Part shown: positions 1-53,064 of the stretch, one piece after another
Position numbering within the stretch: position 1 is the first letter of the stretch
How the letters are laid out: each line of letters begins with the position of its first letter
From: Actinomycetota bacterium
Lineage (GTDB): Bacteria > Actinomycetota > UBA4738
Length of the DNA: 53,064 bases
Assembly (NCBI GenBank): GCA_044870295.1
Contig: JBIOYQ010000021.1
Span: forward strand, 1 to 53,064
Direction: 5' to 3'
Notes under the pieces: generated by a model
The model's database searches: none
Told to the model about the DNA's origin: nothing
The model's input: the letters and a program-made list of their open reading frames with translations, nothing else
Position numbers and translations under genes: made by a program

Positions 1-812
1 GCGAGGTCGAACGGATGCATGGGCTGGCCCAGCTCGAGCATCACGTAGTTGGTGGCGTCCACCACGTTCGACAGGGGTCGCATGCCGGAGGCGAACAGAC
101 GCGCCTGCACCTTGAGGGGCGACGACCCGACGGCGACGTCGCTGATGACCCGCGCGAGGTACCGGGGACACCATGCCTGGTCGAGCACGTCGACGGTGGC
201 CGCCTTCGAGGCCGCCTCCTTCGATTCCTTGACCGAGAGATCCGGCGGAACCACGGAAACGCCGGTGACCGCGGAGACCTCCCGGGCCACGCCCAGGACG
301 GACAGCTCGTCGGGCCGGTTCGCCTCGACTTCCAGGTCCAGCACCACCTCATCCAGGCCGTACGCGGACCTGAAGTCGGCCCCCACGTCCACCTGATCGG
401 TCAGGATGAGGATGCCGCTGTGGTCCGCGGACAGGGCCAGCTCGCGGGGCGAGCAAAGCATGCCCTCGGAGACGACACCGCGGATCTCCCGAGCCGACAG
501 TGGCTCGGGTAGGGCGGGGACGCGCGCCCCCGGCCCGGCCAAGGGGACCAGGTCGCCTGCCTTCATGTTGCGGACCCCGGCCACCAGCTCGCGTTCGCCG
601 GAGCCGGTGCTGACTCGGACCAGGCACAGCTTGTCGGAGTTGGGGTGGTCCCGGACCTCCAGGACCTTGGCCACCACGACCCCGGACAACCGCTCCCACG
701 GCCGCTCGATCGACTCGGTATGCAGTCCCTGCCACGCCAGGAGCTCGCCGAGCTGCTCGGCCGAAAGGTCGACCGGGCACAGCTCGCGCAGCCAGGACAG
801 GACGATCCTCAC
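1..812 (-). CDS. pheT: phenylalanine--tRNA ligase beta subunit, N-terminal part (gene runs off the left edge)
   Basis: GTG at 812, 4 nt after the pheS stop. My translation reads MRIVLSWLRELCPVDLSAEQLGELLAWQGLHTESIERPWERLSGVVVAKVLEVRDHPNSDKLCLVRV..., a typical PheT N-terminus with a tRNA-binding OB domain. The frame stays open to position 1. It is absent from the ORF track because it is truncated. Confidence 0.9.
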   Translation of the reverse strand, partial: MRIVLSWLRELCPVDLSAEQLGELLAWQGLHTESIERPWERLSGVVVAKVLEVRDHPNSDKLCLVRVSTGSGERELVAGVRNMKAGDLVPLAGPGARVPALPEPLSAREIRGVVSEGMLCSPRELALSADHSGILILTDQVDVGADFRSAYGLDEVVLDLEVEANRPDELSVLGVAREVSAVTGVSVVPPDLSVKESKEAASKAATVDVLDQAWCPRYLARVISDVAVGSSPLKVQARLFASGMRPLSNVVDATNYVMLELGQPMHPFDL

Positions 813-816
813 GGCC

Positions 817-1884
817 TCATCCCACGCCTTCGAACTGCTCCAGGAACCGAACGTCGCTCTCCCAGAGCATGCGGATGTCCGGTACCTCGAACCGGATCAT
901 GGCCAGACGGTCGTATCCCATGCCGAAGGCGAAGCCCGTGTACCGCTCGGGGTCGTAGCCCACGTTCTCCAGGACCGTGGGATGGACCATGCCCGCGCCC
1001 ATGATCTCGATCCAACCGGTGAAGGCGCACGTGCGACAGCCCGACCCGCCGCACGAGAAGCACGTCACCTCGAACTGCGCGCCGGGCTCGACGAACGGGA
1101 AGAACGAGGGGGTCATCCGGACCTGGAGGTCCTGGCCGAGCAGCTCGTGCAGCAGGGTCTCGACCGTTCCCTTCAAATGGGCCATGGACAGGCCTTCGTC
1201 GATGGCCAGGCCTTCGACTTGATGGAAGACGGGCATGTTCTTGGCGGTCACCGCCTCGTTGCGGTAGACGCGGCCGGGCGCCGCGATGTAAACGGGCGGC
1301 TCCTGGGCCTGCATGGTCCGGATCTGCACCGGTGAGGTGTGCGTGCGAAGCAACAGCTCGGGATGGCCCGGGACCTCCAGATAGGTCGTGTCCATCATGG
1401 TGCGGGCGGGATGGTCGGGCCCGATGTTGAGCGCGTCGAAGGTGCGCCACTCGTCCTCCACCTCCGGACCCTCGGCCACCCGATAGCCCATGCGCATGAA
1501 GATGTCCGCGATCTCCTGCTCGACGATGGTCAGCGGGTGCAGGGAGCCGGACCGGAGGCGGCGGCCGGGAAGGGTCAGATCGACGCGATCGGTCTGGAGG
1601 AGCGAGGCCATTCGCTGCTGCTCCAGCTCACCTCGCCGTTCGGTGATGGCGGTTCGAAGCGCGTCCCGCACCTCGTTGGTTCGCTGTCCCACGACCCGCC
1701 GGTCCTCCTCGGAAAAGGTCCCCAGGCTGCGCTGGACCGAGGAGAAGGGCGCCTTGCGCCCGAGCACCGCCACCTCGGCCTGCTCCAGCTCATCGAGCGA
1801 CGCCGCGGCGGCGATGAGCTCCAGCCCGCGCGTCAGCTCGAAGTCGAGGACCTCCAGGGCTCGCTGGGCGTTCGGCTCGTCCAT
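817..1884 (-). CDS. pheS: phenylalanine--tRNA ligase alpha subunit
   Basis: 355-aa ORF with class II aaRS PheS signatures (LLRTHTSPVQIRTM, GFAFGMGYDRLAMI). It lies immediately upstream of pheT. Confidence 0.97.
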   Translation of the reverse strand: MDEPNAQRALEVLDFELTRGLELIAAAASLDELEQAEVAVLGRKAPFSSVQRSLGTFSEEDRRVVGQRTNEVRDALRTAITERRGELEQQRMASLLQTDRVDLTLPGRRLRSGSLHPLTIVEQEIADIFMRMGYRVAEGPEVEDEWRTFDALNIGPDHPARTMMDTTYLEVPGHPELLLRTHTSPVQIRTMQAQEPPVYIAAPGRVYRNEAVTAKNMPVFHQVEGLAIDEGLSMAHLKGTVETLLHELLGQDLQVRMTPSFFPFVEPGAQFEVTCFSCGGSGCRTCAFTGWIEIMGAGMVHPTVLENVGYDPERYTGFAFGMGYDRLAMIRFEVPDIRMLWESDVRFLEQFEGVG

Positions 1885-2006
1885 CGTGGTTGGTTAGTCT
1901 AAACAGCACGTTGACCCGTCCCGCTCGGAAGGCGGACAATCTACCTGCCGGCTGTAGTCGCGGGGGCGACACGCCTTCTAAGCCGTCGTTCTGACGGGAG
2001 GAGAAC

Positions 2007-3041
2007 GTGCCCGGTCACCTCTCCAGCAGAAGCCTTTCGCTCATGGTCGTCCTGGGGGTGCTGGCGACTGTTTCGCCCACGACCGGCGCGGTTGGCCAGA
2101 CAGACTCGGCATCCAAGAGCCATGCGAGGGCCCTGCTGCTCCCGACCCCTCGGTGTTGTATGGGGATGGCCTACGACGACGCCCGGGGGAACGTCGTCGT
2201 CTTTGGGGGACAGAACCGTGTCAAGGGATGGGAATTCCGCGACACGTGGACATGGGACGGGACCGCCTGGACCCGGCAGAGCCCGGTCCAGTCGCCGCCG
2301 CAACGCTTTTGGGCAGGGATGACCTATCACGCGGACTCGGCACGAGTGGTCCTCACCCTGGGTGAGGACTCGAACGACAACTACCTCGACACGTGGACAT
2401 GGAATGGCGCTGACTGGCAACGTGAACCTGTTGGACGAATGCCCTCCAGGCGCAACGCTCCGGGGATGACGTATGACAGCATTCGCCAAGAGGCAGTCCT
2501 CTTCGGCGGGTATCTGCTTCCGGGCCACACGGTCGTGTTCCACGACACGTGGACATGGGACGGAAGCGACTGGACGAAACGAACCCCCGGGATCCGGCCG
2601 GAAGGCCGATACGGCCACTCCATGGCGTTCGATGCCGCACGAGGGGTCACGGTCCTCTTCGGTGGGATCCGACAGGAAAACAAGATCTTTGGAGACACCT
2701 GGACCTGGGATGGGAGCGCCTGGACGAAGCCCTCGCCATCGTCCTCCCCTCCGGCACGGTCGTTCGCCAGCATGGCCTACGACTCCGCCCGCGGGGAGAC
2801 CGTGCTCTTTGGGGGCATCGCAGCCGACGGAGAGATCCTCGACGACACCTGGGTGTGGGATGGAACTTCGTGGACGCGGAGGCACCCCGATCTGTCGCCG
2901 GCACCCAGATCGAGCTCCGGTATGGCGTTCGATGTGGCCAACGGCGAAACAGTGCTGTTCGGGGGGACCGCGCCTGACGGTGCGCTCTACGGGGACACGT
3001 GGACGTGGGATGGGTCGGCGTGGTCGCTTCGCCAGGGGTAA
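2007..3041 (+). CDS. secreted Kelch-repeat beta-propeller protein (6 blades)
   Basis: GTG 2007 is preceded by GGGAGGAG. The N-terminus is signal-peptide-like (SLSLMVVLGVLATVSPTTGAVG). There are six repeats of about 50 aa, each with VLFGG ... DTWTWDG..W. The DNA motif gacacgtggacatgggacgg recurs about every 150 bp, near 2231, 2389, 2544, 2695, 2842 and 2993. Confidence 0.85.
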   Translation: MPGHLSSRSLSLMVVLGVLATVSPTTGAVGQTDSASKSHARALLLPTPRCCMGMAYDDARGNVVVFGGQNRVKGWEFRDTWTWDGTAWTRQSPVQSPPQRFWAGMTYHADSARVVLTLGEDSNDNYLDTWTWNGADWQREPVGRMPSRRNAPGMTYDSIRQEAVLFGGYLLPGHTVVFHDTWTWDGSDWTKRTPGIRPEGRYGHSMAFDAARGVTVLFGGIRQENKIFGDTWTWDGSAWTKPSPSSSPPARSFASMAYDSARGETVLFGGIAADGEILDDTWVWDGTSWTRRHPDLSPAPRSSSGMAFDVANGETVLFGGTAPDGALYGDTWTWDGSAWSLRQG

Positions 3042-3044
3042 GCG

Positions 3045-4508
3045 CTATGCCGACTCACCCGGCAGCGTGAGGGTGAGCTCGAGGCGGTCGCCCACCTGCG
3101 CCACCAGCGATCCACCATGCGCCTCGGCCAGCCGCTGAGCCACGAAGAGCCCGATCTTGCTGCCGCCGCCCGTCCCTGGCGTCCGTGGGACGAACAACCG
3201 GTCCGCGTCCTGCGGCGACACCGCGGTGCCCTGCCGCCACACACGAACGGTCGGGTGCGGCCGGTCCTCGACCTCCATCGTCACCGGCCCTCGGTCGCCG
3301 AACCACTGGGCGCTCTCGATCATGGCTAGCAGCATCGTCCGAAGCCTGGCGCGGTCGACCACGGCGGTGACCGGCCGGCCGGACACCTCGACATCTGCCT
3401 GCTCCCACGCCGTCGCGTCGGCCCGGACCTTCGTCGCCATCTCCAGGAGGTTCGTGGGGACCCGTGTCAGCTCCAGGGTGCCCGACGCTAGCTTGGCGGC
3501 GTCGACCACCTGGGACAGCACCACCTCCATCCGCTGGGCGTCGTGCTCCATCCCCTCGAGCATCATCCGGCGCTCGGCATCGGTCAGCCGATCCCACCTC
3601 GACCGCAGGGTCGCCGAGAAGCCCTTGAGTGCGGTGAGCGGTGATCGAAGGTCATGGGCTGCCCCGGCCACGATGTCCGCCAGGAAGAAGGCGGACTCGG
3701 GAAACGCGACCGGACGGCGGCCGACGCTTCGTTGCCGGGCGGCCTCGAACAAGACCAGGGTAGCCGCCGCGGCCAGGTTCAAGGACTCGGCTCGGCCCTG
3801 GATGGGAACTCGAACGGAGCGATCGGCCAACCCCAGCGCCACGGGCGACAGGCCGCGGGCTTCGTTGCCGAACAGGACGGCCGTCGGCCCCGACAGGTCA
3901 ACGTCCTGGACGACCTCATCCCCCGAGGCCGTCGCCGCCAGGACGGCGAATCCGCGTTCGCGAAGCCGATCGACGGCCTCAGCGAGCTCGACGTCCCTGA
4001 CAACTGGGACGTGAAACAGCGAGCCCGCGGTAGCTCGCACCGTCTTCGGGTTGTAGACGTCCACGGACGAACGGGTGAACACCACCGCGTCGGAGCCGGC
4101 CGCGTCGGCGGACCGGAGGATCGTTCCGGCGTTGCCCGGGTCGCGCACCTCGACCAGGACCGGGACGATGCCGCCGGATCCGTCCACGACCGCCGTCAGC
4201 GGGACGTCCACGAACCCCGCCACGGCCACCACACCCTGCGGGGTGACCGTCGAGGTGAGGTGCCCCATGACCTCCGGCGAGACGGTGTGGACGGGGGCCC
4301 CGGCCTGCTTGGCCAGGGAGATGACGGGCTCGAGTCGCTCCTCCGATTCCGGGGTCGCGAACACCTCCCTCACATCCGCGCCCGAGCTGAAGGCTTCGGC
4401 CACCGCCTGGAGGCCCTCGACCAGGAAACGGCGGTCCTTCTCGCGCAGGGCGCGCTTCTTCAACCGCGCGGCGGCGGTGACGCGCTTGTTGTGTGGAGAG
4501 GTGATCAC
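3045..4508 (-). CDS. SpoU/TrmH-family RNA 2'-O-methyltransferase fused to a histidine-kinase core (HisKA DHp + degenerate HATPase_c)
   Basis: The likely start is GTG 4508 (VITSPHNKRV...); the track start at 4790 would overlap rplT. Residues 1-260 carry the TrmH motifs (VRDPGNAGTILRSADAAG, LFGNEARGLS, VRVPIQGRAESLNLAAAATLVLFE). With no stop or internal start, the frame continues into an H-box (AGAAHDLRSPLTALKGF) and an ATPase-like C-terminus (GTGGGSKIGLFVAQRLAEAHGGSL). Total length is 487 aa. Confidence 0.8.
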   Translation of the reverse strand: MITSPHNKRVTAAARLKKRALREKDRRFLVEGLQAVAEAFSSGADVREVFATPESEERLEPVISLAKQAGAPVHTVSPEVMGHLTSTVTPQGVVAVAGFVDVPLTAVVDGSGGIVPVLVEVRDPGNAGTILRSADAAGSDAVVFTRSSVDVYNPKTVRATAGSLFHVPVVRDVELAEAVDRLRERGFAVLAATASGDEVVQDVDLSGPTAVLFGNEARGLSPVALGLADRSVRVPIQGRAESLNLAAAATLVLFEAARQRSVGRRPVAFPESAFFLADIVAGAAHDLRSPLTALKGFSATLRSRWDRLTDAERRMMLEGMEHDAQRMEVVLSQVVDAAKLASGTLELTRVPTNLLEMATKVRADATAWEQADVEVSGRPVTAVVDRARLRTMLLAMIESAQWFGDRGPVTMEVEDRPHPTVRVWRQGTAVSPQDADRLFVPRTPGTGGGSKIGLFVAQRLAEAHGGSLVAQVGDRLELTLTLPGESA

Positions 4509-4552
4509 CGTCCGCCCATTCTCAGGGGACGGTCGGTGCGCGGGAACGTCGG

Positions 4553-4969
4553 TTAGGTCCGGGCTGCCGACCGCGCCCGAGGCCTGCGGGGCTTCGCGGC
4601 GGTCTTGGACACCGTCTCCAGTCCCTCGCGAGCGGCGGCGACCAGCGCGGTGAAGGCGGCGGGGTCGGTGACGGCCAGGTCCGCGAGGATCTTTCTGTCG
4701 AGCTCGACACCTGAGGCGCGAAGCCCCCGCACGAAGCTGGAGTACGACATGCCGTCGGCCCGGGAGGCGGCGCCGATGCGGGTGATCCACAGCCGGCGGA
4801 ACTGGGCCTTGCGGTCGCGCCGGTCACGGTAGGCGTACACGCCCGAGTGGAGGAGCTGCTCCTTGGCCACGCGATACCGGCGGTGGCGGGACCCCCGATA
4901 CCCCTTGGCCTGCGCCATGATCTCGCGGCGCTTTTTCCTTCCGTGGACGGCTCGCTTCACGCGGGGCAT
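4553..4969 (-). CDS. rplT: 50S ribosomal protein L20
   Basis: [38 protein letters not shown]... It has a short basic C-terminal tail and sits in the conserved infC-rpmI-rplT order. Confidence 0.95.
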
Positions 4970-4981
4970 GTCTCGACTCCT

Positions 4982-5173
4982 CTACTGGCCCAGCAGGCGC
5001 TTGATGGTGGTGGCTTCCGGGCCCACGGGGGCCATGCCGGTGACCCGGCGCTTCCGGCTGCCGGTCTTCTTGGTGAGCATGTGCTTGCCGGTGGCCTTGC
5101 GGTGCAGGACCTTCCCGGTCTTGGTGACCTTGAACCGCTTCGCGGCTCCTCGATGCGTCTTCATCTTCGGCAT
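4982..5173 (-). CDS. rpmI: 50S ribosomal protein L35
   Basis: 63 aa, [27 protein letters not shown]... Confidence 0.95.
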
Positions 5174-5234
5174 GACCGCTCCATCTTCCTCTTCCAGGGG
5201 ATCCCCTGCCCCGAACCCGGCGAACGAGCCTTCT

Positions 5235-5819
<585 letters not shown>

Positions 5820-5940
5820 GCGCGGCTCAACAGAGACGCCTGATCACCTCCTGCGGGGGTTCGATGCCGACAACGGCGCTCAAGGATGAAGATCGACAGC
5901 CATACGCTTGACCTGAGTATAAGGAGCGCCGCCGACATGC

Positions 5941-5969
5941 GAGAACGGGCCCACGCGGGGCCCGTTCTC
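5941..5969 (-). terminator. GC-rich hairpin about 20 nt downstream of cspA (candidate terminator without U-tract)
   Basis: Perfect 12-bp inverted repeat gagaacgggccc / gggcccgttctc with a 5-nt loop (13 bp with the flanking c-g pair). No T-run follows on the minus strand. Confidence 0.45.
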
Positions 5970-5988
5970 GTGAGTGCGAGCCGAGGAG

Positions 5989-6189
5989 CTAGACGGGCTT
6001 GACGTTCGCCGCCTGCTTTCCCTTGGGACCTTCAACGATGTCGAACTCCACCGCTTGTCCCTCACTGAGGGTGCGGTAGCCTTCGCCGACGATTGCCGAG
6101 AAGTGGACGAACACGTCGTCGCCATCAGGGCGAGCGATGAAGCCGTAACCCTTCTCGTTGCTGAACCACTTCACCGTTCCTTGCGTCAA
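5989..6189 (-). CDS. cspA: cold-shock protein (CspA family)
   Basis: [32 protein letters not shown] (RNP1/RNP2). I place the start at TTG 6189, 6 nt after AGGAGG, giving 66 aa. The track's 79-aa form adds a non-homologous extension. Confidence 0.92.
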
Positions 6190-6316
6190 CCTGAACCTCC
6201 TTGCACTTCTCGGCGGACCGCCCGCCAACGCGGGGCCGAATGTAGCATGGACCCCTCAGCCCGGCAATGGATTTGTCAACCCCGGTAGCGTGATCTTCCC
6301 GTGCTTCCTGGAAGGC

Positions 6317-6667
6317 TCACCAGTCGGGTTCGAGGGGCCTGCCGTAGTCGTCCTGGAGGCGGAAGGTGTCGTCCTCGGTGGTGTAGCCGTAGGCCACTTC
6401 GAGGACCCGGCCGCGGGCCTCGCCGTTGTTCCGGATGCGGTGCGGCTCCTCCGCCGAGACCACGAACTCCTCCCCCGCCTGGGCCTCGACCACGCGATTC
6501 CCGATCTGGATCGTCAGGCCGGCATCCAGGACCACCCACATCTCGTCGCGGAGCTGGTGGTAGTGCTCGCTGGTCTCCTGGCCCGGCTCGACCGTGATCA
6601 TCCGCACGGACGAGGGCTGGTTGAGGGCGAAGGTGACCACCTTGCCCCAGGGCTTCTCCACGATCAT
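6317..6667 (-). CDS. cupin-domain protein (type II phosphomannose-isomerase C-terminal-like)
   Basis: 116 aa: EKPWGKV...ITVEPGQETSEHYHQLRDEMWVVLDAG...EPHRIRNNG...EDDTFRLQDDYGR. It starts 8 nt after the ribH stop. Confidence 0.75.
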   Translation of the reverse strand: MIVEKPWGKVVTFALNQPSSVRMITVEPGQETSEHYHQLRDEMWVVLDAGLTIQIGNRVVEAQAGEEFVVSAEEPHRIRNNGEARGRVLEVAYGYTTEDDTFRLQDDYGRPLEPDW

Positions 6668-6674
6668 CGGGCGC

Positions 6675-7148
6675 TCACTCCTTCTGGGGCAGCTGATCCA
6701 GCACGCTGGCCGTCTGCATGGCCGCCATGGCCGCGTCCCATCCCTTGTTGCCGTGCTTGCCGCCGGCCCGGTCCAGGGCCTGCTCCAGATTCTCCGTGGT
6801 CAGGACGCCGAAGAGCACGGGGACGCCGGTCTGGACCGACACCTCGCGGATCCCGCGGGCGGCTTCTCCGGCCACGAAGTCGAAGTGGGCGGTCTCTCCT
6901 CTGATCACGGCGCCCACGCACACCACCGCGTCGTACAGGCCGCTCTCGGCCAGGCGCTTGGCCAGCAGGGGCAGCTCGAAGGCCCCGGGAACCCACGCCA
7001 CCGTGAGGTCGTTCTCCGCGATCCCGTGGGCGCGGAAGCACGCCACCGAACCTTCGACGAGCTTGCCCACCACGACCTCGTTGAAGGCGGCCGCCGCGAT
7101 GGCGAACCGCCGAGCGTGGGCGTCGAACGTCCCGCGGATCTCGCTCAC
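6675..7148 (-). CDS. ribH: 6,7-dimethyl-8-ribityllumazine synthase
   Basis: GTG 7148 overlaps the ribBA stop (GTGA). [10 protein letters not shown]...[15 protein letters not shown]...[18 protein letters not shown]. The track ORF extending to 7586 is an artefactual extension. Confidence 0.93.
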
Positions 7149-8404
7149 GGGATGCTCTCCGGGCTCGCCGCGGCGTCGGGTTCGAGGTTGCTCAGGATGT
7201 GGCCGAGCTTCTCCCGCTTCGTCCGGAGGTACCGGAGGTTCTCCTGCGTGGGCTTCGTCTCCAACGGCACCCGTTCGGCGATGGACAGCCCGTAGCCCTC
7301 CAAGCCCGCCCGCTTCAACGGGTTGTTCGTCAGCAGGCGCATGGACCGGACGCCAAGGTCGTACAGGATCTGCGCGCCGATCCCGTAGTCGCGCTGGTCG
7401 GCCGGGAATCCGAGCGCCTCGTTCGCCTCGACGGTGTCGTGTCCGGCCTCCTGCAGCTGATAGGCGCGCAGCTTGTGGGTCAGTCCGATAGCGCGGCCCT
7501 CGTGGCCGCGGATGTACAGCACGACGCCGCGTCCCTCCTGGCCGATCGTCGACAGCGCCGCCTCCAGCTGGGTGCCGCAGTCGCATCGCAGCGACCCGAA
7601 CACGTCACCGGTCAGGCACTCGGAGTGCACCCGGACCAGGATCGCCTCTCCGTCGTCCACCTCGCCCATCACCAGGGCCACGTGGACGCGCCCGTCGACC
7701 AAGCTCTCGTAGGCGGAGGCGGTGAAGGGTCCGAATTCGGTCGGGATGGTGGCCTCGGCCACGCGACGCACGAGCTTCTCGCGCTGGCGCCGGTGGGCGA
7801 TGAGATCCGCGATCGAGATCATGGTCAGCCCGTGCTCCCGAGCCACCCGTTGCAGCTCGGGGAGGCGGGCCATAGTGCCGTCTGCGTGCATGATCTCGCA
7901 GATCACGCCGGCCGGGAACAGTCCCGCTAGCGTGGCCAGGTCCACCGACGCCTCGGTGTGGCCGGCGCGCTTGAGGACGCCGCCGTCGTGAGCGCGAAGG
8001 GGGAACACGTGACCGGGCATCTGGATGTCCTCAGGCCGGGTCTGCGGATCGCAGACGGCCTGGATGGTGGTCGAGCGATCGTACGCACTGGTCCCCGTGG
8101 TCGTGGTCCCGCGCGCGTCGATCGACACGGCGAAGGCCGTCTCGTGGGAGCCCTCCTTCGCCGCCACCATCAGCGGGATGCGGAGCTGGTCCAACCGGTC
8201 GCCCGTGGTCGGCAGGCAGATGATCCCGCGCCCGTGCGTGGCCATGAAGTTGATGGCCTCGGGCGTGGCCTTCTCGGCCGCCATGACGAAGTCGCCCTCG
8301 TTCTCGCGGTCAGCGTCGTCGACCACGATGATGATGTGGCCGTTCCGGATGTCCTGGATGGCCAGCTCGATGGGCGCGAACTCGACAGCCCGTTCATCGC
8401 TCAT
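7145..8404 (-). CDS. ribBA: bifunctional 3,4-dihydroxy-2-butanone-4-phosphate synthase / GTP cyclohydrolase II
   Basis: 419 aa. DHBP synthase motif [16 protein letters not shown] and GCH II zinc motif [20 protein letters not shown]. Confidence 0.95.
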
Positions 8405-8979
8405 GTGCGCTCCCTCATGAGTCCCTCCACGTATTTCGCCAGCACGTCGACCTCCACGTTGACTCGATCACCGACCTCCGCCGTCCCCAGCGTGGTCACC
8501 TCCAGCGTGTACGGGATCAGGGCGACCCCGAACTCATTGCCCTTCACATCCGTGACGGTCAGGCTCACCCCGTCGACCGTTACGGAGCCCTTCTCCACCA
8601 GGTAGCGGGCCAAGTCGTCAGGAAGCTCGATCCGGAAGTCCTTGCCGGGCGGGGCGTCGTCGATCCGCGTGATGGTTCCCACGCCGTCCACATGTCCCTG
8701 CACGAGATGGCCGCCGAGCCGGGTCAGCAACGTGACCGGCCGCTCGAGGTTCACCGAGTCGCCCGCCTCCAGCGAGCCCAGCGAGGAACGAGCCAGGGTC
8801 TCGGGCGAGAGCTCGAAGGTCATGCGACCGTCGGTCCGCGCGACCACGGTCAGGCACACACCGTTGACCGCGACCGAGGCCGACACATCTGAGTCCGATG
8901 CCACCTTCGGGCCCGCGACGGTGAGCCTGGTCCCGACCTCGACGGCCGTGCCCAGCTCCTCAACGATCCCGGTGAACAT
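8401..8979 (-). CDS. ribE: riboflavin synthase (alpha chain)
   Basis: [11 protein letters not shown]... with two lumazine-binding repeats. Its start overlaps the ribD end. Confidence 0.93.
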
Positions 8980-10090
8980 CCGCCACCACCTTCAGGTCGT
9001 CGCCGACGGGTTCGATGGACCGGATCCGGAGCGGGATCGCGTCGGCGATGCTCGCCACCCCCTCCCCGGCCAAGACGCCGGGCGCGTCCACTCCCCCAAC
9101 GAGCTTGGGTGCCACGTAGAGGACGAGCCGATCGACCATCCCGGCCTCCACGGCACCCCAGGCGAGCGTCGCTCCACCTTCGATCAGGACGTTCTGCGCG
9201 TCACGCTTCCCCAGCGTCTCCAGCAGCGCCGGAAGCGCGACCCCGCCGTCGAGCGACGACGGGAGGACGATCACCTCGGCCCCCGCCCGCTCCCACTCCC
9301 GCTGAGCATCGGCCGGTGAGGCGTCGGTGGTCCCGATCAGCGTCGGCGCCTGGCCGTCGAACAGGTGGCCGACCGCGGGCAGTCGGCCTCGGCCATCCAG
9401 GACGACTCGGAGCGGCGCCCGGCCGCGATAGCCGGCGAGCCGAACGGTCAGGGAGGGGTTGTCCGACAGGGCGGTCCCGGAGCCAACAACGATGACGTCG
9501 GAGGCGGCTCGGAGACGATGGACGTCCTCCCGTGCTGCCTCGCCGCTGATCCAGGTGGACGATCCGTCCCGCGCTGCGATCTTGCCGTCCAGCGAAGCCG
9601 CCAGCTTCAGGGTGACGAAGGGCAGTCCCGTGCGCACGTGCTTGGCGAACCCGGCGATCAGGCCCGACGCGATCGGCTCAAGTACCCCGGTCGTGACGTC
9701 GACGCCCGACTCTTCGAGCAGACGCAAGCCGGCTCCATCCACCAGCGGATTGGGGTCGCGCATGGCCGCGACCACGTGGGCGATGCCGGCATCGCGGACG
9801 GCCGGCGCGCACGGGGGCGTCCGACCGACGTGGCTGCAGGGCTCCAGGGTCACATAGAGGGTGGCGCCGCGGGCCCGATCCCCCGCGAGACGGAGCGCGT
9901 GGACCTCGGCATGCGGGGTGCCGGGTCCCTCGTGCCAGCCTTCCCCCACGATCTCGCCATCGACGACGACGACGGCACCGACCATGGGATTGGGCGAGGC
10001 CAGGCCCAGCCCGCCGCGGGCGAGGTCGAGCGCCTGCCGCATGTGACTCTGGTGATCGCCACCCGCTCCGGTTCCCGGCGCGTCCGACAT
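8960..10090 (-). CDS. ribD: bifunctional diaminohydroxyphosphoribosylaminopyrimidine deaminase / 5-amino-6-(5-phosphoribosylamino)uracil reductase
   Basis: ATG 10090 (MSDAPGTG...). Deaminase zinc motifs HAEVHAL and PCSHVGRTPPC, followed by the reductase domain. The track's extra 63 N-terminal residues are the translated riboswitch. Confidence 0.92.
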   Translation of the reverse strand: MSDAPGTGAGGDHQSHMRQALDLARGGLGLASPNPMVGAVVVVDGEIVGEGWHEGPGTPHAEVHALRLAGDRARGATLYVTLEPCSHVGRTPPCAPAVRDAGIAHVVAAMRDPNPLVDGAGLRLLEESGVDVTTGVLEPIASGLIAGFAKHVRTGLPFVTLKLAASLDGKIAARDGSSTWISGEAAREDVHRLRAASDVIVVGSGTALSDNPSLTVRLAGYRGRAPLRVVLDGRGRLPAVGHLFDGQAPTLIGTTDASPADAQREWERAGAEVIVLPSSLDGGVALPALLETLGKRDAQNVLIEGGATLAWGAVEAGMVDRLVLYVAPKLVGGVDAPGVLAGEGVASIADAIPLRIRSIEPVGDDLKVVADVHRDR

Positions 10091-10164
10091 CGCAATGCCT
10101 TTCCCGGGGCGGTGCGATGAGGAGGGAGCGAACGACACGCGCGATCGGCTCATGCCGACGCGAC

Positions 10165-10300
10165 AGCGTGCCCGTCCTCTCCCATCCCGACTGTACGGTC
10201 GGTCCCGGAGTTTCACCGGGTCCACCCCCGAGTGGCTCTCGGGGGGTCGCGGACTCTCACCGCCGGTGGGGAATCTCACCCCGCCCCGAAGACGAGCTAT
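10165..10300 (-). promoter_or_regulatory. FMN riboswitch (RFN element) in the ribD leader
   Basis: The minus strand reads ...gtcttcggggcggggtgagattccccaccggcggtgagagtccgcgaccc...gggtggacccggtgaaactccgggaccgaccgtacagtcgggatgggagaggacgg. This matches the conserved RFN core blocks (GGGGCGGGGUGAAAUUCCCCACCGGCGGU, CCCGGUGAAAUUCCGGGACCGACGGU, AGUCCGGAUGGGAGA). A TATACT -10-like box lies at 10316-10321. Confidence 0.9.
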
Positions 10301-10358
10301 CGATTGCTGGTGGAAAGTATAGCGAGGGGACGGCAGGCGGCAGGCGGCGAAGGGTCGA

Positions 10359-11288
10359 TCAGGCGGAGCGGCGATCGACGGCGAAGGAGGAGTTCGGCTC
10401 CCGCTTGGCGAACTGCTTCATCTCGGTGGCCACCGCGACGGCTTCGCCGTAGTGGCCGAATCGCCGGCTCATGGTCGAGGCCACCCCCACGGAGATGGTG
10501 AGGATGGGGAAGCTTTTGGGGGTTCCCTGCCGGTCACGCACCTCGATGAAGCCACGCTCGGCGTCCTCCTGGTCGTAGAGGGTTGGAGCCAGCCCGTCGA
10601 ATCGGTCGCACAGAGTCTTGGCCACCGTCTCGGCCTGGTCGGGCTCGACCAGGATCACGAAGTCGTCGCCGCCGACGTGGCCCACGAACCCGGCCGGGCC
10701 GGCCACCTCGTGTACGGTCTCGGTCACCAGCCGGGCCAGGGCCTGGATGGCCCGGTCGCCCCGCACGAATCCATAGTTGTCGGTGTAGGCCTTGAAGTGG
10801 TCGAGGTCGGCGTAGAGCAACGCGAACGGATGCTCCTCCGACACCCGGCGTCGGATCTCCTCCTGCACGCGGATGTTGCCCGGCAGCCCCGTCAACGGCG
10901 ACAGGGCCCGCATCTCCCGCGCCCGGCGAAGCGTCCCCTTCACCCGAGCCAGCAGCTCGACCGGGTCGAACGGCTTGATGATGTAGTCGTCCGCACCGGA
11001 GGACAGCCCGAGGACCTTGTCGGAGGAGAGCGCTTTCGCCGTGAGCATGATGATGCTGGAGGAGCTGGTGCGGGGGTCGCGCCGCAACCGTTGGGCAACC
11101 TCGAAGCCGTCGAGCTTCGGCATCATGACGTCCAGCAGCACCAGGTCGGGACGGAGCTCGATGGCCCGGCTCAGCCCTTCCTCACCGTTGGACGCCACCG
11201 TCACGTCGTAGCCGGCGGAGCGCAGGTTCACCTCGACGAACCGCGCCACATCCGGATCGTCGTCCACCACCAGGACGGACTCGGACAT
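10359..11288 (-). CDS. response regulator with receiver and GGDEF-type domains (signature GGDDF)
   Basis: The REC domain shows VVDDDPD, the phospho-acceptor LLDVMMP and IIKPF. The C-terminal domain reads LYADLDHFKAYTDNYGFVRGDRAIQ...GHVGGDDFVILV. The ATG shares one base with the rpe stop (TGATG). Confidence 0.88.
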   Translation of the reverse strand: MSESVLVVDDDPDVARFVEVNLRSAGYDVTVASNGEEGLSRAIELRPDLVLLDVMMPKLDGFEVAQRLRRDPRTSSSSIIMLTAKALSSDKVLGLSSGADDYIIKPFDPVELLARVKGTLRRAREMRALSPLTGLPGNIRVQEEIRRRVSEEHPFALLYADLDHFKAYTDNYGFVRGDRAIQALARLVTETVHEVAGPAGFVGHVGGDDFVILVEPDQAETVAKTLCDRFDGLAPTLYDQEDAERGFIEVRDRQGTPKSFPILTISVGVASTMSRRFGHYGEAVAVATEMKQFAKREPNSSFAVDRRSA

Positions 11289-11959
11289 CAGCTCCCCCCC
11301 TTGAGCGCGGCGAGGCGGCGGGCGGCTTGGCCGGGATCGGGGGCCTTGAAGATGGAGGAGGCCGCCGCCAGCACGGTGGCCCCAGCGGCCAGACAGCGGG
11401 GCGCGGTGCGTTCGTTGATCCCGCCGTCGACCTCGACCTCGACGGACAGCCCCTGCCGGTCGATCTCCTCACGAACCTCTTCGATCTTGGGGAGGGCGTC
11501 CTCGAGGAAGGACTGGCCGGCCCACCCGGGGTGGACGCTCATGACCAGGACCCGATCGAGCTGCTCCAAGAGGGGGAAGACCTCCTTGACCGGCGTGTCC
11601 GGGTTCACGGCCAGGCCGGCCCGCATGCCCAGGCGCTGAGCCTCGGCGACGGTCTCGGCCGGGTCCTCAACGGCCTCCCAGTGGCTGGTGACGATGTCCG
11701 CCCCGGCCTTGGCGAAGTCAGGGAACAGCCTGGCGGGCCGCTCCACCATCAGATGGCAGTGCAGCGGCAGGTCGGTGACCCGGCGCACGCCTTCCACCAC
11801 GACCGGACCCACCGACAGGACGGGTACGAATTGGGCGTCCATACAGTCGATATGGATTAGTTCGACGTGCCGCTCCACCAGCTTTATCTGATCGGCCAGA
11901 TAGGCGTGGTCGGCCGAGAGGATCGAAGCGGCGATCTTCCCCCTGCCCTCCGGCGGCAT
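11288..11959 (-). CDS. rpe: ribulose-phosphate 3-epimerase
   Basis: 223 aa: IHIDCMDAQFVPVLSVGP, MSVHPGWAGQSF, VDGGIN. Confidence 0.95.
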   Translation of the reverse strand: MPPEGRGKIAASILSADHAYLADQIKLVERHVELIHIDCMDAQFVPVLSVGPVVVEGVRRVTDLPLHCHLMVERPARLFPDFAKAGADIVTSHWEAVEDPAETVAEAQRLGMRAGLAVNPDTPVKEVFPLLEQLDRVLVMSVHPGWAGQSFLEDALPKIEEVREEIDRQGLSVEVEVDGGINERTAPRCLAAGATVLAAASSIFKAPDPGQAARRLAALKGGS

Positions 11960-11971
11960 CTCGGCCGGATT

Positions 11972-12937
11972 CTACGCTCGGCCTGGGCCCTCCCCGGGAA
12001 CCGATCCAAGCAATTCCCCCAGCTCGGGACGGTAGCCTCGAACGAAGTCCGCGCCGGACATCCGGCGGCGGCCCTCCGGCTGGACCTCCTCGAGCCGCAG
12101 GGCTCCATGGCCGGCCATCACCACCAGCCCATCCTTGCCCGCTTCGATCACCGACCCGAGCTGCCGCGCCGCGAAGTCGACTTCCTGCCACACCGAGGCC
12201 CGGACCACCCCCAGACGGCGGCCCCGGAACGACGTGACCGCTCCAGGCTCGGGCGCGAGGGCCCGGACCAACCGGACGGTCTCCACGGGCTTCCTGCCCC
12301 AGTCGATCACACGATCGTCTGGCTTGAGCTTGGGAGCGAAGGTCGCCTCCTCATGGTCTTGGGGCCGCTCCTCGATGCTTCCCGCGGCGAGTCCATCGAG
12401 GGTCGCGACCAGCACTCGCCCACCTATCTCAGCCAGGCGGTCGCCCAGAGAACCGGCGTCCTCGTCCGATCCGATCTCGGTCGACTCCTGGAGAAGGATG
12501 GGCCCGGTGTCCATCCCTTCGTCCATCCGGATGGTGGTGACCCCCGTGACGTCCACCCCAGCGAGGATGGCGCGCTGGACGGGCGCCGCGCCGCGCAGCT
12601 TGGGCAACAGGGAGAAGTGGACGTTCACCGGACCGACGGCCGGAAGCGCCAGGACGGACGCCGGAACGATCTCGCCGTAGGCGACCACCGCCAGGATGTC
12701 GGGCTCGGCTTCGGCCAGCGTCTGGAACCCGGAACCGCTCTTGACGGTCTCCACTTCCTCCAAGGGGAGATCGAGGCCACGGGCTGCCTCGGCCACCGGC
12801 GTCGGCAGCAGGCGGTTGCCGCGTCCGCCCGGCCGAGGGACCCGGGTCACCACCCGGACCACCTCGTGGGAGGAACCGGCCACCGCTTTCAGTGACGGGA
12901 CGGACCACCTGGCGTTCCCCAGGAACACCACGCGCAT
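11972..12937 (-). CDS. fmt: methionyl-tRNA formyltransferase
   Basis: ATG 12937 (MRVVFLGNARWSVPSLKAV), HFSLLPKLRGAAPVQRAILAG. The track extension to 13018 overlaps def. Confidence 0.93.
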   Translation of the reverse strand: MRVVFLGNARWSVPSLKAVAGSSHEVVRVVTRVPRPGGRGNRLLPTPVAEAARGLDLPLEEVETVKSGSGFQTLAEAEPDILAVVAYGEIVPASVLALPAVGPVNVHFSLLPKLRGAAPVQRAILAGVDVTGVTTIRMDEGMDTGPILLQESTEIGSDEDAGSLGDRLAEIGGRVLVATLDGLAAGSIEERPQDHEEATFAPKLKPDDRVIDWGRKPVETVRLVRALAPEPGAVTSFRGRRLGVVRASVWQEVDFAARQLGSVIEAGKDGLVVMAGHGALRLEEVQPEGRRRMSGADFVRGYRPELGELLGSVPGEGPGRA

Positions 12938-12968
12938 GGATCCTCTCCCGGCGCCGGCAGCGGCGTGG

Positions 12969-13499
12969 CTAGCGGTCGGCGGACCTTCGGAAGCGGTCGG
13001 AGCCGGCCCCGAGGTCACGGTCCAGCAGGTCCGCCATGGCCTGCCGGCGGTCGTCCTCGGGCAGACGGTCGATGAACAGCATCCCGTTCACGTGGTCGGT
13101 CTCGTGCTGGAAGATCCTGGCCCGAAGCCCCTCGCCTTCGAAGGAGACCGGCCGGCCCCGGAGGTCCTGCCCGGTGAGGCGGACCCTCATGGCCCGGCCG
13201 GTCGGATACCAGAGGTTCGGAATGGACAGGCAGCCCTCTTCTTCCAGTTGCTCACCCTCGTGCTCGGACAGAACTGGGTTGGCGACCGCGGCGGGCCCGG
13301 TGCCGTCGTTGGCGTCGAACACGAAGAACCGCAGCGACAGCCCGACCTGCGGCGCGGCCAGGCCGACGCCGGGGGCGTCGTACATGGTCTCGATCATGTC
13401 CTCGTAGAGCTTCCGCATCAGCTCGTCGAAGACCTCGACGTCTCGGCATGGCTCGCGCAAGACCGGGTCACCGAACTTCCGGATGGGCAGGACGCTCAC
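12969..13499 (-). CDS. def: peptide deformylase
   Basis: GTG 13499, 3 nt after GGAGGAA. All three PDF motifs are present: GVGLAAPQVG, EGCLSIP, QHETDHVNG. Confidence 0.93.
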   Translation of the reverse strand: MSVLPIRKFGDPVLREPCRDVEVFDELMRKLYEDMIETMYDAPGVGLAAPQVGLSLRFFVFDANDGTGPAAVANPVLSEHEGEQLEEEGCLSIPNLWYPTGRAMRVRLTGQDLRGRPVSFEGEGLRARIFQHETDHVNGMLFIDRLPEDDRRQAMADLLDRDLGAGSDRFRRSADR

Positions 13500-13516
13500 A
13501 CTTCCTCCGTCGCGGT

Positions 13517-15328
13517 CTAGAGCTGGGGCTCCGCTTCGATCCGCTCGACGACTCCGTCGGCGGCGAGCCGTCGCACCTCTCGACCGAACCGATCGAAGCC
13601 GGCCTGGTCGACGGTCACCAAGCATAGCGTCCGCCCGTGGCCGGACCGACCCTCAGCAACAGCGTCGACGGGTGCGGAGACGACCACGTTCGCGCCAAGC
13701 GACTGGAGGGTCGGCGGAAGGTCCTCGCTCCCCTCCATGCGGAAGACCGGGTGGCCGGCCGGGAACCCCGCTTCGGCCCGGCGCTTCGCCTCGGCAAGGA
13801 GGAAGGGGACCGGGTCCCACCGGACGAGCGCCTGGATGGCCGGATGGCCCGGACGACGAGACTGGGCCAGCACACGGCCCCCACCCGAGCGCGGTCCGGC
13901 CCAGGCGGCGGCCTCCATCCACGTTGCCAGGGCCTGCTCCCCCGCCGTCATGCCGGCCCTGGCCAGGGCGCGATCGGGGTCGAGGATCGCCACCAGGTCC
14001 AGCTTGACGGGGCCGATCTCCTTCACCGCCGCCGCGGTCCCCACGACCACTCGACCGGGACCCGGCCGTGGGGGCGCGTCCTTGCCGGTGTCCAGATCGA
14101 CCGGCAGGGACGTCCTCCGCCGCGCCCACTCGGCGATGCGCTCGGTCCCGGCGGGCTCCACCCCGAAGGCCGAGCCACCACAGTTCGCGCAACGGCCGGC
14201 CGAGCCGCAGGTCCTGCACCGGGCGCGCCCCTCCTCGATGCCGATCGGCCCGTGGCACACGGCGCAGGCGGCCTGCTCCCCACACGTCCGGCAGACCCTG
14301 GCGATGCCGTAGCCTCGGCGAGACACGATCAGCGCCCCGGACCGGGCCTTCTTCAGCAAGGATCCAAGGCGCGTCGAGCGGTCCTCCGCTTCGGGCGCCA
14401 CCGTTTCCACGAGCGGCGATGCTGCCCGCTCGACGGTCCGGGGAGGCCGGGCAAGCTGCACGCTCCCGGCAGCGACGGCCAGGGCCGTCTCCACCGACGG
14501 CGAGAACGAGGCCAGCACGCATGCCGCCCTCTGCAGTCTGGCCCGTGCCGCGGCCACCTCGCGCACGTGGTAGTAGGGCGAGCGCTCTTCGCGATGGCCC
14601 GGGTGGACCTCGCGGCTGATCCAGATCAGTCCCAGCCGCTCCAGCGGCGCGAACACAGCCGGCCGCGTCCCCACCACCACCTCGTACCGCCCGGACCGGA
14701 TCTCCAGCCAGGTCCGGTACCGGTCGTGGGCATCGCCGCCCAGGAAGCTGACCGCCCGACCACCCATTCGCTCCAGAACCGCGGACGCCGTCGCGGGGAC
14801 CGGGTCGGCTTCGGGGACCAGCACGAGCGCCTGGCGACCGGCGGCCACGCAGGCTTCGACGGCAGCCGCGCACACCTCGACCTCGTCCTCCGGCAGCGGC
14901 CGCAGCCAGGTCACGCGTCCGGCTCCCAGGAGCTCCGCGCCTCCGTAACCCCCGAGCACGGTCGTGGGTCCTCCCACCGATGCGGGTGGGTGCTCCCGAA
15001 GATCGACGTGACCCTCCTCGCCCGCCACGCGAGGCGGATGGGACCGCTCGATGACGGTGGACAAGGGAGCGAGATACCGATCCGAGACCCATCGCAGCAC
15101 TTCCAGCATGGCGGGGTCGAAGAACCTCACCGCCGATCGAATCGACCGGACCGGAAGCAACCGACCGCCGGGGACATCGGAGGCCGGTCCGAGGATCCAT
15201 CCCTTCATGGTCCGGCCGTGGAACGGCACCGACACCAGGCTCCCCACGCCGGCCTCCTGCCCTTCCTTCAACAGATAGGTGAAGGGGCGGTCCAGGGCCA
15301 GGCGCGGAACGGAGACACAGACGTCCAC
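13517..15328 (-). CDS. priA: primosomal protein N' (PriA-like; no Walker A seen)
   Basis: 603 aa. N-terminal PriA 3'-DNA-binding-like region (LDRPFTYLL...VSVPFHGRTMKGWIL) and Cys-rich zinc region (CRTCGEQAACAVCHG...CRTCGSAGRCANCG). I found no GxGKT/S motif anywhere in the translation. Confidence 0.82.
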   Translation of the reverse strand: MDVCVSVPRLALDRPFTYLLKEGQEAGVGSLVSVPFHGRTMKGWILGPASDVPGGRLLPVRSIRSAVRFFDPAMLEVLRWVSDRYLAPLSTVIERSHPPRVAGEEGHVDLREHPPASVGGPTTVLGGYGGAELLGAGRVTWLRPLPEDEVEVCAAAVEACVAAGRQALVLVPEADPVPATASAVLERMGGRAVSFLGGDAHDRYRTWLEIRSGRYEVVVGTRPAVFAPLERLGLIWISREVHPGHREERSPYYHVREVAAARARLQRAACVLASFSPSVETALAVAAGSVQLARPPRTVERAASPLVETVAPEAEDRSTRLGSLLKKARSGALIVSRRGYGIARVCRTCGEQAACAVCHGPIGIEEGRARCRTCGSAGRCANCGGSAFGVEPAGTERIAEWARRRTSLPVDLDTGKDAPPRPGPGRVVVGTAAAVKEIGPVKLDLVAILDPDRALARAGMTAGEQALATWMEAAAWAGPRSGGGRVLAQSRRPGHPAIQALVRWDPVPFLLAEAKRRAEAGFPAGHPVFRMEGSEDLPPTLQSLGANVVVSAPVDAVAEGRSGHGRTLCLVTVDQAGFDRFGREVRRLAADGVVERIEAEPQL

Positions 15329-15371
15329 CGGGCCCGAGAGGAGGTCGGATCCCGACGGTGCGGGCGGCCGG

Positions 15372-16559
15372 CTAGTCGAAGGCGCTGCGGAGCTCGTCGG
15401 CCTTGTCGGTCTCTTCCCAGGGGAAGCCCTTACGGCCGAAGTGGCCGTAGGCGGCGGTGTCCTGGTAGATGGGGCGGCGCAGGTCGAGGTGCTCGATGAT
15501 CGCGGCGGGACGGAAGTCGAACAACTCCGTGATCACGTCGACCAGCCGCACCGGGTCCACCTGGTGCGTCCCAAACGTGTCGACCGACAGCGACACCGGA
15601 TGGGCAGTGCCGATCGCGTACGCCACCTGGAGCTGCAAACGTTCGGCCAGGCCGGCCGCGACGACGTTCTTGGCGACGTACCTCCCCATGTAGGCGGCGG
15701 AGCGGTCCACCTTGGTCGGGTCCTTGCCGGAGAAGCACCCCCCACCGTGCGGGGCCATGGCGCCGTAGGAGTCGACCATGATCTTGCGTCCGGTCAGCCC
15801 GGTGTCGGCCTTCGGGCCGCCGATCTCGAACCGGCCCGTCGGATTGACCAGGATGCGGACGCCCTCGGCCTCCAGCGCCACCTCGCGCAGGACCGGCTCG
15901 ATCACCTCGGCGATCACGTCGGGCTTGAGGAGGCTGTCGATGTCCACTTCCTCGCGGTGCTGGGCGGAGATGACCACCGTGTCGATGCGAACCGGCCGGC
16001 CGTCGTCGTATTCGATGGTGACCTGGCTCTTCCCGTCCGGCCGGAGGTATGGAAGCACGCCGGCGCGACGCACTTCCGCCAAGCGCTTGGCCAGGCGGTG
16101 CGCCACGGCGATCGGCATGGGCATCAGCTCTTCGGTGTCCCCGCAGGCGTAGCCGATCATCATCCCCTGGTCGCCGGCTCCGGTTTCGTCGAACACGTCC
16201 GCCCGGCCTTCATGTCTGACCTCGAAGGACTTGTCGACGCCGACGGCGATGTCCGTCGACTGCGGCTGGATGGCCACGATCACGCCGCACGTGTCGCCGT
16301 CGATCCCGAACTTCGCATCCGTGTAGCCGATCGACTTGATCGTGTCCCGGACGACCTTCGGGATCTCCACGTAGGTCGACGTGGTGATCTCGCCGGCCAC
16401 GAACGCCACCCCGGTGGTGACCAGGGTCTCGCAGGCCACGCGGCCCAAGGGGTCGTCCGTCAGCACCGCGTCGAGCACGGCGTCGGAGATCTGGTCGGCC
16501 AGCTTGTCCGGATGGCCTTCCGTCACGGACTCGGATGTGAAGAGATAGCGCCTGCTCAC
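15372..16559 (-). CDS. metK: S-adenosylmethionine synthase
   Basis: GTG 16559 ([27 protein letters not shown]), [28 protein letters not shown]. The remainder of the 1065-aa track ORF (16560-18569) is antisense to the BNR gene. Confidence 0.96.
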
Positions 16560-16568
16560 GATCGGCGG

Positions 16569-16574
16569 ATTATA
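16569..16574 (-). promoter_or_regulatory. candidate -10 box (TATAAT) 9 nt upstream of the metK GTG
   Basis: The minus strand reads ggcTATAATccgccgatcGTG, and no SD lies between the box and the start. A perfect TATAAT is rare in this G+C-rich window. Confidence 0.35.
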
Positions 16575-16724
16575 GCCGCGCGGAGGACCCCTCCCCCGCA
16601 TCCGGGCGCAGGCATCAAAGGGCCTGGCTGTTCGACGGAGACCTTGACGGCCCGAGTGGGCCAGCCTAGGTTCTGCCCGGGCATCCCGGGCGTGGGAGGA
16701 GACCCGAGAAGGAGGGGGACCTCG

Positions 16725-18797
16725 ATGCGTCGTCGGATCGCATTCCTCGGGCTCGCCATGCTGGCAACCTCCGCGGTCGTCCAGCCCACCGCACACAGCT
16801 CGGCCAAGACAGAGCGGTGGGAACGGACCGGTGGGGACTACGACCGGCCGGTGGCGGCCCTGGCCATCGATCCCATCCTGCCTTCCACGATCTACGCGGG
16901 GAACACGGACGGCGTGGCCAAGACGACCAACGGGGGAAGGACGTGGAGGCCGGCCAACGGGGGCCTGTCCAGCCAGGACGTTCGGGCCCTGGCAGTCGAT
17001 CCCTCTGACCCCCGGATCGTCTTCGCAGGCGTGTCCGACCACACAGGCAATGGTGGAGTGTTCAAATCCATCGATCGAGCCAGGACGTGGGCGCCGTCGA
17101 GCCAGGGGCTGCCAGGACGCACGGTCATCACTGACTTTGTCTTTGACCCCTCCGATTCGCGCACGCTCTACATCGCGAATGACCAGGGCGCGCCTCAGGT
17201 CTACAAGTCGACCGACGGGGGTCTGAGCTGGGCGCCGGCCAGCAGCGGGCTCCCCCTGTTCAACATCGGGGTTCGGTCCCTGGCCATCGACCCTACCGAC
17301 CCTCTCACCGTGTATGCCGGGACCGATGACCTCCGGTCCTCCGGAGACGGGGTCTACAAGACCACCGACGGGGGGAACCAATGGGAGGCGACCAACACCG
17401 CCGAGTTGGCGGACTTTCATGTCTTCGCCCTGGCCGTCGACCCCTCCGATCATCTGACCGTCTATGCGGGAGCCGCCAGCCTGGGAGGCGACTCGCCGGG
17501 TGCCGTCTTCAAGACCACGGACGGTGGCGCCTCGTGGACCAACCTCACCGATGCCTCGGGCGTGCGGTCCCTGGTCATCGACCCGCTGCGCCCGTCGGTC
17601 GTGTATGCCGGAACCAATGGCGGTGGCGTGCTCAAGAGTCCCGACGGCGGCCTCACCTGGAAGGTCGTCAACGCGGGCTTGTCCAACCTGAACATCTCCA
17701 GCATGGTCATCGACCCGGTCCACACCCGCGCGCTCTATGCCGGCAGCGACGGAGGTGTGGACAGGACCGTCAGCGGCGGGGCCACGTGGTCGATGGTCCT
17801 GGCCTCGGGCTTCTTCCAGTACGTCACGACACTGGCCGTGGCCACATCCGACGCGAACACGCTGTATGCGGGGACAGGGTCGCAGGGGGTGTTCAAGACC
17901 ACCGATGGCGCGCGGACGTGGGTTGCCGTCAACGCCGACATCCCCAACACGCAGGTCCATTCCCTTGCCGTCCACCCCACGGACCCCCTGACGGCGTATG
18001 CAGGACTGGTCGCCTACAAGGAGGGCGCTCCTCCGCCGGGCGTGTACAGGACCACGGATGGTGGGGTGACCTGGCTTCTCAGCGACCAGGGCATCACCAC
18101 GGACGACATCCTCGCGCTCGCCATCGACGCGTCGGACCCGGCCACGGTCTACGCCGGGACCGACGATGGAGTCTTCAAGACCACGGACGGCGGAGCCTCC
18201 TGGTCCCGCTCGGGCCTGGGCATCCCGCCGGCCTTCTTCGTATACGGCCTTGCCATCGATCCCTCCAACCCCGCCATCGTCTATGCGGGGACGCAGAACA
18301 TCTACAGCTGGGAAGCGAACGACGACGGCGTCTTCAAGTCCACCGATGCGGGAGCTACCTGGATCCGGATGAGCCGGGGCATCGGAGGAGGATACGGGTT
18401 TCCCTCCGGCAGCTCGGTGTACGCCCTGGCCATCGATCCCACGGCCCCCCTCACCATCTATGCCGCGGCTTCGTGCGTGGACGACCCCTACCAGGAGGAG
18501 TGCTACGAGACCAAGATCTACAAGTCCGTCGACGGGGCAGCCCACTGGACATCCGTCCTGGACATCCACGGCCTGCGGTTCTCATCCATCGCCATCGATC
18601 CCTCCAACACTTCCACGGTGTGGGCCGGACACTACGGGGAATTAGGCGTGTACCGGACCCCCGATGCGGGGAGTCACTGGATGACGGTCAACGATGGACT
18701 CGAGGACCTCTTCGTGTACGCCCTAGCCGTGCGGCCCGTCGCTCCATTTACCGTGTACGCGGGGACCTTGAGCGGGGTCTTCGCATTCCAGGGATGA
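16725..18797 (+). CDS. secreted BNR/Asp-box-like repeat protein, about 14 blades (tandem 7-bladed propeller, sortilin/GH74/Ycf48-like)
   Basis: ATG 16725 follows GAAGGAGGGGG. Signal peptide [28 protein letters not shown] count 14 repeats of the form ALAIDPsdP.tVYAGT..[12 protein letters not shown]. The track's 1172-aa ORF adds an antisense-to-metK extension. Confidence 0.85.
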
Positions 18798-18840
18798 GCC
18801 TGGCACCACCGGATGAAAGGTGCGGCTGGCTCTCCGGAGG

Positions 18841-20079
18841 CTAGCGCTCAAGCGGCCGCACACTGCCCAGAAGCGACGAGAGCAGGTCACAGAGCGCACG
18901 GGCCAGATCGCGCTTCGTCCACTCCTGGATGGGGACGTCCGCGCCCTCACGGGCCAGGATCCCTGCGCGGTTGGTGTCGCTCTCGAACCCGGTTCCGGCC
19001 CTTCCCACCTCGTTCACCACGATGAGGTCGAGGTTCTTGTCGGCGAGCTTGCGCCGGCCCTCGGCCTCCAGGTCACCGGTCTCGGCGGCGAAGCCGACCA
19101 GCACCTGACCTTCCTTCCGCTTCCCCAGCGTCGAGAGGATGTCGGTGGTGGGCTCCAGCAGGAGGGACGGCGCTCCGTTCTCCTTCTTCATCTTGTCGCT
19201 CGCGGCCGCCGGGGGTCGGAAGTCGGAGACGGCGGCGGCCATCACCACCGCGTCGGTCCCGGGGAAGCGATCGAACACTTCGGTGGCCATCTCCTCCGCA
19301 GTCTCCACGCGGATCATCTCGACGCCGGGGATGTCGGGCAGGCTCACGGGTCCGCGGACCACCGTCACCGACGCCCCGCGCCGGGCCGCCTCTTCCGCGA
19401 CGGCGAACCCCATCTTGCCGCTGGAGCGGTTCCCGATGAAGCGAACCGGGTCGATCGGCTCCAGGGTCGGGCCCGCCGTGACCAGGACGCGGCGCCCCGA
19501 GAGGTCCCCGGCCTTCGTCAGCACGGACTCCACGACCGCGGCGATCTCTTCCGGCTCGGACATGCGCCCCACGCCTTCGTCACCCGCGGCCAGTGGACCG
19601 GTGGCCGGGCCCACGACCCTGGCGCCCCGATCGATCAGGGTCGCCAGATGCGCCCGGGTGGCCGGGTGCTGCCACATGCCGGAGTGCATGGCGGGCGCCA
19701 CCACCAGTGGGCAGGTCGCCTCGAGCAGGATGGACGTCAGGAGGTCGTCGGCCAGTCCCAGCGCCAGCTTGGCCACAACGTTGGCGGTTGCGGGCGCGAC
19801 CACCGCGACGTCCGCCTCATGGGCCAGGCGAACGTGCAGGACCGAGTCGGTCTGTTCGAACACCTCCGAGTGAACCGGGCGACGGGAGAGCGCCGCAAAC
19901 GTGTCGGCTCCGACGAAGCGAAGGGCCGCCGGCGTCATGACCACTTGGACCTCCGCCCCGGCCGTGACGAGGAGCCGAACCAGCGAGGCGGCCTTGTAGG
20001 CGGCGATCCCGCCCGTCACGCCCAGCAGCACGCGGCGGCCGGCCAGGGACCGGGAAGCGCCAGCGCCCCCTGGGGCCAT
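18841..20079 (-). CDS. coaBC: bifunctional phosphopantothenoylcysteine decarboxylase / phosphopantothenate--cysteine ligase
   Basis: 412 aa: VLLGVTGGIAAYKA, PAMHSGMW, AAVSDFRP. Confidence 0.95.
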   Translation of the reverse strand: MAPGGAGASRSLAGRRVLLGVTGGIAAYKAASLVRLLVTAGAEVQVVMTPAALRFVGADTFAALSRRPVHSEVFEQTDSVLHVRLAHEADVAVVAPATANVVAKLALGLADDLLTSILLEATCPLVVAPAMHSGMWQHPATRAHLATLIDRGARVVGPATGPLAAGDEGVGRMSEPEEIAAVVESVLTKAGDLSGRRVLVTAGPTLEPIDPVRFIGNRSSGKMGFAVAEEAARRGASVTVVRGPVSLPDIPGVEMIRVETAEEMATEVFDRFPGTDAVVMAAAVSDFRPPAAASDKMKKENGAPSLLLEPTTDILSTLGKRKEGQVLVGFAAETGDLEAEGRRKLADKNLDLIVVNEVGRAGTGFESDTNRAGILAREGADVPIQEWTKRDLARALCDLLSSLLGSVRPLER

Positions 20080-20085
20080 CCAGAC

Positions 20086-20328
20086 CTACTCGGGGGAGAT
20101 GGCCTCGAGGCGCTCGAAGGCCACCTTGCCTTCGGCGATCTCTCGCAGGGCGATGGCCAGCGGCTTGGAGCCGAGGCCCTCGACCAGGGGCGGGACGAAC
20201 TCTCCCCGTCCCTCGCCGAGCTGGCTGTAGTACGAGTTGATCTCCCTGGCACGCTTGGCGGCCAGGATGACCAGCGTGTAGCGGGAGTCGACCCGTTCGA
20301 GCAGTTGGTCGATCTTGGGTTCGATCAT
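20086..20328 (-). CDS. rpoZ: DNA-directed RNA polymerase subunit omega
   Basis: 80 aa: [26 protein letters not shown]. It sits in the conserved gmk-rpoZ-coaBC order. Confidence 0.93.
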
Positions 20329-20364
20329 GTGAGGTGTTCTCTCCTTCCCAGGTGACGCCCCCGC

Positions 20365-20895
20365 TCACACGGCGCCCGAGGCTTCGCGGCGAGGGTCGGG
20401 AGTGTCATCGATTATAGCGGCGACATGGGCCGCGGCTCGGTCGATCTCGTCGTTGACCACCAAATGGTCGAACCACCACGCCTGGTCCATCTCCCGGCGT
20501 GCCGCGTCGAGCCGCCGGGCCATCTCCTCCTCGCCCTCCGTGTGGCGGCGCCGGATCCGCTGCTCCAGATCCTCGAAGGACGGAGGGGCCAGGAAGATCA
20601 GAACGGCGTCGGGCATCCGCTCGCGGACCCTGGCCGCGCCCTGGACGTCGATCTCCAGGATCACGTCTCCCCCCTGTTCGAGCGCATCGGCGACCGGACC
20701 CAGGAGCGTGCCGTACCGATGCCCGAACACCTCGGCCCATTCCAGGAAGGCGCCGTCCTCGACCAGCTCGCCGAAGTCCCGCGCCGTGACGAAGCGGTAG
20801 TCGCGCCCGTCCACCTCCCCCGGCCGCGGTTGCCGGGTGGTGCACGACACGGACACCACGAGCTCCGGCTTGTTGTGGAGCAGCCGTCGGACCAC
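20365..20895 (-). CDS. gmk: guanylate kinase (coordinates run from the first canonical start; homology, including the P-loop, continues upstream to 20952)
   Basis: TTRQPRPGEVDGRDYRFV, LEWAEVFGHRYGT, ILEIDVQGA. The 19 in-frame codons upstream of GTG 20895 encode ADSARLFVISGPSAVGKGT (Walker A). They begin right after the mihF TAG and contain no ATG, GTG or TTG. Confidence 0.9.
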   Translation of the reverse strand: MVRRLLHNKPELVVSVSCTTRQPRPGEVDGRDYRFVTARDFGELVEDGAFLEWAEVFGHRYGTLLGPVADALEQGGDVILEIDVQGAARVRERMPDAVLIFLAPPSFEDLEQRIRRRHTEGEEEMARRLDAARREMDQAWWFDHLVVNDEIDRAAAHVAAIIDDTPDPRREASGAV

Positions 20896-20952
20896 GGTTC
20901 CTTTCCCGACGGCCGACGGGCCGGAGATGACGAAGAGGCGGGCCGAGTCCGC

Positions 20953-21267
20953 CTACCTCTTCGCGAACTCGGTGAGGAGCGCGTCCTTCTGCTTGGCGCC
21001 CAGGCCCCTGACCCGGCGGCTCGAGGAGATGTCGAGCCGCTCCATGATCTTGCGGGCCCGGACCTTGCCCACCCCGGGGAGCGCTTCCAGGACGGAGGAG
21101 ACCTTCATCTTGCCGACGACGTCTTCATCCTGGCGCGACAGCACGTCGCGCAGGGTCATCTTCTCGGACTTGAGCTGGCCCTTCAGCTCGGCGCGCCGGC
21201 GGCGAGCTTCCGCAGCCTTCTCGAGGGCTGCCTTGCGCTGTTCATCGGTGAGGGTGGGTAGGGGCAT
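20953..21267 (-). CDS. mihF: actinobacterial integration host factor (MihF/sIHF)
   Basis: ATG 21267 follows AGAAGGAGG. MPLPTLTDEQRKAALEKAAEARRRRAELK...VSSVLEALPGVGKVRARKIMERL. It sits in the conserved position upstream of gmk. Confidence 0.9.
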   Translation of the reverse strand: MPLPTLTDEQRKAALEKAAEARRRRAELKGQLKSEKMTLRDVLSRQDEDVVGKMKVSSVLEALPGVGKVRARKIMERLDISSSRRVRGLGAKQKDALLTEFAKR

Positions 21268-21322
21268 GATGCCTCCTTCTCGCGTCTCCGGTTTTCCAGT
21301 ACGACCCCCCGGAACGGGGCGG

Positions 21323-21352
21323 ATTATACGCATGGGGCCTGAGCAGGAGCAA
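21323..21352 (-). promoter_or_regulatory. candidate promoter of mihF (TTGCTC-18 nt-TATAAT)
   Basis: The minus strand reads cgaTTGCTCctgctcaggccccatgcgTATAATccgcc, about 55 nt upstream of the mihF ATG in the pyrE-mihF gap. Confidence 0.4.
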
Positions 21353-21386
21353 TCGGAGCAACGGGAGGTGAACCTCTAGATGAAGT

Positions 21387-21989
21387 TCAGCTTGTCGAAG
21401 CGTCCGCGGCTCCCGAGGGGTTCATCGTCTCGAGCAACCGCGACCCTGGCGAGGTGAGTGGCTCGCCGCGACGGCACATCGGACACTCGTGAGGCGCCCA
21501 CGTCTCTGCCTGGATCCGAACGACGGCGCGCAGCGGGAACTCGACGTCGTCGGTGGAGCGGTCGATCAACGCGGCGACCCCCAGCCGATCCGCACCCGTC
21601 GCTCCGACCAGCTCGTAGACCTCGCGGGCGGACGCCCCAGTCGTCACCACGTCCTCGACCACCAACGCGCGCTCTCCGGGTTCGACGGCGAAGCCGCGGC
21701 GCAACCGCATACGTCCGTCCTCGCGCTCCGCGAACACACTCCGCGCGCCGGCCGACAGCGCGACGGCGAACCCGAGCGACACGGCGCCGACGGCCGGCGC
21801 CACCACCACATCGACCTCCGGGTACCAGGAAGCGATCTCCCCAGCCAGGACTATGGCGATCTCGGGTCGCTCCAGGACTCGGCTCTTCTCGACGTACCGG
21901 TCCGAGTGGAGGCCGGAGGAGAGCTGGAAGTGACCCGAGAGCATGGCGCCCGTCCGTTCGAACAGCTCCAGCGCCTCGTCCCGATTCAC
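21387..21989 (-). CDS. pyrE: orotate phosphoribosyltransferase
   Basis: 200 aa with PRPP-binding loop LVVEDVVTTGASA. The start overlaps the pyrF stop. Confidence 0.93.
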   Translation of the reverse strand: MNRDEALELFERTGAMLSGHFQLSSGLHSDRYVEKSRVLERPEIAIVLAGEIASWYPEVDVVVAPAVGAVSLGFAVALSAGARSVFAEREDGRMRLRRGFAVEPGERALVVEDVVTTGASAREVYELVGATGADRLGVAALIDRSTDDVEFPLRAVVRIQAETWAPHECPMCRRGEPLTSPGSRLLETMNPSGAADASTS

Positions 21990-22666
21990 TCGAGCCCCAC
22001 CTCGCGAAGCACGCCTCGGGCGGCCGCGGCCGGATCTGCGGCCTCGGTGATGGGGCGGCCCACCACCAGGTAGTCGGCGCCCCGCTCCATGGCCTCGCCC
22101 GGGGTCAGGACCCGCACCTGATCGTTGCCCGCGTGCCCGTGTGGCCGGATGCCCGGGACCACGAGGAGCGCCGAGGGTCCGAGGGCCTCCCGGACCACCG
22201 CGACGTCCTCTCCGGACACCACCACACCCGCCGCCCCGGCCGCCACTGCCTCGAACGCCAGGGACGCCGGGGACGCCAGGCCCTCACCGGCCAGGCTCGA
22301 TAGGACGGTCACGGCCAGGACGGCCGGGGGGTCCACCCCGGCGGACGCGGCGCCCTCCACAACGCCCTCGATGGCGGCCCGCACCATGTCAGGACCGCCC
22401 AGCGCGTGGACGGTCAGGAGGCCGGGCCCGAGCCTGCCGGCGGCGCGCGCGGCCCCCCGGACCTGGTGGGGGATGTCGTGCAGCTTGAGGTCGAGGAAGA
22501 CGGGGGCATGGGCCCTGACCCGTTCCACCGCAGCGGGGCCCTCGGCCACGAACAGGGTGAGGCCCACCTTCACGAACGCCACCAGCCCCGCCAGCCGCTC
22601 GGCCAGCGCCTCGGCGCGACCGGCGTCGGCGACGTCAGCCGCTACGATAAGCGGGTTCCTGGACAC
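21986..22666 (-). CDS. pyrF: orotidine 5'-phosphate decarboxylase
   Basis: I place the start at GTG 22666 (VSRNPLIVAADV...), overlapping the pyrD end by 32 nt. FLDLKLHDIPHQV, VVGRPIT. The start is uncertain. Confidence 0.88.
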   Translation of the reverse strand: MSRNPLIVAADVADAGRAEALAERLAGLVAFVKVGLTLFVAEGPAAVERVRAHAPVFLDLKLHDIPHQVRGAARAAGRLGPGLLTVHALGGPDMVRAAIEGVVEGAASAGVDPPAVLAVTVLSSLAGEGLASPASLAFEAVAAGAAGVVVSGEDVAVVREALGPSALLVVPGIRPHGHAGNDQVRVLTPGEAMERGADYLVVGRPITEAADPAAAARGVLREVGLE

Positions 22667-23660
22667 TTCGGCTGAGCCGCACCTTCCCTCGCAGGTCCGC
22701 CGGGCTGGCCAGCTCCTTGCGCTCCAGGAACCGGCGGATGCCGTCACCGACGTCCACCAGGACGGCGGGATCGAAGAAGTTGGCGGTCCCGACTTCGACC
22801 GCCCAAGCCCCCGCCAGCAGGAATTCGATGGCATCGTTGGCCGAGCGGATCCCACCGATCCCGATGATGGGGACGTCGGGAAGCGCCTGGGCCACCTGAT
22901 AGACGCACCGCAGCGCCACCGGCCTGATGGCGGGGCCCGACAGACCGCCGGTGACCGCGCCCAGCTTCGGGCGGAACGTCTCCGTGTCGATCGCCATCCC
23001 CAGCAACGTGTTGATGAGCGACAGCCCGTGCGCGCCGGCCCGCACGCACGCCTCGGCGACCTCCACGATGTTGGTCACGTCGGCGGTGAGCTTCGCGAAG
23101 ATCGGCAGTGTGGTCATGCGGCTCATGATGCCGATGACCTCCGCCGCGTCGTGCGGATGGCAGGCGAACACCTGGTTGCGCCGCTCCACGTTCGGGCAGG
23201 AGATGTTGGCCTCGATGGCGACCACGCCCGGTAGGTTGCGCAGTCGCGTGGTCACCTGAGTGAACTCCTCGATGCTCTTCCCCGCGATCGACAGGAAGAT
23301 CGGCACGCCGGCCGCGGCGATGAACGGCGCCTCCTTGTCGAGGAATCCCTCGACCCCGGGGTTCTGCAACCCGATGGCGTTCAACATGCCCGACGGGGTC
23401 TCGGCCATCCGCGGCACCGGCAACCCCTTGGTGGGGTTGAGCGTGACGCTCTTGGTCACGATCCCGCCGATGCGTGCCAGGTCCACCAGGCCGGCCATCT
23501 CCCGGCCGGCGTTGAAGCATCCCGACGCTGCCAGCACCGGCGACGGCAGCACGACGCCTCCGCCCAGGTCGACCCTGAGGGACGGTCCCTCCTCCACGAC
23601 GGGCTCGCCCGCCTCGACCTCCCCGTTCATGCGGATCGACTCGTCCAGAGGCCCGGTCAC
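22635..23660 (-). CDS. pyrD: dihydroorotate dehydrogenase, class 1B catalytic subunit
   Basis: 341 aa: ASGCFNAG, NISCPNV, GGLSGPAIRPVALR, IGIGGIRSANDAIEFLLAGA. It is paired with pyrK. Confidence 0.93.
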   Translation of the reverse strand: MTGPLDESIRMNGEVEAGEPVVEEGPSLRVDLGGGVVLPSPVLAASGCFNAGREMAGLVDLARIGGIVTKSVTLNPTKGLPVPRMAETPSGMLNAIGLQNPGVEGFLDKEAPFIAAAGVPIFLSIAGKSIEEFTQVTTRLRNLPGVVAIEANISCPNVERRNQVFACHPHDAAEVIGIMSRMTTLPIFAKLTADVTNIVEVAEACVRAGAHGLSLINTLLGMAIDTETFRPKLGAVTGGLSGPAIRPVALRCVYQVAQALPDVPIIGIGGIRSANDAIEFLLAGAWAVEVGTANFFDPAVLVDVGDGIRRFLERKELASPADLRGKVRLSRSVQEPAYRSG

Positions 23661-24552
23661 CGCGCCGACAGCTCCCCGGTTCGCTCATCGGCGTCGTCCT
23701 CGGCTCCCGCCTGGTCCGCGTCTGGAGGCTCCTCCGTGGGCTCGGGCTTCCCCAGCCAGCGGTCCCACCAGATCCGTGCCCCGTTGAACACCGGTCCTTC
23801 GAGGCAGGCGCGGACGTTCCACCATCCCCGACCGTCCAGGGCGATGACGGGGACCACACACGTCCAGCAGACGCCGATTCCGCAGGCCATCTTCTCTTCC
23901 ACCGCCACCTGGCAGGGCACGCCGCGGGAGAGGCAGTACTCGGCGACCGCACGAAGCATGGGGTTGGGTCCGCACGCGTACACCACCTTGGCCCCCGTGC
24001 GGGCCAGCATGGTGGGCAGCACGTCGGTGACCCGGCCCCGCTCGCCCATGGAGCCGTCCTCGGTGGTGATCACCACCGCTTCGGCCATCCGCTTCCCTTC
24101 GATCGGCTTGAAGACGCGCTCGTGGTCTCGCGCGCCCAGCACCATGTGCACGACCTTCTCCCGCACCCGGAGCTCCTCCGCCAGGAAGAACAGGGGCGCC
24201 GCGCCGTAGCCGCCCCCCACCAGCAGGCAGGGGTCGAGCTCGTCGGCGATGCTGAACGCACGGCCCAACGGACCGATCACGTCCAGGACGTCGTGGGTCT
24301 TCACGTCGGACAGCCATTGCGTGCCTGGTCCCACCGAGTCGAGGACGATCTCGAGCGTTCCGGCCCATCCCCCGCGGCGGGATGCCTGATGGATCGAGAA
24401 GGGCCGGCGGAGCAGGATGTCGCGTCCCTCGGGCGCAGCGATCTCGACGAACTGTCCGGGCTTGGCCTGGTCGGCGATGTCCGGCGCCACCAGGGTCACG
24501 GCGTGATAGGCGCCGGTCCGGCGGTTGGACAACACCTCGCACTGGGTCCTGA

Positions 24553-24556
<4 letters not shown>
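23657..24556 (-). CDS. pyrK: dihydroorotate dehydrogenase electron-transfer subunit
   Basis: ATG 24556 overlaps the carB stop (ATGA). RRPFSI FAD-binding motif and C-terminal 2Fe-2S cysteines ([19 protein letters not shown]). The track ORF extending to 25507 is an artefact. Confidence 0.9.
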
Positions 24557-27854
<3,298 letters not shown>

Positions 27855-27855
<1 letters not shown>

Positions 27856-29009
27856 CAGGCCATCAGCTCGCGGAAGCGAGCGAACAGGTGGCCGGCGTCG
27901 TGCGGCCCCGGGGAGGCTTCCGGGTGGTACTGCACGGAGAACGCGGGCAGGTCGAGGCAGCGGAGGCCTTCCAGCGTTCCGTCGTTGAGGTTCCAGTGCG
28001 TCAGCGCGACCCGTCCGTGGTCGGTCCCGACCATCGGGGCAGCCGACCCGGATTCGACCGCGGGCCACCCCAGCGGATCCACGGCGAATCCGTGGTTGTG
28101 ACTGGTGATCTCGACACGCCCCGTGCTGAGGTCCTTCACCGGCTGGTTCACGCCCCGGTGGCCGAACTTCATCTTGAACGTGGTACCTCCCAGGGCGAGC
28201 CCCAGGAGCTGGTGGCCGAGACAGATCCCGAACACGGGGATCCGGCCGAGGAGCCCGCGGACGGTCTCGATCCCGTAGGTGGTGGCCGCGGGGTCCCCAG
28301 GGCCGTTCGAGAGGAAGACACCGTCGAACCCTTCGCGAAGGATCGCGACGGCCGGGGTTCGTGCCGGGAAAATCATTGTGTCGCAGCCATTCTCGGCCAA
28401 CAACCGGAGGATGTTGCGCTTCATGCCGAAGTCGATCGCCGCCACGCGGAACACCCGATCCATGTTGGCGCGGACCGGTCCCACCAGCTCGGACGCGGCG
28501 CGCGGCCGCTCGGTCGACACCGAGGCCGCCAGATCGGCGCCCTCCATGCCCGGCATCGCTCTGACCCGCGCCACGAGTGAGTCGACGTCGAGGTCGAGGG
28601 CGGAGATGGCGGCGCGCATCGCCCCGCCTTCGCGGATGCGCAGCGTGAGGGAACGCGTGTCGATGCCCTCGATGCCGGGCACGCCCGACTCCGCCAGATA
28701 CGCACCAAGCGAACCCGTCGCCCGCCAGGACGACGTTCTGCGGGAAGCCTGCCGCACGACGAACCCAGCTACCCGCACGCCATCCGACTCGATGTCGTCC
28801 TGGTTCACCCCATAGTTGCCCTGGTGCGGTGAGGTCATGGCCACGATCTGGTCCGTATAGGACGGGTCGGTCAGGACCTCCTGATAGCCGGCCATGGCCG
28901 TGTTGAACACCGCTTCGCCGAAGGCCTCGCCCTCGGCGCCGAAGGACCGCCCCCGGAACGCCGCGCCGTCCTCGAGCACCAGGAGGGCGGGAGGGGCGGA
29001 GGGCGTCAC
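27855..29009 (-). CDS. carA: carbamoyl-phosphate synthase small subunit
   Basis: GTG 29009 overlaps the pyrC stop (GTGA). [15 protein letters not shown], amidotransferase [16 protein letters not shown]. Confidence 0.95.
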
Positions 29010-30299
29010 CTGGTGGGCCGCCCCTCCTTGACCGTGAAGGTCCCTCGGAGCAGCGTGTGGACCACGCGGCCCCGCAGCGTGCGCCCGGTGAACGCCGAGT
29101 TGCGCGCCATGGAGCGGAACGGCTCGGCCCCCACCGTCCACTCGGCAGAGGGGTCGAACACGACGAGGTTCGCCGGACGGCCCGGCGCCACGGGTCCACC
29201 ATGCTCGTCCAGTCCCAGGATCCTGGCCGGGCGCGCGGACAACCGGTCGAGCGCGGTCGGCAGGTCGATCACACCCGGCTCCACCAGCTCTGTCAGGACG
29301 ACCGCCAGCGCCGTCTCCAGCCCGATCGTGCCGGGCGGGGACTGGTCGAACTCCTGCTCCTTTTCCTCGGGGGCGTGCGGAGCGTGGTCCGTGGCCACGG
29401 CGTCGATCGTCCCCTCCCCCAGCGCCCCCCGAAGGGCCTCACGGTCCTCTGCGGATCGCAGGGGCGGGTTGATCCGAAGGTTCGTGTCGTATCCCACCAG
29501 GTCCTGATCGAGCAGCGTCAGGTGGTGCGGGGTCACGTCCGCCGTCACGCGGATCTGTCGCAGCCTCGCCTCGCGCAGCGCGCGGACCGACTCGCCCGCC
29601 GAGACGTGCGTCACGTGCAGGCGGCCACCGGTCAAGCGCGCCAGGGCCAGGTCCCTGGCCACCACCACGGATTCGGCCTCCGCCGGCGTCCCGGTCAGCC
29701 CCAGCAACGCCGAGTAGTACCCCTCGTGCATCTGCCACCCCTCGGACAGGGCGGCGTCCTGGGCATGCTGGGAGATCACGACGTCGAATGCCTTCGCGTA
29801 CTCCATGGCCAGCCGCATCACCCGCGAGGACTGCACGCAGTTGTGGTCGTCGGTGAACAGCCGGACGCCCGCGTCGGCCATCTCCGCGATGTCGGTGAGC
29901 GACTCTCCCTCCAGCCCCTTGGTGATGGCGCCGGCCGGGAACACGTCGCACAGCCCTGCCTTGTCCGCCAGGTTGCGAACCTCCATCACCACCGCGGTGT
30001 TGTCGGCCACCGGGTCCGTGTTCGGCATGGCGCACACTGCGGTGAACCCGCCGGCGGCGGCGGCCCGCGATCCGGTCTCGACCGTCTCCTTGTGTTCGAA
30101 CCCAGGCTCACGCAGGTGGGTGTGCAGGTCGACCAGGCCGGGCGCCAGGATCAACCCGTCGCAGTCGAGGATCTCCGCTCCGGCGGTCCCCAGACCCTGC
30201 CCGACCTCGAGGACCTCCTCGTCCTCGATCACCACGTCGCTGGGGCCGTCGTGGCCCGAAGCCGGGTCGACCAGCCTGGCGCCCTTGAAGAGGATGCGG

Positions 30300-30307
<8 letters not shown>
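29006..30307 (-). CDS. pyrC: dihydroorotase
   Basis: 433 aa: [21 protein letters not shown]. Confidence 0.95.
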
Positions 30308-31939
<1,632 letters not shown>

Positions 31940-31943
<4 letters not shown>

Positions 31944-32152
31944 CGCGCCAGTCTGCGCGCTGTGTCCTCGTCCGATGCCGCTGCTTGCCTGCGCCGGGTT
32001 GCCCAGAGGATCAGGACCAGGCTCACCACGAGGATGGCGACGATCCCCAGGACCCATAGCACAGGAACCCACAGAGGCGTGGTGACCACGTCATGGCATG
32101 GGGCGTTCGGGTGCTTGGGGTCGAACGCGCATGCCGCGAGGATTGACCACAT
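31940..32152 (-). CDS. hypothetical small membrane protein (one TM helix followed by a basic stretch)
   Basis: ORF with PLWVPVLWVLGIVAILVVSLVLILWATRRRQ. Its third positions are G+C-rich and no alternative gene covers the interval. There is no recognisable homology, and the start (ATG 32152 or ATG 32173) is uncertain. Confidence 0.3.
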
Positions 32153-32192
32153 CGAGGGACCTATTCTGCACATCGTGGACCGGACTCAAGCA

Positions 32193-33122
32193 ATGATCGG
32201 GGACCGGGCGGTCGGATGCGTTCTCGGGCTGGCGCTGGGCGACGCGCTTGGAGCTCCGTTGGAAGGCCTGCGCGCCAATGGGATTCCGCATCCCGTTCCG
32301 ATCTTCGAGTTGCCGTGGGGATCGTTCCCCCCGGGCACGACCACGGACGACACGGCCCTGGCGCGCAACCTGATCAGAAGCCTGGTCGCGAAGCGCGGCT
32401 TCGACCCCGACGACCTGATCGCTCGACATCTGGAGTGGTACGCCAACGACCGGCGAGGGATCGGATCGACGACGCGACGGGTCCTTCAACGGCTTTTCGA
32501 GGGCGGGAGGGTCGAAGAGGTCTCGAAGTCGGTGTGGGAAGAGCGCGGGCCGGAGGTGTCCGCCGGGAACGGTTCCGTCATGTACTGCGCGCCGCTCGGG
32601 GCGGCGTATGCGAACGTCCCGAGCGAGCTCCCAGAGCTGGCGCCGCGGCTGTCAGCGTTGACGCATTACGACCCTCGTTGTCGAACCGCGGTACTGGCGG
32701 TGACGCTCGCCGTGGCTGCGCTGGTTCGCGGGGAGCCGGCGGACGCGGCGGTCGGCGCAGCGCTCCAGACGGTGATCGACCGCGAGGGAGGCGAGGAGCT
32801 GGAGTTCCTGGTCGGCGCCGTCGGCCAGTCGCGGCCGATCGACGGCCCCGACATGGGCTTCTGCCTCTTCACCGCGGCCGCGGGACTGCAGGCGGTCACC
32901 CGGCACACCGACTTCGACGTCGGGGTGCTCGCGGTCATGGAGCTGGGCGGCGATACCGACACCAACGGGGCGGTGGCCGGCGCGCTCCTCGGAGCGGCCA
33001 TCGGCCGGGAACGGCTGCCTTGGTTGGATCGCCTTCAGGAACGCTATGCCATCGAAGCCGAGGCCGTCTCGCTGGCGGGATTGGCTGTGGCCGGGCCCGC
33101 GGAATCGTCACATCCGAGCTAG
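32193..33122 (+). CDS. ADP-ribosylglycohydrolase family protein (DraG/ARH-like)
   Basis: ATG 32193 (GTG 32175 is an alternative). GCVLGLALGDALGAPLEG, TTDDTALA and the C-terminal metal site ELGGDTDTNGAVAGALLGA. Confidence 0.85.
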   Translation: MIGDRAVGCVLGLALGDALGAPLEGLRANGIPHPVPIFELPWGSFPPGTTTDDTALARNLIRSLVAKRGFDPDDLIARHLEWYANDRRGIGSTTRRVLQRLFEGGRVEEVSKSVWEERGPEVSAGNGSVMYCAPLGAAYANVPSELPELAPRLSALTHYDPRCRTAVLAVTLAVAALVRGEPADAAVGAALQTVIDREGGEELEFLVGAVGQSRPIDGPDMGFCLFTAAAGLQAVTRHTDFDVGVLAVMELGGDTDTNGAVAGALLGAAIGRERLPWLDRLQERYAIEAEAVSLAGLAVAGPAESSHPS

Positions 33123-33175
33123 GCAGATCGCCGGGGATAGGCCTACACTGGCAGCACGACCCAGGAGGCGAGCAC

Positions 33176-33376
33176 ATGGCAGGTCTTGGTCTCCCCGAAC
33201 TGCTGTTGATCCTCGGCATCGTCCTGTTGCTGTTCGGCTCGAGGAAGCTCCCCGAGCTGGCCAAGTCACTCGGCAAGGCCCAGCGCGAGTTCAAGAAGGG
33301 CATCCGCGAGCAGGACGAGGAGCCGGCGGCTCCGGCGACTCCCGCTTCCACCGCGGACAAGCCCGCCGAGAGCTAA
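33176..33376 (+). CDS. tatA: twin-arginine translocase subunit TatA/E
   Basis: ATG 33176 follows CAGGAGG. MAGLGLPELLLILGIVLLLFGSRKLPELAKSLGKAQREFKKG plus an acidic/proline-rich tail. 66 aa. Confidence 0.9.
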   Translation: MAGLGLPELLLILGIVLLLFGSRKLPELAKSLGKAQREFKKGIREQDEEPAAPATPASTADKPAES

Positions 33377-33822
33377 GGACCCTCTCCCTCCGCCGGCCCA
33401 CTCACGGCCCGGCGGGCGATCGTCCCGAGCACCCCGTTCACGAACCTGCCCGAGTCCTCCGTGGACAGCTCGTTCGCCAGGTGCACCGCCTCGCTGATGG
33501 CCACCGCCGTCGGCACGCCCGCGTGAAGCTCCTGGCACGCCACCCGAAGGATGGTCCGGTCGATGACCGGCATGCGGTGCACCGCCCAACCCTCTGAGCT
33601 CGATCCGATCAGCCCGTCGATCTCCCCGAGACGCTCCGCCACCCCCGAGACCAGCTCGACCGTGTAGTCCGGGACGGCTCGGCCGGCGGCGCGCCACTCC
33701 TCGAGCACGGACAGGGGCTCGCGGCCCATGAGATCGGCCTGATACAGGAGATCGACGGCCTGTCGCCGGGCGGTTCTCCGGCGACGATGCCCCGTGCTAC
33801 TTCTCCCGGGTGATGTACTCAC
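33373..33822 (-). CDS. nusB: transcription antitermination factor NusB
   Basis: 149 aa: RRQAVDLLYQADL, IDRTILRVACQEL, EAVHLANELSTEDSGRFVNGVLG. It converges on tatA with a 4-nt overlap. Confidence 0.9.
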   Translation of the reverse strand: MSTSPGRSSTGHRRRRTARRQAVDLLYQADLMGREPLSVLEEWRAAGRAVPDYTVELVSGVAERLGEIDGLIGSSSEGWAVHRMPVIDRTILRVACQELHAGVPTAVAISEAVHLANELSTEDSGRFVNGVLGTIARRAVSGPAEGEGP

Positions 33823-34360
33823 CGGTCCGGGTGTCGACCTTGATCGCGTCGCCCTCTTCCACGAACAGCGGCACGTTGACCACCAGACCGGTCTCCAGCG
33901 TCGCCGGTTTCAGGGCGCCGCTGACCCGATCTCCCCGGACGCCGGGATCGGTCTTCGCCACGCGCAGGACGACGGAGGCCGTCAGGTCCACGCCGATGGC
34001 GTTCCCCTGGTGCATGGCCACCACCGCGGTGGCCCCCTCTGTCAGGTACCCGGCCAGGTCGCCCACCACGGTCTCGGGCACGTGGTGCTGGTCGTAGGTC
34101 TCGGTGTCCATGAAGACGAGGTCCTGACCGTCGCGATAGAGGAACTGCATGTCCTTGCGCTCCACGATGGCCAGGCCCACGTCCACACCGGCGTTGAACG
34201 TCCGGTCCACCACGCCCCCCGTCTTCAGGTTGCGGAGCTTCGTCCTGACGAACGCCCCGCCCTTCCCGGGCTTGACGTGCTGGAACTCGATGATCTGGAA
34301 GAGCGTTCCGTCCAGGTCCAGGGTCATCCCGCGCTTCAAGTCGTTGGTGTTGACGCTCAC
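33797..34360 (-). CDS. efp: elongation factor P
   Basis: 187 aa: NDLKRGMTLDLDGTLFQIIEFQHVKPGKGGAFVRTKLRNLKTG. Confidence 0.96.
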   Translation of the reverse strand: MSVNTNDLKRGMTLDLDGTLFQIIEFQHVKPGKGGAFVRTKLRNLKTGGVVDRTFNAGVDVGLAIVERKDMQFLYRDGQDLVFMDTETYDQHHVPETVVGDLAGYLTEGATAVVAMHQGNAIGVDLTASVVLRVAKTDPGVRGDRVSGALKPATLETGLVVNVPLFVEEGDAIKVDTRTGEYITREK

Positions 34361-34373
34361 AGCAACTCCCCGG

Positions 34374-35441
34374 TCACAGGACGATCAGCTCCTTCGGGGT
34401 CCGGGGCAGCACACGACCGCCGTCGGCCGTGACCTCGACCATGTCCTCGATCCGGACTCCGCCTTCCCCCTCCACATACACGCCCGGCTCGACGGTGACG
34501 ACGGTGCCGGCCGGCAACACGTCGGCGCTGCCCTGCCGGAGCCATGGCTGCTCGTGGATCTCCAGGCCGACCCCATGTCCAACGGAGTGGCGGTACTGCT
34601 CGCCGTACCCGGCCTCGCGGATGGGGTCTCGGGTGGCCCGGTCGACCTCGCCGCACGTCGCCCCGGCCCGTACGGCATGGACGCCGGCCTGCTGCGCCTC
34701 ACGGACCAACTCGTAGACCTCCCGCAGCCGGCCCGAGGGCTCGCCGAAGGCCAGCGTCCGGGTCATGTCGGAGTGGTACCCATGGACCACGCACCCGAAG
34801 TCCACCTTGACCAGGTCTCCGGTCGACAAGGCTCGGTCGGTCGGATGGTGATGGGGCTCGGCGCTGTTCTCGCCGAACGCGACGATCGTGTCGAACGCCA
34901 CCGCGTCGGCGCCGAGCGCCCGCAACGAGACGTCGAGATCGAGGGCCACCTGGCGCTCGGTCACGCCCTCGATCAGCTTGCCCACCAGCACCTCGAACGC
35001 CTGGTCGGCGATGGCCTGCGCCGCGGCCAGCGCGGCGCGCTCCTCCGGATCCTTCTCGCGACGCAGCCGTTCGACCTCCTCGGTGGTCGGGATCAGCTCG
35101 ACGCCCGTCTCGGTCAGCTGGCGATACGTGTGGTAGGTGACACCGGCCGACTCGAAGGCGACCCGGGACGCGCCCAGCTCCGAGCACGCCTCGGCGAACC
35201 GCGGAGCGAACTCGCCCGTGTAGGCGCTCCGTCGCAGATCGGGGACCTCGTGACGCGACTGCTCGACATACCGGCCGTCGGTGAGGAAGGTGCCGCCGGC
35301 GGCGGTGAGAAGGAGCTGCCCGTTCGAACCGGTGAATCCACTGAGGTAGCGGACGTTGGGGAGCCTGGTCACCAGGAGCGCCTCGGCGCCCAGCTCGGTG
35401 AGACGGGAGGTCAAGCGATCGCGTCGCGCGGCATGGTCCAC
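34374..35441 (-). CDS. pepQ: M24-family Xaa-Pro aminopeptidase/dipeptidase
   Basis: VKVDFGCVVHGYHSDMTRT, HSVGHGVGLEIHEQP, VEPGVYVEGEGGVRIED. I prefer GTG 35441 (VDHAARRDRLTS...) because the track's TTG 35462 lies inside the T-tract of the upstream terminator. Confidence 0.88.
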   Translation of the reverse strand: MDHAARRDRLTSRLTELGAEALLVTRLPNVRYLSGFTGSNGQLLLTAAGGTFLTDGRYVEQSRHEVPDLRRSAYTGEFAPRFAEACSELGASRVAFESAGVTYHTYRQLTETGVELIPTTEEVERLRREKDPEERAALAAAQAIADQAFEVLVGKLIEGVTERQVALDLDVSLRALGADAVAFDTIVAFGENSAEPHHHPTDRALSTGDLVKVDFGCVVHGYHSDMTRTLAFGEPSGRLREVYELVREAQQAGVHAVRAGATCGEVDRATRDPIREAGYGEQYRHSVGHGVGLEIHEQPWLRQGSADVLPAGTVVTVEPGVYVEGEGGVRIEDMVEVTADGGRVLPRTPKELIVL

Positions 35442-35460
35442 GGACGGGGATGATACGGCC

Positions 35461-35495
35461 AAAAGAACGGGGCGGCCCCGAATCGGGGCCGCCCC
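35461..35495 (-). terminator. intrinsic terminator closing the pil locus
   Basis: Perfect 12-bp inverted repeat ggggcggccccg / cggggccgcccc (35469-35495) with a 3-nt spacer. On the minus strand it is followed by gTTCTTTT. It lies 62 nt after the stop of the last pil gene. Confidence 0.7.
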
Positions 35496-35556
35496 ACCGG
35501 CGGCCGCTCCCCCCGTCGCGGACGCCGGAACCTACGCTGCCGGTACTAGATGGCCG

Positions 35557-36087
35557 CTACTTGTTCGCGGTTTCACACAGAGTGAAGGATTCACTCTGGA
35601 AAGAGAAATCCGCGCAGGAGCCGCTGATCGAGTTCAAGGTGAAGTCGCCGGCGAAGCTATCGCCTGGTGAGACCGTGTAGACGGTCCCGTCGACCTCCAC
35701 CTGCGCTTGATCCGTTCCGTTGTCGGTGAAGATGTCGATCAGCACGATGGTCTGCCCGTTGAAGGTGGAGCTGGACCCTCCGCTCGGTCCCGAGGACGGC
35801 GTGCCCGCGGGCGCGACGGTGGATCCGGTGCTGGTGACGGGAGCCGGGGTCGTCGGGTTGCAGCAGAACGGGTCACGGCCGGAGAAGACCAGCACCCTCT
35901 TGTGCTTGCCCGTCGGGCTGGGAGAGGGTGCCGGGGCCGGCAGGACGCCGCTCTGGTCCAGGGAGGTCTGGGGGCTGGCCACCGGAGACGAGCCCTTGCG
36001 GACGAACAGGAAGAACGCCGCGACAGCCAGGACCGCTACGGCACCCAGGATGATCCAGGCGCGTCGGTCGCGAGATGACATGGGCAT
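35557..36087 (-). CDS. membrane-anchored protein in the PilP position (PilP-like, tentative)
   Basis: 176 aa. N-terminal TM (AWIILGAVAVLAVAAFFLFV), a Pro/Ser/Thr-rich linker, and a C-terminal beta-rich region of about 70 aa (GQTIVLIDIFTDNGTDQAQVEVDGTVYTVSPGDSFAGDFTLNSI). It starts 4 nt after the pilO stop. Confidence 0.6.
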   Translation of the reverse strand: MPMSSRDRRAWIILGAVAVLAVAAFFLFVRKGSSPVASPQTSLDQSGVLPAPAPSPSPTGKHKRVLVFSGRDPFCCNPTTPAPVTSTGSTVAPAGTPSSGPSGGSSSTFNGQTIVLIDIFTDNGTDQAQVEVDGTVYTVSPGDSFAGDFTLNSISGSCADFSFQSESFTLCETANK

Positions 36088-36090
36088 CGA

Positions 36091-36711
36091 CTAGGCCTCC
36101 GTGGGTGACGGCGCCGGCGTCGGCACGACGGCCGGTGCTTGCTCTTCAGCGCCACCCGGGATGGAGCCCGGGCCCGCGCTGGGATCGGTGGTGAAGAAGT
36201 TCGCCGTGATCGACATCTGGAGCTGCGGCGGCGAGATGGTCTGGTCCAGGGGCGTGACCGTCACGTCCATGACCTTCGACACCCTCGCCAGGTTCTCCAG
36301 CAGGTACAGGTAGTGGTCCAGGGCGAAGAAGGATCCCTTGATGGTGATCTGGATCGGGATCACGCTGATCTGGCCGGAGGCCGTCGGGGCGGCCGGAGCG
36401 AGGGACGCGAAGTCCACGGCCGACTTGTCCGCGGTGCTGTTGAGCGAGCGGATCAGCCCGGGCAGGTCGGCCTCTGGCGGGATCTGGGTCTGCAGCTTGG
36501 CCAGCCGCTTCCGATCCTTCGGGGCGTCCTTCGCCGCTGCCTGGAGCTGACTGAGCTGGAGCTGCAGTTCGTCCTGCTTCGCCACGGCCGCGTCGACGTC
36601 CTTCTGCTTGGAGCGGACCTGCGAGGCCTTCGGCGTGATGAGGCCGACCAGCATGGCCAGGGCCACCGCGACGCCGACCAGGGCCGCTATCAGGGCGGGC
36701 TTCTTGTTCAT
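36091..36711 (-). CDS. pilO: type IV pilus assembly protein PilO
   Basis: ATG 36711 overlaps the pilN stop (ATGA). N-terminal TM, a coiled coil, then IPPEADLPGLIRSLN...IPIQITIKGSFFALDHYLYLLENLARV, which is PilO-like. Confidence 0.8.
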   Translation of the reverse strand: MNKKPALIAALVGVAVALAMLVGLITPKASQVRSKQKDVDAAVAKQDELQLQLSQLQAAAKDAPKDRKRLAKLQTQIPPEADLPGLIRSLNSTADKSAVDFASLAPAAPTASGQISVIPIQITIKGSFFALDHYLYLLENLARVSKVMDVTVTPLDQTISPPQLQMSITANFFTTDPSAGPGSIPGGAEEQAPAVVPTPAPSPTEA

Positions 36712-37391
36712 CGCGGTCCTCCCTGGAGCGTCGCTTCGTTGGTCAGGTCCAAGGACCCGGTCCACTCGATCGTCGTCTCGCCGTTGAGGTCGAACTCCGT
36801 GGCGATGCTGATCCACGGGTTCGCCCACCCGGTCACGTGCTCGACCCTGGTCAGCCACTGGGCCACCGAGGGGTGATCCTCGGCGAATCCCTGGAACTGG
36901 ATGGTGCCGACCAGCGCCGGCCCCACCGGTGCCACGGGCGCCGCCGGGATTGGGGTGGCCCCCGGGCTGGGGGTGGCGCCGGGCTCCGCGGGAGCAGGAG
37001 CCACCGGAACCGCCTCGATCGGCGTGCTCAGAGTGCCTTGCATCCCGCTCAGCCAGACCTTGTCGGGGATGACCATGGAGACGTCCCGGAGGACGCCCGA
37101 CCACAGGACCTCGCCGTCCATGGCCGAGGCGATGAGGGCCTCGCGGGCGGCCACCTGGGCCTTCAGCTGCGCGAACGGTGACAGCTCGTCGATCTGGGAC
37201 TGGACGTCGGCGTTGGTCGCCTCCTGCGCCTGCAGCTTGTGGCTGGCATCGGAGAGCTTGGCGGCCTCCAGCACGTACACGACGAACAGCAGGGCCACCA
37301 CGGCGCCGACGGCCAGGATCACGGCCGCGGTGAGGCGGCGGGTGAGCTGACGTTCCTTGACGTCGCCTGGGAGAAGGTTTACCTGAGTCAT
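36708..37391 (-). CDS. pilN: type IV pilus assembly protein PilN
   Basis: MTQVNLLPGDVKERQ (the conserved PilM-binding INLLP-type N-terminus), a TM helix and a coiled coil. It overlaps the pilM stop. Confidence 0.85.
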   Translation of the reverse strand: MTQVNLLPGDVKERQLTRRLTAAVILAVGAVVALLFVVYVLEAAKLSDASHKLQAQEATNADVQSQIDELSPFAQLKAQVAAREALIASAMDGEVLWSGVLRDVSMVIPDKVWLSGMQGTLSTPIEAVPVAPAPAEPGATPSPGATPIPAAPVAPVGPALVGTIQFQGFAEDHPSVAQWLTRVEHVTGWANPWISIATEFDLNGETTIEWTGSLDLTNEATLQGGPR

Positions 37392-38449
37392 CCACGCACC
37401 CCCGGGAGGGCCAGTCCAACGGCCACCGCGAGCAGGGGCTCGGTCTCAGCCGCGGCTTCCTCGTTCAGATCGAGCGACGGGGACACCCGATGGAACGGAT
37501 GCCCTTCGGACACGGGCACCGGCAGCCGTTCGGCCAGCAGGCGCTGAAGGCCTGGCAGCTTGGATCCGCCGCCGGTCAACAGGACGCGGCCGATCCGGGC
37601 TCCCGGCATCTGTGACTGGTAGAAGTCGAGGGACGACCGGATGTCGTCGGCGAAGGTGGCGGCGCGGGAGAGACCGGCCTTCTCGGCCTGCTCGACCCGA
37701 TCGCCGTGCCCGCCTTCGTGTGCGCCGCGCTTGAGAGACTCTGCCTCGTCGTCCGGCACGCCCAGCGCGCGGGCCACTGCCGTGGTCACGTCGTGGCCTC
37801 CGGACGGGAGGATCCTCACGAAGCGGGGGACGCCCCACGCGTGCACGCAGATGCTGGTCACATCTGCCCCGATCTCCACGATGGCCTCGTCTCCACCGCC
37901 GCTCTCGTCCAGCCCCATGCCGTCGATGGAGCCGACGGAGCGGACGATGGCGAAGGGAACGAGGTCCAGGCCGACCGGGCGAAGCTTGGCCATCTCGGCC
38001 GCCGCGACGATCTGCTGGATCATGCTCTTCTGGGCGGCGACCAGGAGGATGCGAACCATCCGCCGGTCCTCCCGCTCGAACTCCTCGAGAATGTGGAAGT
38101 CCAGCACGGCCTCTTCGACCGGAATGGGGACGAACTCCTGGACCTGGAACGGGAGAGACTCGCGCAGCTCCTTGTCGGCGAGCCACGGCAGGGAGACCTC
38201 GCGGACGACGACTCGCTGGTTGGCCACGCCGAGGACGACGTCCCGCGTACGGAACTTTCCCCGTCGCCACAGCTCGCGGAGGGCGTCGGCGACGGCCGCG
38301 GGGTCGCGAACCTCGCCGCTGCCGACCGCGCCTTCGGCCATGGGGACCTGCGCCACCCGAACCAGCTGCGGCGGGATGCTGCGCATGGAGAGCTCGGCGG
38401 CGCGAACGCCCGTCGATCCGATATCCACCCCGACCCGTACCTGCGGCAT
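37388..38449 (-). CDS. pilM: type IV pilus assembly ATPase-fold protein PilM
   Basis: 353 aa with an actin/FtsA-like fold: VGVDIGSTGVRAAEL, VVLGVANQRVVVREVSLP, VLLTGGGSKLPGL. Confidence 0.92.
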   Translation of the reverse strand: MPQVRVGVDIGSTGVRAAELSMRSIPPQLVRVAQVPMAEGAVGSGEVRDPAAVADALRELWRRGKFRTRDVVLGVANQRVVVREVSLPWLADKELRESLPFQVQEFVPIPVEEAVLDFHILEEFEREDRRMVRILLVAAQKSMIQQIVAAAEMAKLRPVGLDLVPFAIVRSVGSIDGMGLDESGGGDEAIVEIGADVTSICVHAWGVPRFVRILPSGGHDVTTAVARALGVPDDEAESLKRGAHEGGHGDRVEQAEKAGLSRAATFADDIRSSLDFYQSQMPGARIGRVLLTGGGSKLPGLQRLLAERLPVPVSEGHPFHRVSPSLDLNEEAAAETEPLLAVAVGLALPGVRG

Positions 38450-38452
38450 GTC

Positions 38453-38638
38453 CTAGTTCCCTTCGGTCCGAACCGCTCGTTCCTGTAGGTACCGATCCAC
38501 GTCCGATTCCCGGATCCGATAGTTCTTGCCGACCCGGACGGCGGCCAGCTGTCCGCTCTTGATCAGCCGGTACACCGTCATGTTCGAGACCCGCATCGTT
38601 CCAGCCACCTCAGCTACCGTGAGCAGCCGGTCGCCCAC
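38453..38638 (-). CDS. small excisionase-family (Xis/BldC-like) helix-turn-helix DNA-binding protein
   Basis: LLTVAEVAGTMRVSNMTVYRLIKSGQLAAVRVGKNYRIRESDVDRYL. I favour GTG 38638, 6 nt after GGAGG (61 aa); the track start is GTG 38659 (68 aa). The stop lies 3 nt before the pilM start. Confidence 0.8.
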   Translation of the reverse strand: MGDRLLTVAEVAGTMRVSNMTVYRLIKSGQLAAVRVGKNYRIRESDVDRYLQERAVRTEGN

Positions 38639-38759
38639 AAACGGCCTCCGCCTGCCCACCTCTCACAACTCCAACTCTTGCAACACATGCCACATCTGCC
38701 ACAGTCGCAACACCACCATCGTCCTCCTCATCCCTTAACAGGAACCACAAGGGAATCGG

Positions 38760-38788
38760 AGTTAACACCTGTGATCTGGGCATGTCAA
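38760..38788 (-). promoter_or_regulatory. candidate promoter for the HTH-pilMNO unit (TTGACA-17 nt-TTAACT)
   Basis: The minus strand reads cgTTGACAtgcccagatcacaggtgTTAACTcc, inside a visibly lower-G+C intergenic region of about 280 bp (38660-38943). Confidence 0.3.
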
Positions 38789-38943
38789 CGATCTAGTTTT
38801 CGACCACCACCGAGTGAACTTGAACGAATGGCGAGGGAAATCGCCTGCTCATCCCCCAAATGGTTCGAGACGTTCGCCAACTCCTACCGACCATCAGGTA
38901 GCCGACGAGACTGGGGGCGGTTAGGTCGACCGGGGAGGGTCGA

Positions 38944-39720
38944 CTACCGGAGGAAGCTGGTGTACCAGCGGACCACCGGAGGAGCCAGGAAGGCCGCCCA
39001 GACGGCTCCGCCGGCCAGATACGGGCCGAAGGGGACGGTCTGCTTGCGGGTGGCACGGGTGAATGCCAGCAGGGCCACCGCCCCCAATCCCCCGGCCAGG
39101 ATCGCCACGGCGGCCGCCACGGCCACGTAGGACAGACCGAAGGCTCCGAGGACCAGGCCGATCAACGCCGCGAGCTTCACGTCGCCCATCCCCATGCCGT
39201 GCGGCGCGATCAGCGCCACCAGGAACAGTCCCCCTCCATAGGCGAAGAACCCGATCGCCGCCCGGAGCAGGCTGATGGGTTCCCCGGCCAGGACACCCAC
39301 CGCCAGGATGACCGGGAAGGCCAGCAGGCTCGGATAGAGGATCCGGTTGGGCACGATGCGGTGCTCGAGGTCGATCACGGCGACCGCCACCAGGACGGAG
39401 AAGAACAGGGCCAGCACGGCGGTGGCGAAGAGGCTGTCGAACTTGATCGCGGCCGCGGCGAACAGCGCGGCGGTCACCAGCTCGATCAGGAGGTATCTGG
39501 CCGAGATGCTGGCCCCGCACGCCCTGCAGCGGCCACGGAGGAGGAGATACGAGACGATCGGGACGTTGTCTCTGGCTCGGATGAGAGCACCACAGTTCGG
39601 GCAGGCCGACCGCGGCGCGACGATCGATCGACGCGCGGGGACCCGGTGGACCACCACCGTCAGGAACGACCCGAAGGCCAGGCCGAACGCGACGAAGGCG
39701 AGCACGCGCAGGACGACCAT
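38944..39720 (-). CDS. pilD: prepilin peptidase / N-methyltransferase (A24 family)
   Basis: 258 aa, polytopic. N-terminal CPNCG...CRACG zinc motif, and GMGDVKL and GPYLA aspartyl-protease motifs. Confidence 0.93.
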   Translation of the reverse strand: MVVLRVLAFVAFGLAFGSFLTVVVHRVPARRSIVAPRSACPNCGALIRARDNVPIVSYLLLRGRCRACGASISARYLLIELVTAALFAAAAIKFDSLFATAVLALFFSVLVAVAVIDLEHRIVPNRILYPSLLAFPVILAVGVLAGEPISLLRAAIGFFAYGGGLFLVALIAPHGMGMGDVKLAALIGLVLGAFGLSYVAVAAAVAILAGGLGAVALLAFTRATRKQTVPFGPYLAGGAVWAAFLAPPVVRWYTSFLR

Positions 39721-39763
39721 GGTGGAAGCCTACGCGTGCCCGCCGACGCTGATCCAGATCGGG

Positions 39764-41209
39764 TCAGCTGTTCGCGATCTCACGGAGATAGGACGGCTGT
39801 ATGTTGTACCCGAGGAGGTTGAACCCCGGGACCAGGATCGGGACGTAGTTCAGCGTCATCTGGTTGGTGATGGTCACGGTGCCGCCGATGATCTGGCCGT
39901 TCACTCCGTTGGCGTTGTTGTTGCCGAAGTCGACGTTGCACTGGCTGTACACGAACACCTTCAGCCCGTTGTTGAACCCGGTGTTGTTCGACACCGAGAT
40001 GTCGTAGGGCGAGGGCTTGGTGCAGTTCAGCCCCTGGCGGTAGGGCACGACGAAGTAGACCGTCCACTCCCCTCCCACCGCGTTCCAGTTGGTCTGGTTC
40101 ACGGTCGAGATGGCGTGGGTGGCCGAGGTGCCGCCGTCCACGAAGATGGCCAGGTTGCCCTTGACGTTGATCGTGGAGTTGTTGCCCCACGACAGTCCGC
40201 CGGCGGCGCACGTCGGGGTGACCCGGACCACATTGTTCCCGCTGGGGGCCGAGTCGATGAACGCCTTGGCGGTGGCGCAGGTGGCGAACGTGGAAACCGT
40301 GTAGCCCGCGTCGACCCACGCCTGCTGGTTGAAGGTCAGCTGCGGCAGGGAGGTCTGCGGCGGGGGGCCGGAGGGCGAGTTGGCCGTCTTGGTGCCCTTG
40401 ATGGTCCCGCCGCCGATGGTCGTGCCCGCCTTGGCGTTCCCGTCGATGGTCGAGTTGCTGCTCAGGCTGATGTAGGAGGTCGACGAGGTGGTGTTGCCGA
40501 AGACCTCGATCCCGTTGGAGAGCACAGCGTAGTTGTTCGCCCAGACGTCCTGCTTGACGATGCCCTGGGAGATGCTGGCGAACCCCTGCGCGTACGCGCT
40601 GCCGGCGATGACCGTGTTGTTGTTCAGCGCCAGGTTGCCGTTCGTGTAGACATCGGCGTCGTTCGCCTGGTAGCCGTTGGCCGTCAGCTTGTTCAGCAGG
40701 TTGAGCTGAGTGTCGGAGAAGATGGCCTTGTTGAACCCGCCGTAGATCGGGGTCAGCTTGACCTCGCTCTGCATGGTTCGGCTGACGGACACGGGGTTCG
40801 ACGAGGCCACCGCGGTCCCCTTCGACACCACCAGGGCGCCCAGCGGCTGGGTGGCAAGCGGCTGCCCGGGCCCGGGGCACGTGATCTCCGTACCGGGCAG
40901 AGGTGGCCAGGTGGAGTACAGCGTGATGGAGACGTCGAAGGCGGCACCCGGGACGTTGGGCAACGTTCCATCCCACATGGCCGCGTCGCACATGTCGCCC
41001 GTATTGACCTTGGTGATGCCGGAGAACCAGGCGTCGATGCCGGCCTCGGCCGCATCGACCGACTGGATCCGCTTGCGGTCGAACGCGCTGATCTGCGAAT
41101 TGTGCAGCGACAGCGCGATCACGGCCACGCTGATGGTCAGGACCACCATGGAGACGAGCAGGGCGGTGATCATGGCGACCCCGCGCTCCTCGCTGAATCG
41201 TTGAATCAT
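39764..41209 (-). CDS. large PilX-N-terminal-domain-like pilus protein (481 aa)
   Basis: ATG 41209, 6 nt after GGAGG. N-terminus MIQRFSEERGVAMITALLVSMVVLTISVAVIALS is PilX_N-like, with no G/F cleavage site and no Glu5. The long Asn/Gly/Thr-rich C-terminal region reads like a beta-helix. Confidence 0.72.
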   Translation of the reverse strand: MIQRFSEERGVAMITALLVSMVVLTISVAVIALSLHNSQISAFDRKRIQSVDAAEAGIDAWFSGITKVNTGDMCDAAMWDGTLPNVPGAAFDVSITLYSTWPPLPGTEITCPGPGQPLATQPLGALVVSKGTAVASSNPVSVSRTMQSEVKLTPIYGGFNKAIFSDTQLNLLNKLTANGYQANDADVYTNGNLALNNNTVIAGSAYAQGFASISQGIVKQDVWANNYAVLSNGIEVFGNTTSSTSYISLSSNSTIDGNAKAGTTIGGGTIKGTKTANSPSGPPPQTSLPQLTFNQQAWVDAGYTVSTFATCATAKAFIDSAPSGNNVVRVTPTCAAGGLSWGNNSTINVKGNLAIFVDGGTSATHAISTVNQTNWNAVGGEWTVYFVVPYRQGLNCTKPSPYDISVSNNTGFNNGLKVFVYSQCNVDFGNNNANGVNGQIIGGTVTITNQMTLNYVPILVPGFNLLGYNIQPSYLREIANS

Positions 41210-41223
41210 CGCCTTGCCTCCGA

Positions 41224-41898
41224 TCAGTAGGGGGGGATCGACGCGCAGACGTCGCTCGGATAGCCGTATTCGGTGTTCCGACCGGACACGGAGGCCTTGA
41301 TGTTCACGGTCTGGCCGGAGACGCTGTTCTGGTTGACCAGGATGTTCACGACGATCGTCCGGCCACCCTTGTTGGGATCGGGGTCGATGGCGAACGCCGG
41401 CGTGGTCGGCGGGATGGGCGGATTGGGCTGGTTCACGATGTGGTCGGCGATCAGCCGCCAGGGCGACACGTTCCCGTCCACCGACCAGGTGGTCGACCAG
41501 TCGCGCCGTTGGAGCTCTCCCCCCACGATGCGCCACTGGACGCACTTGTTCCCGGGGTTCCGAGTCACCGCGTTGGTTTGGGTGTAGATGAGGAGCGCCA
41601 TGCCCGGATAGATGCTGTTCCCGGCATCGTCCGACCAGGCCTTCCCGGAGAGGCCGGGGTCGTACAGCACGTTGCCGGACCGGATCTCCTTGTCGAGCTC
41701 CTCCACCGCCAGGCGGGCCTGGTCGTTGCTGCCGCTGCGATCGGTCTGGCGATTCAGCGCCCGCTGCATGCCGGTCAGCACGGTCCCGCAGACCACCAGG
41801 ATCACACTCAGGATGGCCAGACCCACCACGAGCTCGATGAGGGTCATGCCTCGTTCGGAGCGTATCCTCCGGCGAACGGCGCCAAGCGCGTGCAGCAC
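41224..41898 (-). CDS. prepilin-type minor pilin (PilW-like)
   Basis: Class III signal RSERG/MTLIELVVGLAILSVIL with Glu5. GTG 41898 lies next to the upstream stop (start uncertain; GTG 41910 is an alternative). Confidence 0.78.
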   Translation of the reverse strand: MLHALGAVRRRIRSERGMTLIELVVGLAILSVILVVCGTVLTGMQRALNRQTDRSGSNDQARLAVEELDKEIRSGNVLYDPGLSGKAWSDDAGNSIYPGMALLIYTQTNAVTRNPGNKCVQWRIVGGELQRRDWSTTWSVDGNVSPWRLIADHIVNQPNPPIPPTTPAFAIDPDPNKGGRTIVVNILVNQNSVSGQTVNIKASVSGRNTEYGYPSDVCASIPPY

Positions 41899-41899
41899 C

Positions 41900-43699
41900 C
41901 TAGGCCCCACTCGGAGCGGGCTGGTAGGTGTTCTGGGCAAGGAGCGTCCCGAGGTCCACGTGCATCGTCAGCGACGCCTGGACCTCGCCGTCGTAGATCA
42001 CGCGATAGAAGATGTTCGCCACGAACGGCGAGTTCGACTGGGCGGTCGCCGCGGTCCGGCTGTTGGGGCACGGCACCGGCGTGCAGGTGAGCACCGTGGC
42101 GGACGTCGACGTTCCCCCGGTGGCCGGGCAACCCAGGACCCAGGCGTTGCAGTCGCTGCTCGGCGAGCCCTGGATGTCGATCTGCAGCACCTTGCCGCCG
42201 ACCGTGTCCGTGATGTGGACCGACGTCACGGGAATGGCCACCGAGGCGCCCGGGGCGACCGCGAGGGCCGTGTATCCAACGCCGTTCCAGTAGCTGATCG
42301 TCCCGCTCGCGGTCACGGACGGGGCGGCCGAGCTGGTGCCGGCCTCGGCCACGACGGTATCGGTGAAGTTTGAGATCGTCACGAGGTATCCGGTCCATCC
42401 GGCCGGGACCTTCGCCGGGTTGAGCCCGGAGGGCAGCCCCCCCACTTGGACTTGGCCGAGCGCCCTGGTCGCGTCGGTGTGGACGAGACCGTCCGCGTTC
42501 GCCTGAATGTCGCGATTGGTGAACGCCTTCGCACCGGAGGGCCAGGCAGCCACCGACGCCAGCGTCGTGCTTCCGAGATCCAGCTTCTTCTTCATCTCGA
42601 GGGTCGCCGACGCCGCGGCCGACTGCTGCTCGGTCGAGTTGCCGCACGCTTGCTGATCGGTCTGGCTGACCCCGGTCAGCGGGCACGGCTTGACGAGGCT
42701 GGCGTCCGTCGTGCTCACGCTGGTGCCGGGATCACCTGAGCTCGGCGTCAGGGTCAAGGTGTTGTTCCCCGCACCGCCCGGGCCGGTGGCGATGGAGCTC
42801 GCGGATCCGGTGACCGAGCTGGTGTTGTAGTCGTTCCCAGGCTGGGCGGGATCGTTGTCGGAGGAGCTGGTCCCCCGCTGCGATCCGGACGTGGTGGCCG
42901 GGTTGCCGGTGAGCGTCAGAGAGGCTCCCGACGCCTCCGTGATGCCCTGGACCGCGCTGATCTGCTCGACCTGCATGGTCGAGCTCCAGTCCGGCAGCAG
43001 GAGGTTCGCCTCGGACAGCGACACGCCGTCGATGGTGCCCGTGATGTCGAAGTGCCCGGCGTCGCCGGTCCCTGTCGCGTAGAAGAAGGGCTGGCACGGA
43101 GCAGCGAAGGGGTGCGTGCCGGTTCCCAGGCACCCACTCCCGGAGTACGCGACGGTCTGTGTCGCAACCTGTGACAGGATGCCCCCCTTCGCCGCGTTCG
43201 GCCAGCTCACCACCACGGTGATCCGGAACGTGTTGTTGGTCGAGATGTTGTTGTAGTAGGTGACATAGGCCCGGGCAGTAAAGAGCGTCGGACCGACGGT
43301 GATCGTCTGCGTGTGCGGCACCAGCGGCACGACGTTGGGGTTGTTCCCTCGAGGGATCTGTTCTCCGCCGTAGCAGTACACCGGGGGCGTTCCGCAGCCA
43401 CTCGTCGTGATGCTCGGGTCGCTCAACGTGGAGAGGTCGCCGTTCGACAGACCCTTCTTGATCACGTCGAACGGCAGGGCCCGCATCTGCTCCATCGTCT
43501 GGTTCGCCAGCCCGGTCGCGGACTGCCGCTGCCTGGCCAGCGCGATGTTCTGGAAGCCGATCGTGGCCGTGTAGGCCAGGGCGAGCAGGACCGTGAGGAT
43601 CACGCCGACGGCGATCATCAGCTCGATCAGCGTGAAGCCGCTCTCCGGCCGGAGGCGGCGGCGGAGGCGGCGCACCAGAGCAGTCAGCAAGCTAGGCAT
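41900..43699 (-). CDS. very large prepilin-type minor pilin (PilV-like N-terminus, 599 aa)
   Basis: ATG 43699. Signal RPESG/FTLIELMIAVGVILTVLLAL, then about 570 aa rich in Ser/Thr/Gly with many cysteines. Confidence 0.78.
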   Translation of the reverse strand: MPSLLTALVRRLRRRLRPESGFTLIELMIAVGVILTVLLALAYTATIGFQNIALARQRQSATGLANQTMEQMRALPFDVIKKGLSNGDLSTLSDPSITTSGCGTPPVYCYGGEQIPRGNNPNVVPLVPHTQTITVGPTLFTARAYVTYYNNISTNNTFRITVVVSWPNAAKGGILSQVATQTVAYSGSGCLGTGTHPFAAPCQPFFYATGTGDAGHFDITGTIDGVSLSEANLLLPDWSSTMQVEQISAVQGITEASGASLTLTGNPATTSGSQRGTSSSDNDPAQPGNDYNTSSVTGSASSIATGPGGAGNNTLTLTPSSGDPGTSVSTTDASLVKPCPLTGVSQTDQQACGNSTEQQSAAASATLEMKKKLDLGSTTLASVAAWPSGAKAFTNRDIQANADGLVHTDATRALGQVQVGGLPSGLNPAKVPAGWTGYLVTISNFTDTVVAEAGTSSAAPSVTASGTISYWNGVGYTALAVAPGASVAIPVTSVHITDTVGGKVLQIDIQGSPSSDCNAWVLGCPATGGTSTSATVLTCTPVPCPNSRTAATAQSNSPFVANIFYRVIYDGEVQASLTMHVDLGTLLAQNTYQPAPSGA

Positions 43700-43762
43700 C
43701 CCGTCCTTCTTTCTCGGTGGCCGGGGGAGCAGTCTTGACCGTCGCACGAGGCCAATCCGCCC

Positions 43763-44263
43763 TCACCAGCCCCCAGTGCATTCGGCCTCGGTATCGACGT
43801 CGGTGAAGACCTGGCTCATGCCCCTGTCGGTGACCGGGCTCCCCGGCACCTGAGACAGGCAGAAGTAGGTACCGGTGTCGGAGAGGGACACCAACAGGAG
43901 GAAGCCGCCGTTGGCGTCCTCGATGTCCACTTCGCCACGGGCGGGAGGACCGGGCGCGACCCATTTGATCGAGGACTCGGCTTGGACCGCCGTCGGGACG
44001 TCGAACCCGGTGTAGACCCCGGTCTCGGCCCAGAAGGTCATGGCGGCGGCCAGCGCCGTTCGAAGGTTCGACTGCGTGGCCTTGTCCTCGGCGCGCTGCC
44101 TGGCCCCGACGAACGTCGGAAGCGCGATCGCGATCAGGAGGCCGATGATCAGCACCACGATCATCAGCTCGATGAGGCTGAATCCCGACTCCGAGGAGGC
44201 CGTGTCGCGTGCCCCTCGCGTCCTGGATCCCCTCGACTCCCCCCGTCGCTTCCAAGAGCTCAT
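43763..44263 (-). CDS. type IV pilin, second paralog
   Basis: 166 aa. 27-aa basic leader, SESG/FSLIELMIVVLIIGLLIAIALPTF, and a C-terminal Cys pair (FCLSQ...AEC). Confidence 0.88.
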   Translation of the reverse strand: MSSWKRRGESRGSRTRGARDTASSESGFSLIELMIVVLIIGLLIAIALPTFVGARQRAEDKATQSNLRTALAAAMTFWAETGVYTGFDVPTAVQAESSIKWVAPGPPARGEVDIEDANGGFLLLVSLSDTGTYFCLSQVPGSPVTDRGMSQVFTDVDTEAECTGGW

Positions 44264-44308
44264 CCTTTTCCTGTCCTTCGTTCCTCGTTCCGTGTCCCGG
44301 TGCGAACA

Positions 44309-44336
44309 GGGGGCGGGTCCCTTGCGGGCCGCCCCC
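44309..44336 (-). terminator. GC-rich bulged hairpin after the first pilin gene (possible partial terminator)
   Basis: The minus strand reads GGGGGCGGCCC-gcaa-GGGaCCCGCCCCC, 30 nt after the pilA stop. No U-tract follows. Confidence 0.35.
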
Positions 44337-44365
44337 CACTCGCCTTGAAACGTGAGTCGCTTGCC

Positions 44366-44863
44366 TTACCAGCTACCGTCGCTCGCAGCGAGTGCCAGGT
44401 TCGGCACGCACGGGTTCGCAACGGCGGATGCCCGGAACGTTCCCAGGGCACCCGGTCCAGCGGACCGGTCGGTCAGGTAGTAGCACGTGCCCGAGGCCGA
44501 GAGCCTCGCGCCCGCCCACACCTGGTCGGCGGCCGCACCGTTGTCACCTTCGGCGAATCCGACCTGGTTGATGACGGCGACGCCACCAGCCACGAAGGTC
44601 AGCGACGGCTCGATGGCCGTCAGCTCCGCGACCGTGTCAGCGCCTGTGTAGTCGTCGAAGTCCGTGTAGGCGGTCTTCGCCGCTGCGATGGCGTTCCGGA
44701 GGTCCGAGGTCGCGGCCTTGTTCTGGGCCCGCGTCCGCGCACCGAGGAACGTCGGCAATGCGATGGCGATCAGGATGCCGATGATCAGAACCACCACCAT
44801 CAACTCGATGAGGGTGAAACCCTCGTCCTCGTGACGCAGCTTCCGCGCGATCTTTTCGATCAT
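44366..44863 (-). CDS. pilA: type IV major pilin (PilA-like)
   Basis: ATG 44863, 8 nt after AGGAGGTGA. MIEKIARKLRHEDEG/FTLIELMVVVLIIGILIAIALPTF and a C-terminal Cys pair (TCYYL...NPC). It is the first pilin gene after pilC. Confidence 0.88.
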   Translation of the reverse strand: MIEKIARKLRHEDEGFTLIELMVVVLIIGILIAIALPTFLGARTRAQNKAATSDLRNAIAAAKTAYTDFDDYTGADTVAELTAIEPSLTFVAGGVAVINQVGFAEGDNGAAADQVWAGARLSASGTCYYLTDRSAGPGALGTFRASAVANPCVPNLALAASDGSW

Positions 44864-45100
44864 GTGATGAATCACCTCCTCTGACATGACCATGACGAAC
44901 GACGTCTCCGCCGTTCTCTTCGGCATGTTTCGGCACCGGACCGAGCCCGATTGAGGGGTCGAATGGTCGGATTTCCTCTCCGCCGAAGGGAGTACGTGCT
45001 GGTAGGTACGGCCAAGCCGGGCGGCGCCGAGAGCCTCCCCCCAGGCCCGGTTTCAGGGCACGCCAATGGCGACGGACTGCGGGAGCGGGTCCGGGCAGGG

Positions 45101-46312
45101 CTACTTGATGAGGTTAATGATGTTGAACATCGGGAGGTACAGGGCGATGACCGCCAGACCGACCGCGCCTCCCACGAAGAAGATCATGATGGGCTCGATC
45201 AGCGAGGTCAGCGCGTCGACCGTTGCGGAGACCTCCTCGTCGTAGAACGTCGCGACCTTGTCCAGCATGGTGTCGATCGACCCGGTCTCCTCACCGACCG
45301 CCAGCATCTGCACCACCATGGGAGGGAAGACCCCGTGCCGGCCCAGCGGCTTGGAGAGCGTCTCTCCCTGCTTCACCGACTGCTGAACGTCCAGGATCGC
45401 CTTGGAGACCTGGGTGTTGTTCACCGTCTCGGCCGTGACCTCGAGGCTGTGCAGGATGGGCACACCGGACTTGCTCAGGACGCCCAGCACCCGGGAGAAG
45501 CGGGCCAACGCCGTCTTGTGGAACAGCGGCCCGAACACCGGGACCTTCAGCTTGAAGGCGTCCCATTGGGCCCGCCCCTGAGGGGTCTTGAAATACCGGC
45601 GCATCAGGTACACGACGATCGCGATACCCGCGATGATGAACAGGCTCTTGTGCACGATGATGTTGCTGATCTGCAGCAGGATCTTCGTCGGCAGGGGAAG
45701 GGTCCCCCCCAGGTTGGTGTAGATGTCCTTGAACTGCGGCACGATGAAAACCAGCATCGCCATGAGGATCAGGGAGACGAATCCCAGGACCACGATCGGG
45801 TACGTCATCGCCGACTTGATCCGCTGGCGCAGAGCCACCTCTCGCTCCAGGTTGAGCGCCAGGCGCTCCAGCACCGACTCCAACACACCTCCGGTCTCAC
45901 CGGAGCGAACCATGGCCACATAGAGGTTGTTGAAGATCTTCGGATACTTGGCGATGGCCGCCGAGAGCGACGCTCCGCGCTCGATCTCCGTCCGGACACC
46001 GACCACGGCGCTGGCGATGATCGAGGACTGGGTCTGCTGCTCCAGGATGGACAGCGCGCGCAGGATGGGCAGCCCGGAGTTCACCATGGTGGCGAACTGC
46101 CGGGTGAACACGGCCATGTCCTTGAGCTTCGCCTTGCGGCGGAAGTTGAACTCCCGCTTCATGCCGCTGCCGCCCTTTTCGCCCACCTTCAGCGGGACGT
46201 AGCCCATCTCTCGCAGGCGGTTGACGACCAGCTGCTCGCTGTCCGCGACCAAGGTCCCACTCACGACCTTCCCCGCCTGGTCGCGAACCCGGTACTCGAA
46301 GGTGCTAGGCAT
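45101..46312 (-). CDS. pilC: type IV pilus platform protein PilC (GspF family)
   Basis: 403 aa with two T2SSF repeats and three TM segments. Confidence 0.95.
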   Translation of the reverse strand: MPSTFEYRVRDQAGKVVSGTLVADSEQLVVNRLREMGYVPLKVGEKGGSGMKREFNFRRKAKLKDMAVFTRQFATMVNSGLPILRALSILEQQTQSSIIASAVVGVRTEIERGASLSAAIAKYPKIFNNLYVAMVRSGETGGVLESVLERLALNLEREVALRQRIKSAMTYPIVVLGFVSLILMAMLVFIVPQFKDIYTNLGGTLPLPTKILLQISNIIVHKSLFIIAGIAIVVYLMRRYFKTPQGRAQWDAFKLKVPVFGPLFHKTALARFSRVLGVLSKSGVPILHSLEVTAETVNNTQVSKAILDVQQSVKQGETLSKPLGRHGVFPPMVVQMLAVGEETGSIDTMLDKVATFYDEEVSATVDALTSLIEPIMIFFVGGAVGLAVIALYLPMFNIINLIK

Positions 46313-47429
46313 TGGCCATCACTCCTGTCCCGCCCGTCGTCATGCGCTCCAACTCCTGTGGGTCGTGGCAGCGCTGCTTGGCCAGCTCCATCGAGATCTT
46401 GCCGTTGGTCACCAGGTAGGCCAGGGCCTGGTCCATGGTGCGCATCCCGTAGCGAGCGCCTGCCTGCATGGCGGAGTAGACCTGGTAGACCTTGGCCTCA
46501 CGGATCAGGTTTCGGATGGCCGGGGTGGTCACCATCACCTCGCATGCCACCACCCGGCCCCGTCCGTCCCAGGTCTGGAGCAGCTGCTGGGTGATGACGC
46601 CCTGCAGCGTCGTCGACAGCTGCACCCGGATCTGCTGCTGCTGGTGGGGAGGGAACGCATCGATGATTCGGTCGATCGTCTGGGGGGCGTCCTGCGTGTG
46701 CAGGGTGGCGAACACCAGGTGACCGGTCTCGGCCGCGGTCACGGCCGTGGAGATCGTCTCGAGGTCCCGCATCTCACCGACCAGGATCACGTCCGGGTCC
46801 TGGCGCAGCACATGCTTGAGGGCGTTGGAGAAGGAATGGGTGTCGGCTCCCACCTCGCGCTGGTTCACGACGGCGCGCTTGTGCCGGTGGAGATACTCGA
46901 TGGGGTCCTCCACCGTCATGATGTGGACCTCGCGCTCGGTGTTCACCACATCGATGAGCGAGGCCAGGGTGGTGGACTTCCCCGACCCGGTGGGGCCGGT
47001 CACCAGGACCAGGCCACGAGGGAGGCGGGCGAAGTCACCACACTGCGGCGGCAGCCCGAGCTCGTCGACCGTCCGGATCACGAAGGGGATGAACCGGAAG
47101 GCCGCGCCCAGAGCGTCGCGCTGGAAGTACACGTTGACTCGGAACCGCCCGCGTCCGGGGAGTGAGTATGAGAGGTCCAGCTCCAGGTCCTGCTCCAGCC
47201 GTTCCCGCTGGCGCTGGGTGAGGATCGCGTAGATCATCCGGCGGACCTGGTCGGGCTCCAGGATCTCGTACTGATCGAGGGGCTTGAGGTCGCCGTGGAT
47301 CCGCACCGTGGGCTTGGCCCCCACCGTGACGTGCAGGTCGCTCGCGTCCAGGGCCAGCACGTGACCCAACAGCTCCTGGATGGGGACTGAGGGGACCTCC
47401 CCGTCCCGGTTCATCAGCTCGGCCTTCAT
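46305..47429 (-). CDS. pilT: twitching-motility retraction ATPase PilT
   Basis: 374 aa: DLHVTVGAKPTVRIHG, Walker A GPTGSGKSTT, Walker B ILVGEMRD, AIRNLIRE. Confidence 0.95.
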   Translation of the reverse strand: MKAELMNRDGEVPSVPIQELLGHVLALDASDLHVTVGAKPTVRIHGDLKPLDQYEILEPDQVRRMIYAILTQRQRERLEQDLELDLSYSLPGRGRFRVNVYFQRDALGAAFRFIPFVIRTVDELGLPPQCGDFARLPRGLVLVTGPTGSGKSTTLASLIDVVNTEREVHIMTVEDPIEYLHRHKRAVVNQREVGADTHSFSNALKHVLRQDPDVILVGEMRDLETISTAVTAAETGHLVFATLHTQDAPQTIDRIIDAFPPHQQQQIRVQLSTTLQGVITQQLLQTWDGRGRVVACEVMVTTPAIRNLIREAKVYQVYSAMQAGARYGMRTMDQALAYLVTNGKISMELAKQRCHDPQELERMTTGGTGVMANA

Positions 47430-47483
47430 ACACCTATCCCTTCAGAGCCAGGCATGGGACTGTTCCTCGGATGCATCGGCACG

Positions 47484-49202
47484 TCAGGTCACGACCCGTA
47501 GCACTTCTTCCACAGAAGTCACGCCCAGTCGGACCTTTTCCAGGCCGTCCTCCCGCAGCGTGACCATCCCGTCCCGCCGGGCCGAGCGTCGGATCTCCTC
47601 GGAGGCCGACCGCTCCACCGTCATCCGCTCGATCTCCTCGCTCATCGGCATGACCTCGTAGAGCCCCAGCCGGCCGCGGAATCCGGTCTTCGAGCACGCG
47701 GTGCATCCCACGGGGCGGAACAGCTCCTTGACGTCGTCCCACACGAACTCGGGGAACCCGGCAGCCTCCAGCTCGGCCACCGTCGGCTTGTAGGGCTCCC
47801 GGCACTTGTTGCAGAGCTTCCGGGCCAGTCGCTGGGCCACGATGCAGTCGATGGCGCTGGCCACGAGGTACGGCTCCACGCCCATCTCCACCAGGCGGGG
47901 CAGGGACGAGGGGGCGTCGTTCGTGTGCAGCGTGGACAGGACCAGGTGGCCCGTCAGGGCCGCCTCGATGGCGATCAGGGCCGTCTCGCGGTCCCGGATC
48001 TCCCCCACCAGGACCACGTCGGGGTCGGCTCGAAGGATGGACCGGAGGGCGGAGGCGAAGGTGAGCCCGGCCCGATTGTTCATCTGCATCTGGTTGATGC
48101 CCGACAGCCGGTACTCGACCGGGTCCTCGACCGTGATGATGTTCCGGTCGGTCTTGTTGATGATGTTGAGGGTGGCGTACAGGGTGGTGGACTTCCCCGA
48201 ACCCGTCGGACCCGTGACCAGGATGGCCCCGTAGGGCCTGGTGAACGCCTCCTGGAACCGCTTGAAGGGTCCGTCCAGGAACCCCAGCTCTTCGAGCTTC
48301 AGCAGGACGGCGCTCTTGTCCAGGATCCGGATGACCACCTTCTCTCCGTACACGGTGGGCAAGGTGGCCATCCGGAGGTCCACGCTCTTGCCGCCCACGG
48401 TCAGGCCGACGCGACCGTCCTGGGGAACCCGTCGCTCGGCGATGTTGATGTCGGCCATGACCTTGAGGCGGCTGATCAGACCAGCCTGGATGTTCTTCGG
48501 TGAACGCATCACCTCCGTGAGCACGCCGTCGATTCGGTAGCGGATCCGCACGTCTCGCTCCATGGGCTCGATGTGGATGTCCGATGCGCGGTCGGCGATG
48601 GCTTGGCTGATGAGGAGGTTCACCATCTTGACGATGGGTCCCTCCTCGATGGCGGCCGCGGCCTTCTCCAGCTCCTTCAGGTCCTCCTCGGCCGTGGCCG
48701 AAGCCTCCGTCGCCATCTTCTGGACGGACTCGTCCAGGCGGCTGTACTTCCGGATGGCCCCTTCGATGTCGGCGGCCGTGGCGACCACCGGCTGGACCTC
48801 CATGCCGGTGATCGTCCGGATGTCGTCCAGCGCGAACAGGTTGGCGGGATCCGCCATGGCGACCAGGAGCCGGTCCTCCTCGTAGCCGATGGGCAGCGCC
48901 CGGTATCGCCTCGCCACCTGCTCCGGGATCAGCATGGCCGCGGTGCCGTCGATCTGGAAGTCGGAGAGGTCGACGAAACGGAACCCGATCTGCTTGGCCA
49001 GCGCGGCCATCAGATCGGACTCCCGGACCATCTTCAGGTCGATCAGGATGCGGCCCAGGAGCTGGTCGGTCCGGCTCTGCTCCAGCAGGGCCTTCTCGAG
49101 CTGTTCCGCGGAGATGAGACCCTCCTCGACGAGGATCTCCCCGAGCTTCTTGGTCTTTCGTCCGCCGCCGGAGATCGGCGCCGACGTCATGTCACGGCTC
49201 AT
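47484..49202 (-). CDS. pilB: type IV pilus extension ATPase PilB (GspE family)
   Basis: 572 aa. N-terminal T2SSE_N-like domain, Walker A GPTGSGKSTT, and a tetracysteine motif (CNKC...CTAC). Confidence 0.95.
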   Translation of the reverse strand: MSRDMTSAPISGGGRKTKKLGEILVEEGLISAEQLEKALLEQSRTDQLLGRILIDLKMVRESDLMAALAKQIGFRFVDLSDFQIDGTAAMLIPEQVARRYRALPIGYEEDRLLVAMADPANLFALDDIRTITGMEVQPVVATAADIEGAIRKYSRLDESVQKMATEASATAEEDLKELEKAAAAIEEGPIVKMVNLLISQAIADRASDIHIEPMERDVRIRYRIDGVLTEVMRSPKNIQAGLISRLKVMADINIAERRVPQDGRVGLTVGGKSVDLRMATLPTVYGEKVVIRILDKSAVLLKLEELGFLDGPFKRFQEAFTRPYGAILVTGPTGSGKSTTLYATLNIINKTDRNIITVEDPVEYRLSGINQMQMNNRAGLTFASALRSILRADPDVVLVGEIRDRETALIAIEAALTGHLVLSTLHTNDAPSSLPRLVEMGVEPYLVASAIDCIVAQRLARKLCNKCREPYKPTVAELEAAGFPEFVWDDVKELFRPVGCTACSKTGFRGRLGLYEVMPMSEEIERMTVERSASEEIRRSARRDGMVTLREDGLEKVRLGVTSVEEVLRVVT

Positions 49203-49220
49203 GTCGGGGGCTCCATCACG

Positions 49221-49910
49221 TCACCGCTCGCCCTCATCGCCCTGGCGCTCGTCGAACAGCCCGGCGAACTCCCGGTTCAGAGCAGCCCGGTCGACCTCCC
49301 ATCCAGCACGCGTCTCGCGCGGCCGGACGTCCGGACCCTCCTCGGCAGCGGGCGTGCTGACCTCCCCGGCCTGCTCGTTCTCGCCCTGGCCGGCCCGAAG
49401 GGCCTGCTCCCGCAGACGCTCGACCCAACTCGAGACGGCGAGCTGCTCCAGGGATGGCCGCGGCGACGCCTCGGCCTGACCGGGCTGCGCGCTGTCCTCG
49501 CGAGGCGCGGGGTGCAACGCCGTGCGCGGCCCACGGGCCGGCTCCGGGGTGGCCTCCTTGTCGTGCGACGGGCGAATGGCTTCCTTCCGGACCCGCGCCT
49601 CCTCCGTCGCCAGCAGCAGCTGGTCGAGCGCGTCGAGGACGATCCCGGCCCTGGCCGAGGGGTGGCCGGTGGCCAGCGCGCTGTACGGACCCCGGCGAGA
49701 GAACGCCCACACCTCGTCGCGCATGCCGACGAAGCCCCGTTCCACGTCTCCGAGCGCCGCCATCCGCGACCATACCGTCAGCGCCTTCTCCTCTTCTGAG
49801 GGCGGGTAGGCGCCCAAAGCCAGTCCATCCCGCGACACGACCAGGCAGGCGCGAACGTCGGCGACGCCCGACACCACCGCCATTGCGAGGGCAGCGAAAT
49901 CGACTGACAT
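49221..49910 (-). CDS. Roadblock/LC7-like (MglB-like) domain protein with a long acidic, apparently disordered tail (tentative)
   Basis: The N-terminal ~100 aa (VVSGVADVRACLVVSRDGLALGAYPPSEEEKALTVWSRMAALG...SALATGHPSARAGIVLDALDQLL) follow the Roadblock pattern v.Gv.ga.lvsrDGl.la. The remainder is Glu/Pro/Arg-rich. The start is ATG 49910 or TTG 49925. The stop lies 18 nt before pilB. Confidence 0.55.
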   Translation of the reverse strand: MSVDFAALAMAVVSGVADVRACLVVSRDGLALGAYPPSEEEKALTVWSRMAALGDVERGFVGMRDEVWAFSRRGPYSALATGHPSARAGIVLDALDQLLLATEEARVRKEAIRPSHDKEATPEPARGPRTALHPAPREDSAQPGQAEASPRPSLEQLAVSSWVERLREQALRAGQGENEQAGEVSTPAAEEGPDVRPRETRAGWEVDRAALNREFAGLFDERQGDEGER

Positions 49911-49998
49911 GGGTTCCCTGCCCAAGTTCTCGGCTTGGTGCCCTAGGCGCTTGAGAGCACGCCCCCCGGGCGACCCACTGCCGTCGGGCGGAGAGCCG

Positions 49999-51057
49999 CT
50001 AGCAGGTGGGGTTGGCCTTCAGGCGAAGGAAATCGGAATAGGAATTGGTGAAGGCGTGGTGACCTTCATCGTCGCAGACCAGGTAGTACAGCCAATTGCC
50101 ATCGGTCGGAGCCAGCGCCGCTTCGATGGAGGCCAGCCCCGGCGCGGCGATGGGCGTGGGAGGGAGCCCGGTGTGGAGATACGTGTTGTACGGGCTCTCC
50201 ACCTTCAGGTCGTCGTAGGTCAGCCGCGACTTGTACGTCCCCAGGGCGTACTCGACCGTGGCATCGAGCTCCAAGGGCATGCCCCTCTTCAGACGGTTGT
50301 AGATGACCCGGGCGATTCGCCCCCGGTCCTCGTCGAACTTCGCCTCTCGCTCGATCATCGAGGCGATGGTGACCACGTCGTACCGGCTATCGAGCCCGAG
50401 CTTCTTGTAGTCACCCCACCGGAGCTTGTCGACTTCCTTCGCGAACTGGTCCAGCAGCGTCGTGATGACGTCACCCGCCGTGACGCTCGCCAGGAACTCG
50501 TACGACTTGGGGAACAGGAAGCCCTCCAGGCTATCGGTGCCCTTCGGGAGGTAGGGCGGAAGCGAGTACTTCCCGCTCTGGGCCGCCGCCAGGAACTCCT
50601 TCCTCGGGATGCCCAGCTGGTCCTGGACCCGATCGGCGATCTGGGCCAGGGTCAGCCCCTCGGGGAACACGGCCGAGAGGGTCTTCTGCGGTAACGGTCC
50701 CGCCTTCAGCGCCGAGAGGGCCTCGGAGACCGACATGTTCGTGGTGAGAGTGGTGTACGTGCCCGCCTCGAACCCCTTGGAGAACCCGCGGAAGCGTGAC
50801 ATCACCTTGAACGCGAGCGTCGAGCGGATCACGTTCGCTTCCTTCAGGATGTCGGCCACCTGCGTCCCGGTGGAGCCCGCCGGGATGACCACGACGATCT
50901 TCTCCTTGGGTCCGGAGGCGGCGGTGGCCCAGGTCCACCATCCGCCCGCGGCCACGACGGCCCCGACCAGGAGCAGGATGACGATCAGCAGAATGACGCC
51001 GCCACGCCGGCGGTCCCGGGGCGCGCGCTCGGAGCTCTTCATCATGGTCTCGAGCAC
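49999..51057 (-). CDS. mltG: endolytic murein transglycosylase MltG (YceG family)
   Basis: 352 aa. N-terminal TM, FPEGLTLAQIA, ASMIEREA, SPYNTYLHTGLPPTPIAAPG. Confidence 0.93.
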   Translation of the reverse strand: MLETMMKSSERAPRDRRRGGVILLIVILLLVGAVVAAGGWWTWATAASGPKEKIVVVIPAGSTGTQVADILKEANVIRSTLAFKVMSRFRGFSKGFEAGTYTTLTTNMSVSEALSALKAGPLPQKTLSAVFPEGLTLAQIADRVQDQLGIPRKEFLAAAQSGKYSLPPYLPKGTDSLEGFLFPKSYEFLASVTAGDVITTLLDQFAKEVDKLRWGDYKKLGLDSRYDVVTIASMIEREAKFDEDRGRIARVIYNRLKRGMPLELDATVEYALGTYKSRLTYDDLKVESPYNTYLHTGLPPTPIAAPGLASIEAALAPTDGNWLYYLVCDDEGHHAFTNSYSDFLRLKANPTC

Positions 51058-51129
51058 GGGCCAAAGGATACCCGGAAGATTCCCGGTGCAGTCCCATCCC
51101 CGATGTGGTAGGCGGGGACCGCCGGTGCG

Positions 51130-51564
51130 TCATCGGGAACGGTCCAGGTAGGCCTGCAGGATGACCGCGGCGGCCGACTCGTCCACCACCGCGCGCCGTG
51201 CCCGGCCCCGGAGGCCCGCTCCGGACAGCGCACGTTCGGCCTCCACCGTGCTGAGTCGTTCGTCCTGCAGGTGCACCGGGAGTCCGAGGAACCCTCGCAA
51301 GGCGTCGGCGAACCGTTCGGCGTGATGGGCCGCCGTTCCGGACTCGCCGGACATCAGGAGAGGATGGCCCACGACGATCTCCGACACGCCGTGCTCCTCC
51401 ACCATGGCGGCGATGGCCTTCACGTCCTGGGGTGCGCCCGTCCGGATGCTGCCGATGGGAACGGCCAGGCGACGGTCCGGATCCGAGACCGCCACACCGA
51501 TGCGGGCGTCTCCGAGATCCAGCCCCAGGACCGGACCGCGGACGGGCCGATCGGCGTCAGGCAC
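51130..51564 (-). CDS. ruvX: Holliday junction resolvase-like protein RuvX (YqgF)
   Basis: GTG 51564 overlaps the alaS end by 8 nt. VLGLDLGDARIGVAVSD, SEIVVGHPL, DERLSTVEA. Confidence 0.9.
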   Translation of the reverse strand: MPDADRPVRGPVLGLDLGDARIGVAVSDPDRRLAVPIGSIRTGAPQDVKAIAAMVEEHGVSEIVVGHPLLMSGESGTAAHHAERFADALRGFLGLPVHLQDERLSTVEAERALSGAGLRGRARRAVVDESAAAVILQAYLDRSR

Positions 51565-53064
51565 CGGCCAGCAGGTCCTGCAGCCGGGCCACGGTCGCGG
51601 CCAGGCCTTCGCCGATCGACTCCGAGCGAGGACCTCCACCCATCGCGAGGTCGGGCTTGCCACCAGCGTTGCCGCCGATGGCGCGCGCCGCCGGCTCCAG
51701 CACGTTCCCGGCCGTGATGCCGCGAGCCACCAACTCGGGGGTCAGGGCCGCCACCAGCGTCGTCTTTCCGGAGTCGGTGCCCGCCAGGACGACCGCGGCC
51801 GCCTCGTGCGCCAGGCGGTTCCTGAGTTGCAGCGCGAGCTCTCGCAACCCGCTCGCCTCCAGGCCGTCCAGAGATTCCACCACGGCCCGGATGCCTCCGA
51901 CGTCCTTGGCCTTCGCCAGCAGGGCCTCGACCATGTCCTTGCCTTCGGCGCGCCGGATCTTCCCCAGCTCGCTCTCGAGCTGCTTGATCCGGGAGACCGC
52001 CTGCCGCACCCGCTCAGGTGCCTGGTTCGGGTTGCCCGCACCAACGGCCTCCACGACCTCCTCCAGCAGCCGGCGTTCCACGTTCACCTGCTTCAGGGCG
52101 TCCGGGCCGGTGAGGGCTTCCACGCGCCGGAACCCGGACCCGATGCTGCCCTCGGACACCAACCGCAGGAGGCCGACCTCACCGGTGTGGTGGACGTGCG
52201 TGCCTCCGCACAGCTCGATGGAGTAGTCGCCGATCTCGACGACACGCACGATGTCGCCGTACTTCTCGCCGAACAGGGCGATGGCGCCGAGGCTCCGGGC
52301 GAACTCGGCGGTGGTCTCGAAGGCCCGGGCAGGCTGGTCCTCGGCGATGCGCCGGTTCGCCAGGTACTCGATCTCCTCCAGGACGTGCTTCGGGACCGCC
52401 TCGTAGTGCGTGAAGTCGAACCGCAGCCGTCCCGGCTCCACCAGCGAGCCTGCCTGCCGGGCGTGCTCCCCCAGGAACTGGCGAAGGGTGTGGTGCAGCA
52501 CGTGCGTGCCCGTGTGGGAACGCGCCGTCGCCTGGCGCCGGGGCGCGTCGACCGCGGCCATGGCCTCCTGCCCTTGCAGGATCTCGCCGGAGGCGATCCT
52601 GCCCTCGTGGACGATCGTGCCGCCGGGACCCGGTCCGGTGTCCGACACCTCGATCACCCCGGTCGGGGTGGTCACCAGCCCGGCGTCCCCGATCTGCCCG
52701 CCGCCTTCCGCGTAGAACGGCGTCCGGTTCAGGACGAGCCGGACGTGGTTGCCCTCCTGTGCGGACTCCGCGCGTTCACCGTCCTGCACCATCCCCACGA
52801 TGCGTCCATCCGCCTCCAGCCGCTCGTACCCGAGGAACTCGGTGGGGCCGGCCGACGCGGCAAGGTCCTTCAGGGCATCGTCCGCCGCGCCCTTCCTGGC
52901 TCCCGCCCGCCCGCGCTGGCGCTGCTCCTCCATGAGCCGGTCGAACTCTTCGACATCCACGTCGAGGCCCTGTTCGCGGGCCGCTTCTTCGGTGAGCTCG
53001 CGGGGGAACCCGTACGTGTCGTGGAGGAGGAACACCACCGACCCGGGGAGCTTCCCCCGGTCGG
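51557..53064 (-). CDS. alaS: alanine--tRNA ligase, C-terminal part (gene continues beyond the right edge)
   Basis: The frame stays open to 53064 (..GKLPGSVVFLLHDTYGFPRELT). Editing-domain motifs HTGTHVLHHTLR and CGGTHV, plus a C-terminal DHHA1-like region. Confidence 0.95.
   Translation of the reverse strand, partial: DRGKLPGSVVFLLHDTYGFPRELTEEAAREQGLDVDVEEFDRLMEEQRQRGRAGARKGAADDALKDLAASAGPTEFLGYERLEADGRIVGMVQDGERAESAQEGNHVRLVLNRTPFYAEGGGQIGDAGLVTTPTGVIEVSDTGPGPGGTIVHEGRIASGEILQGQEAMAAVDAPRRQATARSHTGTHVLHHTLRQFLGEHARQAGSLVEPGRLRFDFTHYEAVPKHVLEEIEYLANRRIAEDQPARAFETTAEFARSLGAIALFGEKYGDIVRVVEIGDYSIELCGGTHVHHTGEVGLLRLVSEGSIGSGFRRVEALTGPDALKQVNVERRLLEEVVEAVGAGNPNQAPERVRQAVSRIKQLESELGKIRRAEGKDMVEALLAKAKDVGGIRAVVESLDGLEASGLRELALQLRNRLAHEAAAVVLAGTDSGKTTLVAALTPELVARGITAGNVLEPAARAIGGNAGGKPDLAMGGGPRSESIGEGLAATVARLQDLLAGA

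What the first reader, a model, noticed from the sequence alone, without database searches (positions are those of the whole stretch)
3045..4508. SpoU/TrmH RNA methyltransferase fused in frame to a sensor-less, partly degenerate histidine-kinase core
Mycobacteria carry a stand-alone SpoU-family rRNA methyltransferase (tsnR-like) after infC-rpmI-rplT. Here that slot holds a single 487-aa ORF.
- Residues 1-260 carry all three TrmH motifs.
- After a linker of about 20 aa the same frame runs into a canonical H-box (AAHDLRSPLTAL, His285) and a CA-like domain.
- I read the DNA across the junction (about 3650-3730). It contains no stop and no ATG, GTG or TTG that could start a separate kinase gene.
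- The kinase part has no TM segment and no PAS or GAF sensor, so the methyltransferase is its only N-terminal domain.
- The ATP-lid motifs look degenerate by eye. The N-box Asn appears replaced (LLAMIESAQWF) and G1 reads RQGTAV rather than DxGxG, while a G2-like GGGSKIGL is kept.
- This suggests a pseudo-kinase, phosphatase or phosphotransfer module coupling ribosome or RNA methylation status to two-component signalling.
- No response regulator is adjacent. The only REC protein in the window is the REC-GGDDF gene about 6 kb away.
Basis: partly seen in the sequence, partly recalled or inferred. Interest (0 to 1): 0.72.

Follow-up and report, generated by a model that had tools for sequence, protein, structure and literature searches.

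The report
rRNA methyltransferase fused to pseudo-histidine-kinase
A ribosomal-RNA methyltransferase gene has fused with the core of the signalling kinase gene that sits next to it in other actinobacteria; the kinase half has lost its ATP-binding residues but keeps its key histidine, which hints at an unrecognised link between ribosome making and two-component signalling.

Summary
A 487-aa ORF on the minus strand (3045-4508) carries SpoU_sub_bind, SpoU_methylase, HisKA and HATPase_c, all above Pfam cut-offs. It is not a frameshift artefact. More than 120 protein clusters and about 75 species-level genomes, all uncultured Actinomycetota MAGs, encode the same fusion in the same slot: infC-rpmI-rplT-[fusion]-pheS.

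The N-terminal half is a complete homolog of 23S rRNA A-loop 2'-O-methyltransferases (RlmR, RlmP/YsgA), with its catalytic residues invariant. The C-terminal half comes from the PAS histidine kinase that lies directly after this methyltransferase in Streptomyces, Thermobispora and Acidimicrobiales. By gene order that kinase is OhkA (SCO1596).

Other lineages show separate genes, SpoU-PAS-kinase fusions, and SpoU-kinase fusions with intact ATP motifs. The window's clade is a derived branch. Both N-box Asn, the G1 Asp and the central G2 Gly are replaced by A/S/G, A/S/G, invariant Arg and invariant Lys. The H-box (AAHD-I/L-RSP) stays invariant.

dN/dS is 0.07 for DHp and 0.13 for the CA-like domain, so both are under purifying selection.

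Most likely this is an active rRNA methyltransferase carrying an ATP-independent regulator-docking, phosphatase or phosphotransfer module. The function is untested. I rate it a new variant of a known kind, of moderate to high interest.

The parts
3045..4508 (-). Whole fusion gene: 487 aa, GTG start at 4508, stop codon at 3045-3047
   Evidence: ORF list and translation. Pfam finds four domains. More than 120 full-length homolog clusters have the same architecture.
4218..4490 (-). L30e-like RNA substrate-binding domain (residues 7-97)
   Evidence: Pfam MRM3-like_sub_bind E 2.6e-16 and SpoU_sub_bind E 5e-15. It aligns to the RlmR N-terminal domain.
3747..4160 (-). SPOUT (SpoU/TrmH) catalytic domain, residues 117-254. 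N126, R132, S242 and N244 match RlmR N122, R128, S236 and N238.
   Evidence: Pfam SpoU_methylase E 1e-36. RlmR E 1e-37 and YsgA E 2e-34. Foldseek top hits are RlmR, YsgA and AviRb. The catalytic residues are invariant in 54 homologs. RlmR mutagenesis data are in PMC12123411.
3693..3725 (-). Short inter-domain linker, residues 262-272. Residues 265-271 have pLDDT below 50. It is about 8 residues longer than in most relatives.
   Evidence: AF2 model. The spacing from ESLN to His has a median of 35 residues in the clade and is 43 here.
3483..3692 (-). DHp (HisKA) helical hairpin, residues 273-342, with the invariant H-box A-A-H285-D-(I/L)-R-S-P. The His285 codon is at 3654-3656.
   Evidence: Pfam HisKA E 3.6e-11. 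AF2 predicts helices 273-307 and 310-342. H285, D286, R288, S289 and P290 are invariant in 72 of 72 sequences. dN/dS is 0.067. It is 32% identical to the Streptomyces OhkA-type kinase, E 1e-29.
3060..3461 (-). CA-like (HATPase_c fold) pseudo-catalytic domain, residues 350-483
   Evidence: Pfam HATPase_c 33.3 bits. AF2 gives an alpha/beta domain with pLDDT mostly above 90. Foldseek matches HK853 (TM 0.75) and DivL. dN/dS is 0.134.
3297..3335 (-). N-box remnant, residues 392-404 (MLLAMIESAQWFG). Both Asn are replaced (A395, S399). W402 is invariant.
   Evidence: Alignments to ZraS, HK853 and P0144. Column counts.
3234..3236 (-). Codon of Arg425, which sits in place of the adenine-binding Asp of the G1 box (DxGxG)
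   Evidence: R in 71 of 72 clade members, against D in 9 of 9 OhkA-type kinases and 11 of 13 other fusions.
3156..3158 (-). Codon of Lys451, which sits in place of the central Gly of the G2 box (GxGxGL becomes G-S-K-V/I-G-L)
   Evidence: K in 71 of 72 clade members, against G in 9 of 9 OhkA-type kinases.
4553..5819 (-). Upstream operon partners: infC (5235-5819), rpmI (4982-5173) and rplT (4553-4969)
   Evidence: ORFs. The same order occurs in all related loci.
817..1884 (-). pheS, the conserved downstream neighbour. Here it is separated from the fusion by a convergent Kelch-repeat gene at 2007-3041 (+).
10359..11468 (-). REC-GGDEF (GGDDF) gene. This is only a candidate partner. It is syntenic in the clade but has not been shown to interact.
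   Evidence: Pfam Response_reg E 1e-28 and a partial GGDEF hit. An ortholog lies about 6.3 kb upstream in 32 of 34 clade loci.

Best explanation
**What it is**
- The gene is a genuine, conserved fusion of two neighbouring actinobacterial genes.
  1. The SpoU-family 23S rRNA 2'-O-methyltransferase that follows infC-rpmI-rplT. It is an RlmR/RlmP-like A-loop type enzyme.
  2. The DHp-CA core of the OhkA-type orphan PAS histidine kinase that normally lies directly downstream, before pheS.
- In this clade the PAS sensor has been lost.
- The ATP-binding residues of the CA domain have been replaced: both N-box Asn, the G1 Asp and the central G2 Gly.
- The phospho-acceptor H-box is invariant.

**Shown here**
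- The architecture, its conservation, its evolutionary origin, intact methyltransferase catalytic residues, loss of the canonical ATP-site residues, and purifying selection on every domain.

**Inferred mechanism**
- The protein is an active, dimeric rRNA methyltransferase acting on nascent 23S rRNA.
- Its C-terminal four-helix DHp bundle cannot autophosphorylate from ATP.
- It still docks an orphan response regulator, most likely an OrrA-like partner, because the DHp helix-1 residues match those of OhkA.
- It acts on that regulator as an ATP-independent phosphatase or sequestering module.
- The two halves are joined by only about 5-15 residues. Occupancy of the methyltransferase by substrate rRNA or SAM would therefore be transmitted to the DHp, so regulator phosphorylation would report ribosome-biogenesis load.
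For: **Architecture and conservation**
- All four Pfam domains score above their cut-offs.
- More than 120 full-length clusters at 57-99% identity share the architecture.
- In 71 genomes SpoU and the kinase core lie in one stop-free frame, always between rplT and pheS.

**Methyltransferase half**
- It is a full-length homolog of RlmR (E 1e-37) and YsgA/RlmP (E 2e-34). The alignment ends exactly at the RlmR C-terminus.
- Residues equivalent to RlmR N122, R128, S236 and N238 are invariant (PMC12123411).
- It is 50% identical (E 5e-79) to the Streptomyces rplT-adjacent SpoU gene.

**Origin of the kinase half**
- Unfused SpoU followed by PAS-HisKA-HATPase_c sits in the same slot in S. pristinaespiralis, Thermobispora, two Acidimicrobiales-type MAGs and L071. 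In two of these the stop and start overlap by 4 nt.
- The window's C-terminal half is 32% identical (E 1e-29) to the Streptomyces kinase.
- SCO1596 = OhkA, with cognate regulator OrrA (PMC9739842, PMC10345050).

**Intermediate forms**
- SpoU-PAS-HK proteins of 733 aa.
- SpoU-HK proteins with canonical N, G1 and G2 motifs.

**ATP site**
- Position 395 is A/S/G, 399 is A/S/G and 451 is K in 71 of 72.
- Position 425 is R in 71 of 72.
- OhkA orthologs have N, N, D, G in 9 of 9.
- The Pfam HATPase_c score is barely above its cut-off, and many homologs have no precomputed HATPase_c hit.

**Selection**
- Median dN/dS over 37 pairs: SpoU 0.125, DHp 0.067, CA-like 0.134.

**Structure and context**
- AF2 pLDDT is 86, with a DHp hairpin plus an alpha/beta CA-like fold matching HK853 and DivL.
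- No response regulator is adjacent.
Against: - No biochemical evidence exists. Phosphatase, phosphotransfer or docking activity is inferred only from the invariant H-box.
- The H+4 residue is Ser, not the Thr/Asn of the classical HisKA phosphatase motif. OhkA orthologs also have Ser.
- The partner regulator is unknown, and no OrrA-like gene could be looked for because only loci, not genomes, were available.
- The equation of the Streptomyces neighbour with SCO1596/OhkA rests on gene order and numbering, not on a sequence comparison with SCO1596. The primary paper PMC3133208 is not held.
- The replaced pocket residues (R425, K451, W402) are conserved. That could mean a new ligand rather than an empty pocket.
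- The genome scan that gave the 72 sequences used H-box and GSK motifs as search patterns, so conservation of those motifs in that set is partly ascertainment. The independent word- and HMM-based set of 54 shows the same conservation.
Confidence: 0.5

Rival explanations
1. It is a Spo0B/ChpT-like histidine phosphotransferase. The DHp His285 receives phosphate from a phosphorylated receiver domain and passes it to another receiver. The syntenic REC-GGDEF protein could be one of these. The CA-like domain serves only as a scaffold.
For: - A DHp with an invariant His plus a CA-fold domain lacking ATP-binding residues is the Spo0B/ChpT anatomy (established knowledge).
- A REC-GGDEF ortholog with an intact receiver pocket is syntenic in 32 of 34 clade loci. 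It is absent from the same position in lineages with unfused or intact-kinase versions.
Against: - The synteny lies inside a block of housekeeping genes (rib operon, infC), so it may be mere linkage.
- No second kinase or second receiver has been identified.
- The DHp helix-1 residues are nearly those of OhkA, which pairs with a DNA-binding regulator (OrrA).
- No sequence similarity to Spo0B or ChpT was seen in the PDB searches.
Confidence: 0.15
2. It is a non-signalling appendage. The kinase-derived module has been co-opted purely as an extra dimerisation, RNA-binding or ribosome-assembly-factor domain for the methyltransferase. His285 is never phosphorylated.
For: - SPOUT enzymes are obligate dimers, and DHp is a dimerisation domain.
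- The ATP-site residues are lost.
- The gene sits in a translation-factor operon with no regulator nearby.
- RlmR-type enzymes act on early assembly intermediates (PMC12123411).
Against: - The H-box (H, D, R, S, P) is invariant in every sequence, and DHp is the most constrained part of the protein (dN/dS 0.067, against 0.125 for the enzyme domain). That is not expected if only a helical bundle were needed.
- Other pseudo-kinases that lost phospho-chemistry, such as DivL, have lost the His (established knowledge).
Confidence: 0.22
3. It is still a kinase or a nucleotide sensor with a remodelled pocket. R425, K451 and W402/W403 would create a site for a different nucleotide, such as GTP, (p)ppGpp or c-di-GMP. 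That nucleotide would either donate phosphate or allosterically switch the DHp.
For: - The replacement residues are themselves invariant (R425 and K451 in 71 of 72, W402 in 72 of 72), and the domain is under purifying selection.
- Arg, Lys and Trp are typical guanine-nucleotide ligands (general knowledge).
- A diguanylate-cyclase-like gene is syntenic.
Against: - This is pure inference, and no docking or binding test was possible.
- The Mg-binding Asn is replaced by small residues.
- The GGDEF domain of the neighbour is itself atypical (GGDDF, partial Pfam match).
Confidence: 0.1
4. It is an artefact: two genes joined by a sequencing or assembly frameshift in this window.
For: Three related long-read MAG loci (L049, L069, L074) show frame breaks.
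Against: - Those breaks fall inside the SpoU domain (around residues 196-222), not at the junction, so they look like indel errors.
- 71 genomes and more than 120 protein clusters from independent projects keep the single frame.
- All domains are under purifying selection.
Confidence: 0.01

Closest known systems
OhkA (SCO1596), orphan histidine kinase of Streptomyces coelicolor, with cognate orphan regulator OrrA (SCO3008)
   Same: - It occupies the same chromosomal slot, directly after the rplT-adjacent SpoU methyltransferase and before pheS.
- It has a closely similar DHp (HE/D-L/I-RSPLT..KGF..TLL..W.R..D), 32% identity over DHp plus CA.
- It is cytoplasmic and orphan.
   Different: - OhkA-type proteins are separate genes with an N-terminal PAS domain and fully canonical N, G1 and G2 boxes.
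- The window protein has the methyltransferase in place of PAS and lacks the ATP-binding residues.
- The identity of the Streptomyces neighbour with SCO1596 is inferred from gene order, not checked by sequence.
RlmR (T. thermophilus, Um2552) and RlmP/YsgA (B. subtilis, Gm2553): SPOUT 23S rRNA A-loop 2'-O-methyltransferases
   Same: - It shares the L30e-like plus SpoU domain layout over its full length (E 1e-37 and 2e-34; about 37% and 34% identity).
- The catalytic Asn, Arg, Ser and Asn are conserved.
   Different: - Those enzymes end where the window protein's linker begins.
- RlmR D235, N154 and T156 are E241, A159 and A161 here, so the exact target nucleotide cannot be assigned.
Spo0B / ChpT histidine phosphotransferases
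   Same: A DHp four-helix bundle with a conserved His, plus a CA-fold domain that cannot bind ATP (anatomy).
   Different: - No detectable sequence relationship.
- Those proteins are stand-alone relay proteins with known receiver partners.
- This protein is fused to an enzyme and is derived from a class I kinase of the OhkA type.
Pseudo-histidine kinases DivL and RetS
   Same: - The HK853-like fold is retained with non-canonical catalytic function.
- DivL is among the structural matches (TM 0.73) and RetS among the sequence matches.
   Different: - DivL has Tyr in place of His, and both keep sensory domains.
- Here the His is invariant and the ATP site is the part that changed.
SpoU-HisKA-HATPase_c fusions with intact ATP motifs (P0144, P0136, P0145, P0394 and others; Acidimicrobiales-type MAGs) and SpoU-PAS-HK fusions (P0415, P0421)
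   Same: The same two parent genes, the same slot between rplT and pheS, and the same orientation.
   Different: - Those keep N-L-x-E-N-A, DxGxG and GxGLGL and so are probably active kinases.
- They are much rarer in the databases than the window's pseudo-kinase clade.

Membership tests
SpoU/TrmH (SPOUT class IV) RNA 2'-O-methyltransferases | SpoU_methylase domain with the three motifs and the catalytic Asn/Arg (motif 1) and Ser/Asn (motif 3) | tested here: met
   Pfam PF00588 scores 126.5 bits against a cut-off of 29.7. N126, R132, S242 and N244 are invariant and align to RlmR N122, R128, S236 and N238.
SpoU/TrmH (SPOUT class IV) RNA 2'-O-methyltransferases | Knotted alpha/beta fold and homodimer | tested here: inconclusive
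   The AF2 monomer matches RlmR, YsgA, AviRb and RlmB structures (Foldseek E 5e-24). Knot topology and dimerisation could not be checked because no coordinates or multimer prediction were available.
rRNA-type SpoU enzymes (RlmB/RlmR/RlmP/Tsr group) | N-terminal L30e-like substrate-binding domain | tested here: met
   PF22435 E 2.6e-16 and PF08032 E 5e-15, residues 7-97.
RlmR / RlmP (A-loop Um2552 / Gm2553) | Methylation of U2552 or G2553 of 23S rRNA | not testable with these tools
   Only homology is available (E 1e-37 and 2e-34). The base-contacting RlmR D235 is Glu here.
RlmB (G2251) | NCBIfam equivalog score | tested here: not met
   TIGR00186 scores 120.6 bits against a cut-off of 160.15, and NF008386 scores 93.6 against 366.
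Class I (HisKA) histidine kinases | H-box with phospho-acceptor His followed by an acidic residue, in a DHp helical hairpin | tested here: met
   PF00512 scores 43.4 bits against 26.9. H285-D286 is invariant. AF2 predicts helices 273-307 and 310-342.
Class I (HisKA) histidine kinases | N box with Mg/ATP-binding Asn residues | tested here: not met
   N-L-x-E-N-A corresponds to A395-M-I-E-S399-A. Position 395 is A/S/G/V and position 399 is A/S/G/V/T in 72 of 72.
Class I (HisKA) histidine kinases | G1 box DxGxG (adenine-binding Asp) | tested here: not met
   R425 in 71 of 72. The second Gly is absent.
Class I (HisKA) histidine kinases | G2 box GxGxGL | tested here: not met
   The motif reads G449-S-K451-V/I-G453-L. 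The central Gly is replaced by an invariant Lys, and the flanking Gly residues are kept.
Class I (HisKA) histidine kinases | ATP-dependent autophosphorylation | not testable with these tools
   Needs biochemistry.
OhkA-type orphan kinases of Actinomycetota | Position between the rplT-adjacent SpoU gene and pheS, plus the family-specific DHp sequence | tested here: met
OhkA-type orphan kinases of Actinomycetota | N-terminal PAS domain and canonical CA domain | tested here: not met
   No PAS hit. The ATP motifs are replaced.
Canonical two-component system | Cognate response regulator encoded next to the kinase | tested here: not met
   There is no REC ORF within about 5 kb in the window or in 70 related loci. 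The only REC is the REC-GGDEF gene about 6 kb away.
Spo0B/ChpT histidine phosphotransferases | Phosphotransfer between two receiver domains via the DHp His | not testable with these tools
   Only the anatomy resembles them. No sequence match was seen.

The most novel reading that the evidence does not exclude
The methyltransferase is the sensory input of the OhkA-type signalling pathway.
- Binding of unmethylated 23S rRNA A-loop in assembling 50S particles, or SAM/SAH occupancy, would set the output of the attached or adjacent kinase core towards an OrrA-like regulator.
- Ribosome-biogenesis status would then control development and secondary metabolism across Actinomycetota.
- The recurrent fusions (with PAS, without PAS, and with a remodelled nucleotide pocket) would be Rosetta-stone evidence for a physical SpoU-OhkA complex in Streptomyces too.
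- That would identify the long-unknown signal of OhkA.
- In the window's clade the remodelled pocket (R425, K451, W402/W403) might additionally read a guanine nucleotide.
Probability: 0.2. Interest if true: 0.8.

Novelty: new variant of a known kind. Interest (0 to 1): 0.6.

Why it matters
- OhkA/OrrA/WblA is a conserved developmental and antibiotic-production switch in Streptomyces, and its input signal is unknown.
- The OhkA-type kinase is always encoded directly after a 23S rRNA methyltransferase in the infC-rpmI-rplT...pheST cluster. In some genomes the two genes overlap by 4 nt, which suggests translational coupling.
- The two genes have fused, probably more than once (the unsupported tree suggests this), in at least three architectures. 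This gives a concrete, testable hypothesis: the kinase and the methyltransferase work as one unit and link ribosome biogenesis or SAM status to two-component signalling.
- The window's clade adds a natural 'kinase-dead but His-intact' version under strong purifying selection in about 75 uncultured species. It is a useful system for asking what a DHp domain does without an ATP-binding CA domain.
- All these proteins are currently annotated only as 'TrmH family RNA methyltransferase', so the signalling half is invisible in annotations.

Tried and rejected
**Hypotheses rejected**
- Frameshift or assembly artefact: rejected.
- True gene splits in L049, L069 and L074: rejected. The frame breaks lie inside the SpoU domain, so they are likely long-read indel errors.
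- RlmB, TrmH (tRNA Gm18) or thiostrepton-resistance (Tsr/NshR) identity: NCBIfam scores are far below the cut-offs.
- My first mapping of E398 as the replacement for the Mg-binding Asn: rejected after alignment to intact relatives. E398 is ancestral, and S399 is the replaced position.

**Searches that led nowhere**
- Literature searches for a described SpoU-HisKA architecture found nothing relevant.
- One search was wasted on author-name matches.
- The primary OhkA paper (PMC3133208) is not held, so the SCO1596 sequence and the authors' view of its neighbours could not be checked.
- P0364 could not be located on a contig.

**Limits of what was done**
- The order- or family-level taxonomy of the window's lineage could not be resolved. 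All relatives are MAGs labelled only Actinomycetota or Actinomycetes.
- The NJ tree of kinase cores has no support values and a weak outgroup. I use it only to suggest more than one fusion event.
Full report
**1. The observation**

- The ORF lies on the minus strand, 3045-4508, and starts with GTG 44 nt after the rplT stop. It encodes 487 aa. Homologs start M-I-T-S at the same point.
- Pfam finds four domains, each above its curated cut-off:
  - MRM3-like/SpoU_sub_bind, residues 7-97.
  - SpoU_methylase, residues 117-254 (126.5 bits).
  - HisKA, residues 278-343 (43.4 bits; cut-off 26.9).
  - HATPase_c, residues 385-483 (33.3 bits; cut-off 26.4).
- No PAS, GAF or membrane segment is present.
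- The junction has no stop. It is not a credible separate start.
- The window holds only one REC ORF (REC-GGDEF, 10359-11468) and only one kinase-like ORF.

**2. It is not an artefact**

- A search of 5.8 billion proteins returned more than 120 clusters of 57-99% identity. All are about 475-500 aa and have the same domains.
- A scan of one genome per GTDB species found the kinase-like half in about 77 genomes, all uncultured Actinomycetota or 'Actinomycetes' MAGs.
- In 71 of these genomes, SpoU and the kinase-like half share one stop-free frame.
- The order infC-rpmI-rplT-[fusion]-pheS holds wherever the contig holds those genes (68 of the 71 fused loci show pheS and 69 show rplT). pheS usually follows at once, but several kb intervene in a few loci, e.g. 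L054 and L009.
- Three long-read MAGs have frame breaks, but these fall inside the SpoU domain, so they look like indel errors.
- Nei-Gojobori dN/dS on 37 pairs of 78-97% identity gives medians of 0.125 (SpoU), 0.067 (DHp) and 0.134 (CA-like). Every part is under purifying selection, and DHp is the most constrained.

**3. The methyltransferase half**

- Residues 1-261 align end to end with Thermus RlmR (23S Um2552; E 1e-37) and Bacillus YsgA/RlmP (Gm2553; E 2e-34). The alignment stops exactly at the RlmR C-terminus.
- Foldseek ranks RlmR, a Sinorhizobium TrmH-family enzyme, YsgA and AviRb first.
- Four residues whose mutation nearly abolishes RlmR activity (N122, R128, N238) or substantially impairs it (S236) (PMC12123411) correspond to N126, R132, S242 and N244. 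All four are invariant in 54 homologs.
- RlmR D235 is Glu241 here, N154 is Ala159 and T156 is Ala161. The target nucleotide therefore cannot be assigned.
- NCBIfam scores for RlmB, TrmH and NshR/TsnR are far below their cut-offs.
- The domain is 50% identical (E 5e-79) to the SpoU gene that follows rplT in Streptomyces pristinaespiralis, so it is that gene's positional and sequence ortholog.

**4. The kinase-derived half**

- AF2 (pLDDT 86, pTM 0.63) predicts the following:
  - a disordered stretch at residues 265-271;
  - a helical hairpin at 273-307 and 310-342;
  - an alpha/beta domain at 350-481.
- The alpha/beta domain matches HK853 (TM 0.75) and DivL.
- The H-box A-A-H285-D-(I/L)-R-S-P is invariant in 72 of 72 genome-derived sequences and in 54 of 54 database sequences.
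- Alignment to intact relatives maps the ATP-binding motifs as follows.

| Canonical motif | Window residues | State in 72 clade sequences |
|---|---|---|
| N box N-L-x-E-N-A | A395-M-I-E398-S399-A400 | 395 is A/S/G/V; 399 is A/S/G/V/T; never Asn |
| G1 DxGxG | R425-x-G427-x-A429 | R in 71 of 72 |
| G2 G-T-G-L-G-L | G449-S450-K451-(V/I)-G453-L454 | K in 71 of 72 |

- W402 is invariant.
- The nine OhkA-type kinases examined have N, N, D, G at positions 395, 399, 425 and 451 in 9 of 9.
- The residues that bind Mg-ATP in GHKL kinases are therefore gone. They have been replaced by other conserved residues, so this is not drift.
- One caveat applies. The genome scan used H-box and GSK peptides as patterns, so those two motifs are partly ascertained in the 72-sequence set. 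The independently collected 54-sequence set agrees.

**5. Where the kinase half came from**

- Locus L071 has a stand-alone SpoU gene followed by a separate PAS-HisKA-HATPase_c gene. That gene has canonical motifs and a very similar H-box region.
- Its homologs (60-66% identity) are the about 350-420-aa PAS kinases of Streptomyces, Thermobispora, Actinomadura, Frankiales and others.
- Context look-ups show infC-rpmI-rplT-SpoU-[PAS kinase]-pheS-pheT in four further genomes:
  - S. pristinaespiralis;
  - Thermobispora bispora;
  - an Acidimicrobiales MAG;
  - a further, unnamed MAG contig.
- In the last two, the SpoU stop and the kinase start overlap by 4 nt.
- In S. coelicolor the histidine kinase in this seven-gene run is, by numbering, SCO1596. 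This is OhkA, an orphan kinase that represses antibiotic production and promotes aerial mycelium and sporulation. Its cognate orphan regulator OrrA (SCO3008) activates wblA (PMC9739842; PMC10345050; PMC6585502; bioRxiv 10.64898/2026.01.30.702861).
- The link from 'Streptomyces neighbour' to 'SCO1596' rests on gene order and on my recollection of the SCO1594-1600 numbering. It was not checked by sequence, because the primary paper is not held.
- The window's C-terminal half is 32% identical (E 1e-29) to the Streptomyces kinase over DHp plus CA.

**6. A family of fusions**

- A profile search of 1.84 billion representatives found about 25 clusters (at 50% identity) that span the whole profile.
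- Many of the more distant ones (P0134, P0136, P0137, P0141, P0142, P0144-P0146, P0152, P0166, P0394) are SpoU-HisKA-HATPase_c with canonical N, G1 and G2 boxes.
  - P0144 sits in the same slot.
  - P0166's cluster includes an Acidimicrobiales MAG protein.
- P0415 and P0421 (733 aa) keep the PAS domain between SpoU and HisKA and occupy the same slot.
- An unsupported NJ tree places the window's clade as one group, with P0128 (also degenerate) next to it. It places the P0134 fusion among unfused kinases, which suggests more than one fusion event.
- The series is: separate genes; SpoU-PAS-kinase; SpoU-kinase; SpoU-pseudokinase. The last form is by far the most populated in current databases.

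**7. How it most likely works**

Shown here:
- an intact methyltransferase;
- a short tether (ESLN-to-His spacing has a median of 35 residues and is 43 here);
- an invariant phospho-acceptor motif;
- loss of the canonical ATP ligands;
- orphan status.

Inferred:
- The protein methylates the 23S rRNA A-loop region early in 50S assembly, as RlmR does (PMC12123411).
- Its DHp bundle cannot be charged from ATP.
- It still engages a receiver protein as a phosphatase or docking module, with the state of the methyltransferase transmitted through the short linker.
- The DHp helix-1 positions that set partner specificity in EnvZ-type kinases (H+7, H+11 and H+12; from memory of Skerker et al. 2008) are T, G, F in both the window clade and OhkA orthologs. 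This points to an OrrA-like partner.

Rivals:
- A Spo0B/ChpT-like relay, possibly with the REC-GGDEF protein. Its ortholog lies about 6.3 kb upstream in 32 of 34 clade loci, though that may be mere linkage.
- A purely structural appendage. The invariant H-box and the lowest dN/dS in DHp argue against this.
- A remodelled pocket for another nucleotide, which is speculative.

**8. Comparison and novelty**

- Each half belongs to a known family, and pseudo-histidine-kinases are known.
- What appears undescribed is the combination, its origin from the neighbouring OhkA-type gene, and the conserved replacement of the ATP site.
- I found no paper that describes the combination. The databases call these proteins only 'TrmH family RNA methyltransferase'.
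- I rate it a new variant of a known kind.
- Its main value is the Rosetta-stone link between a ribosome-biogenesis enzyme and a developmental two-component pathway whose signal is unknown.

Noticed in passing
window 10170-10297 (-): An FMN riboswitch (Rfam RF00050, 109.5 bits) lies ahead of the ribD-ribE-ribBA-ribH operon.
   Followed up: no
window 2007-3041 (+): A Kelch-repeat protein gene is inserted convergently between the fusion gene and pheS. Its end (3041) is only 3 nt from the end of the fusion gene (3045). In most related loci pheS follows the fusion directly.
   Followed up: partly
window 10359-11468 (-), and about 6.3 kb upstream of the fusion in L004, L008, L014 and others: A REC-GGDEF protein has an intact receiver pocket but an atypical GGDDF motif and only a partial GGDEF Pfam match. 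Its ortholog is syntenic in 32 of 34 pseudo-kinase-clade loci. It is absent from that position in the Streptomyces, Thermobispora and intact-kinase-fusion loci.
   Followed up: partly
L085 6001-8202 (P0415); also P0421: 733-aa single ORFs with SpoU, then a linker of about 110 aa, then PAS-HisKA-HATPase_c. They sit between rplT and pheS and form a third fusion architecture.
   Followed up: partly
L086 2779-4547; L087 2677-4565: In an Acidimicrobiales MAG (L086) and a further, unnamed MAG contig (L087), the SpoU stop and the PAS-kinase start overlap by 4 nt. This suggests translational coupling and an easy route to fusion.
   Followed up: no
P0200 (417 aa) and P0238 (2017 aa), from the representatives search: P0200 reads as ribosomal protein L20 followed by the SpoU methyltransferase in one ORF. 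P0238 is a 2017-aa protein with four stretches matching the query profile (best stretch: profile 264-472, the kinase-like half). Either could be a real fusion or a gene-calling artefact.
   Followed up: no
window 15372-18569 (-) and 13653-15200 (-): A 1065-aa open frame has S-adenosylmethionine synthetase domains only in residues 675-1052. The long N-terminal part and the neighbouring 515-aa ORF have no Pfam hit. These may be over-long open frames in GC-rich DNA.
   Followed up: no
L071 6282-8305: One MAG (JBKOZJ010000117) keeps a stand-alone SpoU gene followed by a separate PAS kinase with canonical motifs. It was picked up by the same H-box pattern and serves as a useful unfused comparator.
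   Followed up: yes

Follow-up and report, generated by a model that had tools for sequence, protein, structure and literature searches.

A run of 15 co-oriented genes on the minus strand at 35557-49910 of the 53,064-nt stretch of DNA analysed here (the window), bounded by mltG and pepQ, is very probably a vertically inherited chromosomal type IVa pilus (T4aP) locus, lying in its ancestral position in an uncultured soil member of the Actinomycetota that is presumably monoderm, an envelope assumed from taxonomy. The genes encode a Roadblock-fold protein, PilB, PilT, PilC, two pilins, three minor pilins, PilD, a small HTH protein, PilM, PilN, PilO and a PilP-like protein; judged from its sequence, the set is that of a complete T4aP of the retractable type, with PilT. 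The number, the orientation and essentially the coordinates of the genes given in the preliminary description were borne out, and so was the actinobacterial backbone around them. Pfam domain scans covered ORFs selected by GC3, a set that takes in most of the window though not every stretch; as had been stated, these ORFs include no secretin, pilY1, pilZ or pilSR and no aro gene. From public soil RNA runs, a single exact 178-nt contig was recovered.

Components of the pilus machine

All features described below lie on the minus strand. The extension ATPase PilB (47484-49202) matched Pfam T2SSE (E=2.8e-143, 477 bits) and MshEN (E=4.6e-23, 81 bits), both above cutoff, and the curated model NF053729 placed an MshE-type c-di-GMP-binding motif in its N-terminus, at residues 19-71 (65.5 bits, cutoff 38). 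Against the TIGR02538 equivalog the alignment was full-length and scored 670.1 bits, 5.5 bits below the cutoff of 675.65. The retraction ATPase PilT (46305-47429) scored 479 bits with TIGR01420 pilT_fam (cutoff 319) and carries the AIRNLIRE motif in its translation, while the platform protein PilC (45101-46312) matched Pfam T2SSF (PF00482) in two stretches (E=4.5e-63, 211 bits), with PilC as its best NCBIfam model. The prepilin peptidase PilD (38944-39720) was recognised by A24_N_bact (PF06750, E=1.9e-33) and Peptidase_A24 (PF01478, E=6.9e-16), both above cutoff.

N_methyl (PF07963) exceeded its cutoff in four proteins, and cleavage motifs of class III signal peptides (G, the cleavage site, then F/M-x-x-x-E) are visible in the translations. 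The pilin gene pilA1 (44366-44863; N_methyl E=1.5e-8) could also start at 44926, but ATG 44863 is preferred, preceded by an invariant GAGGAGGTGA ribosome-binding site; its leader MIEKIARKLRHEDEG is followed after cleavage by FTLIELM. The N_methyl protein encoded by pilA2 (43763-44263) is a tandem paralog, with 73% nucleotide identity to pilA1 across 180 nt. A large minor pilin of 599 aa (41900-43699), which combines an N_methyl match with a weak PilV-type N-terminus and is possibly a tip or adhesin pilin, has orthologs of 600-630 aa in loci L047, L051 and L053, while the L049 locus holds no gene for it. The second minor pilin, of about 224 aa (41224-41898; N_methyl E=1.8e-6), had been called in the metagenome as a 207-aa protein lacking a leader; GTG 41898 gives the leader peptide back and is likely the start. 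The third (39764-41209) is a 481-aa PilX/GspK-like pseudopilin without Glu5, identified through profile matches of its orthologs: the protein itself had no Pfam match, and the orthologs gave sub-threshold PilX_N matches (E=2e-4 to 1.6e-3) as well as weak signals of a beta-solenoid.

PilM (37388-38449) was identified by PilM_2 (E=7.6e-48) and TIGR01175 (201 bits, cutoff 133) and PilO (36091-36711) by PF04350 (E=9.9e-17). PilN (36708-37391), placed between them, has an N-terminal VNLLP motif and stayed below threshold with Pfam PF05137 (19.5 bits against 22.8); its orthologs in L051 and L053 also gave weak PilN matches. The protein in the PilP position, orf176 (35557-36087), consists of a membrane anchor, a Pro/Ser/Thr linker, an invariant RDPF motif and, at the C-terminus, a beta domain of the HR type that has two invariant Cys. 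In the AlphaFold model of this domain (pLDDT about 95), the top Foldseek matches were PilP 2ivw, GspC-HR 3oss_C (TM 0.76) and PilP 2lc4, 2y4y and 2y4x, and the Foldseek probability was 0.93-1.00 for these and for 4av2_M, at target-normalised TM values of at most 0.76. TIGR03021 was matched at E=9e-5 (23.5 bits, below the cutoff of 34.65) and by 11 of 32 members of the orf176 family at E<=0.01 (best 4.9e-6); Pfam PilP matched no family member, and hhalign of the family with diderm PilP-position proteins gave a non-significant E=0.085. The modelled PilP/GspC-HR fold and the sub-threshold TIGR03021 matches thus agree with the earlier placement of a PilP-type protein here, which presumably acts within the pilus machine.

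The gene at the head of the locus, orf229, had been described as Roadblock-like with a start at 49925; the Roadblock assignment held, but the start moves to ATG 49910, where the family alignment shows a conserved MSVDF N-terminus (49221-49910). The assignment comes from the fold: the N-terminal domain (residues 1 to about 112) was modelled by AlphaFold with pLDDT >90 in the alpha-beta-beta-alpha-beta-beta-beta arrangement of Roadblock/LC7, and Foldseek returned 90 matches at E<=1e-3, led by Roadblock/LC7 3kye (E=1.7e-6), archaeal Roadblock proteins, LAMTOR and MglB, while Pfam (Robl_LC7 included) and NCBIfam gave no match at E<=0.01. A disordered linker follows, and the family alignment shows a conserved VDxxxLxREFAGL motif at the C-terminus. 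Among the window genes scanned, there was no GTPase domain that could mark an MglA-like partner. A part for orf229 in the pilus is presumed.

Upstream of pilM lies a gene for a 68-aa excisionase-family DNA-binding protein (38453-38659) with an HTH_17 domain (PF12728, E=6.9e-16; TIGR01764, 65 bits). The BldC model gave just 29 bits (cutoff 77). Identity of this protein is 74-98% among lineages in which that of PilM is 32-90%. An 18-codon ORF (MVVLRLWQMWHVLQELEL; 38663-38719) with its own GAGGAGGA ribosome-binding site precedes it in the frame of the HTH start, separated by the stop codon and one codon, and is kept in L006 and L049. The HTH protein, too, may be assumed to serve the pilus system.

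In the machine that we propose, PilD would cleave the class-III leaders of the two paralogous pilins and the three minor pilins, and PilC, PilM, PilN, PilO and the membrane-anchored PilP-like protein would form an assembly platform in the cytoplasmic membrane, on which PilB would polymerise and PilT retract the fibre. A secretin would be unneeded because there would be no outer membrane. We infer that the locus products do build and retract pili.

Transcription units and putative c-di-GMP control

Three units had been proposed, and both intergenic gaps that separate them are real (237 bp at 44864-45100, a size that rests on the pilA1 start at ATG 44863, and about 280 bp at 38660-38943). We searched for WhiG/sigma-28-type promoters as T(A/C)AA-N16-GCCGA or CTCA-N16-17-GCCGA lying no more than 200 bp from a start codon. 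The window held three matches to the WhiG-type query against 0.55 expected, and two exact matches lie in intergenic gaps in the correct orientation, heading the first two units. The match ahead of the Roadblock gene and pilB (TCAA-N16-GCCGA, 49930-49954) fits the published T(A/C)AA-N16-GCCGA query exactly and is kept in L049, with equivalent sites upstream of pilB in L007, L015, L045 and L039. At the match upstream of pilA1 (CTCAA-N16-GCCGAAAC, 44930-44954), TCAA and GCCGA are exact in four of five aligned lineages, and L047 is exact for GCCGA only, with an imperfect -35. The third gap, between pilD and the HTH gene, has no WhiG motif and carries a conserved sigma-70-like element (TTGACA-N17-TTAACT, 38760-38788), which a simple consensus scan of promoters missed and whose TTGACA is kept in L006, L049 and L047. 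The strong terminator previously reported after the locus was confirmed at 35461-35498 (GGGGCGGCCCCG-AUU-CGGGGCCGCCCC followed by UUCUUUU; -42.5 kcal/mol, z -2.56).

A first unit (Roadblock gene, pilB, pilT, pilC) and a second (pilA1 through pilD) would accordingly be read from WhiG/sigma-28-type promoters, and a third (mini-ORF, HTH gene, pilMNOP) from the sigma-70-like promoter. As neither whiG nor rsiG is in the window, WhiG dependence is deduced from the motifs only. Cyclic di-GMP would then act twice, with the RsiG-WhiG switch conveying its effect on transcription and the MshE-type motif in the N-terminus of PilB its effect on the ATPase, and such two-level control of the pilus is probable from these sequence features. 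With this locus, promoters of the WhiG/c-di-GMP type on pil genes are extended to soil lineages that are uncultured.

Genomic context and alternative explanations

The identical locus is present on other JGI contigs, and two MAGs (AC_48 and AC_52) have the same gene order at 55-88% protein identity. The slot between mltG and pepQ also holds the pil locus in MAGs of Acidimicrobiia (L007), 'Actinomycetes' (L015, L045) and Solirubrobacterales (L011, L039), and the same order of 13-15 genes recurs on at least ten independent contigs from several classes, which makes this architecture standard for the lineage. The locus lies between aroE and aroC-aroK-aroB-aroQ in L015, L045, L047, L048, L052, L011 and L039, so that several Actinomycetota relatives show a nested layout, mltG-aroE-(pil)-aroC-aroK-aroB-aroQ-pepQ; in L015, L047/L048 and L052, mltG and pilB flank aroE, and aroC-aroK/B-aroQ lies in the interval from the PilP-like gene to pepQ. 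The slot is without aro genes in L049/L050, L051, L053 and L007. Since relatives carry the pil locus in the same slot, nested amid aro genes, we regard it, from the sequences compared, as an old resident, and the aro-free slot of the source clade as the derived state. From an ancestral order aroE-(pil)-aroC-aroK-aroB-aroQ, the source clade would have lost the aro genes or moved them from the slot, and mycobacteria such as M. tuberculosis would have lost the pil genes.

The preliminary description had instead seen the pil genes as standing in place of the shikimate genes, in an unusual location, as though an acquired locus had displaced them. The window without aro genes fits such a displacement, as does GC content, which is 2-4 points below the flanks in the pil region and slightly lower across 38-48 kb. 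Yet at least four divergent lineages of Actinomycetota have pil in this very slot, and several of these keep the shikimate genes beside it, aroE on the upstream side and aroC-K-B-Q on the downstream side. Moreover, the pil proteins have diverged in step with those of the backbone (identity to L007: alaS 47%, PilB 59%, PilC 53%), and we found no tRNA gene, no flanking att-like repeats and no integrase domain in the scanned ORFs. Displacement, as far as sequence comparison goes, is largely refuted by synteny and is now very improbable; with its slot conserved across classes, the locus is not a mobile island. A framing as displacement, with an unusual mix of parts, would have pointed to an island of a new kind or to a machine of hybrid make, and the evidence shows neither.

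Two further alternatives to a vertically inherited, secretin-less adhesion or twitching pilus concern what the machine does and what it joins. Adhesion, twitching or another role is not readable from sequence, T4aP serve DNA uptake in many bacteria (PMC6370729) and PilB comes close to the GspE model (619 bits, cutoff 630), all of which would suit a filament mainly for competence or of the secretion type. We hold this to be unlikely, given that the window has no comEA, comEC or dprA and no GspC, GspD or GspL, that PilT with PilMNO is a hallmark of T4aP, that a type II secretion system is unexpected in a monoderm (PMC10191384), and that the one studied actinomycete T4aP, of Actinoplanes, serves adhesion as far as the account cited in PMC8325347 goes. 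Alternatively, the cell might possess an outer membrane, or a channel in an outer layer, with its genes elsewhere, to which the PilP-like protein would tie PilNO in diderm fashion. The predicted HR fold of orf176 would agree with this, and two diderm loci, L009 and L010, have a secretin immediately after a similar RDPF-HR protein. To our knowledge, the PilP/GspC HR domain binds the secretin N0 domain in every characterised system. However, neither the window nor the actinobacterial loci examined had a secretin among the ORFs scanned out to about 10 kb from the pil genes, orf176 has a transmembrane helix as its anchor and no lipobox, and the neighbours of the window are Actinomycetota, a monoderm phylum except for the mycolata. 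We therefore give an outer channel very little credence and retain the secretin-less pilus.

Evolutionary implications

In several classes of Actinomycetota the T4aP genes are nested within a shikimate cluster. Such nesting would account for lone pilD-like remnants beside aro genes in pilus-less actinobacteria, and it echoes the hofMNOPQ-aroKB linkage of E. coli. Tentatively, and with more doubt than conviction, the actinobacterial T4aP locus might descend, as a relic, from a diderm-type pilMNOPQ-aroKB cluster that lost the secretin and kept the PilP-type HR-domain protein, which now has a transmembrane helix for its anchor and probably a disulfide bond. Were this so, PilP would have a secretin-independent role in the PilMNO assembly platform, the pilMNOP-shikimate linkage would be older than the split of Actinomycetota and Proteobacteria, and the Roadblock-fold protein and the near-invariant HTH protein with its leader mini-ORF would be regulators of the pilus machine specific to this lineage. 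A PilP-fold protein in a secretin-less system bears on whether PilP is a mere secretin linker or a true assembly factor (PMC6916266, PMC10191384).

Comparison with known systems

The combination of PilMNO and PilT without an outer-membrane channel, earlier singled out as unusual, is textbook for monoderm T4aP (PMC6916266, PMC3244431, PMC6668835), in which PilMNO and PilT without a secretin are the norm (PMC6916266). The locus shares with the T4aP of Clostridium perfringens, C. difficile and Streptococcus sanguinis (PMC6916266) the clustered genes for PilB, PilT, PilC, PilD and PilM/N/O, more than one major-type pilin along with minor pilins, and the lack of a secretin and outer-membrane parts. 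Unlike these systems, it has a PilP/GspC-HR-fold protein after PilO, while reviews call PilP absent from monoderms, a Roadblock-fold gene at its head and a conserved HTH_17 gene upstream of pilM, and its PilO, at 206 aa against 227 aa for PilN, is not enlarged.

Type IV pilus clusters under WhiG/RsiG/c-di-GMP control have been described in Rubrobacter radiotolerans and R. xylanophilus (PMC8325347) and in Actinoplanes missouriensis and others (bioRxiv 10.64898/2026.01.14.699351), and the promoter pattern of the present locus fits the regulation published for them. These clusters are likewise from Actinomycetota, split into two or three units, linked to c-di-GMP and headed by T(A/C)AA/CTCA-N16-17-GCCGA promoters; unlike them, the third unit here is without a WhiG motif, and the promoters are predicted from sequence. 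As in the hofMNOPQ-aroK-aroB cluster of E. coli, the relatives L015, L047 and L052 have shikimate genes, aroK-aroB among them, directly after pilM-N-O-P, but pilQ is lacking, aroC stands ahead of aroK, and the slot of the window itself is without aro. With the HR domains of PilP and GspC (2ivw, 2lc4, 2y4y, 3oss_C), orf176 shares a small beta-sandwich, the position after pilO and the anchor-linker-domain layout, and its RDPF motif recurs in the proteins that take the PilP position in diderm loci L009, L010, L014 and L016; it differs in its transmembrane anchor in place of a lipoprotein, its two invariant Cys, the lack of a secretin partner and its scores below cutoffs. The locus is the ordinary monoderm T4aP of its lineage, in its standard place, and what it adds to known systems is modest: a membrane-anchored PilP/GspC-HR-fold protein without a secretin, a Roadblock-fold protein heading the locus, and a very highly conserved HTH protein with its upstream mini-ORF.

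Gene content and boundaries of the pilus locus

Genes were called on the basis of GC3 and then translated, and identities were taken from Pfam and NCBIfam. The 15 co-oriented genes announced in the preliminary description were recovered, all on the minus strand after partial alaS, ruvX and mltG (49999-51045): orf229, the Roadblock-fold head gene (49221-49910), pilB (47484-49202), pilT (46305-47429), pilC (45101-46312), pilA1 (44366-44863), pilA2 (43763-44263), the genes of a 599-aa prepilin (41900-43699), a second minor pilin of about 224 aa (41224-41898) and a 481-aa protein (39764-41209), pilD (38944-39720), a gene for a 68-aa HTH_17 protein (38453-38659), pilM (37388-38449), pilN (36708-37391), pilO (36091-36711) and orf176 (35557-36087). 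The strong terminator noted after the locus is a GC-rich minus-strand hairpin with a U-tract (35461-35498; -42.5 kcal/mol, z -2.6), beyond which, at lower coordinates, pepQ, efp and nusB follow on the same strand. The other scanned ORFs form a typical actinobacterial housekeeping backbone, as had been proposed: pyrR-pyrB-pyrC-carAB-pyrD-pyrF, mihF, gmk, rpoZ, coaBC, metK, priA, def, fmt, rpe, a response-regulator-GGDEF protein, ribD/E/BA, infC, rpmI and pheS, with tatA and an ADP-ribosylglycohydrolase gene on the opposite, plus strand between nusB and pyrR (31962-33376). Among all ORFs scanned in the window we found no aro gene, secretin, pilY1, pilZ or pilSR, in agreement with the preliminary description.

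Several gene starts were refined. The Roadblock gene is present, its start lying not at 49925 but at ATG 49910, as 32 homologs all begin with MSVDF. For pilA1 the start is ATG 44863, preceded by a ribosome-binding site, GAGGAGGTGA, invariant in five lineages, which upholds the 237-bp gap described before; the leader peptide of the second minor pilin requires the upstream GTG at 41898. Elsewhere in the window, a 581-aa ORF (3045-4790, minus strand) joins SpoU/TrmH-type RNA methyltransferase domains (residues 101-348) to the histidine-kinase domains HisKA and HATPase_c (372-577); it represents an unusual fusion or else a frameshift that escaped notice. Between metK and coaBC, BNR/Sortilin-Vps10 repeats are encoded by a long ORF on the plus strand (15279-18797), opposite to the otherwise co-oriented backbone.

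Placement of the locus within the shikimate cluster

The comparison of synteny with related genomes suggested in the preliminary description was carried out, and the slot between mltG and pepQ was found to hold pil genes in relatives, either together with aro genes or without them. Identical PilC is present on JGI soil metagenome contigs, which past alaS carry only aldo-keto reductase, PhyH and M20 peptidase genes. The nearest species-level genomes are the ‘Actinobacteria bacterium’ MAGs AC_48 (VAYC01) and AC_52 (VAYG01) (PilC 81-82% identical, gene order shared); the lineage is also represented by two JGI contigs of 146 kb (Ga0633469_0000032) and 502 kb (Ga0633473_0000002). In the Acidimicrobiia MAG locus L007 the order is alaS-ruvX-mltG-pilB-pilT-pilC-pilins-pilD-pilM-pilN-...-orf176-like-pepQ-efp-nusB; in the ‘Actinomycetes’ MAG loci L015 and L045 the pil genes follow alaS-ruvX-mltG, L015 continuing into pepQ, and in the Solirubrobacterales MAG loci L011, L012 and L039 they directly follow ruvX and/or mltG, the sequence examined stopping before pepQ. 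In L015 aroE occupies the gap after mltG, and aroC, fused aroK/aroB and aroQ the gap before pepQ; aroE likewise lies between mltG and pilB in L039 and L011. The related loci L047/L048 (GCA_037024495.1, GCA_037024575.1) and L052 (on a 1.14-Mb contig) read pilC-pilA-pilA-~600-~210-~470/590-pilD-HTH-pilM-N-O-orf176-like-aroC-aroK-aroB-aroQ-pepQ-efp-nusB. In L049/L050, L051 and L053, which are closer to the window, the PilP-like gene is directly followed by pepQ, as in the window, and tatA after nusB is common to these loci and the window. Of the aro-less relatives, L049 and L053 carry both tatA and ADP-ribosylglycohydrolase, whereas L051 has just tatA; in L047 and L052, which contain aro genes, a small ORF lacking annotation takes this place. 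The fused aroK/aroB of L015 is one 546-aa ORF (18671-20311), while L047 and L052 keep the two genes apart.

The preliminary description contrasted the slot with that of Mycobacterium tuberculosis, filled by aro genes, and read the pil locus as standing in their place. This reading fails, because relatives keep pil in the same slot and L015, L047/L048 and L052 have it nested with aro. Since aroE lies upstream and aroC/K/B/Q downstream of pil in relatives, gene order identifies the locus as an old, vertically kept resident of the slot, nested inside the shikimate cluster. The departure of the window's clade is that the aro genes are missing from the slot; that of M. tuberculosis is that the pil genes are missing. 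A horizontally acquired island was also considered and rejected, as the locus showed neither a tRNA gene nor att-like repeats, the scanned ORFs contained no integrase domain, and synteny is conserved. In the window, of about 68% GC, the stretch 38000-48000 has a GC of 0.64-0.67 against 0.68-0.72 in the flanks, 2-4 points lower despite clear vertical inheritance. The architecture proves standard for the lineage in the related loci, which the preliminary description had named as grounds against its reading.

Proteins outside the annotated families

In the orf176 product, a transmembrane helix is followed by a linker rich in Pro, Ser and Thr, an RDPF motif that never varies, and a beta domain (about 65 residues, two Cys likewise invariant) that AlphaFold models at pLDDT ~95. 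Its best PDB matches are N. meningitidis PilP (2ivw) and the GspC HR domain bound to GspD (3oss_C; Foldseek TM 0.76, rmsd 2.2 Å over 61 residues), followed by P. aeruginosa PilP (2lc4, 2y4y, 2y4x) and GspB (4wfw), with probabilities of 0.9-1.0, the small domain giving only weak E-values (0.07-0.7). The NCBIfam PilP model TIGR03021 matches orf176 below its cutoff (E=9e-5, 23.5 bits against 34.65) and 11 of 32 relatives at E<=0.01; Pfam PilP matches none of the 32. As hhalign of the family against four diderm PilP-position proteins was not significant (E=0.085), we base the resemblance on fold, architecture, position, RDPF and the sub-threshold TIGR03021 match, and regard orf176 as PilP-like rather than as a proven family member. 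The orf176 homolog of L006, the closest MAG, seems to contain a frameshift and lies near the contig end. Right after pilO, the Nitrospirota loci L009 and L010 encode a small lipoprotein that carries RDPF motifs and resembles orf176 in a C-terminal segment; the next gene in L009 is a confirmed secretin, with a close homolog in L010 cut by the contig end. PilP-position proteins with RDPF were seen in L009 (18278-20128), L010 (18266-19817) and the Omnitrophota locus L014 (16098-16532), with weak T2SSB (GspB) matches only and no Pfam PilP match. RDPF may be a general mark of PilP-position proteins.

For orf229, Pfam and NCBIfam gave zero matches. Residues 1-112 are modelled at pLDDT >90 (AlphaFold, 32-sequence alignment) as alpha-beta-beta-alpha-beta-beta-beta-alpha, and Roadblock/LC7 proteins rank first in Foldseek (Streptomyces avermitilis 3kye, E=1.7e-6; also archaeal Roadblock, LAMTOR and MglB), so the earlier label ‘Roadblock-like’ was right at the level of fold. 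Across the family the middle part is disordered and a VDxxxLxREFAGL motif is conserved at the C-terminus, and no MglA-like GTPase was found nearby among the scanned window genes. Family profiles of orf229 and orf176 gave chance-level matches only against PDB sequences. The 481-aa protein starts ...EERG|VAMITALLV, prepilin-like without Glu5, and sub-threshold PilX_N matches in its orthologs suggest a PilX/GspK-type capping pseudopilin.

Expression signals and regulators

The proposed organisation in three units holds, three gaps dividing the locus. We searched with published queries for actinobacterial promoters of the sigma-28 family factor WhiG, T(A/C)AA-N16-GCCGA and CTCA-N16-17-GCCGA (bioRxiv 10.64898/2026.01.14.699351). 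For the former, 0.55 matches were expected over the 53-kb window and three exact ones were obtained; two of these lie, correctly oriented on the minus strand, in the gaps upstream of orf229 and pilB (49930-49954) and of pilA1 (44930-44954); a stricter first pattern, TCAA-N15-17-GCCGAWA, had missed the second promoter, which the published query found. In alignment, the pilA1 site is kept in the comparison loci L005, L006 and L049 and imperfect in L047, and equivalent sites precede pilB, pilA, pilD or pilM in Acidimicrobiia, ‘Actinomycetes’ and Solirubrobacterales loci. The third gap (pilD-HTH) has no WhiG motif. A sigma-70 consensus scan of the locus found no match, and a conserved TTGACA-N17-TTAACT in this gap (38760-38788, minus strand) emerged from alignment alone. 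It lies upstream of an 18-codon ORF (MVVLRLWQMWHVLQELEL; 38663-38719, minus strand) with its own strong ribosome-binding site, GAGGAGGA, whose frame is that of the HTH_17 start codon, a stop codon and one further codon lying between the two; conservation of this arrangement in L006 and L049 suggests translational coupling or a leader peptide. The HTH protein belongs to the TIGR01764 excisionase family, far under the NCBIfam BldC cutoff, and is 74-98% identical across lineages against only 32-90% for PilM (98.5% against L049, with PilN at 72%; 74-90% against other classes, with PilM at 32-59%). Its gene is tandemly duplicated in L047 (7243-7646) and L048. Two public soil ‘RNA-Seq’ runs gave mostly 90-95% matches to conserved ATPase segments of other organisms and were of no use for defining operons. 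They yielded one exact 178-nt contig (44854-45031) covering the pilA1 start and the upstream region with the predicted promoter, their library type being a guess; should this contig derive from RNA, transcription would enter from upstream and pass through the predicted start site.

The PilB N-terminus passes the NCBI curated model of MshE-type c-di-GMP binding (65.5 bits, cutoff 38), and its motif KLGEILVEEGLISAEQLEKALLEQ presumably fits the RLGxx...Q pattern of such binding. Some 24 kb away from the locus (10359-11288, minus strand), the response-regulator-GGDEF gene, for a diguanylate cyclase, might bear on any control of PilB and WhiG by c-di-GMP.

Proposed mechanism and comparison with known systems

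We propose that WhiG would be freed for transcription at low c-di-GMP, and that PilD would process five (pseudo)pilins. PilC, PilM, PilN, PilO and the PilP-like protein would form the membrane platform; diderm systems lead us to expect that PilM binds PilN at the latter's VNLLP N-terminus. PilB would extend the fibre, tuned by bound c-di-GMP, and PilT would retract it; a secretin would be unneeded in a monoderm. As guesses, the Roadblock protein might be a regulator or adaptor of the ATPases, the HTH protein might control transcription of the pilMNOP unit, and the PilP-like protein might stabilise PilNO. A complex at the tip, or one serving as adhesin, may be built from the three large minor pilins; their genes (~600, ~210 and ~480 aa) are missing between pilA2 and pilD in the close relatives L049 (5291-7148) and L050 (1940-3797), which marks them, by gene content, as a dispensable accessory module.

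Our literature search found no earlier description of a PilP-fold protein in a secretin-less system, a Roadblock-fold gene heading a pil locus, a near-invariant HTH with a leader mini-ORF or pil nested inside the shikimate cluster, and no report on pilMNOPQ-aroKB synteny. PilP is absent from monoderms according to reviews (PMC6916266). The combination of PilMNO and PilT with no outer-membrane channel, singled out in the preliminary description, is well established for monoderm T4aP, with which the locus shares PilMNO, PilT and the lack of a secretin (PMC3244431, PMC6916266, PMC6668835, PMC10191384). Actinomycetota are already known to carry T4aP clusters, several of which have been the subject of work (Actinoplanes, Rubrobacter), and the pilMNO-PilP-like-aroC-aroK-aroB order of the relatives parallels hofMNOPQ-aroK-aroB of E. 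coli K-12.
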